A DNA stretch of 64,000 nucleotides from Candidatus Stammera capleta (GCA_036689295.1 CP144785.1:24308-88307), one strand, 5' to 3'; shown: positions 1-64,000, numbered from the stretch's first letter. The notes: generated by a model not told the origin, from the letters alone. A program made the numbers and translations.

Positions 1-1246
1 ATTAATTATTGATGATAAAACTTTTTTTTCATATTCTGATGGAATTAGTTTTAATTCTATTTTTGATAGTATAAAAAAAATTAAATTTTTTTGTTTTGAT
101 AAAATGATTTTTAAAAAATATAATATGTTTTTTTTACCTAATATATCAAATTATTATAGTTTTAAATCTCCTATAGATAATAATTTAAGTAAAAAGAAAA
201 TTGATTTATTATTTTATTTAGATAATTATATTAGAAAAAAAGATAATCGTATTAAATATGTTTGTTTAAATTTTTTTAGTAGTTATGATGTTATTTTGAT
301 TGTTTCTACTGATGATATATTTATAGGTGATGTTAGACCTTTAATACATTTATCTATTAAAGTAAAGTTTGAGGAAGATAATTTAAATGAATTAGGATTT
401 AGTAGTGGTGGAGGTCGTTATTCATATGATGAATTTGTTTTAAAGAAAAAAAATAATATTAGTTTTGTTAATTATATAGCTGATGAGTCAATTAGAATAG
501 GTAGAAATAATTTAAAAGCTATAAATTCTCCTGCTGGTAATATACCTATTGTTTTGGGTAGTGGTTGACCTGGTGTTTTATTTCATGAATCTGTAGGTCA
601 TGGTTTAGAAGGAGATTTTATACGTAGAAAAACTTCTATATATTATAATATGTTAGGTAAAAAAGTAGCTTCTTCTTTATGTACTGTTGTTGATGATGGT
701 ACTTTATATGGTAAAAGGGGTTCTTTGAATATAGATGATGAAGGTACTGTTACTAGTAAAAATATTTTAATTAATGATGGAATTTTAAAATCTTATATGT
801 TAGATAAGTTTAATGCTAATTTAATGAATTTAAAATCTACTGGTAATGCTAGAAGACAATCTTATTGTTTTTTACCTATTCCTAGGATGACTAATACTTA
901 TTTATTACCTGGTAAAAGTAAATTAAGTGATATTATTAGTAGTATTGATTATGGTTTGTATATAGTTAATTTATCTGGTGGTCAGGTTGATATTACTTCT
1001 GGTAAATTTGTTTTTACAGTTTTAGAAGGATATTTAATTAAAAATGGTGTTATTTCTGTACCTGTTAAACAATCTACTTTGATAGGATCTGGTATAGAAA
1101 TTATGAATAAAATTAGTATGGTATCTAATGATTTAAAATTTGATAGTGGTAGTGGTACTTGTGGAAAAGATGGTCAAAATATTCCAGTTGGAGTAGGTCA
1201 ACCTTCTTTAAAAATTGATTCTATGATAGTTGGTGGAATTAATTAA
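1..1246 (+). CDS. tldD: TldD-family metalloprotease (5' end outside window; codon frame starts at nt 2)
   Basis: ORFs 104-568 and 650-1246 are co-frame and joined through TGA 566-568. The junction reads [21 protein letters not shown], which contains the HExxGH motif. The frame is open to the left edge and ends at TAA. Confidence 0.85.
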
Positions 1247-1270
1247 TAATTATTTATATATGGTTATTTT

Positions 1271-1675
1271 ATGAATAAAAATATTAATTGATATATAATT
1301 GATGCTAAAAAAAAAATTTTAGGTAGATTAATTACTAATGTAGTTTATTTTCTTATGGGTAAAAATAAATCTAATTATTTACCTTATAAAGATAATGGTA
1401 ATTATGTTATTTTAATTAATATTAAAGATGTTTTGATTACTGGTAATAAAAAAAAAAATAAAATTTATTATAGTCATAGTGGTTATGTTGGTAATTTAAA
1501 ATCTATTTCTTATGAAAATCTTTTTTTTAAAAACCCTAAGTACGTTATTATTCATGCGGTTAAAGGTATGTTACCAAAAAATCATTTAGGTAAATGTTAT
1601 TTAAAAAGATTAAAAATTTATTTGGATGGTAATCATTTACATTTATCTCAAAAACCTGTTTTTATTAATTTTTAA
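1271..1675 (+). CDS. rplM: 50S ribosomal protein L13
   Basis: ATG at 1271 is co-frame with ORF 1355-1675 through one TGA. The N-terminus [15 protein letters not shown] matches the L13 pattern (W.VDA..LGRL). The rplM-rpsI pair is conserved. Confidence 0.93.
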
Positions 1676-1686
1676 GGTGTAAATTT

Positions 1687-2073
1687 ATGTATTATAGTAC
1701 TGGAAGACGTAAAACTTCTTCAGCAAGAGTATTTATGAAGGATGGTATAGGTAAAATATATATAAATAATTTATTGTATAAAAAATATTTTTTTAATAAA
1801 ATAATGCAAAAAATTATTATTCAACCTTTTAAAGTTGTAGATGATTTTAATATAAATAAATTTGATTTTTTTATTACTGTTAAAGGTGGTGGAATTTCAA
1901 GTCAGTCTATTGCAGTAAGACATGGTATTAGTAGAGTTTTATTAAAATATAATAGTAATTTTAAAAGTAAATTAAGAGTTTATGGTTTTATTACTCGTGA
2001 TTCTAGAAAGGTAGAAAGAAAGAAATATGGTTTTAGAAAATCTCGTTGTAGATCACAGTATTCTAAACGTTAA
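1687..2073 (+). CDS. rpsI: 30S ribosomal protein S9
   Basis: [14 protein letters not shown] and [10 protein letters not shown]...RHGISR...[14 protein letters not shown]...YSKR are S9 hallmarks. Confidence 0.95.
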
Positions 2074-2078
2074 TATTT

Positions 2079-4610
2079 ATGTCTAAAAAAATAACTCCTA
2101 TTATTAAACAATATTTGAATATAAAGAAGTTATATCCTAATATGTTATTATTTTATCAAATAGGTGATTTTTATGAGTTTTTTTATGATGATGCTATTAA
2201 GGTTTCTAATTTATTAAATATAGTATTAACTGAAAAAAAATTTAATAATATTCCAATGTCTGGTTTTCCTTTGTTTTCTGCAGATAATTATATTTTAAAA
2301 TTAATTAATTTAGGAGAATCAGTTGTTTTATGTAATCAAGTTGATGACAACAATATTGTTGAATTTAATAAAAGTAACAAGTTAATAGATCGTGTTGTAA
2401 CTAAGATAATTACTCCTGGTACTATTACTAAAGATTATTTTTTAAATAGTAATAAAGACAATTATATATCATCTTTATTTTGAAATAAGAATGATAATTC
2501 TTTTGGTTATTCTTATTTAGATATTTTTTCTGGTAGATTTTATTTATTTGAAACTAAAAATATTGAATTTTTAAAATCTGAAATATTAAGAACTAGTCCT
2601 TCAGAATTATTATATTATGATAGAATAGAAAAAATTTTTCCTATTAAAGAATTTAATATTAAGTGTTTAAAAAAAATATATATTAATCATTTTGATTATG
2701 ATAAAAATTATAATATTCTTATTGAACATTTTAATGTTTTAAATCTTGATTGTTATGGTATTGAAAAATATATTTCTGGTATAAGAGCTGCTGGATATTT
2801 ATTAAGTTATGTAAAATCTATTCAATTTAATAATTTATTTTATGTGAATAAAATTATTTTAAGAAATAGTAATAAATATATATATATTGATTTTAATACT
2901 ATTAAAAATTTGGAATTATTAGATTCTTTTTCTGGTAATAAAAAAAAAACTCTTTATTATATATTAAATAACACTACAACACCAATGGGTTGTAGAATGT
3001 TAAAAAGATGAATTATTTTTCCAAGATGTAATGTTAATGTTATAAATGATAGACATAATATTATTGATTTTATTGGTGATAAAAATATTTGTTTAAGAAA
3101 ATTATTATCAAATATAGGTGATTTTGAAAGAATAATAGGTAAAATCTTTTTGTATGATGTTAATCAAATTAATTTAATATCTTTTAAAAATTCTTTGAAT
3201 TTTATATTAAAAATAATAAATTTATTTGATGTAAATAATAAAATTAAAATTATTAATTTTTTTTTTTATAATAAAAAAATTATATGTAAATTATATAATT
3301 TAATTAATATTTCTATTGTTGACCCATGTATGGATAATAGTAATATTATTTTATTAGGTTATAATAATAAATTGGATAGTTTAAAAAATAGTAATTTATT
3401 GAATAAAAAAAAATTGCTATATTTAGAAAATATTGATAAGAATAAATATAATATTAAAAGTGTTAAATATAAATATAGCAAATTACATGGATATTATATA
3501 CAAATTAATAAGTCTGATATTAATTTAGTTCCTGATTATTACATAAAATATCAAGTATTAAAAAATTCTGTTAGATTTTTTTCTAATAAATTAAAAAAAT
3601 ATGAATTTAGTTTTTTATTAATTAAAAAAAAAATAAAGATTTTAGAAAAAAAAATATTTTTAAATATTTTAAAAAAAATTAATAAATATATGTATATTTT
3701 AAAAAATATTTCATATTATTTATCTAAATTAGATATATTATCTAATTTTTTGGAAAGATCTTTATTTTTAAATTATGTAAAGCCTATTTTTGTAAAAGAA
3801 TCTTTAATAAAAATAAAAAATGGTAGACATCCTATATTAGAGTGTAATATTAATTCTAATTTTATATCTAATAGTTTATTTTTAAATAAAAATATAAGAT
3901 CTTTACTAATTACAGGTCCTAATATGGGTGGTAAAAGTACTTATATGAGACAAATAGGTTTAATAGTTATTATGGCTTATATAGGTTCTTATGTGCCTGC
4001 TGATTTTGTTATTTTAGGTCCTATAGATAGAATTTTAACTAGAATAGGATTTTCTGATGATATATCTTCTAATAAATCTACTTTTATGATAGAAATGAGT
4101 GATATATCTAAAATTATTAATAGTTCTACATATAATAGTTTAGTATTAATAGATGAAATGGGTAGAGGTACTTCTTTTAAAGAAGGTTTATGTATATCTT
4201 GATCATGTTTATATTATATTTTAAAATTTATTAAACCTATTATGTTATTTTCTACTCATTTTATAGAATTATCTAAATTAAGTAATATTTTTAGTATAAT
4301 TAAAAATGTTTATTTTGATTTTTTAAATTTAAATAATGAAATTATATATCTTTATAAAATTAGATTAGGTGTATGTTTAAGAAGTTTTGGTATAGAATTA
4401 TCTTTTAAATTAGGTTTACCTAAATTTATATTAGATATGTTTTTAGATAAATTTAATAATAGTATTAATTTTTTAGATTTAAAAAAAAAAAAATTATGTT
4501 TTAATAAAAAACATAAAATTATTTCTAAAATTATATCTAATATTGATACTAATAATATTAGTATTAAAAAATTATTTGATAATATTAAATATTTAAAGAG
4601 TCTTTTATAA
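2079..4610 (+). CDS. mutS: DNA mismatch repair protein MutS
   Basis: ORFs 2079, 3150 and 4242 are co-frame and joined only by TGA codons. It has the N-terminal GDFYEFF mismatch-recognition motif, the Walker A ITGPNMGGKSTYMRQ, and LIDEMGRGTS. Length is 843 aa against about 850 in E. coli. Confidence 0.9.
4481..4493 (+). repeat. A13 homopolymer inside mutS (in frame, encodes KKKK)
   Basis: Direct count of consecutive A at 4481-4493. Confidence 0.9.
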
Positions 4611-4640
4611 TTATTAATATTAATAAAGGAAATAAATTAA

Positions 4641-4961
4641 ATGCGTCATTATGAAATAGTTTTAATTATATCTTGTGATAAAAGTATTTATATAGAAGAT
4701 ATAATAAAGTATTATACAAATATTATAAACAAGAATGGTAAATTACATAGATTAGAAAATTGGGGTTTAAGAAGTTTATCTTATAATATTAAAAATAAAA
4801 ATAAAGCTTATTATATTCTTATTAATATAGAGGTTAATTTATATACTATTAATTTAATAAATAATGATTTTAAATTGAATAGTAATATTTTAAGATTTAT
4901 TATAATAAGAAAAAAAAAAGCAGAGTGTAATAATTCTATTATGTTTTCTAATAAAAAATAA
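4641..4961 (+). CDS. rpsF: 30S ribosomal protein S6
   Basis: MRHYEIVLI... start, the ENWGLR motif, and an rpsF-rpsR-rplI context. A GGA-containing SD (aaggaaat) lies upstream. Confidence 0.93.
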   Translation: MRHYEIVLIISCDKSIYIEDIIKYYTNIINKNGKLHRLENWGLRSLSYNIKNKNKAYYILINIEVNLYTINLINNDFKLNSNILRFIIIRKKKAECNNSIMFSNKK

Positions 4962-4990
4962 TAATTAATTTTTTTTTGTAGGAATATTAT

Positions 4991-5224
4991 ATGTTAAAAA
5001 TTATTAAAAATAAAAAAAATTGTTATTTTATTTTAAATAAGTATAAAGATATTGATTATAAAGATATAGATCTTTTAAAAAAATATATTACTGAGTGTAA
5101 CAAAATTATACCTTCTAGAATAACAGGTGTTTCTTCTAAATTTCAAAGAAAATTATCTATAGCTATTAAACGTGCTAGATATTTATCTTTGTTACCTTAT
5201 ACAGATTTACATTATAATATTTAA
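4991..5224 (+). CDS. rpsR: 30S ribosomal protein S18
   Basis: [24 protein letters not shown]...[15 protein letters not shown] is near-identical in pattern to enterobacterial S18. Confidence 0.95.
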
Positions 5225-5237
5225 TATAGGTTTATAT

Positions 5238-5693
5238 ATGATAAAAATAATTATTTTAAAAAAAAATAATTTAGGTAATTTTGGTGATATAGTTAATGTA
5301 AAATTAGGTTATGCAAGAAATTATCTTATACCGTATAATAAAGCTATTTATGCTACTAAAATTAATATTAATAAAATTAATAAAAAAAAAATATTTTTAA
5401 GTGAATTTAAAAAAAATAAAGAAATTAAATATGATTATATTTATAAAAAAATTAGTTTGTTATCTCCTTTAAGATTATATTATAGATGTTCTAAAAATGG
5501 TAAATTATTTAATTCTTTAAAGTCTATTGATATATATAAAATTTTGTTAAGTAAGGTAAAGTATAATTTTTCTAAAAAATCAATAGTTTTACCTAATGGT
5601 CCAATAAAAAAAATTGGTAGTCATAAAATTAATATAGTTTTATATAGAAAAAAAAATTTTTCTTTTATTATAGATATAATATCTATAAAATAG
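5238..5693 (+). CDS. rplI: 50S ribosomal protein L9
   Basis: ATG at 5238 gives MIKIIILKKNNLGNFGDIVNVKLGYARNYLIPYNKAIYATK, which follows the L9 N-domain pattern. The track ORF start at 5172 lies inside rpsR and is rejected. Stop is TAG. Confidence 0.92.
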   Translation: MIKIIILKKNNLGNFGDIVNVKLGYARNYLIPYNKAIYATKININKINKKKIFLSEFKKNKEIKYDYIYKKISLLSPLRLYYRCSKNGKLFNSLKSIDIYKILLSKVKYNFSKKSIVLPNGPIKKIGSHKINIVLYRKKNFSFIIDIISIK

Positions 5694-5724
5694 TATAAAA
5701 AAAATATTTTTTTTTTTAAAAAAC

Positions 5725-5753
5725 TTGTTTTATTTTTTTTTTATTGTTATATT
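5725..5753 (+). promoter_or_regulatory. candidate sigma70 rrn promoter (TTGTTT-N17-TATATT)
   Basis: Hexamers at 5725-5730 and 5748-5753 with a 17-nt spacer and an A/T-rich upstream tract, about 140 nt before 16S. AT-richness makes chance matches likely. Confidence 0.3.
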
Positions 5754-5789
5754 ATTATATAATATATTTGTTTTATAAGTTGTGTATTT

Positions 5790-5801
5790 TGTTCTTTAAA
5801 A
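5790..5801 (+). promoter_or_regulatory. boxA-like antitermination element in rrn leader
   Basis: tgttctttaaaa resembles the E. coli rrn boxA TGCTCTTTAACAA. It sits between the candidate promoter and the 16S processing stem, as in E. coli. Confidence 0.55.
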
Positions 5802-5806
5802 TAAAT

Positions 5807-5832
5807 TACTGTGTGAGTACTTATAAAATATT
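5807..5832 (+). other. 5' strand of long-range 16S processing stem (pairs with 7470-7496)
   Basis: Hand pairing gives 5807-5813 with 7490-7496 (7 bp), 5815-5820 with 7483-7488 (6 bp including one G-U) and 5823-5832 with 7470-7479 (10 bp). Confidence 0.7.
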
Positions 5833-5891
5833 AATATTTTTTTTAATTCTTAAATTTTTGTTTATTTTAAGAATTTAAATGTTAGTATTAT

Positions 5892-7461
<1,570 letters not shown>

Positions 7462-7469
7462 TTAAGGAA

Positions 7470-7496
7470 AATATTTTATTTTGTATTCTCACAGTA
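7470..7496 (+). other. 3' strand of 16S processing stem
   Basis: Complementary to 5807-5832 (see that feature). Confidence 0.7.
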
Positions 7497-7519
7497 TTTA
7501 TTTTAATTATTGTATTATT

Positions 7520-7592
7520 GTCCTTTTCGTCTAGTGGTTTAGGACATCGCTCTTTCACGGCGATAGCAGGGGTTCGAATCCCCTAGAGGACG
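7520..7592 (+). tRNA. tRNA-Glu (UUC), in the 16S-23S spacer, no encoded CCA
   Basis: gtccttttcgtctagtgg...ctttcac...ggttcgaatcccctagaggacg. It forms a cloverleaf with anticodon loop CTTTCAC and closely resembles E. coli tRNA-Glu. Confidence 0.95.
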
Positions 7593-7595
7593 TAT

Positions 7596-7607
7596 TGTTC
7601 TTTTATA
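7596..7607 (+). promoter_or_regulatory. second boxA-like element in the spacer
   Basis: tgttcttttata lies just after tRNA-Glu. E. coli also has a spacer boxA ahead of 23S. Confidence 0.4.
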
Positions 7608-7635
7608 GTTTGATTTTTTTTTAAAGACATTTTTA

Positions 7636-10570
<2,935 letters not shown>

Positions 10571-10584
10571 TAAAAATGTTTTTA

Positions 10585-10705
10585 TTTCTGGCGGTAATAG
10601 CATAATGGAACCACCTGATACCATTTCGAACTCAGTAGTGAAACGTTATAGCGCTGATGGTAGTATAAGATTATTCTTATGTGAGAGTAAGACGCTGCCA
10701 GAAAT
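10585..10705 (+). rRNA. rrf: 5S ribosomal RNA
   Basis: tttctggcggtaatagc...ccacctga..cca...cgaactcag.agtgaaacg...gctgccagaaat aligns along its length with E. coli 5S. Confidence 0.93.
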
Positions 10706-10709
10706 TTAA

Positions 10710-10784
10710 GGTACGATAGTTCAGATTGGTTAGAATATCAGCCTGTCACGCTGGAGGTCACGGGTTCGAGTCCCGTTCGTACCG
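10710..10784 (+). tRNA. tRNA-Asp (GUC), distal rrn tRNA, no encoded CCA
   Basis: ggtacgatagttcag..ggttagaata..gcctgtcacgc..gggttcgagtcccgttcgtaccg, with anticodon loop CTGTCAC. Confidence 0.95.
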
Positions 10785-10820
10785 TTGCTATTTTTTTTAT
10801 AAGGTATATATATAATTAAA

Positions 10821-11369
10821 ATGTTATATAATAAGAATAATTTAATTTGAATAGATTTAGAAATGACTGGGTTAAATCCAGAAATAAACAAAATTATAGA
10901 AATAGCTACATTAGTTACTGATAATAATTTAAATATTATTTCTGAAGGTCCTAATATTGTAATATATCAAAATAATGATTGTATTTGTAATATGGATAGT
11001 TGAAATAATAAAGTTCATACAAATAGTGGTTTGATAAGTAAAGTAAAAAATAGTATTTTTGATGAAAAAAAAGCTGAAAATATTACATTAAATTTTTTAA
11101 GTAAATTTGTTCCTAAAAATACTTCTCCTATTTGTGGTAGTACTGTTGCTCAAGATAGAAGATTTTTATTTAAATACATGCCTTATTTAGAGTCTTATTT
11201 TAATTATAGATATATTGATGTAAGTTCTTTAAAAGAATTAGTAAAAAGATGATTTCCAAAATTTTCTTTTATAAATAAAAATATTAATAAACATAGTGCT
11301 ATATATGATATTAAAAATTCAATTAAAGAATTAATTTATTATCGTAAAATATTTTTTAATAATGTATAA
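10821..11369 (+). CDS. orn: oligoribonuclease
   Basis: [26 protein letters not shown] (W encoded by TGA) matches the Orn N-terminus. It is co-frame with ORF 11031-11252 and continues to TAA at 11367. The orn followed by tRNA-Gly(GCC) order matches E. coli. Confidence 0.9.
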
Positions 11370-11389
11370 ATTTTTATTTATTTTTTTTT

Positions 11390-11461
11390 GCGGAAATAGC
11401 TCAGAGGTAGAGCATAACCTTGCCAAGGTTAGTGTCGCGAGTTCGAATCTCGTTTTCCGCT
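11390..11461 (+). tRNA. tRNA-Gly (GCC)
   Basis: gcggaaatagctcag.ggtagagca.aaccttgccaaggtt...gcgagttcgaatctcgttttccgct, with anticodon loop TTGCCAA. Confidence 0.95.
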
Positions 11462-11540
11462 TACCTCCCTACTCTAACTTTTCTTTTTTTTATATATATT
11501 TTTTTTTAAAAAAAATATATTTTTTTATAAAATTATTAAT

Positions 11541-11993
11541 ATGAAAAAAAAAATTATTTTAAAAAATATTTATTCAACTTCATTTTTATCATGAAAAATA
11601 TATATTTTATTAAAAAATAATATATATATATATATATCTGGTCCTATTGGAATAGGTAAAACATTTTTTTGTAGTTGTTTTATTAAAAATTTTGGTTTTA
11701 ATGGTATTGTAAATAGTCCAAGTTTTAATTTAGTTAATGAATATTATTTTAAAAAATTTTATATATATCATTTTGATTTTTATAAAATAAATAATGTAAA
11801 TGATTTAATAGATATAGATTTATATAATTATTTTAATAACAATGATATTTGTTTAGTAGAGTGACCTGATAATTTTATTTCATATTTACCTAAATGTGAT
11901 TTATATATTATATTTTATTATAAATTTAATTTTCGTTTTATTAAAATATATTCATATACTAAAATTGGAAATAAAATTTTAAATTTATTATAA
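11541..11993 (+). CDS. tsaE: tRNA t6A37 biosynthesis ATPase TsaE
   Basis: P-loop SGPIGIGKTFF, then VNSPSFNLVNEY and LVEWPD (W encoded by TGA). It lies immediately upstream of mutL, as in E. coli tsaE-amiB-mutL. All pieces are under 60 aa, so the gene is missing from the ORF track. Confidence 0.82.
11620..11637 (+). repeat. (AT)9 dinucleotide repeat inside tsaE
   Basis: atatatatatatatatat, read in frame as IYIYI directly before the P-loop. Confidence 0.9.
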
Positions 11994-12003
11994 TTATTAT
12001 TAT

Positions 12004-13647
12004 ATGAAAATAAATTTTTTACCTGAAGAAACTATAAGAAAAATTTCTGCTGGTGAATTTGTTAATAAATTATATAAAATATTAAAAGAATTATTAGAAA
12101 ATAGTTTAGATGCAAACTCATCTGAAATTAAAATATATTTATTAAATAATGGTTTAGATTTAATTAAAATAGTTGATAATGGTTTTGGTATTAAAAAAAA
12201 TGATTTATTAAATATTATTAAAAGAGATTTTACTAATAAAATTTATTATTTTAAAGATTTAAATAAAATAAATACATTTGGTTTTCGTGGCAAAACTTTA
12301 TCTAGTATTAGTTCTATTTCAAATATTTTTATTTTATCAAAGACTAAATATCAAAGACATGGTTGAATGGTATTTAATAATTCTAATAATTTTTTAAATT
12401 TTTATTTAAAACCTGTTTTACATAAAGTAGGAACAACAATTATAATAAAAAATATTTGTTTATATAAAAAATGCAATAATAATTTTTCATTTTTAAAATA
12501 TAATGAATGAATATTAATAAAAAATATTATATATAATATTGTTATTTCTAATTATAAAGTTAAATTTTCTATTTATAAAGATAATAAATTATGAAGAAAA
12601 TATAATTATTTTAGAAATAATTATTTAAATTTTAAAAATAGTGTAATTAGTATATATGGAAAAAATATATTTAGTAATTATATAAAAATTAATATAAAAA
12701 ATGTTTATTTCAATAATTATGGTTTTTTTTTCTTAAATACAAATAAAATTAATATTATTTATTTAAATAAAAGAATTATATCTAAAGACAATATATTGTA
12801 TTTAATTATAAATAAATTTATAAGAGATAATTATAATTATAATTATAATGTATCTTATATATTATTTTTTTTAATTAATTATAAAGAAATAAATTTAAAT
12901 ATTAGTCCTGATAAAAAAAAAATTTTATTTATAAATCCTTCATTTTGATTTAATGAAATTTATAATAGTTATTTATTATTTTTTAAAAAAAAAAATGTAA
13001 TTAATTCAAAATATTTATATATTAATAAAAAAAAAAAAAAATATATAAATAAAAGTAATGATTATATTCAATATTTTATAAATAATTTTGGATATATTAT
13101 TAATATATTTAATAATCGTTTTTTATGTACTATTAAAAATAAAAATATTATTTTTTTTGATTTATATATAATTTATTATTATTTTAATATATTTATTTTA
13201 AAAGGATTTAAAAATATTTTGATTGTAAAAAAAAATGTTAATAAAGAAATTTTAATTAATAAGATTAATATTATTGATAAATACATAATTAATATAATAA
13301 TTAAATTAGGTATAGATTTTTATTTATATAATAATAAAATTATTATTAAATCTTTACCTTTGGAATTATTAGGTATTAAATTAGATATTTTTTTTAAAAA
13401 TTTATTTTTTTTTTATAATAAACATAAAAAAAATAATAATATTATTAAAATATTAATTTATTGAATTTCTGATTATTTTATTTTAAATAATATTTGAAAT
13501 AATTACAAATCTATGCTATTAATTTCTAGATTTTATGAAGTATATTTTAATTTATTTAATAATAAATTTATTATAAAAAAATTTTTTTTTATTGTTAATT
13601 TTAGTAAAATATCTTTATATATGTTAGATTATTTATATAATGAATAG
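12004..13647 (+). CDS. mutL: DNA mismatch repair protein MutL
   Basis: GHKL ATPase motifs are present: ELLENSLDA, VDNGFGI and FGFRGKTLSSI. A NISPDKKKILF segment aligns with the HPAKHEVRF motif. ORFs 12004 and 13219 are co-frame, I checked the interior codon by codon, and only TGA interrupts. Stop is TAG at 13645. Confidence 0.85.
13027..13041 (+). repeat. A15 homopolymer inside mutL (in frame, KKKKK)
   Basis: Direct count of consecutive A at 13027-13041. Confidence 0.9.
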
Positions 13648-14578
13648 TTTATATAAAAATATCTTTTGTATTTTAGGACCTACTGGTATTGGTAAAAGTT
13701 TAATTTCAATGAAATTATGTGATTTATTACCTTTAGAAATTATAAGTGTAGATTCAGCTTTAATTTATAAATATTTAAATATTGGTACGTGTAAACCTAG
13801 TGAACAAGAACTAATTAAATATCCTCATAAATTAATAAATATTTTGGATCCTAAAGAAATTTATTCTGTTAGTTCTTTTTTTTTTGATGTAATAAATGAA
13901 ATTAAAAATATTTATTATAATAATAAAATACCTTTATTAGTTGGTGGAACTATGATGTATTATAATATTTTATTTAATGGATTATATATATTACCTAAAG
14001 GTAATTTTTATTTACGTAAGTATATAGATTTATTATTTAATAAATATGGTTCTATATATTTATATAATTTATTATATAAAATAGATTATTTATCTTCAAT
14101 TAAGATACATTATAATGATAAATTTAGAATTAAAAGGAATTTAGAAATTTTTTTATCTACTAAAAAAAATGTTACTTATTTTAAAAAAAATAAAAAAAAA
14201 AAATTAAATAATATTAATATTTATAAAATAATTATTTTACCAAATAATAAATTTGATTTAATTAATTCAATAAAAAATAGATTTTATAATATGTTAAATA
14301 TTGGTTTTGAAGATGAAGTTTTATGATTATATAATAGAGGTGATTTAAATATAAATATGCCTTCTATAAAATGTATTGGATATAAACAGATGTGAATGTA
14401 TATACAAAATAAAATTTCTTATAATAAAATGATAGATGATACTATTAATAAAACAATTTATTTAATTAAAAAACAGTATTCTTGATTAAAGAAATGAAAA
14501 AATTCTTATATTGTTAGATTAAATAATTATAATAATTGTATTAAAAATGTTTTTAATTTTATAAATAGACTTATTTAA
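13640..14578 (+). CDS. miaA: tRNA dimethylallyltransferase
   Basis: P-loop GPTGIGKS, VDSALIYK..NIGTCKP and LVGGTMMY. It overlaps the mutL stop by 8 nt and extends through four TGA codons to TAA at 14576. The mutL-miaA order is conserved. Confidence 0.9.
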
Positions 14579-14585
14579 AATAATA

Positions 14586-15863
14586 ATGAATAAAATTAAT
14601 AGTAATTTAATTATATATATATATAATAAAAAAAAGAATTTAATAGATAAAAAAGATTTTAAAAAATTAGTTTTATCATCTGGAATAAAATATATTAATA
14701 AATATATAAGTATTCGTATAAGATATCCTAATATAAAATATTTTTTTGGTTTAGGTAAATTATTAGAATTAAAAAGATATATTACTAAATATAATTTTTC
14801 TAATGTATTTTTAAATATTGATTTAAAAGGTTTACAAGAATTTAATTTAAAAAAAAAATTAAATTGTTGTATATTTAATAAAACTACAATTATTTTAAAT
14901 ATATTTAAAAGAAGAGTTAATACTATTTATGGTAAATTACAAGTAAAATTAGCTTATTTAAATTATTTAAGTAATAGGTTAGTTAGAAGATGAACACATT
15001 TAGAAAGACAGAAAGGTGGTATAAGATATATATCAGGTCCAGGAGAAAAACAAATTGAAATAGATAGAAGAATTATTAAAAAAAAAATTAAAAATATTTA
15101 TTTAAATTTAAATAAAAATATTTTACAAAGAAGAAAAAGAGATTTTTTAAGAAATGAAATTAAAATTCCTAGAATATCTTTAGTAGGATATACTAACTCT
15201 GGTAAATCTACTTTATTTAATTTATTAACTAATTCTAATATTTATTGTAAAAATTATTATTTTTCTACATTAGATACTTATATTAAAAAAATAAAAATTT
15301 TTAAATTTTATTGTGATGTTTTGTTATCAGATACTATAGGTTTTATAAAAAAATTACCTAAAAGTATTATTAAAGCTTTTAAAAGTACTTTATATGAAAT
15401 AAACAAATCAAATCTCATATTTCATATAGTTGATGTTTCTAATATATATTTTAATAATTATATTGATATAGTTAATAATATTTTATTAGATATTAATATT
15501 AATAATATTCCTGTTATTTTATTAATGAATAAAATAGATTTATTACCTAATTTTAATAAAAAAATTGAATTTGATATTAATAAAAATCCTTATAGAATTT
15601 GAATATCTGCTAAAAAAAAAATTGGTATTAATTATATTTATAAAATAATTAATTTTTATTTTTTTAATAATTTTAAAAAATATATTATAAAAGTACCTGT
15701 TATTTATTTTGATTTAATTAAAAATTATTTATATAATAATTGTTATATAATTAATAAATGAAGTTATAATAAATATTATTATTTTATTTATATTTTTATT
15801 AATAAAAAAAAATTTTTATATTTAATAAATAAATATTCTTTCATAAAGAAAAATTATGAATAA
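14586..15863 (+). CDS. hflX: GTPase HflX
   Basis: ORFs 14586 and 15321 are co-frame. Motifs include RRWTHLERQKGGI...GPGEKQIE, G1 GYTNSGKSTLFN, DTIGFI and NKID. Length is 425 aa against 426 in E. coli. Confidence 0.88.
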
Positions 15864-16632
15864 CATATTATATGGTATTAACACTATTAAAAATTTAATT
15901 TTGTATAAAAGAAAATATATTAATATTATATTTATTTCTTCTAATATAAAAAATAATAATAGATTAAAAAAAATAAAAGAATTAATTATAAAAAATAAAA
16001 TTAATTTTAATATATTAAATAATAAATTATTTAAAATTAAATTTTATAAATTAAATATTATTCATCAAGGTATTATTGCTTTTGTTAAAGAAAATTTTTT
16101 AAATAATAAAAATACAATTTTAGATTTAATAAATATTAATATTATTAATAATAAAAAAGTTTTTTTTTTAATTTTAGATAATATTAATAGTCCTTATAAT
16201 TTAGGTTCTTGTATAAGAACAGCTGTGGCATCTAAAATAACTGGAATAATAATTAGTAAATATAATTCAGTTTCTATAAAAAATAGTATAGTACATAAAG
16301 TATCTACTGGTTCGATATATAAAATACCTATATTTATAGTTCCTAATTTATCTAAAGTTATTAATTTTTTAAAAAAAAAAAAAATATATATATTAGGTAC
16401 ATGTATTAAAAGTAAAAATTCTATATATAATAATAAATATGATTATATATATAAATCTATAGCTTTATTATTAGGTTCTGAAAATAAGGGTATAAAAAAG
16501 TCATTAAAAAAAAAATGTAATTTATTAATAAATATACCAATATTTAATATTAGTTCTTTAAATGTTTCAGTATCTTATGGAATAATTATGTTTGAAATAT
16601 TAAGAAAAAAAATAAAATTAAATTTAATTTAA
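15856..16632 (+). CDS. rlmB: SpoU/TrmH-family 23S rRNA 2'-O-methyltransferase
   Basis: HQGIIAF, LDNINSPYNLGSCIRTA, LLLGSENKGI and SLNVSVSYGIIMFE are SpoU motifs. The size and position downstream of hflX fit RlmB. Confidence 0.8.
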   Translation: MNNILYGINTIKNLILYKRKYINIIFISSNIKNNNRLKKIKELIIKNKINFNILNNKLFKIKFYKLNIIHQGIIAFVKENFLNNKNTILDLININIINNKKVFFLILDNINSPYNLGSCIRTAVASKITGIIISKYNSVSIKNSIVHKVSTGSIYKIPIFIVPNLSKVINFLKKKKIYILGTCIKSKNSIYNNKYDYIYKSIALLLGSENKGIKKSLKKKCNLLINIPIFNISSLNVSVSYGIIMFEILRKKIKLNLI

Positions 16633-17535
16633 TATATTTCCTTCAGTAAATAATGAAGGTTCATTATAATATATTTCATGTATTTTATTTTTTTTTTTAT
16701 TATTTAATTGTATTTTTTTTATTTTTATTGGTTTATCTTTACAACATATTATTAATTCTTTTTTATTATATTTTAATATTTTTCCTGGAATATTATTGAA
16801 ATTATTTTTTATTTTTTTTATTGATCATAAAAATATTATATTATTTTTATAAAAAAAATATGTTTTAGGTCATATATAAAATGCTTTTATTTTATTTTTT
16901 ATTTCTTTATATGTATTGTTTTTTCATGATATTAATCCGTCTTTTTTAGTTATTTTTTTAGAATATGTTATATATTTTTTATTTTGATTAATATAATTTA
17001 TTTTATTATTTATTATTTTTAATATTATTATTTTAATTATTCTACATCCAATGTTTTTTATTTTATTAAATATAGTTTTATAATTATCATTTTTATTTAT
17101 TTTTATTTTTTTTTGATATATTATTTTTCCATGATCAATTTTATTATTTATTTTTATTATAGTTAACCCGGTTGTTTTATCATTATTTAATAAACTTCAA
17201 TATATAGGAGCACATCCTCTTCATTTAGGTAATAAAGATGCATGTATATTTATAATTCCAAATTTAGGTATTTTGTATATATATTTTGGTATTTTTATTC
17301 CATAAGATATTAATATTCCTATATGAATATTCATATCTATAATTTTTTTTTTAATTTTTATGAATTTTTCTTGTTTGTCTATTTTAAAATATATTATTTT
17401 ATTATTTATATATATATTATTATTTTTATAAATAATACATTTTATATTGAATTTATTTTCTTTTTTAATTTTTTTAATAAAAGGAATACTAAAGTTGTTT
17501 ATTCCTATAAATAATATATTTATTTTTTTTTTCAT
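16624..17535 (-). CDS. fmt: methionyl-tRNA formyltransferase
   Basis: N-terminal ORF 17221-17535 ends INIHASLLPK, then TGA (W), then RGCAPI. I scanned the frame by hand to TAA at 16624 and found only TGA interruptions. It is part of a def-fmt operon. Confidence 0.88.
16640..16659. terminator. short GC-containing hairpin between rlmB stop and fmt 3' end
   Basis: ccttca-N8-tgaagg, a 6-bp stem that stands out in AT-rich surroundings. There is no T-run and it lies inside the fmt coding end. Confidence 0.2.
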
Positions 17536-17538
17536 TTT

Positions 17539-17985
17539 TTATAAATAGTCTATAATTAATTTACCTTTTGTATGATCTATTTCATGTTGTATACAAATTG
17601 ATAATAAATTTTTTAAAAAAATAGTTATTTTTTTTCCTTTAATATTATAAAATTCAATATATATATATTTATATCTTTTAGTATATATATATTTATTAGG
17701 TATAGATAAACATCCTTCTTGTATTTTTATTATTTTTTTTTTTTTTATAATTTTTGGATTTATAAATATTAATTTACTATTTTTTTTCTTAAGTATATCT
17801 ATTACTATTATTTTTTTTTTAATATTTACTTGAATTCCAGATAATCCTATTCCATTATTATGATACATTGTATCAAACATGTTTTTTATATTTTTTTTTA
17901 ATTCTGAATTGTTATATATTTTAATAGATTTACTTTTTTTTCTTAATATTTCATTTGGATATTTTAATATTTTTAATATTGACAT
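17539..17985 (-). CDS. def: peptide deformylase
   Basis: GIGLSGIQV, EGCLSIP and HEIDH are the three PDF motifs. Confidence 0.93.
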   Translation of the reverse strand: MSILKILKYPNEILRKKSKSIKIYNNSELKKNIKNMFDTMYHNNGIGLSGIQVNIKKKIIVIDILKKKNSKLIFINPKIIKKKKIIKIQEGCLSIPNKYIYTKRYKYIYIEFYNIKGKKITIFLKNLLSICIQHEIDHTKGKLIIDYL

Positions 17986-18008
17986 ATATTTTTTTTAAAT
18001 ATTGTATA

Positions 18009-18095
18009 TACCCAAGGCGGGATTCGAACCCGCATGATTTTATTAAAATCGAGGGATTTTAAGTCCCTTGTGTCTACCTGTTCCACCACTAGGGC
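18009..18095 (-). tRNA. tRNA-Leu (UAA), long variable arm
   Basis: The reverse complement gccctagtggtggaa.aggtagacacaagggacttaaaatccc...gcgggttcgaatcccgccttgggta has anticodon loop CTTAAAA. It resembles E. coli leuZ. Confidence 0.9.
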
Positions 18096-18118
18096 TAATA
18101 AGTTATTTAAATATTTAT

Positions 18119-18189
18119 AAGTGTGTCCCGGAATTGAACCGGGATATATGGATTTGCAATCCACTGCATTACCAGTCTGCCAACACACT
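18119..18189 (-). tRNA. tRNA-Cys (GCA)
   Basis: The reverse complement agtgtgttggcagactggtaatgcagtggattgcaaatccatatatcccggttcaattccgggacacact-t has anticodon loop TTGCAAA. The cysT-leuZ adjacency matches E. coli. Confidence 0.9.
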
Positions 18190-18380
18190 ATTAATAATAA
18201 TATATTATATAATAAATATAATATTAATTTTAATAAATATTTATTTTTTTTGAAAAATAATTTAATTTTTTTTTATTGATATAAATATATAATATATAGT
18301 AATATATATATAATTTATTATATAAATTTTATTTTATTAATTTGATTTTTTATTTTTATTTAATTTTTTTAGGTATATTT

Positions 18381-18749
18381 ATGTCTACTATTAATCAATT
18401 GGTTCGTAAATCTCGTAATCGTAAAATATTTAAAAATAATGTCCCTGCTTTAAATGGTTGTCCTCAAAAAAGAGGTGTATGTTTAAAAGTTTATACTACT
18501 ACACCTAAAAAACCAAATTCAGCTTTAAGAAAAGTTTGTAGAGTTCGTTTAACAAATGGTTTTGAAGTAACAGCTTATATTCCTGGAGAGGGTCATAGTT
18601 TACAAGAACATTCAGTTGTATTAATAAGAGGTGGAAGAGTAAAAGATTTACCAGGTGTTCGTTATCATGTTATACGTGGATCTTTAGATTGTGAAGGTGT
18701 TAAAAATAGAAAAAGATCACGTTCTAAATATGGTGTGAAAAAGAAATAA
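18381..18749 (+). CDS. rpsL: 30S ribosomal protein S12
   Basis: [12 protein letters not shown]...[24 protein letters not shown] use ATG at 18381 rather than the upstream track start at 18342. Confidence 0.96.
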
Positions 18750-18783
18750 TATTTTTAAAAAATAAAATTAGGATTGATTTTAT

Positions 18784-19260
18784 ATGTCACGTCGTCGTGT
18801 TTTTAGTGTTCGTAATATAGTTCCAGATTATTTATATAATTCTAAATTAGTATCTAAATTTATTAATATATTAATGGTTAATGGAAAAAAATCTATTGCT
18901 GAAAATATTTTATATATTTCTTTAAATATATTGTCTAAAAGAAAAAAAAATAATGATAAATTATTTTTGTTAGAAAATGCTATAAATAATGTTAAACCTA
19001 TTGTAGAAGTTAAATCTCGTAGGGTAGGTGGTACAACTTATCAGATTCCTATAGAAGTTAGACCTTCAAGAGGTTATACTTTAGCAATACGTTGAATAAT
19101 TATTTCAGCTAAAAAAAGATCTAAAAATAAAAGTATGTTTTTAAAATTATCTGATGAATTATTAGATGCAATAGATAAAAAAGGTTTTGCTATTAAAAAA
19201 CGTGATGAAGTACATAGAATAGCTGAATCTAATAAAGCTTTTGCTCATTATAGATGATAA
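18784..19260 (+). CDS. rpsG: 30S ribosomal protein S7
   Basis: ORF 18784-19095 continues through TGA codons to ...NKAFAHYRW. The terminal W is TGA at 19255-19257, followed by TAA. Confidence 0.95.
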
Positions 19261-19303
19261 TATTAATTTTTTTAAAAAAAAGAGTTTTGAGGAATTTATA
19301 TAA

Positions 19304-21427
19304 ATGTATCGTTCGACTTCTATATTAAAATATAGGAATATTGGTATTAGTGCTCATATTGATGCTGGAAAAACTACTTTAACTGAACGTATTTTATTTT
19401 ATACAGGAGTTAATTATAAGTTAGGTGAAGTTCATTATGGTACCGCTACCATGGATTGAATGGAACAAGAACAGGAAAGAGGTATTACTATAACTTCTGC
19501 TTCTACTACTACTTTTTGAAGTGGTATGTATAAACAATTTAGTACCCCTTATAGGGTAAATATTATAGATACTCCAGGTCATGTAGATTTTACTGTTGAA
19601 GTAGAGAGATCTATGAGAATTTTAGATGGAGCAATAATGGTTTATTGTTCAGTTGGTGGTGTTCAACCTCAATCTGAAACTGTTTGGAAGCAAGTTAATA
19701 AATATAATGTACCAAGAATAGCATTTATTAATAAAATGGATCGTGTTGGTGCAAATTTTTTTAATGTTTTAGATCAGTTAAAAACTAAGTTTAGTATTAA
19801 TGTTTTACCAATACAAATTCCTATTGGTTGTGAAGAAAAATTTTTAGGAGTTGTTGATTTATTAACTTTTAAATGTATAATTTGAAAAAATAATGATTTG
19901 GGTATAAGTTTTAATATAGAAGAAGTATCTAATTATAAGGATATATATGATATATCTATTTATTGACGTAATAAAATAATAGAATTTGTTGCTGATAAGT
20001 CTGAAGAATTAATGGATAAATATTTTAATGATATTAATTTTAAAATTTGTGAAATTAAATCTATTTTAAGAAATGAGGTGTTGAATAATAATGTTTTATT
20101 AGTTACTTGTGGGTCTGCTTTTAAAAATAAAGGAATTCAGTGTTTGTTAGATAGTATTATTGATTATTTACCTTCTCCTAAAGATTTAGTTAAAGTAAAA
20201 GGTATTTATAAAAATAATAATATTATTAGAAAAATTAGTGATAAAGAATATTTTTCTGCTTTGGCTTTTAAAGTAGTTAACGATCCTTTTGTTGGTAATT
20301 TAACTTTTTTAAGAATTTATTCTGGTTGTATTAAAACAGGAGATGTTGTATTAAATTCTAATAAAAATAAAAAGGAACGTATTGGTCGTATAGTTCAAAT
20401 GCATGCTAATAAAAAAGATGAAATTAAAGAAATTTTTGCTGGTGATATTGCTGCAGCTATAGGATTAAAGGATGTTAATACTGGTGATACATTATGTGAT
20501 ATTAATAATCCTATTATATTAGAAAAAATTGAGTTTCCTAATCCTGTAATTTCTATATCTTTAGAACCTAAAACTAAATATGATCAAGAAAAAATGGGTA
20601 TTGCTTTATCTAAATTATCTAAAGAAGATCCATCTTTTAAAAATTATTTTAATAATGAATCTAATCAAACTATAATATCTGGTATGGGAGAATTACACTT
20701 AGATATTATTGTTGATAGAATGAAAAGAGAATTTAATGTTGATTGTAATATTGGTAAACCTGAAGTTGCTTATAGAGAAACTATTTTAAATAGTATTAAA
20801 AATATTGAAGGAAAATATATAAAGCAAACTGGTGGTAGAGGACAGTATGGTCATGTTATTATAGATTTATATCCTTTATCTAAAGATGAAATTAGTTTAT
20901 CTAAAGATGGTTATTTATTTATTAATGATATTAAAGGTGGTGTTATACCTAATGAATATATACCTTCTGTAAATAAAGGAATATGTGAACAATTAAAATC
21001 TGGTCCTTTATGTAGTTATCCTGTTACAAATGTTAAAGTTAGATTGTTTTTTGGATCTTATCACGATGTAGATTCATCTGAAATAGCTTTTAAAATGGCT
21101 GCTTCTATAGCTTTTAAAAAAGCTTTTATGAATGCTAATCCTGTTTTGTTAGAACCTATAATGAAGGTTGAAATAGAAACTCCAGAAGAGTATATGGGTG
21201 ATATAATAGGAGATTTAAATCGTCGTAGAGGTATTATAGAAGAAATTAATGATATTCATTTAGGTAAATTATTAAAATCTTATGTTCCTTTATCTGAAAT
21301 GTTTGGTTATGCTACAGATTTAAGATCATATACTCAAGGAAGAGCTTTATATTCTATGCATTTTAATAAATATTCTGTATGTCCTAATCATATATGTAAA
21401 AAAATAGTAGAATTTCGTAATAAATAA
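19304..21427 (+). CDS. fusA: elongation factor G
   Basis: [14 protein letters not shown] and [16 protein letters not shown] (W is TGA at 19457-19459). ORFs 19526 and 20012 are co-frame. Length is 707 aa. Confidence 0.96.
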
Positions 21428-21465
21428 ATATTAATTATAATTTTATAATTTGTGGAATATATTTT

Positions 21466-22650
21466 ATGGTAAAAGAAAAATTTAATCGTTCTAAAATACA
21501 TATAAATGTAGGTACAATTGGTCATGTTGATCATGGTAAAACTACATTAACTTCTGCTATAACTACAGTTTTAGCTAAAAAATATGGTGGTAAACCATGT
21601 GCTTTTGATCAGATAGATAATGCTCCTGAAGAAAAAGCTCGTGGTATAACAATTAATACTTCTCATGTTGAATATGATACTTTATTGAGACATTATGCTC
21701 ATGTTGATTGCCCTGGTCATGCTGATTATATTAAGAATATGATTACAGGGGCTGCTCAAATGGATGGTGCTATTTTAGTTGTAGCAGCTACTGATGGTCC
21801 TATGCCTCAAACTAGAGAACATATTTTACTTGCTCGTCAAGTTGGTGTTCCTTATATTGTTGTTTTTTTAAATAAATGTGATATGGTTAATGATGAAGAA
21901 TTACTTGAATTAGTAGAAATGGAAGTTAGAGATATATTAAATCAATATGATTTTCCTGGTAATAAAACTCCTATAATTAGAGGATCTGCTTTAAAAGCTT
22001 TAGATGGTATAAAAGAATGAGAAGATAAAATTTTATTATTATCTGATACATTAGATAGTTATATTCCTAATCCTGTAAGAAATATAGATCAGTCTTTTAT
22101 AATGCCTATTGAGGATATTTTTTCTATATCTGGTAGAGGTACTGTTGTAACTGGTAGAATAGAAAAAGGAATTATTAAAGTTGGAGAAGAAGTAGAAATT
22201 GTAGGTATACGTAATACTAAAAAATCTATATGTACTGGTATAGAAATGTTTCGTAAATTATTAGATGAAGGTAGAGCTGGAGAAAATGTAGGTATTTTAT
22301 TAAGAGGTATTAAAAGAGAAGAAATTGAAAGAGGTCAGGTTTTATCAAAACCAGGAACTATTAATCCTCATACTTCTTTTGAAGCAGAAGTTTATGTTTT
22401 ATCTAAAGAAGAAGGTGGTAGACATACTCCTTTTTTAAATGGTTATCGTCCTCAATTTTATTTTCGTACTACAGATGTTACTGGTACAATAGATTTACCT
22501 AAAGGAGTAGAAATGGTTATGCCTGGAGATAATGTAAAGATTTTAGTTAAATTATTTAATCCTATAGCTATGGATGAAGGATTAAGATTTGCTATAAGAG
22601 AAGGTGGTCGTACAGTTGGAGCTGGTATAGTTAGTAAAATTATTTTATAA
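21466..22650 (+). CDS. tuf: elongation factor Tu
   Basis: [18 protein letters not shown] and NKCD. The two ORFs are joined by TGA 22018-22020 at the conserved EF-Tu Trp. Length is 394 aa. Confidence 0.97.
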
Positions 22651-22666
22651 ATAAATAATATATATT

Positions 22667-22978
22667 ATGATAAATCAGAGAATACGTATAAAATTAAAAT
22701 CTTTTGATCATCGTTTAGTAGATATTTCTACAGTAGAGATAATAGATACAGCTAAAAAAACTGGTGCTAGAGTTATAGGACCTGTTCCTTTACCTACATC
22801 TATAGAAAAATATACAGTTTTAGTTTCACCTCATGTTGATAAAGATGCTAGAGATCAATATGAAATTAGAATACATAAGCGTTTGATTGATATAATTGAA
22901 TCTACTGATAGAACTGTAGATGCATTAATGAAGTTAAATTTAGCTTCAGGAGTAGATATTCAAATTAGTTTAAGTTAA
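22667..22978 (+). CDS. rpsJ: 30S ribosomal protein S10
   Basis: [16 protein letters not shown]...GPVPLPT pattern, and it heads the S10 cluster. Confidence 0.96.
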
Positions 22979-22991
22979 TTATATATTTTAT

Positions 22992-23609
22992 ATGAATATG
23001 ATTATATTGATAGGAAAAAAAATAGGTATGACAAGATTATTTTTGGATAATTTTTTGTCTATACCTATAACTGTTATTAAAATAGAAGATAATATTATTA
23101 CTAATATAAATAAAAATAAATTAAATATTCAGTTGACTACTGGAAGTAAAAATATTAAAAAATTAAATAAATGCCAATTAGGTTATTATAAAAAAATTGG
23201 TATTAAACCAGGTATAGGTTTATGAGAGGTTCCTTATATTAAAAAACTACATAAACATGTAGGTCAAGTTATTGGTATAGATTTATTTATTAATATTAAA
23301 AAAGTAGATATAATAGGATTTTCTAAAGGTAAAGGATTTTCTGGAACTATAAAGAGATGAAATTTTAAATCTCAAGATAAAACTCATGGTAATTCTTTAT
23401 CTCATAGAGCTCCAGGATCTATAGGTCAAAACCAAAGTCCTGGTAGAGTATTTAAAGGTAAAAAAATGGCAGGTCGTTTAGGTAATAGTAGAGTTACAAT
23501 TAAAAGATTAAGTATTGTTAAAATTTATTTAGATAAAAAGATTTTATTAGTTAAAGGATGTATTCCTGGTTATAATAATAATAATATTTTTATTAGATGT
23601 TCAAAATAA
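22992..23609 (+). CDS. rplC: 50S ribosomal protein L3
   Basis: [10 protein letters not shown], then GLWEV (TGA), [13 protein letters not shown] and [30 protein letters not shown]. Confidence 0.94.
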
Positions 23610-23629
23610 TAATTTAATATTTAAATTTT

Positions 23630-24241
23630 ATGAAAATTTCTTTAATAGATACTAATGAAAATATAAATATATCAGATAAAATTTTTAATTATCCTTTAAA
23701 TATGTCTTTAATACATCAAGTTGTTAGATCTTATAGAATAAATTCTCGTAAAGGTAATGTTTCTCAAAAATCTAGATCTGATGTTAAAGGTTCTAACAAA
23801 AAACCTTGAAGACAAAAAGGAACTGGTAGATCAAGAGCTGGATCTTTAAAAAGTCCTTTATGGCGTTCTGGTGGAGTTACTTTTGCTTCTAAGCCTAAAG
23901 AATATTGTTTAAAAATTAATAAAAAAATGTATTTTAATGCTTTTAAGAGTGTTTTTTCTCAGTTATTTAGAGAAAACAGAATTTATGTTATTAGTGATAT
24001 TAATTTAAATTCTTATAAAACTAAATTATTTATAAATAAATTTAGTTTTGTAAAATTATATAAATTATTAATTGTAATTAAAGAATATAATAATTTTTTA
24101 TATTTATCTTCTCGTAATATATATAATGTTAATATATTTACTGTTAATAATATTAATATTATTGATTTAATAAATTCTAAAAATGTAATATTTACTTTAA
24201 ATTCTATAATGTTTTTTGAGGATAAATTTATAAATGGATAA
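23630..24241 (+). CDS. rplD: 50S ribosomal protein L4
   Basis: ATG at 23630 is co-frame with ORF 23927. The segment [28 protein letters not shown] is an L4 hallmark. Confidence 0.93.
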
Positions 24242-24545
24242 TATTTTAAATAATTTAAATTTTATTAAAAAACCTTTTTTTTCTAAAAAATCTTCTTTTT
24301 TATTAAAAAAATTTAATACTTTAGTTTTTAAAGTAAAAGTTGATATTAATAAAATATTATTGTTTGATATTATTAAAAAAATTTTTGGAGTTAAAATTAA
24401 AAAAATTAGAACTTTAATAATTAAAGGAAAAAAAAAAAATAAAAATAATATTATTGGTTATACAAAAAAATGAAAAAAAGTTTATGTTATATTAAAAAAA
24501 GGACAAAATTTAAAATTTAATAATATTGATGATGTTAAAATTTAA
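24234..24545 (+). CDS. rplW: 50S ribosomal protein L23
   Basis: Position between rplD and rplB, 8-nt overlap with rplD, and a ...[16 protein letters not shown] tail through TGA. Confidence 0.88.
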
Positions 24546-24565
24546 TATTTAATTATAGGTATTTT

Positions 24566-25390
24566 ATGGTATTAAAAAGATGTAAACCTATTTCTCCGGG
24601 TTGTAGACATAAAGTAAAATTAATAAATAAAAATATTTATAAAGGAAAACCTTATTCTAAATTATTATTAAAATTTAGTAAAAGTGGTGGTAGAAATAAT
24701 TTAGGACGAATAACTGTAAGACATATTGGAGGAGGTCATAAAAAAAAATATCGTATTATAGATTTTAAAAGAAATAAAGATAATATTTTAGCAAAAGTTG
24801 AAAGAATTGAATATGATCCTAATAGATCTTCTTTAATATCTTTATTATTATATAAAGATGGTGAGAGAAGATATATTATTCATCCAAAAAATTTAAAAGT
24901 TGGTGATTATGTTGAATCTGGAGATAATGTTTCAATTAAATTAGGTAATTGTTTATTATTAAAAAATATACCTATAGGTTCTTTTGTTCATAATGTAGAA
25001 TTAATACCAGGAAAAGGAGGACAAATATCTAGATCTGCTGGTTCTTATTGTCAATTATTAGTTTTTGAAGATAATTATGCAATTTTAAGATTACGTTCTG
25101 GAGAAATTAGAAAAATTAATATTTTATGTAGAGCTACATTAGGTGAAGTAAGTAATTCTGAGCATATGTTAAAATTGTTTGGTAAAGCAGGATATTCTAG
25201 ATGGTTAGGTATTAGACCTACTGTTAGAGGAACTGCTATGAACCCTGTAGATCATCCTCATGGAGGTGGTGAAGGTAGAAATTTTGGTAAGCATCCTGTT
25301 ACCCCGTGAGGTTTAAAAACTAAAGGAAAAAAGACTCGTAATAATAAGCGTACAAATAAATTTATTGTAAAATTTCGTAATAAAAAATAA
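24566..25390 (+). CDS. rplB: 50S ribosomal protein L2
   Basis: [31 protein letters not shown] and HPVTPWG (W is TGA at 25307-25309), then KTKGKKTR. Confidence 0.96.
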
Positions 25391-25407
25391 ATAGGAATTA
25401 TAATAAT

Positions 25408-25710
25408 ATGTCTCGTTCTTTTAAAAAAGGTCCTTTTATAGATTTTCATTTGTTAAAAAAAATAGAAAAATCTATTAAGGAAAATAATAAAAATATAATA
25501 AAAACTTGATCTCGTCGTTCTACTATTTTACCTAATATGGTTGGTTTAACTATTGGAGTACATAATGGAAGACATCATATTCCTGTTTATATAACAGAAA
25601 GTATGATAGGTCATAAATTAGGAGAATTTTCTCCTACAAGAACTTATAGAGGTCATTTAAATAGTAATAAAAAAAATAAAGATGTTGTTAATGATAATAA
25701 AAAAGATTAA
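25408..25710 (+). CDS. rpsS: 30S ribosomal protein S19
   Basis: [29 protein letters not shown] (TGA), [28 protein letters not shown]. Confidence 0.95.
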
Positions 25711-25737
25711 TGTTTATATATATGGTTAAAATTTATT

Positions 25738-26076
25738 ATGAATATTATTGCTAAATATAATTATGTTAAGTTATCTCCTCAAAAACTAAGATTAGTTGCT
25801 AATTTGATAAGAAATAAAAATGTAAATTTAGCTTTAAATATTTTAACTTTTACTAATAAAAAAGCTTCTTTATTAATTAAAAAGGTTTTATTATCTGCTA
25901 TAGCTAATGCATTTAATAATTATGGTATTAATAAAGATTTTTTAATAATTTCTAAAATTTATGTAGATGGTGCTTGTTGTGTTAAAAGAATTTTACCTAG
26001 AGCTAAAGGTAGGATTAATTATATTTTAAGAAGATTTAGTCATATTACAATATTTTTATCTAATATTAATAAGTAA
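25738..26076 (+). CDS. rplV: 50S ribosomal protein L22
   Basis: SPQKLRLVANLIR...ALNIL.F..KKAS...KVL.SAIANA and RILPRAKGR. Confidence 0.94.
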   Translation: MNIIAKYNYVKLSPQKLRLVANLIRNKNVNLALNILTFTNKKASLLIKKVLLSAIANAFNNYGINKDFLIISKIYVDGACCVKRILPRAKGRINYILRRFSHITIFLSNINK

Positions 26077-26093
26077 TTATTTTGGTAATTATT

Positions 26094-26801
26094 ATGGGAC
26101 AAAAAGTAAATCCTAATGTTATACGTTTAGGTATAACTAAAATGTGAAATTCTGTATGATTTGTAGATAAAAAAAATTTTAGTAGTTATTTATATGCAGA
26201 TTATATTATTCGTAATTATTTAAAAAAAAAATTATATAAAGCTTTAATTTCTAAAATATTAATTGAAAGACCTGCTAAAAAAAGTATTAGAATTACTATA
26301 TATACAGCTAGACCTGGAATAGTTATAGGTAAAAAAGGAGAAGATATAGAAAAATTAAGAAAAGAAATAAATAATATAACTGGTGTTATTTCTCAAATTA
26401 ATATATCTGAGGTTCGTAGACCAGAACTTGATTCTAAGTTAATTGCTGATAATATAGCTTTTCAATTACAAAAACGTATGATGTTTAGAAGAGTTATGAA
26501 AAGAGTTATAAATAATGCATTAAGGTTAGGTGTTAAAGGAATTAAAGTTAAAATAAGTGGAAGATTAGGAGGTAGTGAAATTGCTAGAAAAGAATGATAT
26601 AAAGAAGGATGTATACCTTTACATACTTTAAGAGCTGATATTGATTATAGTTTTAAAAGAGCATTAACTAATTATGGTGTTATAGGAATTAAAGTATGAA
26701 TATTTAAAGGTGAAATTTTAGATAAATTTTATCCTATAAAATTATATAATAGTAATTTACTTAGTATTAAAAGATATTTTAAGATAATAAGTAGAAAATA
26801 A
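26094..26801 (+). CDS. rpsC: 30S ribosomal protein S3
   Basis: [23 protein letters not shown] (two TGA at conserved Trp positions), plus the KH domain [14 protein letters not shown]. Confidence 0.95.
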
Positions 26802-26820
26802 TAATATTTGAGGTTTATAT

Positions 26821-27252
26821 ATGTTACAACCTAAAAAAACTAAATATAGAAAAATGCAAAAAGGTCGTAATAGAGGATTATCTAATGATACTGAAGTTAT
26901 TTTTGGTAAGTATGGTTTAAAAGCTATAACTAGAGGTTTTATATCTTCTAAACAAATAGAGTCTGCTCGTCGTGTAATTACTAGATCAATAAAAAAACAG
27001 GGTTCTATTTGAATAAGAATATTTCCTGATAAACCTATTACTAAAAAACCTTTAGAAATTCGTATGGGTAAAGGTAAAGGTAATGTTGAATATTGAGTTT
27101 CAGTTATAAAACCTGGTAAAATTTTATATGAATTAGATGGAGTTGATGAATTTGTAGCTAGAAATGCTTTTAAATTAGCTAGTGCTAAATTATCAGTTAA
27201 AACAATTTTTGTTATTAAAGATTATTTATTATGATTAACAAAAGATTTGTAA
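26821..27252 (+). CDS. rplP: 50S ribosomal protein L16 (with predicted 6-codon tail past the ancestral ATGA stop)
   Basis: [48 protein letters not shown] at 27232-27234 sits in the ATGA overlap with the rpmC start. The next TAA is at 27250. Confidence 0.93.
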
Positions 27253-27419
27253 TTAATAAAAATATTATAGAAATTAAAAATAAATTATTTAGTTTATTAA
27301 AAGAATATTTTAATTTACGTATGAAGTTATCACTTAATAAATTAAGAAAAACTCATTTAATAAAAGTATGTAAAAAAAATATAGTTAGACTTAAAAGTTT
27401 TTTATATAAAAAAAAATAA
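27231..27419 (+). CDS. rpmC: 50S ribosomal protein L29
   Basis: [10 protein letters not shown]...[14 protein letters not shown] matches the L29 pattern (EQFNLRMQ...HLLKQVRRDVARVKT). Confidence 0.9.
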
Positions 27420-27433
27420 ATATATAATATTAT

Positions 27434-27673
27434 ATGAAAAAAAATAAAGTAATTAAAGGTTTAGTTGTAAGTAATAAAATGAATAAAACTATTGTTGTTT
27501 TGGTAGTTAGATATATTAAACATAGAATATATGAAAAATATATTAAAAAAAGTTCTAAAATATTTGCTCATGATGAATTTAACAAATGTAATATTGGTGA
27601 TTTTGTTGAAATTAAACAATGTAGGCCATATTCTAAAAATAAATCTTGAGTATTTTTAAAATTAATAAAGTAG
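27434..27673 (+). CDS. rpsQ: 30S ribosomal protein S17
   Basis: G.VVSNKM.KTIVV, HDE.N.C..GD.V.I..CRP.SK.KSW (TGA), ending at TAG. Confidence 0.93.
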
Positions 27674-27679
27674 GTATTT

Positions 27680-28048
27680 ATGATTCAGGAAAGATCTTTA
27701 TTGTTTGTTGCAGATAATACAGGAATTAAGGTAGTTATGTGTATAAAAGTTTTAGGTGGTACTAATCGTAGATATGCTGGTATTAAAGATATAATTAAAG
27801 TTGTGGTTAAAGAGGTTTTTTCTAAAAGTAAAATTAAAAAAGGAGAAGTTTTTAAAGCTGTTATAGTAAGAACTAAATATGGTATCTGTAGATCAGATGG
27901 TTCTATAATTAGATTTGATAATAATTCTTGTGTTATATTAAATAATAATAATCAAATTTTAGGTACAAGAATTTTTGGTCCTATAGCTAGAGAATTAAGA
28001 ACTGAAAAATTTATGAAAATAGTTTCTCTTGCTCAAGAAGTAATATAA
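27680..28048 (+). CDS. rplN: 50S ribosomal protein L14
   Basis: [14 protein letters not shown]...[22 protein letters not shown] and [11 protein letters not shown]. Confidence 0.96.
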
Positions 28049-28065
28049 ATTGAGGATATAATTTT

Positions 28066-28392
28066 ATGTCATGTAAATTTCATATAAATGATAAAATTAT
28101 AGTTATATCTGGTAAAGATAAAGGTAAAATTAGTTTTATAAAAAAAGTTAACTTTAATAAAGTTATTGTTGATAATGTTAATTTAGTTTTTAAAAATATT
28201 AAATCTGTACCATCTAGTAATATTGTAGGAAATATAATAAAAAAAGAGTCTTGAATTAATATTTCTAATATTAGTCATTTTATTGTAAATTCTAATAATA
28301 AAATTATATTATCTAAAGTTGGATTTAAATATATTAAAAATAAAAAAGTTCGTTATTTAAAATATAATAATAAAATAATTGATAATAAATAA
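28066..28392 (+). CDS. rplX: 50S ribosomal protein L24
   Basis: Position in the operon, the KOW-like DKIIVISGKDKGK, and extension through TGA 28252. Confidence 0.88.
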
Positions 28393-28393
28393 A

Positions 28394-28936
28394 ATGAGTA
28401 AATTATTTAAATTATATAATAATCATATTAGATATGATTTTTTAAAAAAATTTAATTATTCTTCTATAATGAAAGTTCCTAAGATAACTAAAATAGTTTT
28501 GAATGTTAGTTTAAATTCAATTGATTTATCTAAAAAGAGATTAAATTGTGTTTATGATAATTTAAAATTGATATCAGGTCAATTTCCTATTATTATTAAA
28601 TCTAAGAAATCTATTTCAAGTTTTAAGATACGTAAAGGTTTTCCTATTGCTTGTAAAGTTACATTAAGAAAAAAATTAATGTGATATTTTTTTGATAAAT
28701 TAATATTTATTGTTATACCTAGAATAAGGGATTTTAGAGGTTTTTCAATTAAATCTTTTGATAAGTATGGTAATTTTAATTTAGGTATAAAAGAACAAAC
28801 TATATTTACTGAAATAGATTATGAAAAAGTTAATTATATTCATGGCATGAATGTATCTATTGTAATTAATAGTATTAGTATTAATGAATCTATAGAATTA
28901 TTAAAATATTTTTATTTTCCTTTTAAAAAAAATTAA
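28394..28936 (+). CDS. rplE: 50S ribosomal protein L5
   Basis: ATG at 28394 gives MSKLFKLYNN..., FNYSSIMKVPKI.KIVLN, MWYFFDKLI (TGA) and PRIRDFRG. Confidence 0.93.
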
Positions 28937-28953
28937 ATATTTGTAGGTTATTT

Positions 28954-29259
28954 ATGGCTAAAAAATCTGTTATTGCTAGAGAAAATAAAAGAATGTTGTT
29001 AATTAAAAAATTTTATTTTAAAAGATTAAATTTAAAAAAAATTATATCTAATGTTAAGTCTTCAAGTAAAGATAGATGAAATGCTATAGTTAAATTACAA
29101 TCTTTACCTAGAAATTCTAGTATTGTTAGACATAGAAATAGATGTAAATTAACTGGTAGATGTCATGGTTATCTTCGTAAATTTGGTTTAAGTAGAATTA
29201 AATTTCGCGAGTTTGCTGTTAGAGGTGATATACCTGGATTAAAAAAATCTAGTTGATAA
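28954..29259 (+). CDS. rpsN: 30S ribosomal protein S14
   Basis: [47 protein letters not shown]. The terminal W is TGA at 29254-29256, followed by TAA. Confidence 0.95.
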
Positions 29260-29304
29260 TTGTTTTATTTTATAAAATTTAAATATATAATTGGTGGTTA
29301 ATAT

Positions 29305-29697
29305 ATGATGCAAGATCCTATATCTGATATGTTTACATGTATCAGAAATGCTCAATTAGTTAATAAAAAAAAAATATATATATATTATTCTAAATTTAAA
29401 ATTTCTATTTTAAATATTTTTATTAATGAAGGTTATATAAAAAAAATAAAATTAATTTTATGTAATAATAAAAAAAAAATTAAAATTTATTTAAAGTATT
29501 TTAATGGTAATCCTGTAATTAATTATATTAAAAGAATTAGTACTCCTAGTTTACGTATATATAAATCTTGTAATGATATACCTTTATTTAAATCAGGATT
29601 TGGTGTAGTTGTTATTTCTACTTCTAAAGGTGTATTATCTGATAAACAGGCTAGAAATTTAAATATTGGTGGAGAAATTATTTGTTATATATTTTAA
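29305..29697 (+). CDS. rpsH: 30S ribosomal protein S8
   Basis: MQDPISDMFTCIRNAQ and GGEIICYIF at the C-terminus. Confidence 0.95.
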   Translation: MMQDPISDMFTCIRNAQLVNKKKIYIYYSKFKISILNIFINEGYIKKIKLILCNNKKKIKIYLKYFNGNPVINYIKRISTPSLRIYKSCNDIPLFKSGFGVVVISTSKGVLSDKQARNLNIGGEIICYIF

Positions 29698-29706
29698 AGG
29701 TAAAAT

Positions 29707-30252
29707 ATGTCACGTATTGCTAAAAAATTTATTGTTATTCCTAATGATATTAATGTTTTTATAAATAAAAATGAAATTATTTTATCTAAAGGTAATATTT
29801 TAATTAAACATAAATTTCATTGTTCTGTATTACCTTTAATAAAAAATAATAAAATTTTTTTTAATGTTAATAATATTTATTTAAAATCTTGAATGTATGC
29901 AGGTACAATTAGATCTATAGTTTATAATTCTATATTTGGTTTGCAATATGGTTATAAAAAAAAATTAATTATTATAGGAATTGGTTATAAAGCTATTATT
30001 GAAAATAATATTTTATTATTACATTTAGGTTTTTCTTATATTATAAAATATTTTATACCTTTAAATATTAATATTATTTGTTTAAACCAAAATGAAATAG
30101 AAATAAAAGGTTATGATAAACAGTTAGTTGGTCAGGTTGCATCAGATATAAGATTTTTTAGACCTCCTGAATGTTATAAACAAGGTAAAGGTATACGTTA
30201 TGAAAATGAGGTAGTACGTATTAAAGAACATAAAAAAAAATTAACTAAATAA
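29707..30252 (+). CDS. rplF: 50S ribosomal protein L6
   Basis: MSRIAKK.I.IP, with two co-frame ORFs joined by TGA 29890, and RPPE.YKGKGIRY. Confidence 0.93.
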
Positions 30253-30259
30253 TAATTAT

Positions 30260-30622
30260 ATGTTTAATAAGAAGAAAGAACGTTTACGTAGATGTAAAAA
30301 AATACGTTTATTATATAAAAAATATAATAAATTACGTTTAGTTGTATATAAAACTTTAAGAAATATTTATGCTCAAATAATAAGACAAAATAATGGTTTT
30401 TCTTATGTAATATTGAGTGTTTCTACTTTAGATAAAAATGTAAGTAAAAATATTAAATATGGTGGTAATAAGATAGCTGCTGGTATTGTTGGTAAATTTA
30501 TAGCTAAAAAATCTATTATTAGAGGTATAAGGAATGTTGTTTTTGATCGTTCAGGTTTTAAATATCATGGGCGTATAAAAATTTTAGCTGATTATGCTAG
30601 AAAATATGGTTTATTATTTTAA
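30260..30622 (+). CDS. rplR: 50S ribosomal protein L18
   Basis: RL.VYKT.RNIYAQII, V.FDRSGFKYHGRIK.LAD.ARK.GL.F. Confidence 0.94.
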   Translation: MFNKKKERLRRCKKIRLLYKKYNKLRLVVYKTLRNIYAQIIRQNNGFSYVILSVSTLDKNVSKNIKYGGNKIAAGIVGKFIAKKSIIRGIRNVVFDRSGFKYHGRIKILADYARKYGLLF

Positions 30623-30642
30623 TTTAATTTATCTTAATTTTT

Positions 30643-31143
30643 ATGAAAAAATTTAATAATAATGTTGAATATTATGAAAAATTAATATTTGTTAATAGAA
30701 TTTCAAAAACAGTTAAAGGTGGTAGAATATTTTCTTTTTCTGCTTTAACTGTAGTAGGAGATGGTAAAGGAAAAGTAGGTTATGGTTATGGAAAATCTAA
30801 AGAAGTTCCTATTGCAATAAAAAAATCTTTATATAAATCTCGTAGAAATATGATATTTGTTCATTTAAATAAAAATAATACTTTAAAATATTCTGTTGAG
30901 GCTTCACATACAAGTACTATTGTATTTCTTAAACCAGCAAAAGAAGGTACAGGTATAATAGCAGGTAAATCCATGAGGTCTTTATTTGAAGTTGCTGGTA
31001 TAAAAAATATTTTATCTAAATGTTATGGTTCTAGTAATCCTATTAATGTTGTAAAAGCTACTATTAAAGCTTTATGTAAAATACAATCTCCTTTATATAT
31101 TGCTAAAAAAAGAGGAAAATTTTTAAAGGAAATTTTTATTTAA
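30643..31143 (+). CDS. rpsE: 30S ribosomal protein S5
   Basis: [44 protein letters not shown]. Confidence 0.95.
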
Positions 31144-31166
31144 TTAATTTATTGTAAGGTTATTAT

Positions 31167-31604
31167 ATGTTATTTTTAAATACTTTATATAGTTTTTTAA
31201 AATTAAAAAAAAAGAAAAGATTAGGAAGAGGTATAGGATCTGGATTAGGGAAAACTTGTGGTAGAGGTCATAAAGGACAAAAATCTAGATCTGGTTATAA
31301 TATAAATAGGTATTTTGAAGGTGGACAAACTCCTTTTTATAGAAGAATACCTAAATTTGGTTTTAATAGTAAAAAAAATATTTATTTTAAAGAATTATGT
31401 TTATATAAATTAAATATTTTAAGTAATAATGATTATATTGATTTAGATTTGTTGAAAAAAAAAAAATTGATTGGTTTTGATATTAAATTAGTTAAAATAA
31501 TATTAAAAGGAAGATTAAATATTAAAAATATTACTATTATAGATAATAGAATTAAATGTTCTTCTTCTATTTTAAATTTATTAAATATTAATTATAAAAA
31601 ATAA
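31167..31604 (+). CDS. rplO: 50S ribosomal protein L15
   Basis: [27 protein letters not shown]. Confidence 0.95.
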
Positions 31605-31630
31605 TTTTTATTTTAATTTGGATTATATAT

Positions 31631-32929
31631 ATGTATATAAAAGATATTTTATTTGATTCTATTTTTGATAGTTTAAAAGAATTAAAAAATAGAATTATAT
31701 TTTTATTATTTTCTATATTTATTTTTCGTATAGGTACATATATTTCTATACCTGGGATTAATATTTATATATTAAATAATTTATTAAAAAATAATATTAG
31801 TTTAAATAATATATTTAATTTTTTTTCTGGTGGATCTTTATATAATTTTTCTATATTTACTTTAGGTGTTATACCTTATATATCTTCATCAATAATTATT
31901 CAATTATTAACTATTATTTTTCCTTATTTTAAAGAATTAAAAAAAGAAGGTATTAATGGTAAATATATTATTAATAAATATATAAAATATTTAACATTTT
32001 TATTATCTATTATTCAATCTATTATTATTTCTATTACTATAATTAAATTTAATAATTATAAAAGTATTTTTTTAAATGATAATTGATATATATATTTTAT
32101 ATCTATACTAAGTTTAGTTACTGGTACTATGTTTTTGATTTGATTAAGTGAACAAATATCTGAGTATGGATTAGGTAATGGAATATCTGTTATTATATTT
32201 ATTGGAATTATTTCTAATTTACCTTATTTTTTATATAAATTATTATATAATTTATCTTACTCAAAATTAATATTATTTTTTTTTTTAATTTTATTTATTA
32301 TTTATTTTATAATTTATGTAGAAAGTGCTCAGAGAAAAATATTAGTTCAATATGCTTCTAAAAGATATATTAGTAATATTTATTTATTTCCTTCATATAG
32401 TACTTTTTTACCATTAAAAATTAATATGTCTGGAGTTATTCCTTCTATTTTTACTTCTAGTATTATGTCTATACCATCTTTTGTTTTAATTTTTTTAAAT
32501 AATTATGTAGAATCTGATTTTTTAAAATATATTTCTTTATTATTTTATCCTAATCATTTTTTATATTTAATATTTTATTTATTTTTTATAATTTTTTTCT
32601 GTTTTTTTTATACTTTATTAATGTATAATTCTAATGATATATCTGAGAATTTAAAAAAAACTGGTGCTTATATTCCTGGAATTAGACCTGGAAACAGTAC
32701 ATCTAATTATTTGAATAAAATTATGTTAAGATTAACTTTATTTGGTTCTATTTATATATCAATTATTTGTTTAATTCCTAATTTTATATGTAATATGATA
32801 GGTATTGATTTTAATTTTAGTGGAACTTCTTTATTAATAACTATTATAGTTATTATGGAGTTTATTTCTCAGATAAAATCTTTAATAATGTCAAATAAAT
32901 ATTTTTCAATTTTTAAAAGATATAGTTAA
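31631..32929 (+). CDS. secY: protein translocase subunit SecY
   Basis: ORFs 31631 and 32426 are co-frame. Motifs FR.GTYI.IPGI, FSGG...[17 protein letters not shown], and position between rplO and rpmJ. Length is 432 aa. Confidence 0.92.
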
Positions 32930-32933
32930 ATTT

Positions 32934-33050
32934 ATGAAAGTGAGAGCTTCTATTAAAAAATTTTGTTCTTTTTGTAAAATTGTTAAGCGTTTTGGTATAT
33001 TATATGTTATTTGTAGTAATAATCCTAAACACAAACAACGTCAAGGTTAA
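32934..33050 (+). CDS. rpmJ: 50S ribosomal protein L36
   Basis: [38 protein letters not shown], 38 aa. Confidence 0.93.
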
Positions 33051-33065
33051 GGTTATATTATAATT

Positions 33066-33419
33066 ATGGTTAGAATATGTGGAGTTAATATTTCAGAAAA
33101 TAAATCTGTTTTATATGCTTTAACTTCTATTTATGGTATAGGTGTATCTAGATCTAAGCATATATGTAATTCTATTGGTATTAATTATTATATTAAGTTT
33201 AATAAATTAGATGATAAAAATATAAATTTAATTAGAAAAAAAATATCTAATTTTATTTTAGAAGGTGATTTAAGAAGAGATATAATGTTAAATATAAAAA
33301 GATTGATTGATATTAATTGTTATAGAGGTTTGAGACATAGAAAAAAATTACCTGTTAGAGGTCAACGTACAAAAACTAATGCTAAAACTTGTAAAAAACT
33401 TCGTAAATTTATAAAATAA
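33066..33419 (+). CDS. rpsM: 30S ribosomal protein S13
   Basis: MVRICGVNI...[34 protein letters not shown]. Confidence 0.95.
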
Positions 33420-33433
33420 TAGTTTGGTGTTTT

Positions 33434-33823
33434 ATGTCTAAAATATTTAAAAAAAAAACTAAAAAAAGTAAAAAACAAATATTAAATGGTATAGCTCATA
33501 TATATGCTTCATTTAATAATACTATAATAAGTATAACAGATATTTTTGGTAATGTATTAGCGTGAAGTACATCAGGAGGATCAGGGTTTAGAGGATCTAG
33601 AAAATCTACTCCTTTTGCTGCACAAAAAGCTACTGAAAAATGTGTTGAAATGGTTAAAGTTTATGGTATTAAGAATATAGAAGTTATGGTTAATGGTCCT
33701 GGTCCAGGTAGGGAATCTAGTATTAGAGCATTACATAATTGTGGTTTTAATATAATTAATATTAGTGATGTAACTCCTATACCTCATAATGGTTGTCGTC
33801 CTCCTAAAAAGAGACGTGTATAA
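33434..33823 (+). CDS. rpsK: 30S ribosomal protein S11
   Basis: [43 protein letters not shown] (W encoded by TGA) and [16 protein letters not shown]. Confidence 0.95.
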
Positions 33824-33859
33824 TAATTATTTATTATAATTTAATTTATAGGTGATTTA

Positions 33860-34480
33860 ATGTCTAAATTTTTAGGTTCTAAACTAAAATTAAGTCGTCG
33901 TGAAGGTACAGATTTGTTTTTAAAATCTGGTTTATGTGATATTAATAAAAAATGTAAAATAGATCGTTTACCAGGTGAACATGGTTATAAAAAAAGTAGA
34001 TTATCTGATTATGGTTTACAATTACGAGAAAAACAAAAATTACGTCGTATATATTGTGTTTTTGAAAAACAGTTTTTAAATTATTATAAAAAATCTATTA
34101 AATCTAAAAATAATACTGGTAAAATGCTTTTTAATTTTTTAGAAAGAAGATTAGATAATGTTGTTTATAGAATGGGTTTTGGAACTACACGTTTAGATTC
34201 TCGTCAATTAGTTAGTCATAAACTTATTAAAGTTAATAATAAAATAGTTAATATTCCTTCTTTTTTATTGTCTGAAGGTGATATTGTTAGTATAGTAGAT
34301 AAAGCTAAAAATTATGATAGAATTAAATATTCTTTAGAGTTATTTAAAAAACGTGAATTTCCTATTTGATTAGATGTAAATATTAAAAAAATGGAAGGTA
34401 TATTTAAATATATTCCTGATAGAAAGTATTTTTTATCTGATATACAAGAACATCTTATTTTGGAATTTTATTCAAAATAA
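33860..34480 (+). CDS. rpsD: 30S ribosomal protein S4
   Basis: [48 protein letters not shown]...RQLVSH. It continues past TGA 34367 to ..LEFYSK. Confidence 0.95.
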
Positions 34481-34505
34481 ATATATTTTAGGATTTTATT
34501 TAATT

Positions 34506-35519
34506 ATGTTTAATAAAAAAGAATTAGAAACAAATTTAATTAAAGTTAAAAATAAATATAAAAATTGTTCTTTAATAATTTTAAGTCCTTTAGAAAAAGG
34601 TTTTGGTCATACATTAGGTAATATTTTAAGACGTATATTATTATCTTCTATTCCAGGTTATGCTGTTACTGAATTAGAAATAAAAGATGTATTACATGAA
34701 TATAGTACTAAAGAAGGTTTATTGGAAGATATTATAGAAATAATTTTAAATTTTAAGAGATTATCTATTAAATTGGAAGATAATTTAGATGAAGCTTTTT
34801 TATTTATAAAAAAAAAAGGTATTGGACCTGTTTTGGCTTCTGATATTGTTTCTGATTCTAAATTTTCTATAGTTAATCCTAATTATGTTATATGTAATTT
34901 AACATCTAAAGATGCTTTTATTGATATGCGTATTAAAGTTGAATTAGGTAAAGGATATGTATCTTCTTTATGTAGATCTGATAAATTTAAGGATAATTCT
35001 AATGTATCTATAGGAAAATTATTTATTGATGCTATATATTCTCCTATAGTTCGTGTATCTTATAATGTAGAAAATACCCGTATTAAAGATAATAATGATT
35101 TTGATAAATTAATTATTGAAATAGAAACTAATGGAACTATAGAACCTGAATTAGCTTTACGTAAATCAGTTAATATTTTAGTTAATAAATTAAAAAGAAT
35201 TATTAGTATGGAATATGATAATAATATTAATAAAGATAAAGATAAATTATTAAGTTTTGATCCAATTTTATTATTATCTGTAGATAATTTAGATCTTACT
35301 GTAAGATCTGCTAATTGTTTAAAAAATGAATCTATACAATATATAGGTGATTTAGTTCAAAAAACAGAAAGTGAATTATTAAAAACTCCTAATTTAGGTA
35401 AAAAATCTTTATTAGAAATTAAAAATATTTTATTATCTAAAGGTTTAAAATTAGGAATGAAAATAAATGGATGACCTCCTAAAGATATTAGTTATAAAAA
35501 AAATAATTTAATAAAGTAA
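34506..35519 (+). CDS. rpoA: DNA-directed RNA polymerase subunit alpha
   Basis: [25 protein letters not shown] and the C-terminal domain [39 protein letters not shown]. It extends past TGA 35472. Confidence 0.95.
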
Positions 35520-35539
35520 TTTATAAGGAATATATTATT

Positions 35540-35905
35540 ATGCGTCATAAAAATAAAGGTCGTAAATTAGGGAGAAATAGTAAACATAGAAAGTCTATGT
35601 TTATAAATATAGTTAATTCTTTAATTTATTTTGAATTAATAAAAACTACTTTATATAAAGCTAAAGAATTAAGAATTATAATAGATAATTTAATTAATAA
35701 ATCTAAAAAAAATAATTTACATATTAGAAGATTATTGTTTAAATATATACGAAATAAAAGTAATGTTAATAAATTATTATATATAATAGCTCCTAGATTT
35801 GTTAATGTATTTGGTGGATATACTAGAATATTAAAATGTGGTTTTAGAAATGGAGATAATTCTCCTATGGTATATATAGAAATATTAAAGAGAAATATTA
35901 ATTAA
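35540..35905 (+). CDS. rplQ: 50S ribosomal protein L17
   Basis: MRHKNKGRKLGRNSKHRK.M, GGYTRILK.GFR.GD..PM.YIE. Confidence 0.94.
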   Translation: MRHKNKGRKLGRNSKHRKSMFINIVNSLIYFELIKTTLYKAKELRIIIDNLINKSKKNNLHIRRLLFKYIRNKSNVNKLLYIIAPRFVNVFGGYTRILKCGFRNGDNSPMVYIEILKRNIN

Positions 35906-35929
35906 ATATAATTTAAAATTAATTTATTT

Positions 35930-37024
35930 ATGGTTAGACCTATATTTTGTAGTTTAAATATTAATAATTTAAGAAATAATTTATTTTTAATACGTAAATT
36001 TTCTGGTTTTAGAAAAATATGGTTTGTTATAAAAGGTAATGCTTATGGTCATGGTATAAAAAATATTTATAATTATATTTATAATGATGTTGATGGTTTT
36101 GCTGTTGTTACTTTAAATGAAGCTTTATGTTTAAGAAATTTAGGTTTTAAAAAATATATTTTATTATTAGAGGGTTTTTTTGATTTAGATGATATTAAAT
36201 TGTGTATTGAACTAAATTTAATTATTGTTTTACATAGTATTTGACAAATAAAATTACTATTAGATAATGTAAATATTTTTGGTAATAAAAAAATTGATAT
36301 TTATTTAAAATTTAATAATGATTTAAATAGATTAGGTTTTAATTATAAAAAAATTAAATTTTTATTTTATTTATTAAAAAAAAAATTTTTTATAAATACT
36401 ATATCTTTAATGTTTCATTTATCTAGATCTAGTAAAAATGATTCTAAATATTATTATTTTAATAATTATAATAAATTAATAAAAATTAATTTTTATAATA
36501 TTTCTGTTTTTAGTTCTTCTGGTTTAATTTGACATGTAAATAATATATATACTAATTGATTACGTGTTGGTATTTTATTATATGGATCTTCTCCTACTGG
36601 AGATTTTAATGATATTAAAAAATATGGTTTTAAACCTGTTATGAGTTTTTATAGTAAATTAATTTGTATAAATAAAATAAATTATGGTCAGGGAGTTGGT
36701 TATAATCATAGTTATATATGTAATTATAAAAAAAGATTAGTTGGTGTTGTTGCTTGTGGTTATGCTGATGGTTATTTAAGACAATTATCTAATAAATCTT
36801 TTGTTTTAGTAAATAATTTAATAAAAAGTAGAGTAATTGGTTATATATCTATGGATATGATGATGATAGATCTTTCATATAACTATAATATTAAAATTGG
36901 TTCTATAGTTGAATTATGAGGAGAAAACTTACATATAGATAGTGTAGCTAAGAAAGCTAATACTATTAGTTATCATTTAATGTGTTCTATTAATCATGAT
37001 AGAGTTTTTTTTAAATACGAATAA
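35930..37024 (+). CDS. alr: alanine racemase
   Basis: The PLP-lysine motif VIKGNAYGHG is present. ORFs 35930 and 36641 are co-frame. Other motifs are GVGYNHSY, ACGYADGY and SMDMMMIDL. Length is 364 aa. Confidence 0.88.
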
Positions 37025-37029
37025 TTTTT

Positions 37030-37887
37030 ATGATTACGTTTCAGAAATTGATTTTTAAATTATATAAATATTGATCAAATATTGGATGTAATATTGTTCA
37101 ATCATGAGATATTGAAATAGGTGCTGCTACATTTCATCCAATTACTTTTTTTAATTCTTTAATTAAAAAAAATAGTTTTTTTTCTTATTTACAATTATGT
37201 AGAAGACCTAATGATTCTAGTTATTGTAAAAATAATAATAAATTACAACAATATTATCAATTTCAAGTTATTATAAAACCAGATATTAATAATATACAAA
37301 ATATATATATAGATTCTTTAAAATATTTAGGAATTAATTTAAATTTATGTGATTTACGTTTTATTGAAGATGATTGGGAAAATCCTACTTTAGGAGCTTA
37401 TGGTGTAGGTTGAGAAGTTTGATTAAATGGTATTGAAATTACTCAATTTACTTATTTTCAAAAAATGGCAGGATTTGATTGTATACCTTCTATGGTGGAA
37501 ATAACTTATGGTTTAGAAAGAATATCTTTATATTTACAAAATATTGATAAAATTAATAATTTAATTTGAAATGAAAATAAATATTTATTAAAGTATAATA
37601 CATTATTTTTTAATAATGAATTAGAAAAATCTTTATATAATTTAAATAATTTAAATATTAAATTTTTAGAATTATGTATGAATAATTATAAAAATGAATC
37701 TTTAAGATTAATAAATTTAAATAATCCATTAATAATTTTGTCATATGAATTTGCAGTAAAAATGGTTTATTATTTTAATATTTTAGATTCAAAAAAATGT
37801 TTTTCTAGTATTGAAAGACAAAGAAATATATTATGTATTAGAAGTATTTTTAATAAAATAGCTAGTATTTATTTATCAAAATTATAA
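37030..37887 (+). CDS. glyQ: glycine--tRNA ligase alpha subunit
   Basis: [34 protein letters not shown] (W encoded by TGA), [30 protein letters not shown]. Co-frame with ORF 37678. Confidence 0.92.
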
Positions 37888-37908
37888 AATTAATTTTATT
37901 GGTGTTTA

Positions 37909-40008
37909 ATGAAAGATATATTATTAGTTGAAATAGGGACATACGAATTACCTATTTATATTTTAGAAAATATTAATAATAATTTATGTAATTATATTTA
38001 TTATGAATTTAATAAAAAATATTTTTATTTTTCTAATATAGATTTTTTTATAACTGTAAGAAGAATTTCTTTTTTATTATATAATATTAATTTTAATCAA
38101 AATATAAAAATTAAATATAATTTTATTTATGGTCCTGAGTTAATTATAAATAAAGAAGATATTTTAAGTAATAAAATAATATTAAATTGAGTAAAGAAAA
38201 AAAAAATTAATATAAGTTTACTAAAATATAATAGTATTAATGGTGTAAAGAAATTTTTTTTTAAAAAAAAAAAAAAAATATATAATTTAAATAATTTAAT
38301 TCATAGTATTTTAATTAATTTATTGTTTAAATTAATTAAAAATTCTAAATTAATGAGATGAGGAAAAGAAAATTATTATTTTTTTAGACCAATAATAAAT
38401 TTAGTTGTTATGTATAATAGTAATATTTTGGATGTTAATTTATTTGGAGTTAAATCTAATAATATTTTATTATGTCATAAATTTATGGTTAAAAAAAATA
38501 TCATAATAAATGATATTAAAAATTATTCTTATATTTTATTTAAATATGGGAAAATTATTGTTGATTTTAATATTAGAAAAAAAATAATATTAAAAAAAAT
38601 AAATAATATAATATTAAATAATAAATATATTTTTAATTTTAAAGATAAAAATTTAAATAAAATAATTTGAATACTTGAATGACCTGTTGTTTTATTAGGA
38701 GAATTTAATATTGTTTATTTATCTTTACCTAAAGAATTTATATATTATATAATAAAAAAACATTTTTGTTTTATTTTATATAATAAAAATAATTGTATTA
38801 TAAATAAATTTTTAATTTTTATTAATATAGAAACTTATTGTTATAATAATATTATTAAAAGTTATGAAAATATTATTAATAATAATTTAAATTATATTAA
38901 TTTTTTATTTTTAAAAGATAAAAAAAGTAAATTAATTAGTAATTTATATAAATTAAAATATGTTGTTTTTTATAAAGGATTAGGATCTTATTTAGATAAG
39001 ATAAGACGTTTATTATATATTTGTAAATATTTATTATTAAATTATTTGTTTTATTTAAATTTAGATATTATTATTTTAAATAAATCTATTTTATTAATAA
39101 AATGTGATTTAGTAACTAATTTATGTAAAAATTATCCTGATTTAAAAGGAATAATAGGTATGTATTATTATGAATTATATAATAAAAATAAGTTAATTTC
39201 TTTTATAATTAAAAATCATTATATTATTTTTAAAAATTTTAATAATAATATTAATATTTTATATAGTTCATTTATATCTTTAATAGATAAATTTGATACT
39301 TTATTAGGTATATCAATTTTAAATAAATTTATTTTTATAAAAAAAGGTAATGATCCTTTTGGATTTAAAAAATTATCTTTATGTATAATAGAAATTATTT
39401 TAAATAATAATTTTTATATAAATTTATATAATTTAATAAAATATTGTATTCTATTTTTTTATAAAAAATATTATATATATAAAAAAAATATATTAAAATT
39501 ATTTAATTTTATATTAAAACGTTTTGTAAATAAATTAATTAGTTTAAATTATTTAAAAAAAGATATTTTAATTATTATAGAAAATAATTATAATAATTTT
39601 GATTTATTAGATATAAAAAAAAGAATTGATATTTTTATATATTTTAAAAATAAAAAAATATTTAATAAATTTATATCTGTATATAAAAGATTTAATAATA
39701 TTTTAGTTAAATTTATAGATTTTTTAGATATTAAAAAATTTAATATTTTATTTTTAAATAAAAAACAAGAAATAATATTATATAAATATATATTTCTTTT
39801 AAAAAAGAAATATAAAATATATTTATATAAACATAATTATAAAAAATTATTTAATTGTTTTTTTATATCTATTAAAAAAATAGAGAATTTTTTAAATTCT
39901 TTAAAAATAAATACTAATAATTTAATATTTAAAAATAATAGATTATATTTATTGAATAATATTAAATTAATATTTAATAAATATATGGATTTTTCTTGTT
40001 TTTTTTAA
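37909..40008 (+). CDS. glyS: glycine--tRNA ligase beta subunit
   Basis: It immediately follows glyQ. ORFs 37909, 38410 and 39046 are co-frame. The start is LLVEIGTYELP and there is a MRWG motif via TGA. At 699 aa it is the expected size, but the sequence is highly diverged. Confidence 0.85.
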
Positions 40009-41101
40009 TTTTATACGGAATATTTTTAGTTATTATACCTCCTCCTAAACATAGGTTTTTTTTATAAAATACAGCTGATTGACCATATGTTACTGCAAAT
40101 ATTGGTTTTTTGAATATTACTATTATTTTTTTTTTGAAATATATTTTACATTTTACATCTTTTTGACGATATCTTGTTTTTATTTTACAAAATATTTTTT
40201 TTTTATTTTTAATTTTATATATGAAATGTATTTTTTTTATATATAAACCTATAGAATATAAATTTTTATTATTTATTCCTTTAACTACTATTAATTCATT
40301 TTTTTTTATATTTTTTTTAGCAACATAATATGGTGTATGTTGTCCAATATTTATATTTAATTTTTTTCTTTGACCTATTGTATAAAAAGGTAATCCTTTA
40401 TGTATTCCTATTATTTTTTTTTTTAATGTTATTATTTTTCCTGGTTTAAATTTTATATATTTTTTTATAAAATTAAAAAAATTTTTTTTACCTATAAAAC
40501 ATATACCAGTTGAATCTTTTTTTTTTGAATTTATTAAATTTAAATTTTTTGCTATTATTCTTACATTTTTTTTGTAATAATTTCCTAAAGGAAAAATACA
40601 TTTTTTTATTTGATTTTGTTTTAATGTATATAAAAAATAACTTTGATCTTTATTTTTATCTAAAGATTTTAATATTATGTAATTTTTTTTTCAATATTTT
40701 TTTTTTACATAATGTCCTGTTGATATATAATCTCCTTTTAATATATTTAAAGCAAAATTTAAAAATATATCAAATTTTATTTTTTTATTACATAAAATAT
40801 CTGGATTTATATGTTTTGATTTTTTTTGATTTTTAATAAATATTTTAAATACTTTATTTCAATATTCATATGATAAATTTATATAATATAATTTTATATT
40901 AAATTTTTTACATATTTTTTTTGAATCTTTATAGTCTTTTTTTATATTACAATTTTTTTTATTGTTTTCTCAACATTGAATAAATACACATTTTACTTTA
41001 TATCCTAATTTTTTTAATATTCATAAACTTACAGACGAATCTATTCCTCCTGATAATGCTAATATAATTTTATATATTTTTTTAATTTTATTTTTATTCA
41101 T
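39974..41101 (-). CDS. mnmA: tRNA-specific 2-thiouridylase
   Basis: The reverse complement gives the PP-loop [20 protein letters not shown] and a C-terminus GQSAVFY...CLGGGII. I partly checked the frame by hand. TAA is at 39974, so the gene overlaps the glyS 3' end by 35 nt. Confidence 0.88.
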
Positions 41102-42299
41102 TTTTTAATATGTTTATTATTTTTTTTATTTTGTAAATTATATAATTTATTTTAATTATAATATAATCAATTATTATTTTAATAATATTTCCTAAATTTA
41201 TTTTTTTTAGTGATATTAAAAATATTTTTTTATTTAATTTTTTATTATTTTCTTTAATTAATATTTTTCCTAATATTTTATTTTTATTTATAGGTGCTTC
41301 TATTTTTTTAAAATATTTTGTTATTATTTTTTTGTTATTTTTTTTTTTAATACTATATGTAATATATAAATCTTTATTTATTCCTATTGGAACAAAATTA
41401 TTTTTACCAAAATATATTTTTTTATATTTTATTATTTTGTTTTTATCTATTAATTTTTTTGTTTCAAAATTTTTAAATCCTCAATTTAATAATTGTTTTG
41501 TATAGTTATCTCTGTCTTCTATAGATTTTGCACCTAATATAACTGTTATTAATCTAGTATTATTTTTTTTTGCTGAACTTACTAAATTATATCCAGATTT
41601 ATCTGTATGTCCTGTTTTTATACCATCTACATTTAATTTTTTATATCATAATAAATTATTTCTATTTTTTTGATTTATTTTATTAAATATAAATTCTTTT
41701 TTTTTATATATTTTATATGTATTTGGAAATTTTTTAATTAAATTTATACTTAATTTAGCTATATCTAAAGATGTACTATAATGGTTATTATTATCTAATC
41801 CATGTGAATTTGTAAAATTTGTATTTTTTAAATTCATTTTTTTAGAATATTTATTCATTAATTTAACAAATTTTTTTTCATTTCCAGCTATATATTCTGA
41901 TATAGCAACACAAGCATCATTTCCTGATTGTATTATTATTCCTTTATTTAGATCTGATATTTTAACTTTTTGATCTTTAATTAAAAACATTAATGATGAG
42001 TTTTTAAAAATAGGATTTTTATATCATGAATTATATCCTATTGTTACTATATCTTTTAATTTTATTTTATTATTTTTAATATAATCAGATATTATATAAC
42101 TTGTCATAATTTTAGTTAAACTTGCAGGTGGTAATTTTAAATTTATATTTTTTTTAGCTAATATTTTTTCTGAATAATAGTCTATTAAAATATATGATTT
42201 TACATTTTTTATATTTTTAAATTTTATATTATTTGCAAATATTTTGTTATTAATTATTAATATTATTAATAATATTAATATTTTTTTATATATTTTCAT
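41094..42299 (-). CDS. dacA: D-alanyl-D-alanine carboxypeptidase (PBP5/6 class), with signal peptide
   Basis: ASLTK (SxxK), SGND (SxN) and KTGHT (KTG). The N-terminus is hydrophobic. I scanned the frame by hand from 41646 down to TAA at 41094. Its position after mrdA-rodA matches E. coli. Confidence 0.87.
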
Positions 42300-42304
42300 T
42301 TTTT

Positions 42305-43402
42305 TTAGTAAATATTTTTATTTTGTAATGACATTATTATTCCAAACATACACATTGTGCTTAATAATGATGTACCTCCATAACTCATTAAAGGTAATGG
42401 AATACCTACTACTGGTAATATACCTATTACCATTCCTATATTTATTAATATATGTATAAAAAAGTTTATTATTAAATTTGAAATTAATATTTTATTAAAG
42501 AAAAAATTATTATTTATAGATATTAATAAACTTCTAATAATAAGTATTAAATATATTAATAATATTAAACATATTCCTACAAATCCATGTTCTTCAGCTA
42601 TTAATGTGAATATAAAATCAGTTTTATTTTCTGGTATAAAATGAAATTTAGATTGTGTTCCTAAAAAAGTACCTTTTCCATATAAACCTCCTGATCCTAT
42701 AGCTATTTTTGATTGATATGTATGATATCCATTTTTTTTTAAATCATTATTATTTTTATTACTAAATATAGTTATTATTCTTTGTTTTTGATAATTATGT
42801 AACATATATTTCCATATTAATGGAGATATAACTATACCTAATATAGTAAGCATAATTATTATTTTATTATTTAATCCATTTAAATATAGAGGTATTGCTA
42901 AATATAAAATAATTAATATTGATGTTCCTAAATCTGGTTGTATATATATTAATGTAATTGGAATTAATGTTATACTTGTTAGATATATTAAATTTAATAA
43001 ATTATTTATTTTATAATTATTATCACTTAATATTTTATTAATTATTATAGGAATTGATATTTTAATTATTTCTGATGGTTGAAATTTAAAAAAATATAAA
43101 TTTATTCATCTTTGAGCTCCTTTAATAATATTTCCGTTTATAAAAACAAAAAGTAATAAAATATTACATATTATATAAAATAAATATGCATTATTTTTAT
43201 AATATTGTTTATTTAAATTTATTGTTATATATATCATTAATATATAACTTATTATTATATGTATTAATCTTTTAGATATTATTAAAATATCTTTATTACT
43301 AGCACTGTATAAAATTAATAAATTATATGTTAATAATAAAGTTATACATGAAATTATAGTAAAATCTATATTTTTAGTTATATTTTTAATTTTATTTATC
43401 AT
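42305..43402 (-). CDS. mrdB: SEDS-family peptidoglycan polymerase RodA
   Basis: ORFs 42305-42853 and 43106-43402 are co-frame. The protein is multi-pass hydrophobic with QPSE, PDLGT, KIAIGSGGLYGKG and LPLMSYGGTS motifs. Confidence 0.88.
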
Positions 43403-45068
43403 AATTATTGTTTTTAATAAAATCTGTTATTTTTCTCATTATTTCACCAATTCTTGGTCCGTTTCCTCCATGTTCTAATATAATTGTTATTGCAATTTTT
43501 GGTTTTTTATATGGCATAAATACATTCATTAATATATGATCTTTTAAATTTATATTTTTGTTTTTTATATTAATTTTATTATTACCAATTGAATATACTT
43601 GAGCAGTACCTGATTTTGCTGCTAATTTATATTTAGTTCCTATAAAATTTCAATAAGCTGTTCCATTTTTTTTATGTGCTACCCCGTACATACCTTTTTT
43701 AATTATTTTTCAATGTTTTTTATCTACATTTTTTACATATATTTTTTTTTTATATTTATTATTTAATAATAAATGTGGTTTTATAGCATATCCATTATTA
43801 GCAAGTATTATTAAAGCTTTATGTATTTGTATAGGAGTAAAAGATAAATATCCTTGTCCTATACCTATAGATATAGTATCTCCTAGATATCATTTATTAC
43901 CTAATGTATTTATTTTTCATTTTTTATCAGGAAGAAATGATTTTTTTTCGTTAGGTAAATCTATACCAGTTTTATTACCAAATCCAAATTTTTTTATTCA
44001 TTTAATTATTTTATTAATTCCTAAATAATATGATACTTGATAATAAAATGTATCTGAAGATTCTTCTATTGATTTTATTAAATTTACTATTCCATGTCCT
44101 TGTTTTTTTCAATCATAAAATATTTTATTTGATGAAGGTAATTTTCATCATCCAGGATCAAATATTTTAAAATTTTTTTTAATAGCTTTTTCTTCTAGAG
44201 CTGCTATTGCAATATATGGTTTAATTGTTGATGCTGGAGGATAAGTACCTTGTGTTATTTTATTTACTAAAGGATTATTTTTATTATTTATAATTTTATC
44301 ATATTCTTTTTTATATATTTTTCTAGTAAATATATTTGGATTATAACTTGGTACAGAAATTAATGATAATATTTCTCCATTTTTGATATTACTTATTATT
44401 ATTGCAGCATTATTATTTTTAACTAGATTATATACAAAATTTTGTAATTTTAAATCTATTGATAATTTTATATTTTTCCCTATTTTTGATTTTTTAATTT
44501 TAATAGAATTTGTTATTTTTCCTTTATTATTTATGTAATTTTTTTTATATCCTTTTTTTCCTTTTAAAATATTATTATAATATTTTTCTATTCCTGTTTT
44601 TTCAGAATTTTCTTTTTCTCTATAATCTTTTTTAACATAACCTGTTATATGAGCTAAAATATCTTTATATGGATAATATCTATATACTTTTTTTTTAAAT
44701 TTAGGATTAATTAATAATGCTTTATATACATTGTATTTTACAAAATTATTAAAATATATTTTATTTTTATTTTTATATATTTTTTTTTTTAATATATTAT
44801 TATTTTTAATATTTTTTATAACGTAATATTTTTTATTTATTGCTATAGGAATATTATTTCTATCGAAAATATTTCCTCTATATGGTATAATTGGTACAAT
44901 TCTAATATAGTTTTTTTTTGATAAAAAATAATATTTTTTAAAGTTATTTATTTGTAAATTATATATATAAAATAATAAATATATTAATATAAATCCTAAA
45001 AAAATAATTAAAATTTTTATTCTTTCTGTAAAAATTTGTTCTTTTTCTTTTTGATGTATGAATTTCAT
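43392..45068 (-). CDS. mrdA: penicillin-binding protein 2 (elongasome transpeptidase)
   Basis: It has an N-terminal transmembrane segment, PPASTIKP (SxxK), SSD and KSGTA (KTG-type). It continues below ORF 44148 through TGA codons to TAA at 43392, overlapping the rodA start by 11 nt. Confidence 0.87.
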
Positions 45069-45216
45069 TTTTATTTATTATTTTAAATTTAAATTAATTA
45101 AATATTTATTATTAATTATAATAAATAAATTATTTAAATTATAGTTAATTATTATTTATAATATAATAAATAATATTTATTATTAATTTATTTTTTTTTT
45201 TTTTGGAAATTTTTTT

Positions 45217-46884
45217 ATGTTTAAAAATCCTATTAAGACAAAAAGTTGAAGTAATTTATTATTACATTTTAATGATATTAAAAATATTAAAATAATTGAT
45301 TTATTTAAAAGAGATAAAAATAGATTTAATAATTTTTCTATTAATTTTAAAGATATTGTATTATTTGATTATTCTAAAAATAGAATTAATATGGATACTA
45401 TAAATTTATTTATTGAATTATTAAATGAAATAAATTTTAAGGATTATGTTAAATCTGTATTATTCGGTGAAAAAGTAAATTTTACTGAAAAAAAACCTGT
45501 TTTAAATTTTTTACTTAGAGATTTAGATAATTATTTTATTAAATATAATTCTTCTTTTTTAGATATTAAAAAAGATATTAATGCTAATTTAAATAAAATA
45601 GAAATTTTTACTAATAAAATAACTAATTATGAATGGTTAGGATTTAATGGTAAGAAAATTAAAAATATTGTTAATATTGGTATAGGAGGATCAGATTTTG
45701 GTCCGCGTATGTTTATAAATGCATTAAAGGATTATAGAATTAATAGTTATCAAAAATTTTATTTTATATCTAATATTGATACTTCTGAAATATTTAATAT
45801 TTTAAATGAAATATCTCCTGAAGAAACTATTTTTATAATTTGTTCAAAAAGTTTTACTACATTAGAAACTTTATTTAATGCTAATATTGCAAAAAATTGA
45901 ATTTTAAAATTTTTTAATGATAAGAGGTCTTTAAATAACCATTTTATACTAGTTTCTAGTAATTTTAATGAAGCAATAAAATTTGGTGTTAATTTAAATA
46001 ATATTTTTATAGTTGATGATTGAGTTGGTGGTCGTTATTCATATTGTTCTCCATTTGGTTTATCAATTTCTATAGCTATAGGTTTTAAAAATTTTAAAAA
46101 TATATTATTAGGAGCTCATGATATAGATATTCATTTTTTTGAATCTGATTATAAAATAAATATACCTATATTATTAGCAATTATTAGTATTTGATATAAT
46201 AATTTTTTTAATTTTTCTACTGAAGCTATTTTAACTTATAGTAATAAATTATCTTATTTATATTTATATTTACAACAATTAATTATGGAATCAAATGGTA
46301 AATATGTAGATTATAATGATAATTATATAAATAAATATTTTACATCTCCTATTATTTGGGGAGGATTAGGTACTATATCTCAACATTCATTTTATCAATT
46401 ATTACATCAAGGTACTTATATAGTTCCTTGTGATTTTATAGGAGAGATATGTAGTAATAATAATATTAATAATTCACATTTTATATTAATATCTAATCTT
46501 ATATCTCAAACTCAATCTTTGGCTTTTGGAGATAAAATTTTTAAAAATAGTATATTCGAAAAGAAAGTTAATTTATCTAAATTTATAAAATTTAAAGGAA
46601 ATAGACCTAGTAATACTTTTTTATTAAAAAATATTAGTCCATATAGTTTAGGTCTTCTTATAACTTTATATGAATATAAAGTTTTTACTCAAGGTGTTAT
46701 ATGAAATATTTCTAGTTTTGATCAGTGAGGTGTTGAGTTAGGAAAAAAATTATCAGAATTTATAAATCCTTATTTAGGTTGTAAAGATAATATAAAAAAA
46801 AGCAATTTTAGAAAAAAAATATATTTAGATAATTCTACATTAAATTTAATAAATTTTTTTAATAAAATTTATTTTAAAAAATAA
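45217..46884 (+). CDS. pgi: glucose-6-phosphate isomerase
   Basis: DYSKNRIN, GIGGSDFGPRM, DWVGGRYS (TGA), ESNGK, GTISQHSFYQLLHQGT and FDQWGVELGK (TGA). Three ORF pieces are co-frame. Confidence 0.92.
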
Positions 46885-46908
46885 TTATTTATATTAAATA
46901 AAAATATT

Positions 46909-47169
46909 ATGTCAAATATAAAATCTTCAAAAAAAAGAATTTTGTTAAACAAGTATAGAAAATTTATAAATAATAGTAATAAATCTATGTTAAAAACATA
47001 TATTAATAAATTAAAATTATTAATAAAAAAAAAAAATAAAAAATCATCATTATTAATTTATTATAAAGTTCAATCTATATTAGATAAATTATCTGTTAAA
47101 AAAATAATACATTTTAATAAATCTTCCAGATATAAATCTAAATTATTAAAATTAATAAATAATATATAA
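46909..47169 (+). CDS. rpsT: 30S ribosomal protein S20
   Basis: MSNIKSSKKRIL...SMLKTYIKK pattern of S20. Confidence 0.9.
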   Translation: MSNIKSSKKRILLNKYRKFINNSNKSMLKTYINKLKLLIKKKNKKSSLLIYYKVQSILDKLSVKKIIHFNKSSRYKSKLLKLINNI

Positions 47170-47182
47170 AATAATAGTATAT

Positions 47183-47956
47183 TTAATTTTTATTATTTTG
47201 TTTTTTATTAATAATAAAATTAAATATTTTTTTATATTCTTCTAAATTTAATTGGTTTATTCTTTTATTTGGATTTATTTTAATTTTTTTAAATTCATTT
47301 ATATTTATAAATTTTTTTAAATTATTATATATTTTTTTTTTTTTTTTAAAAAATATATTATTTAATATATGTATTATATATTTAATATTTTTAATATAAT
47401 TATTATTTTTTTTTTTAGTTAATTTTATTAAAATTGATTTTATTTTAGGTTTAGGAATAAAATTTTTATTATTTATTTCTATTATTTTTTTTATTTTAAA
47501 TATTAAATTTACTATTATAGTTGTTTTTGATATATTTTTTTTTTTAATTAATAAATTATTAGCAAATTCTTTTTGTACTAATATATTTATATCTTTTATA
47601 AAATTATAATTATTTATTAATTTATATATTATTTTATGTGTTATATAATAAGGTATATTTCCAAATATTCTTATATTTTTTTTTTTAAGTTTTGAAAAAT
47701 TAATTTTTAAAAAGTTTATTTTTAATATTTTAATATTTTTTATTTTTTTTTTTGTTTTTTTTATTAAATAATCATCTATTTCAGTTGTTATTATATTTTT
47801 TGTATATTTTAATATTTCTTTAGTTAACTCTCCATTACCACATCCTATTTCTAATAAAAAATTTTTTTTTTTTGGATTAATAAATTTTACAATTTTCATT
47901 ATAATATTTTTATTTTTTATAAAATTTTGTCCTATATCTTTATATGTATTTATCAT
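47183..47956 (-). CDS. rsmA: 16S rRNA (adenine1518/1519-N6)-dimethyltransferase
   Basis: GQNFI.N, the SAM motif LEIGCGNGELT, and GNIPYYIT. Confidence 0.88.
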   Translation of the reverse strand: MINTYKDIGQNFIKNKNIIMKIVKFINPKKKNFLLEIGCGNGELTKEILKYTKNIITTEIDDYLIKKTKKKIKNIKILKINFLKINFSKLKKKNIRIFGNIPYYITHKIIYKLINNYNFIKDINILVQKEFANNLLIKKKNISKTTIIVNLIFKIKKIIEINNKNFIPKPKIKSILIKLTKKKNNNYIKNIKYIIHILNNIFFKKKKKIYNNLKKFININEFKKIKINPNKRINQLNLEEYKKIFNFIINKKQNNKN

Positions 47957-47997
47957 TTTATTTTATTATTATGTATAATAAATTTTATTTGATTATT

Positions 47998-50796
47998 TTA
48001 AATAAATTTTCTTTTTTCACCTTTACCAATTATATTTTTTATACATCTTTTACATATATTTTTTTTAATATTTTTAATTTTTTCTATATAATTTCAACAT
48101 CTGTTACATTTTATTCCTTTAATTTTTTTACATTTTATAATAAAAAAGTTTTTATTTTTTTTTTTAATTTTTTTTAATTTAGTTTTTGAGACTATAAAAA
48201 AAAATTTTAATTCTGATTTCATTTTATATATAATTTTAAATATTTTTTTTTCTAAATATAGAGTTATTTTTAATTCTAATGATGATTTTATTATTTTTTT
48301 TTTTTTTATTTTTTCTATTTTTTTATTTAGATGATTTTTTATTTTTATTAATTTGTTTCAAATTTTTGTGTTAATTTTATTATTTTTATGTAAATAAAAT
48401 AATTTATTAAATCATGTTTCTTCATATATATATTTAGTTTTTTTTCTTGGTATATATTTTCATATTTCTTCTGTTGTAAATGATAATATTGGTGATATTC
48501 ATTTTACTATTGATTCTAAAATCATTCACATTGTTGTTTGAGCGCTATAATATGGTATAGTATTTTTTTTAATTATATATTTTCTATCTTTTATTATATC
48601 TAAATATATTGAACTTAAATATTTACTACAAAAATTTATTATTATTTTTATTACTTTATAAAATTTAAATTCATTATAAAATTTTATTATTTTATTTTGT
48701 GTTTTTTTTGTTTTATGTATTATTCATTTATCTATTAGAATCATATATTTTTTTTTAATAAAATTTTTTTCAGGATCAAATTCATCTAAATTAGATATTA
48801 AAAATTTTATTGTATTTCTTATTTTTCTATATGATTCTGTAATTCTTAATATTATTTCATTTGATATTTTAATTTCATTAAAATATTTTACTGAAGATAC
48901 TCATAATCTTAATATATCGCAACCAAATTTATTTATTATCTCATTAGGTTTTATATTATTTTTTAGTGATTTAGACATTTTTTCTCCTTTTTCATCTACT
49001 ATAAATCCATGTGATATTACTGTTTTATATGGAGGTTCATTTTTAATAGCAGTATGTATTATAAGAGATGACATAAATCAACCTCTAAATTGATCTGATC
49101 CTTCAATATATAAATCTATATTTTTTTTTTTTTTAAATTTTTTATTCATTATTGTAAAACAAGTAGATCCTGAATCGAATCATACATCTAATACGTCTGA
49201 TACTTTTTCATATTTAGTGTGTTTTTTTCCTAAAAATTTTTTTTTATCTAAATTTATTCAATAATTTGGTCCTTTTTTTTCTATTTTTGATGATATTTTT
49301 TTTATTAAATATATTGTTTTTGGGTGTATTTTTTTTGTTTTTTTGTTTAAAAAAATAGGTATTGGTGTTCCTCAGATTCTTTGTCTAGATATACATCAAT
49401 TAGGTCTGTTTATTATCATTTTTTTTATTTTTTTATATCCTCATTTTGGAATTCATTTTACTTTTTTAATAGAAATTAATAATTTTTTTTTAAAATTATT
49501 TTTATTTAGATTAATGAATCATTGATATGTAGATTTTATTATTATAGGTTCTTTATGTCTTCAACAATATGGATATTTATGTTTTATATATTCTTTTAAT
49601 ATTAATTTGTTATTTTTTATTAATTTTTTTATTATTAATTTTTCTGCTTTTTTTATTGTTGTTTTATATATATTTTTTATATATTTATAATTTATATAAA
49701 GTCCATCATTATCAATAACATTAATTCCTTTTATGTTATTTTTTTTTGATAATATTTTATCTTCTTCTCCATGTTCTGATGCTATATGTACTATTCCTGT
49801 TCCTGTATTTTTTTCTATATTTTTATCTAATATTATAGGTATTTTATTTTTTGATATTGGATGATAAACAAATAATTTATTTAATATTATTCCTTTTATT
49901 TTTGTTATTTTTTTTATTTTTTTTTTTAATTTTTCAGTAAATATTTTAATTCTATTTTTTAATATTATAAATATTTTTTTATTATTTAATATTAAATAAT
50001 ATGTATATTTTGGATTTACTGATATAGCACAATTTCCAGGAATTGTTCATGTTGTAGTAGTTCATATTATTAGTTCTATATCATATTTATGATATTTTTT
50101 TTTGATTTTAATTTTTTTAAATATTTTTTTTTTATTTTTTAATTTAAATAATATATATGTTGATATTGTTTTTTTATATTTATATTCTATTTCTGCTTCT
50201 GATAATGATGATTTACATATTAAACATCAATTTATTGGTTTTTTTTTTCTTTCTATTAAATTTAATTTTATTATTTTTCCTAATGTTCTTATTGTGTTTG
50301 CTATTGTTTTAAAGTTATTTGTGTTATAAATATTATTTCAATTACATAATATTCCTAATTTTTTAAAATCATTTTTTTGTTTATTTATTTGTTTATTTAC
50401 ATATTTTAAACATTTTTTATTGAAATTTATTTTATTTATTTTATTTATATTTTTAAATATTTTATATTTTTTAATTATTTCTAATTCTATAGGTAATCCA
50501 TGACAATCTCATCCAGGTTTATAAGGGGTATAAAAATTCATAAAATTTTTATATTTTATTATTATATCTTTTAATATTTTGTTTAAAGCATGTCCTATGT
50601 GAATATTTCCGTTTGCATATGGTGGACCATCATGAATAATATATTTTTTTTTATTTTTTTTTTTTATTATTATATTATATATTTTATTTTTCTCTCATTT
50701 TTTAATTATTTTAGGTTCATTTATATTTAAATTAGCTTTCATAGGAAAGTTAATTTTTGGTAAATTAATTGTTTTTTTATAGTTTATATTTTTCAT
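47998..50796 (-). CDS. ileS: isoleucine--tRNA ligase
   Basis: The reverse complement starts [23 protein letters not shown], followed by [19 protein letters not shown] (the HIGH motif) and [10 protein letters not shown]. The C-terminus has a CNRCW...CKRC zinc motif. Length is 932 aa. I hand-checked the 3' end but not the whole frame. Confidence 0.88.
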
Positions 50797-50929
50797 TTTT
50801 TTTTAGAATTAGATCATATATTGAAAGTTTTATATAGAAAATAAAATAATTATTATATAATTATAATTGAAATATTATATATATATATATGTATATTAAA
50901 ATATATTTATTTATTTTTAAAAAATAAAG

Positions 50930-50958
50930 TTGATATTTTAAAGTATGTACTTATATTT
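50930..50958 (+). promoter_or_regulatory. candidate dnaK promoter (TTGATA-N17-ATATTT)
   Basis: The hexamers lie about 55 nt upstream of a strong SD (aaaggag at 50997-51003) and the dnaK ATG. The AT-rich context makes this weak. Confidence 0.2.
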
Positions 50959-50970
50959 TTTTATATATAA

Positions 50971-52914
<1,944 letters not shown>

Positions 52915-52952
52915 TTAATTTATATTAAATATTTAAGCTATAGGTTTATATA

Positions 52953-54080
52953 ATGACAGATAAAGATTATTATAATATTTTAGGTATTTCTAGAAAAGCA
53001 AATAAAAATGAAATTAAAAGAGCATATAAACGTTTAGCTATTAAATATCATCCTGATAGAAATAAAGGTAATAAAATTTATGAAAATAAGTTTAAAGAAG
53101 TAAAAGAAGCTTATGAAATATTAATTGATGATAAAAAACGTAGTATGTATGACCAATATGGTCATTCTGCTTTTGATCAAAATTCTTATACTAATAGTGA
53201 TTTTACTTCAAGTAGTGATTTTAGTGATATTTTTGGTGATGTTTTTGGTGATATTTTTGGTAATAAAAAAAGTAATAAGTCTAAAAAAAAAGTAGGTACT
53301 GATATATTATATGAGATTGAATTAACTTTAGAAGAAGCTGTTAAAGGTATATCTAAAAAAATACAAGTAAGTGTTATACAAAAATGTAGTATTTGTAATG
53401 GTAGTGGTTGTAAACCTGGTACTAAACGTAAATTATGTAATGTTTGTAATGGTAATGGTAATATACATATGAGACAAGGTTTTTTTACTATACAACAAAC
53501 TTGTCCTACATGTAATGGTAGTGGTTATATTTTAAATGATGTTTGTTATATATGTAGAGGGTCTGGTACAGAGAGATCTTTAAAAAATTTTTTTATTAAA
53601 ATACCTTCTGGTGTAGATAATAAAGATCGTATAAGAGTTGTTGGAAAGGGTAATTATGGTGGATATGGTTCTAAATGTGGAGATTTATATATAAAAATAA
53701 AAATTAAAAAACATTTAATATTTAATAGAGATGGTAATAATTTATATTGTGAAGTTCCTATAGATTTTTGTACTGCAACTTTGGGTGGAGAAATTAAAAT
53801 TCCTTATTTAAATAATAAGGAAATTTATTTTAGAATTCCAGAAGGAACTCAAACTGGTAGATTATTTAGATTAAAAAATAAAGGTATTAAATCTATAAAA
53901 AATAATAGAAATGGTGATTTATTATGTAGAATAGTTATAGAAACTCCTGTAAATTTAAATAAATATCAAAAAAGAATATTAAATGAATTTAAAATAAGTT
54001 TATTAAAAGAAAAAAACAATCCTAAATCAAAATCATTTTTTTATAAAATTAAAGATTTTTTTTCTTATTTGAATTCTTAA
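52953..54080 (+). CDS. dnaJ: co-chaperone DnaJ
   Basis: J-domain YHPDRN, the G/F stretch FGDVFGDIFG, and four CxxCxGxG zinc motifs. Confidence 0.96.
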   Translation: MTDKDYYNILGISRKANKNEIKRAYKRLAIKYHPDRNKGNKIYENKFKEVKEAYEILIDDKKRSMYDQYGHSAFDQNSYTNSDFTSSSDFSDIFGDVFGDIFGNKKSNKSKKKVGTDILYEIELTLEEAVKGISKKIQVSVIQKCSICNGSGCKPGTKRKLCNVCNGNGNIHMRQGFFTIQQTCPTCNGSGYILNDVCYICRGSGTERSLKNFFIKIPSGVDNKDRIRVVGKGNYGGYGSKCGDLYIKIKIKKHLIFNRDGNNLYCEVPIDFCTATLGGEIKIPYLNNKEIYFRIPEGTQTGRLFRLKNKGIKSIKNNRNGDLLCRIVIETPVNLNKYQKRILNEFKISLLKEKNNPKSKSFFYKIKDFFSYLNS

Positions 54081-55303
54081 TATATAGGAAATTTTTTACA
54101 TATTTTAAGTATTTTTTCTTTAATATTATATATATATTTTTTTTTTTTAATATTGTTAAGTATTTTACATATTAATTTTGCTATATATATGGATATTTTT
54201 TCTTTTATTCCTCTGCGAGTAATTGAAGGTGTTCCTATTCTTATTCCAGAGGTAATAAAAGCGTTTTTTTTATCATTTGGTATGCAATTTTTATTTACAA
54301 TGATATTACATTTGTTTAAAATTTTTTCTGCTTTTATCCCTGATATATTTTTATTATTTAAATTTATTACAAATAGATGTGTTTCTGTGCAATTTGATAC
54401 AATTTTAAATCCTTTTTTTATAAAAATTTTTGACATACTTATTGCATTTTTTATTATTTGTTTTTGGTATTTTATAAATTTTTTTTTTGATGCTTCTTTA
54501 AATATTAAAGCTTTAGCAGCAATTATATGCATCATTGGACCTCCTTGTGTTTCAGGAAATATAGATTTATCTATTTTGTTATATAAATTTATATTTTTTC
54601 CTTTAGCTAAAATTATTCCTCCTCTAGGACCAGATAATGTTTTATGAGTTGTACTAGTTACTATATCTGCATATAGTAAAGGATTTGGATATATTTTAGC
54701 TGCTACTAATCCTGCTATATGTGACATATCTATCATTAGTAAACAATTAAATTTTTTAGAAATTTCTTTAAATATATTTCATTTACATATTTTTGAAAAA
54801 GAAGAAAATCCTGCTATAATTAATTTAGGTTTATATTTTTTAGCTAAATATTCAACTTTGTTATAATCTATATCTTCATTTTTATCTAATCCATATAGTT
54901 TCGATTTATATATTTTACCAGATATGTTTATTTTTGAACCATGTGTTAAGTGTCCTCCATGATTTAATTTCATTCCTAATATTATATCTCCTGGTTTTAA
55001 TATAGCATTATATACTGCAAAATTAGCTTGTGAACCTGAATGAGGTTGTACATTTACATAATTTGCATTAAATAATTTTTTTGCTCTTTTTATACATATA
55101 TATTCTATTTCATCTATATATTTACATCCTCCATAATATCTTTTTTTATAATATCCTTCTGCATATTTATTTGTTAGTATAGATCCTTGAGCTTTCATTA
55201 TTTCTTTGCTTGTATAATTTTCGGATGCTATTAAATTTATATTATTTTTTTGTCTTTTTTTTTCTAAATCTATTAATTTAAATATTTTATCTTTATATTT
55301 CAT
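54077..55303 (-). CDS. glyA: serine hydroxymethyltransferase
   Basis: ORFs 54077-54736 and 54779-55303 are co-frame and joined via TGA. Motifs include [40 protein letters not shown] and [12 protein letters not shown] (PLP lysine). Confidence 0.95.
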
Positions 55304-55452
55304 TTTTTTTAAATTGTTAAATTTTTATTTTATTTTAATATATTTATTAATATTTATAAAATTTTTTTTTAATTTATATTAAAATATAAATAATATAATA
55401 TATATATTTATATTTATTTTATAATATTTTTTATATTTTTTGAGGTTAATAA

Positions 55453-56595
55453 ATGAAATTATCTTATTTTACTTCTGAATCTGTTTCTGAAGGTCATCCA
55501 GATAAAGTAGCGGATCAAATATCTGATTCTATATTAGATTATATTATTAAGAGAGATAAACATGCTAAAGTAGCATGTGAAGTATATATTAAATCTGGTA
55601 TTGTTATAGTTGGAGGTGAAATTAATACTAATTTAAATATAGATTTAGAAAATATTGTTAGAAATACTATAAGAAAAATAGGTTATATAGATTCTTCTTT
55701 AGGTTTTGATGCTAATACCTGTGGTATAATAAATATTATTAGTAAGCAATCTTCTGATATATCTTTGGGATTAGGTAATAATAAAGATATTAGAGCAGGT
55801 GATCAAGGTATAATGTTTGGTTATGCTTCTAAAGAAACTGATGTTTATATGCCAGCTCCTATAATTTATGCTCATAATTTAGTTAAAAAACAATCTGAAT
55901 TAAGAAAAAAAAAGATATTACCTTGATTATATCCAGATGCTAAAAGTCAATTAACTTTTATCTATAATGATGATAATAATATAATTGGTATAGATTCTGT
56001 AGTTTTTTCTACTCAACATTCTTCTTGTGTTTCTGATAAAATATTAAAAGAATCTATTATGGAAGAAATAATTTATAATGTTTTACCTACTAAATGGTTA
56101 AATAAGTATACTAAATATTTTATAAATCCTATTGGTAGATTTGTTATAGGTGGTCCTTTTGCTGATTGTGGTTTAACTGGTAGAAAGATAATAGTTGATA
56201 CTTATGGTGGTATGGCTAGACATGGCGGAGGGTGTTTTTCAGGAAAAGATCCTTCAAAAGTTGATAGGTCTGGTTCTTATTTAGCAAGATATATAGCTAA
56301 AAATATTGTAGCAGCTAATTTATCAGATAAATGTGAAATACAATTGTCTTATGTTATAGGTTGTTCTAAACCTATATCTATTATGATAAATACTTTTGGC
56401 ACAGAAAAAATTTCTTTAGATTTTTTAAATAAATTAATTATTAAAGTTTTTGATTTTAAATTAAATAATATAATACATAGTTTAGATTTATTAAAACCTA
56501 TATATTTTAATACTTCTGTTTATGGTCATTTTGGTAGAAATGAATTTTCTTGAGAAAGTTTAAATAAAGTTAATGATTTATTAAAATTTATTTAA
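55453..56595 (+). CDS. metK: S-adenosylmethionine synthase
   Basis: [67 protein letters not shown]. Pieces are co-frame through TGA. Confidence 0.96.
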
Positions 56596-57174
56596 TTAGA
56601 ATAACATATATTTAGCTTTTGGATAATATATATATATTTTTTTATTTTTTATATTTTTTATTTTTTTTTTAAATTGATAATTGTTAACTATAATTATAAA
56701 TTTTTTATTAAATTTTTCAATTTTTTTTTTAAAATTTTTTATATTATTATATTTTATAATATTTTTTTTTGTTGATATATATACTAATATTTTATTTTTG
56801 CTATTATAAATAGCAATTAAATAATGTTTATTGTTTATATTATAATTTTTGTGTATGTAATTTTTTTGTATTATTTTAAATGATGTAGTTTTTACTATTT
56901 TTATTTTTTTGTATTTTAATCTAAATATTTTAGATATTATATATGATAATCTTGTTCCTATTAAACTTCCAGGTCCTTTATTTATTACAATATAATTAAT
57001 TTTTTTTATATTTATTTTTTTTTTTTTTATTATATTATTTATTAATAGGAGTATATTTTGATGTTTTTTTTTGTTCATAAATTTATATTTTGTAAATATT
57101 TTATTATTATATTTTATTGCTACAGAATATAATTCTGTAGATATTTCTATTGCTAGAATATTTTTATTTATCAT
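56596..57174 (-). CDS. tsaB: tRNA t6A37 biosynthesis protein TsaB
   Basis: ILAIEISTELYSVAI and NKGPGSLIGTRL (the GPGSFTG.R pattern of TsaB/YeaZ). 192 aa and highly diverged. Confidence 0.7.
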   Translation of the reverse strand: MINKNILAIEISTELYSVAIKYNNKIFTKYKFMNKKKHQNILLLINNIIKKKKINIKKINYIVINKGPGSLIGTRLSYIISKIFRLKYKKIKIVKTTSFKIIQKNYIHKNYNINNKHYLIAIYNSKNKILVYISTKKNIIKYNNIKNFKKKIEKFNKKFIIIVNNYQFKKKIKNIKNKKIYIYYPKAKYMLF

Positions 57175-57235
57175 TTTTTTAAAAATTATTTAATATTTAG
57201 TTTATTTATTTTTTTTATTATATTATAAAATTATT

Positions 57236-58273
57236 ATGAATAAAATTAATTTGTTGAATTTTAATTTAAGTATGATGGAAGAATTTTTAGTTAAAAGATT
57301 AAATCAAAAAAAATTTGTAGCTAAACAAATATTTTATTGAATATATAAAAAATTTTGTTTTGATTTTTTTTTAATGAATAATTTAAGTTTATATTTAAGA
57401 AATGAATTAAATTATTATTTTAAAATTAAATTACCAATTTTATTTAAATATAAAATATCTTGTGATAAAACTATTAAGTTATTTTTTAATGTTAATGGTG
57501 ATATTATTGAAACTGTTTATATACCTGAAAAAAAAAGAAATACTTTGTGTATATCTACTCAAGTTGGTTGTATGTTAAATTGTTCTTTTTGTTCTACAGG
57601 TAAAATGGGATTTAAACGTAATTTAAATATATCAGAAATTATTGGTCAATTATTATTTGTTATGTCTAATAGAAAAAAATTTAATTTTATTACTAACATA
57701 GTATTTATGGGTATGGGTGAACCTTTGTTAAATTTTTACAATGTTGTTAATTCTATAAATATTATATTGGATAAAAAATTTTTTTCTTTTTCTAAGAGAA
57801 AAGTTGTTTTATCTACTTCTGGAATTACTCCTATGATATATAAGTTAAAAAATTATATTGATGTAATATTAACTTGATCTTTACATGCTTCTAACGATAA
57901 ATTAAGAAATAAAATTATGCCTATAAATAAAAAATATAATATTAATTCTATTTTAGATTCTATTATTTTTTATATTAATAATACTAAAGCTAATAGAGGT
58001 AAAATTTATATTGAATATATTATGATTGATAAATTTAATGATAACATTATTAATGTTTATGAGTTAGTTAGTTTATTTAAAAATTTTTCTGTTAAATTTA
58101 ATTTAATATCTTTAAATAATAATTTTAATAATATATACTGTAAAAGTAGTAATAATAGAATTTTTTATTTTAATAATTTATTGAAAGAAAATGGTATATT
58201 TTCATATATTAGAAAAGTTAGAGGTTTAGATATATTTGCTTCATGTGGTCAATTATCTGGTATATTTGATTAA
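57236..58273 (+). CDS. rlmN: dual-specificity rRNA/tRNA A-C2 methyltransferase (radical SAM)
   Basis: INLLNF and FVAKQIFYWIY (TGA), the CxxxCxxC cluster GCMLNCSFCSTG, MGMGEPL and a C-terminal ASCGQL. Three pieces are co-frame. Confidence 0.88.
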
Positions 58274-58500
58274 TTTTTTTTTTAATTGTATTTTTTATGA
58301 AAATAATTTATTTTTTTTATTTGATATATTATTTTATAAATAAATATTTAAATATTAATTATTATTTTTTTAAATAATATATATTTTATTTAATTTAATA
58401 TAAATATATTTTAATTTATATATATAATAATTTTTTATTTTTATATTATTTTATAATATTTTTATTTATTTAAAATTAATAAAATAGATTTATAATTATT

Positions 58501-59784
58501 ATGAATGATTTATTTATTAATTCTTTAAAAGGGATGCATGATTATTTTTATAGGGATATGTATATTTATAATTATGTACAAAATAATTTTAGAAAAATAT
58601 TACTTAATTATTCTTTTTCTGAAGTAAAATTTCCTATTTTAGAAAATAGTTTTTTATATAAAAAATGTATAAATTTTGATTATAATATTTCATCAAAAGA
58701 AATGTATTCTTTTTTAGATAGAAATAATATTAATATAAGTTTAAGACCTGAAGGTACTATTGGTTGTCTAAAATGTTATATTAAAAATAAATTATTTTTA
58801 TATAATATTTTAAATAAATTATGATATATAGGTCCTATGTTTAGGAGAGAAAATCCTCAAAAAGGTCGTTTTAGACAATTTTATCAAATAGGATTAGAAT
58901 GTTTTGGTAGTAATGATTATACGTTAGATATAGAATTATTATTAGTTATTAAAAGATTATTTTTAAAATTAAATATTTATGATTTTTTAACTTTAGAAAT
59001 TAATACTATAGGTAGTTTTATTGATAGAAAAAATTATATTAATTTTATTAATAAAAATTTTAGTTATTTATTAAATAAAATTAAAGTTAATAAAAATAAT
59101 AATATTAATTTAATTAAATTAATTGATAGTAAAGATAAATATATATTAGATATTTTAAATTATATTCCTAGTATAACAGAATTTGTTAATAAGAATTCTT
59201 TATTTAATTTTAAAAATATTTGTAATAATTTAGATATATTAGGAATAAAATATAAATGAAATAAAAATTTAGTTAGGGGTATAGATTATTACAATGATTT
59301 TGTTTTTGAATGAAAGGATAATTTAGATAAAAAAAATACTATTTGTTCTGGAGGTAGATATAATGAATTATCTAAATGTATTTCTAATATTTCTATACCT
59401 GCTGTTGGTTGTGCTTTTGGTTTAGATAGATTAATTAATTTTTTGAAAAGTAATAATATAAAGGTTAAATATAATAAAATTGATATTTATATAATTTCTT
59501 CTTTTAATGAAAAATCTAGATTGTTAGGATTGTTTATTACAGAAAAAATATTAAATTATTATTTTAATAAATTTAATATATATAATGATAATATTTTATA
59601 TAATAATTTAAGTAAATTGATTTTAAAAGTTATTAAATTAAACGTACGTTTTTTAATAATTATTGGAGAAAAAGAATTAAGTGAAAATTATTTAACTTTT
59701 AAAGATTTATATTTAAATAAAAAACAACATTTTAATAAAAATAATATAATAGATGTTATTAATTATTTTATTAATTTTAATTAA
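58501..59784 (+). CDS. hisS: histidine--tRNA ligase
   Basis: [38 protein letters not shown] (motif 2) and GGRYN. ORFs 58501, 58837 and 59443 are co-frame. Confidence 0.92.
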
Positions 59785-59792
59785 TTATAAAT

Positions 59793-61211
59793 ATGTATAC
59801 TATAGCTTTGGTTGGAAATACAAATGTAGGAAAGACAAGTTTATTTAATTTTTTAACTAATAGTAATTTTTTAAAATCTTGTAATGAAAAATATTTTACT
59901 TTAGATTTTAGTTATAATTTTTTATATAATTATAAAAGAAGTATTATTTTAATTGATACATGTAGTTTTAAAAAAAATGATTTTTTAAAGTTATATTTAA
60001 ATAAAAAAAAAAAAGTTTATAAATTTTTTTCTTTGATAGAAAAAAAATTTATTTTTATATTAAGAAATGTTAATTTTATTTTTTTTTTAATTGACGCTAG
60101 AAATATTTCTGATAGTGATATATTTTATATTCGTTTATTATTTAAAATAAATAAAAATATTATATTAATATTATCTAAATTTGATTTGTATAATAATTTT
60201 TTTTTTAATAAAAATATTTTTTTAAATTTAGGTATAAGTAAAATTTTTACTTCATCTATATATAATAAGAATAATTTTAAAAAAATATTTGATATTATAT
60301 TTAATAATTTTAGTTCAAATAATATTAATTGATTTTTTATTAAAAAAATTATTTTTTGTTGTATAAATATAGAAAATAATATTTTTTATTTTAAAGATTA
60401 TAATAATAATTATTCAAAATTTAATATTATTAAGTTATTAATATTAGGAAAATCTAATATAGGAAAATCATCTTTATTTAATTTATTTTGCAATATAAAT
60501 AGATCTTTTATTTCTAGTTTAGATTATACTACTAAAGATTTTATAACATATGGTTTTTTTTATAATAAATATAATTATTTTTATTTAAGTGATTCTCCTT
60601 TTATTCATAAAAAAATTGTTAATTATGATTATATATTTGATATTATTAAATATAGTTTTAAAATAATATTATATATTGTTGATATTAATTTAGGTATAAC
60701 TAAATATGATTTATGATTTTTGAATTTTATTTTTAAATGTGGTAAAATAGTAATATTAATATTTAATAAATGTGAAAAATTAAATATTAATTATATAAAT
60801 AAATATAAATTATTTTTACTTAAAAAATATGATTTTATAAAATATGTTGATATATATTTTTTATCTTCTATAAAATTTAAAAAAAAATATTTTTTAAAAA
60901 TATATAAAAATATATTTTTGAATTATAAAAATATATTTTTATATAAAATAGATAATAATAAGTTAACTAAGTTGTTAAAATTAGCTATAAAAAGTAATAT
61001 TTTTAATTTTAATAATTTTAAATTAAGATATGCTTGTATAGTTAAGTATTATCCTTTAATAATAGTTATATATGGTAATAAAATAAATTTAATAAATAAT
61101 AGTTATAAAAAATATTTATTAAATTATTATATTAAATTTTTAAATATTAAAGGTTTTAAAATTTTTTTAAAATTTAAAGAAATATATAAACCTTTTAAAT
61201 ATAAAAAATAA
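59793..61211 (+). CDS. der: ribosome-associated tandem GTPase Der (EngA)
   Basis: There are two P-loops, GNTNVGKTSLFN and GKSNIGKSSLFN, plus a C-terminal KH-like domain. ORFs 59793 and 60720 are co-frame. The hisS-der order matches E. coli. Confidence 0.85.
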
Positions 61212-61212
61212 T

Positions 61213-61625
61213 ATTAAATTGACAATCGCTATTTAATTATTTTTTTAAAAATAGAGGAAAGTCCGGACTCCTTAGGAAAAGATGCCAGATAACATCTGGA
61301 AAAAATATTTATTTATTTTATGAATAGTACAACAGAAAATAACCGCCAATTTATTTTTTTTGGTAAGGGTGAAAAAGTATGGTAAAAGCATACTATATAT
61401 TATAGTAATATAATATATGTGTAAACTCCATTTGGAGCAAGATTAATTTTAAAAAATAAATATTTATATTTATTTATAATTAAATATAAAACAATATATT
61501 TTTCCGTATATATATTTATTTTTTTTGGTAAATCGCTTGAGTTAATAAGTAATTATTAACCTAGATTAATGGTTGTCTTATTTATATATTTATATAAATA
61601 AACAGAATCCGGCTTAAAATTTAAT
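61213..61625 (+). ncRNA. rnpB: RNase P RNA (type A)
   Basis: gaggaaagtccggactcc, gatgccag.taac, acagaaaataaccgcc, ggtaagggtgaaa, gtaaactcc...ggagcaag, cgcttgag, cctagat.aatg and acagaatccggctta are all present in the E. coli M1 order. A P1-like pairing attaaatt/aatttaat defines the ends, which are approximate. Confidence 0.88.
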
Positions 61626-61661
61626 TTTATTTTTTTTATTAAATTTATTATTTTTTAAAAA

Positions 61662-63029
61662 ATGTTAAAAATTTTTAATTCTGTTAGTAATAAAAAAGAA
61701 ACTTTTAATTTTTCTAAAAATAAATGTATTAATATTTATGTTTGTGGAGTTACTGTATCAAATTATTGTCATATAGGTCATGCTAGAACATTTTATTTTT
61801 TTGATATTTTTATAAGATATTTAGTTTATTTAGGTTATAAATATAATTATATTAGAAATATTACAGATATAGATGATAAAATAATTTTTTATTCAAATAA
61901 AAACAACATTAATATTAGTGAAACATCTAATTTAATGATAAATTATATGAATAATGATTTTAAAAAATTGGGATTTATAAAACCTAATTTAGAACCTAAA
62001 GTTACTGATCATATTGATTTAATTATTAAATATATATTAATTCTTATTAAGAAAAAATACGCATATATTTCTGTTAATGGTGATGTATTATTTAATATTA
62101 ATAATTATAGATTAATTTATAATAAATTTAATTTATTTAATTATAAATTTTCAAATAATAATAAAGATTTTGTATTATGAAAATTAAGTATTAATTCTAA
62201 ATTTAATAGTTTTGGATGATATTCTCCTTGAGGTTTAGGTAGACCTGGTTGACACATAGAATGTGTTGTTATAAGTAATAATTATTTTAAAAATATTACT
62301 ATTCATGGAGGAGGTATTGATTTATGTTTTCCTCATCATGAAAATGAATATATTATATCTAAATGTTTATTTAGAAAAAAATATAATATTAAATATTGAA
62401 TTCATACAGGTATAGTAATTCATAATGATAGTAAATTGTCAAAATCTAAAAATAGTTCTTTTTTTATTAAAGATTTATTAAAAAAATATGATTCAGATGT
62501 TATTAAATATTATTTAATGTCTAATCATTATAGAAGAAATTTAAATTTTAGTTTTAATAATTTAAATCAATATAAAAAATCTTTTAAAAAAATATATTTA
62601 TGTTTAAAAAATTTAAATTTAAATATTTTTTTATCTAAAAAAGATTTATTATATCTTAATAATTTTGATTATTATTTTAATATGTATATGAATAATGATT
62701 TTAATATACCTAATGTATATAAATTATTTTTTTTTATGGTAAATAAAATAAATAAATTAAAAAAAAAAAATAATTTTTTGTTAGCTAGTAAAATTGGTAT
62801 TAAATTAAAAAATTTTGCTAATATTTTAGGTTTATTAAATAATAATAAAAATAATTTAAATAAAAGTAATATTTTTTTTGTTAAAAGAATTAATTGATTA
62901 ATAAAATTAAGAAATTTAGCTAGAAAACTTAAAAAGTGAAAATTAGCTGATTGAATACGAAAAAAAATATATAAAAATAATATCTTTATAAAAGATAATA
63001 TTAATGATACTGAATGATATTTTAATTAA
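61662..63029 (+). CDS. cysS: cysteine--tRNA ligase
   Basis: [17 protein letters not shown] (HIGH), GRPGWHIEC (TGA), HGGGIDL.FPHHENE and KLSKS. Pieces are co-frame and it ends ..TEWYFN at TAA 63027. Confidence 0.92.
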
Positions 63030-63876
63030 TTTTATTATATATTTTAATAATATTTTTTAATAATATTGATATAGTCATAGGGCCAACTCCTCCTGGTATT
63101 GGAGTTATATATTTTATTTTGTTTATTATTTTTTTTTTATTTATATCTCCAGTTAATTTTCCTTTTTTATTTATATTTATTCCTATATCTATTATTATAG
63201 AATTTTCTTTTATATATTTTATTGGATATTTATCAAATTTTCCTATAGCACTTATTAATAAATCTGTTATTTTTAAATATTGTTTAATATTTTTTGTTTT
63301 ACTATTTACTAATGTTACTGTACATCCTTTATTTATTAGTTCTATCATCATCGGTTTTCCTACTAGATTTGATGATCCTATTATTAATATATTTAATTCT
63401 TTTATGTTTATATTATAATATTTTAATAATTTTATTACTCCATAAGATGTACATGGTCTTATTGAATAATTTCCTTGAAATAATTTTCCTATATTATAAG
63501 CATGTAATCCATCTACATCTTTTTTTGGACTTATATTATTTATTATTTTATTAGTATTGAATTTTTTAGGTAAAGGTAATTGTAATAGTATACAGTGTAT
63601 TTTTTTATTTTTATTTATTTTTTTAATTTTATTTATTATTTTTTTTTCATTTATATTTTTATTGTAATTATATATTTTATATTTAATTCCTACATAATTA
63701 AAATTAATACATTTATTTTTTATATATATATTTGATGATATATTATTACCTATATTTATTATGGCAATATTTGGTATGTTTTTTTTTTTTTTAATTAATA
63801 TTTTTATTTTTTTTTTTATTTTTTTTTTTGTTTTATTTAAATATTTTTTACCATATAAAAAATTATATTTTTTCAT
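63022..63876 (-). CDS. folD: bifunctional methylenetetrahydrofolate dehydrogenase/cyclohydrolase
   Basis: LQLPLP, KDVDG, PCTSYG, IIGSSNLVGKPM and ITPIPGGVGPMTI. Confidence 0.93.
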   Translation of the reverse strand: MKKYNFLYGKKYLNKTKKKIKKKIKILIKKKKNIPNIAIINIGNNISSNIYIKNKCINFNYVGIKYKIYNYNKNINEKKIINKIKKINKNKKIHCILLQLPLPKKFNTNKIINNISPKKDVDGLHAYNIGKLFQGNYSIRPCTSYGVIKLLKYYNINIKELNILIIGSSNLVGKPMMIELINKGCTVTLVNSKTKNIKQYLKITDLLISAIGKFDKYPIKYIKENSIIIDIGININKKGKLTGDINKKKIINKIKYITPIPGGVGPMTISILLKNIIKIYNKIN

Positions 63877-63935
63877 TATTAGTTGACTTTTAAAATTTAT
63901 TGAGTTAGAATTTTTTTAAAATTAAATTTATATAT

Positions 63936-64000
63936 ACGCTCTTAGCTCAGTGGATAGAGCTACAGCCTTCTAAGCTGTAGGTCACAGGTTCAAATCCTGT
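63936..64000 (+). tRNA. tRNA-Arg (UCU), 3' end cut by the window edge
   Basis: acgctcttagctcagtggatagagctacagccttctaagctgtaggtcacaggttcaaatcctgt has anticodon loop CTTCTAA and resembles E. coli argU. The exact 5' end is uncertain. Confidence 0.85.

Follow-up and report, generated by a model that had tools for sequence, protein, structure and literature searches.

The 64,000-nt stretch of DNA analysed here, hereafter the window, raises the question of what TGA means within its genes: a stop, tryptophan or some other residue. Its overall content is as follows:

1..64000, no single strand: whole window, with 67 CDS (table 4), one rRNA operon, RNase P RNA and 6 tRNA genes

The table-4 gene list contains 137 in-frame TGA and 10 TGG codons, ~93% of UGG codons being now replaced by UGA in the window strain. 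Across the whole window 64 of these CDS end in TAA, three in TAG and none in TGA, and their C-termini agree with E. coli lengths without any TGA stop, rplP being the sole exception. The original prediction, made from a separate gene list, had also called 67 CDS all ending in TAA or TAG, and its remark that TGG is still in use holds as well, the rplD and rplB examples being among the 10 TGG counted. At least one in-frame TGA is found in 44 of the 67 CDS (66%), with 23 in ileS, 9 in cysS and 8 in mrdA, while dnaJ, folD, rlmB and rsmA have none. In pgi, ileS, rplM, glyQ, orn, fusA and rpsC a TGA occurs when only 2-7% of the gene has been read. Genes are indeed split by TGA as first described, but not every long gene (44 of 67 CDS carry one) and not always into 2-5 pieces (ileS has 23 TGAs).

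Reading the same CDS with table 11 breaks them into 204 pieces, in agreement with an earlier warning that a code-11 annotation would produce false pseudogenes. With table 11, an annotation pipeline would report ~200 fragments in place of 67 genes, and a healthy minimal genome would be mistaken for a pseudogene graveyard. Tiny symbiont genomes do gather pseudogenes, and a genome under the standard code, with its TGAs as true stops and its genes decaying, would look just so in a table-11 annotation. The genes hit, however, are those for EF-Tu, EF-G, ~20 ribosomal proteins, RpoA and SecY together with seven aminoacyl-tRNA synthetase genes, and not one TAA or TAG interrupts the 67 reading frames. 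To place the TGAs, they were set to X and the products of 54 genes were globally aligned with their E. coli K-12 orthologues. The features concerned are:

18381..35905, plus strand: str-S10-spc-alpha block (rpsL to rplQ; fusA, tuf, secY and rpoA included), with E. coli Trp at 28 of 30 in-frame TGAs
19255..19260, plus strand: terminal Trp of rpsG (S7) as TGA, then TAA (AGA TGA TAA at 19252-19260)
19457, plus strand: fusA TGA, aligned with E. coli Trp
22018, plus strand: tuf TGA, aligned with E. coli Trp
25307, plus strand: rplB TGA, aligned with E. coli Trp
25507, plus strand: rpsS TGA, aligned with E. coli Trp
26145 and 26157, plus strand: rpsC TGAs, both aligned with E. coli Trp
27010, plus strand: internal rplP TGA, aligned with E. 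coli Trp
28682, plus strand: rplE TGA, aligned with E. coli Trp
29254..29259, plus strand: terminal Trp of rpsN (S14) as TGA, then TAA (AGT TGA TAA at 29251-29259)
33563, plus strand: rpsK TGA, aligned with E. coli Trp
47998..50796, minus strand: ileS, 932 codons with 23 TGA and 0 TGG, offering the densest test and serving as marker gene for identifying the genome

Tryptophan stood opposite 85 of the 111 masked TGAs, and neither Cys nor Gly was ever found there; against a Trp background of 1.5%, such a non-random placement has a binomial P of ~1e-130. The 26 TGAs not opposite Trp belong to fast-evolving proteins (mutL, with 24% identity, der, alr and the C-terminus of cysS), in which the alignment may be unreliable or a Trp may have been newly gained. 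Conservation continues in frame and over the full length past every TGA, at 40-83% identity to E. coli. The placement of TGA on conserved Trp positions of fusA, tuf, rplB, rpsS, rpsC, rplP, rpsK and rplE, predicted at the outset, was verified against E. coli at every coordinate. The same recoding, with TGA at matching sites, is also shared by four other genomes, CP024013.1, CP043983.1, CP144853.1 and CP144822.1, even though IleS identity is just 57-71%. Because of these alignments, we consider gene decay under the standard code to be refuted and hardly credible as an explanation.

A sense codon need not be a tryptophan codon: UGA encodes Gly in Gracilibacteria and Absconditabacteria (code 25), Cys under code 10, and selenocysteine at special sites in many bacteria. 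In ileS, Trp makes up at least 92% of the column, among 81 standard-code homologues, at 22 of the 23 TGAs, the remaining one falling in a Tyr/Phe/Trp column. Non-Trp columns had been named beforehand as the outcome that would speak against the tryptophan reading, and both the E. coli and the ileS comparisons gave the opposite result. Moreover, 137 sites are far above any selenoproteome. Another residue is refuted by these codon-to-column counts, and we give it almost no chance; tryptophan is the residue to which they point.

Which organism reads TGA in this manner can be approached from ileS and gene order. Stammera, of the Gammaproteobacteria (Enterobacterales), is a pectin-degrading gut symbiont that lives extracellularly in leaf beetles of the Cassidinae, the tortoise beetles. 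The IleS of the window has a 100% match on an NCBI contig of 282,577 bp, the size of which lies inside the published Stammera range of 216-340 kb, as the window G+C of 19.1% lies inside the published 13.9-20.4%. A neighbour-joining tree of IleS, a single-gene distance tree in which compositional bias is possible, nests the window in a clade of 212-325 kb genomes including CP024013.1. IleS identity is 57-71% to 36 genomes of 212-325 kb and at most 53% to Donacia symbionts and Buchnera; since identity to the other members of the clade is only 57-71%, the window strain is a distinct host-specific strain. In a synteny comparison of eight related loci of ~21-23 kb each, the orders cysS-der-hisS-tsaB-glyA-dnaJ-dnaK-ileS-rsmA-rpsT-pgi-...-glyS-glyQ-rplQ-rpoA and hflX-rlmB-fmt-def-rpsL...rpoA were found to be colinear. 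The tree and this synteny place the window in the Stammera clade; the original prediction, which had recognised an Enterobacterales-like symbiont and named Stammera among the lineages with this code, was right in this. The species name is reached in steps, through the identical protein, a clade that holds a named accession, and the accession batch. The window also matches a separately made Logan assembly (SRR27267667) with 100% identity over 3,570 bp, on a 3.6-kb contig that carries rpsJ, which indicates that the TGAs of the window are not assembly errors. No gene for polygalacturonase or another plant cell-wall-degrading enzyme was found within the 64-kb window. A SecY scan of GTDB contigs with low-complexity, A+T-rich peptide patterns gave no hits other than an archaeon and a Bacilli MAG that is unrelated; Stammera genomes are left out of GTDB (gTranslate preprint, 10.64898/2026.05.24.727570).

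The ancestral state, with TGG for Trp and TGA as a stop, survives in two members of this clade, CP144771.1 and CP144787.1, which are still on code 11. Both share the synteny of the window, have a G+C of 17-19% and encode orthologues with 45-88% protein identity, but they have TGG at the TGA sites of the window, and none of 68 gene calls from three loci contains an in-frame TGA. Comparison of 44 orthologues revealed that 65 of the 77 TGG codons of CP144771.1 are TGA in the window and, conversely, that 65 of 82 aligned window TGAs lie opposite TGG, which again argues against a residue other than Trp. This correspondence of TGG and TGA supports the Trp reading more directly than do the alignments with E. 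coli and the IleS homologues. The terminal Trp of S7 and S14, originally described as TGA followed by TAA, was found as such and has its counterpart in CP144771.1, where the two genes end in AGA TGG TAA and AGT TGG TAA respectively; CP043983.1 shares the TGA TAA end of S7 and the AGT TGA TAA end of S14 with the window. In the three loci read, TGA terminates rplP, rpmD, pgi and a yfgM-like gene of the code-11 strains. Five genomes form the basal code-11 Stammera and are reported to retain prfB (gTranslate preprint, 10.64898/2026.05.24.727570).

Among these old TGA stops, that of rplP has a visible descendant in the window:

27231..27252, plus strand: former rplP stop, now sense; in the ATGA at 27231-27234 the start codon of rpmC overlaps this stop

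In CP144771.1, rplP ends GTT TTA TGA within the same ATGA overlap. The corresponding window triplet at 27232-27234, codon 138, falls within the rpmC ATG, one residue further than E. coli L16 extends; it is read as Trp, and L16 continues WLTKDL to a TAA at 27250-27252 (143 aa vs 136 aa). The tail of six residues gained in this manner has the same extension in CP043983.1 (WLTVNF). Two other genes terminated by TGA in the code-11 relative are absent from the window, namely the yfgM-like gene and rpmD (L30), which also has an ATGA overlap and is kept by the code-11 strains. Turning an overlapping TGA into TAA would abolish the start codon of the next gene, and for this reason code reassignment could have left visible scars at such start/stop overlaps, an idea that we put forward as speculative and rather doubtful. 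If it were true that genes with an ancestral TGA stop were extended or lost in systematic step with the code change across ~50 Stammera genomes, the clade would show, as a natural experiment, what stop-codon capture costs.

On sequence comparison, the window very probably belongs to the chromosome of a Candidatus Stammera capleta strain on code 4, with UGA as an ordinary Trp codon and UAA and UAG as the only stops. A less complete change can be envisaged, in which RF2 is present and UGA is read as Trp while also serving as a stop, either inefficiently or only in certain contexts. Such an ambiguous code would accord with the rplP TGA at 27232-27234, which coincides with the stop of the code-11 relative, and with prfB, which is missing in most code-4 Stammera but is reported in some of their assemblies (gTranslate preprint, 10.64898/2026.05.24.727570). 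Yet TGA exceeds TGG by 137 to 10, including in the top-expressed tuf, fusA and ribosomal protein genes, it lies very early in many genes, and it ends none of the 67 CDS. An ambiguous intermediate state has been proposed for Candidatus Providencia siddallii of the leech Haementeria acuecueyetzin, like Stammera an Enterobacterales symbiont with UGA as Trp and a conserved CCA anticodon; there, UGA occurs in only 20% of genes, ~nine genes need a UGA stop, and prfB, whose own reading frame includes a UGA, has been kept (PMC10540940). Compared with this early stage, the window, with TGA in 66% of its CDS, has the appearance of a completed takeover, and we judge an ambiguous code to be unlikely here.

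How UGA would be read as Trp in this full code-4 state can be outlined from the literature. RF2 would no longer compete for UGA, a single tRNA-Trp, its anticodon still CCA and its anticodon stem of the normal 5 bp, would read UGA through a C34-A wobble mismatch, and strong A+T mutation pressure would then push TGG to TGA. No copy of prfB was found within the 64-kb window; since some code-4 Stammera assemblies retain this gene, RF2 loss cannot be assumed for the window strain, and it is a possibility that this strain is among those still carrying prfB. None of the 6 tRNA genes in the window encodes tRNA-Trp, and a permissive Rfam scan revealed no cryptic tRNA; nor was a tRNA-Trp gene detected in the eight related loci (~21-23 kb each). 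Published Stammera all have a tRNA-Trp with CCA, never UCA (PMC10540940 Table 2; PMC13092985), and a normal anticodon stem of 5 bp (PMC13092985). Because CCA is kept in all of them, the UCA anticodon expected in the original prediction is probably wrong for the Stammera lineage. One gene of the window may bear on near-cognate reading:

13640..14578, plus strand: miaA (tRNA i6A37 dimethylallyltransferase), with 4 TGAs and 36% full-length identity to E. coli MiaA

The i6A37 modification made by MiaA is linked to UGA readthrough by tRNA-Trp(CCA), and the retained miaA may help this tRNA to read UGA, a role that we infer. The rRNA was also considered as a cause of UGA reading:

5890..10784, plus strand: rRNA operon 16S - tRNA-Glu - 23S - 5S - tRNA-Asp; orn begins 36 bp beyond tRNA-Asp

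The layout is that of E. coli rrnC, which unlike the window operon has a tRNA-Trp after tRNA-Asp. The 16S stretches 515-535, 1045-1068 (including C1054), 1190-1212, 1398-1412 and 1485-1500, covering the 530 loop, helix 34 and helix 44, are those of E. coli. In 23S the same holds for helix 69, for the sarcin-ricin loop and for the stretches of the peptidyl-transferase centre that were compared, while the GTPase-associated centre exhibits only three differences, located in the flanking stem. As these decoding stretches are unchanged, changes in rRNA appear to play no part and were rejected as a cause.

Other tiny, host-restricted genomes have reached the same codon meaning. Candidatus Zinderia insecticola, Nasuia deltocephalinicola and Hodgkinia cicadicola, which have lost prfB and use UGA in >50% of their genes, are Beta- or Alphaproteobacteria and are independent in origin from Stammera. 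The anticodon was changed to UCA in Nasuia and Hodgkinia, whereas Stammera still has CCA; the tRNA-Trp of Zinderia also has CCA, but with a 4-bp anticodon stem instead of the 5 bp of Stammera (PMC13092985). Mycoplasmatales (table 4), which belong to another phylum, resemble the window in codon meaning and low G+C; in almost all of them UGA has its own tRNA-Trp(UCA).

The use of UGA for Trp in Stammera is already known and is not new, having been published since 2017: the reference CP024013.1, named Candidatus Stammera capleta (PMC9543054), comes from Salem et al. 2017 and uses code 4, and ~50 Stammera genomes have been annotated with this code (Garcia-Lozano et al. 2023/2024, preprint 10.1101/2023.12.12.571295). 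Stammera is one of few Gammaproteobacteria with UGA as Trp, and of wider interest is how an unchanged CCA tRNA-Trp reads UGA well enough for EF-Tu and ribosomal proteins, a question to which the window adds nothing. Code-11 and code-4 strains coexist within one syntenic, co-diverging clade; consequently, the order of prfB loss, TGG-to-TGA drift and the fate of old stops can be reconstructed. To this question of the order of events the L16 extension is the only addition made by the window, and it is an anecdote.

Within the clade, the window and the code-4 reference CP024013.1 share gene order, their IleS clade and the absence of TGA stops, and the proportion of CDS with TGA is similar (66% in the window vs a published 62%). 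They differ in mrdA-rodA-dacA, alr, metK and rlmN, which are kept at the syntenic place in the window and are lacking in CP024013.1.

Within the window UGA is a sense codon for tryptophan, and UAA and UAG are the sole stop codons. When only TAA and TAG are counted as stops in a stop-to-stop reading, ORF coverage increases from 48 kb to 70 kb, and a curated gene list under table 4 (TGA read as Trp) comprises 67 CDS occupying 88% of the window. These CDS contain 137 in-frame TGA and 10 TGG codons and terminate with TAA (64) or TAG (3) but never with TGA, which matches the original prediction that 67 CDS could be called without any TGA stop. At least one in-frame TGA is found in 44 of the 67 CDS (66%). 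Read under table 11, the 67 CDS fall into 204 pieces, and with the first TGA as terminator the product of an affected gene would on average reach 36% of its full length. Re-reading of the TGA sites in the sequence and in E. coli alignments confirmed every coordinate of the prediction, while its statement that every long gene is split into 2-5 pieces was overstated on both counts: dnaJ, folD, rlmB and rsmA are devoid of TGA and ileS bears 23.

Three independent tests against homologues bear out the assignment to Trp. Using E. coli K-12 orthologues drawn from the annotated genome, tblastn comparison over the str-alpha block (31 genes with roles in translation and secretion) aligned 28 of 30 TGA codons with Trp. 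To remove the bias of scoring TGA as W, the codon was masked as X in global alignments of 54 genes; 85 of 111 masked TGA then faced Trp in E. coli (P ~1e-130 with a Trp background of 1.5%) and none faced Gly or Cys. The E. coli Trp positions still held by a Trp codon in these genes are written TGA 85 times and TGG 8 times. Likewise, ileS was aligned with 81 standard-code homologues from Buchnera, Donacia symbionts, Arsenophonus and other taxa: for 22 of its 23 masked TGA the column is at least 92% Trp, the 23rd falling in a Tyr/Phe/Trp column. The remaining masked TGA of the 54 genes are spread over V, A, L, F and other residues, in weakly conserved proteins such as MutL (24% identity). In mutL (12004-13647), five of six TGA face a residue other than Trp in E. 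coli MutL; the product is 547 aa long versus 615 aa in E. coli, and the frame is otherwise unbroken. These mismatches stem either from newly acquired Trp in a protein that evolves fast or from an unreliable alignment.

The IleS protein of the window is 100% identical to one encoded on a 282,577-bp NCBI contig. The next 36 matches (57-71% identity) all come from genomes of 212-325 kb, including CP024013.1 (271,175 bp), named 'Candidatus Stammera capleta' (PMC9543054), and the IleS of Donacia symbionts and Buchnera does not exceed 53% identity. Further relatives by IleS are CP043983.1, CP144853.1, CP144822.1, CP144787.1 and CP144771.1, with assembly numbers in the GCA_0366892xx-5xx range, to which GCA_036689315.1, designated S. 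capleta in the gTranslate preprint, also belongs. In a neighbour-joining tree of IleS alone, the window nests inside the Stammera clade with CP043983.1 as sister, and its gene order is colinear with that of clade relatives. Positions 20804-24373 match the Logan assembly of SRR27267667 with 100% identity; consequently, the TGA codons are not an assembly artefact.

Relatives within this clade provide the most direct evidence for UGA as Trp. The same ileS Trp columns carry TGA in four relatives (CP024013.1, CP043983.1, CP144853.1 and CP144822.1, all code 4), and in CP144787.1 and CP144771.1, which use code 11, every one of these columns has TGG. The latter two genomes are as A+T-rich as the window (17-19% G+C), and no in-frame TGA occurs in 68 gene calls from three of their loci, where TGA serves as stop of pgi, a yfgM-like gene, rplP and rpmD. 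Across 44 orthologous genes, 65 of 77 TGG codons of CP144771.1 correspond to TGA and 6 to TGG in the window; conversely, 65 of 82 window TGA lie opposite TGG. The cases regarded as most telling in the prediction, the terminal Trp of S7 and S14 written TGA before TAA, stand: the code-11 genome ends these genes with CAT TAT AGA TGG TAA and TCT AGT TGG TAA, respectively, while the window and CP043983.1 have TGA TAA.

A single TGA, rplP codon 138 (27232-27234), does not behave as an internal Trp codon. L16 has 136 residues in E. coli, and this TGA follows residue 137, overlapping the rpmC start as ATGA (27231-27234). In CP144771.1, rplP ends GTT TTA TGA with an identical ATGA overlap, the TGA being the stop (12672-12675 of its locus L023). 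The overlap is retained in the window (27231-27252) and CP043983.1 (12624-12645 of L024), where six more residues up to TAA, WLTKDL and WLTVNF respectively, bring L16 to 143 aa. The rplP TGA fits an ancestral stop turned sense at the code change, one that could not be converted to TAA because the rpmC start codon would have been destroyed. As for the other genes terminated by TGA in the code-11 loci, pgi ends with TAA in the window; rpmD (L30), present in the code-11 relative at L023 16641-16838 with its stop inside an ATGA overlap with rplO, is missing between rpsE and rplO from the window (31143-31167) and from CP043983.1; and the window lacks the yfgM-like gene located between hisS and der. 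These four genes are anecdotal and reveal no trend.

The observation is thus confirmed and its interpretation as a Trp reassignment supported, although the finding is already known, having been published for Stammera: PMC10540940, PMC13462651 and the gTranslate preprint (10.64898/2026.05.24.727570) credit it to Salem et al. 2017. Code 4 was applied by Garcia-Lozano et al. (10.1101/2023.12.12.571295) in annotating 50 Stammera genomes, 216-340 kb in size. The reference Stammera (15.4% G+C, UGA in 62% of CDS) is without prfB and its trnW reads UGG with a CCA anticodon (PMC10540940 Table 2); Stammera is among the code-4 bacteria with a canonical 5-bp anticodon stem in tRNA-Trp(CCA) (PMC13092985). 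According to the gTranslate preprint, code 11 persists together with prfB in five basal Stammera genomes. The preprint adds that tRNA-Trp(UCA) is absent from all code-4 Stammera and that prfB remains in some assemblies. This published picture emerges again when we compare the window with CP144771.1 and CP144787.1. The IleS tree, built on a single gene, places the pair of CP144822.1 (L008) and P0036, both code 4, below the code-11 genomes, echoing the code-4 genome placed without support as basal to the code-11 clade in that preprint. If real, such a branch would mean that the reassignment occurred twice or that the root is misplaced.

Based on the literature, UGA reading likely involves the loss of RF2 competition for UGA and near-cognate reading by tRNA-Trp(CCA), after which A+T pressure would turn TGG into TGA. 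Neither prfB nor, in RNA gene scans, trnW was found within the 64-kb window, whose RNA genes are as follows:

rRNA operon, one copy, in the order 16S, tRNA-Glu, 23S, 5S, tRNA-Asp
other RNA genes: RNase P RNA, tRNA-Gly, tRNA-Leu, tRNA-Cys and a truncated tRNA-Arg(UCU)

The operon has the layout of E. coli rrnC minus the tRNA-Trp gene after tRNA-Asp (10710-10830). In rrnC, trpT directly follows aspT, whereas orn starts 36 bp past tRNA-Asp in the window; therefore, a rearrangement breakpoint lies exactly where trpT would be. An explanation of UGA reading by the rRNA was rejected: the decoding, release-factor and peptidyl-transferase stretches compared in 16S and 23S are identical to E. coli, except for three positions, which lie in the stem next to the GTPase-associated centre. 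The window also contains miaA. The product of MiaA, i6A37, is known from E. coli genetics to promote UGA reading by tRNA-Trp, and we infer, rather than observe, that the retained miaA may be connected with such reading in this strain.

The description of the window (19.1% G+C) as that of an Enterobacterales-like reduced symbiont proved correct, since its 16S and EF-Tu are 86% and 83% identical to those of E. coli and E. coli gene order is kept in the rpsL-rpsG-fusA-tuf-S10-spc-alpha string as well as in orn-tRNA-Gly-tsaE-mutL-miaA-hflX, dnaK-dnaJ and mrdA-rodA-dacA. The genes alr (35930-37024), dacA-rodA-mrdA (41094-45068), metK (55453-56595) and rlmN (57236-58273) are present in the window and several relatives and missing from the syntenic stretch of CP024013.1 (L005), a pattern in agreement with published work, in which cell-wall genes are accessory within the clade. 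Gene packing is very tight around der and the RNase P RNA (59793-61632), where the Rfam match of the latter starts at 61210 and overlaps the TAA stop of der (61209-61211) by two bases.
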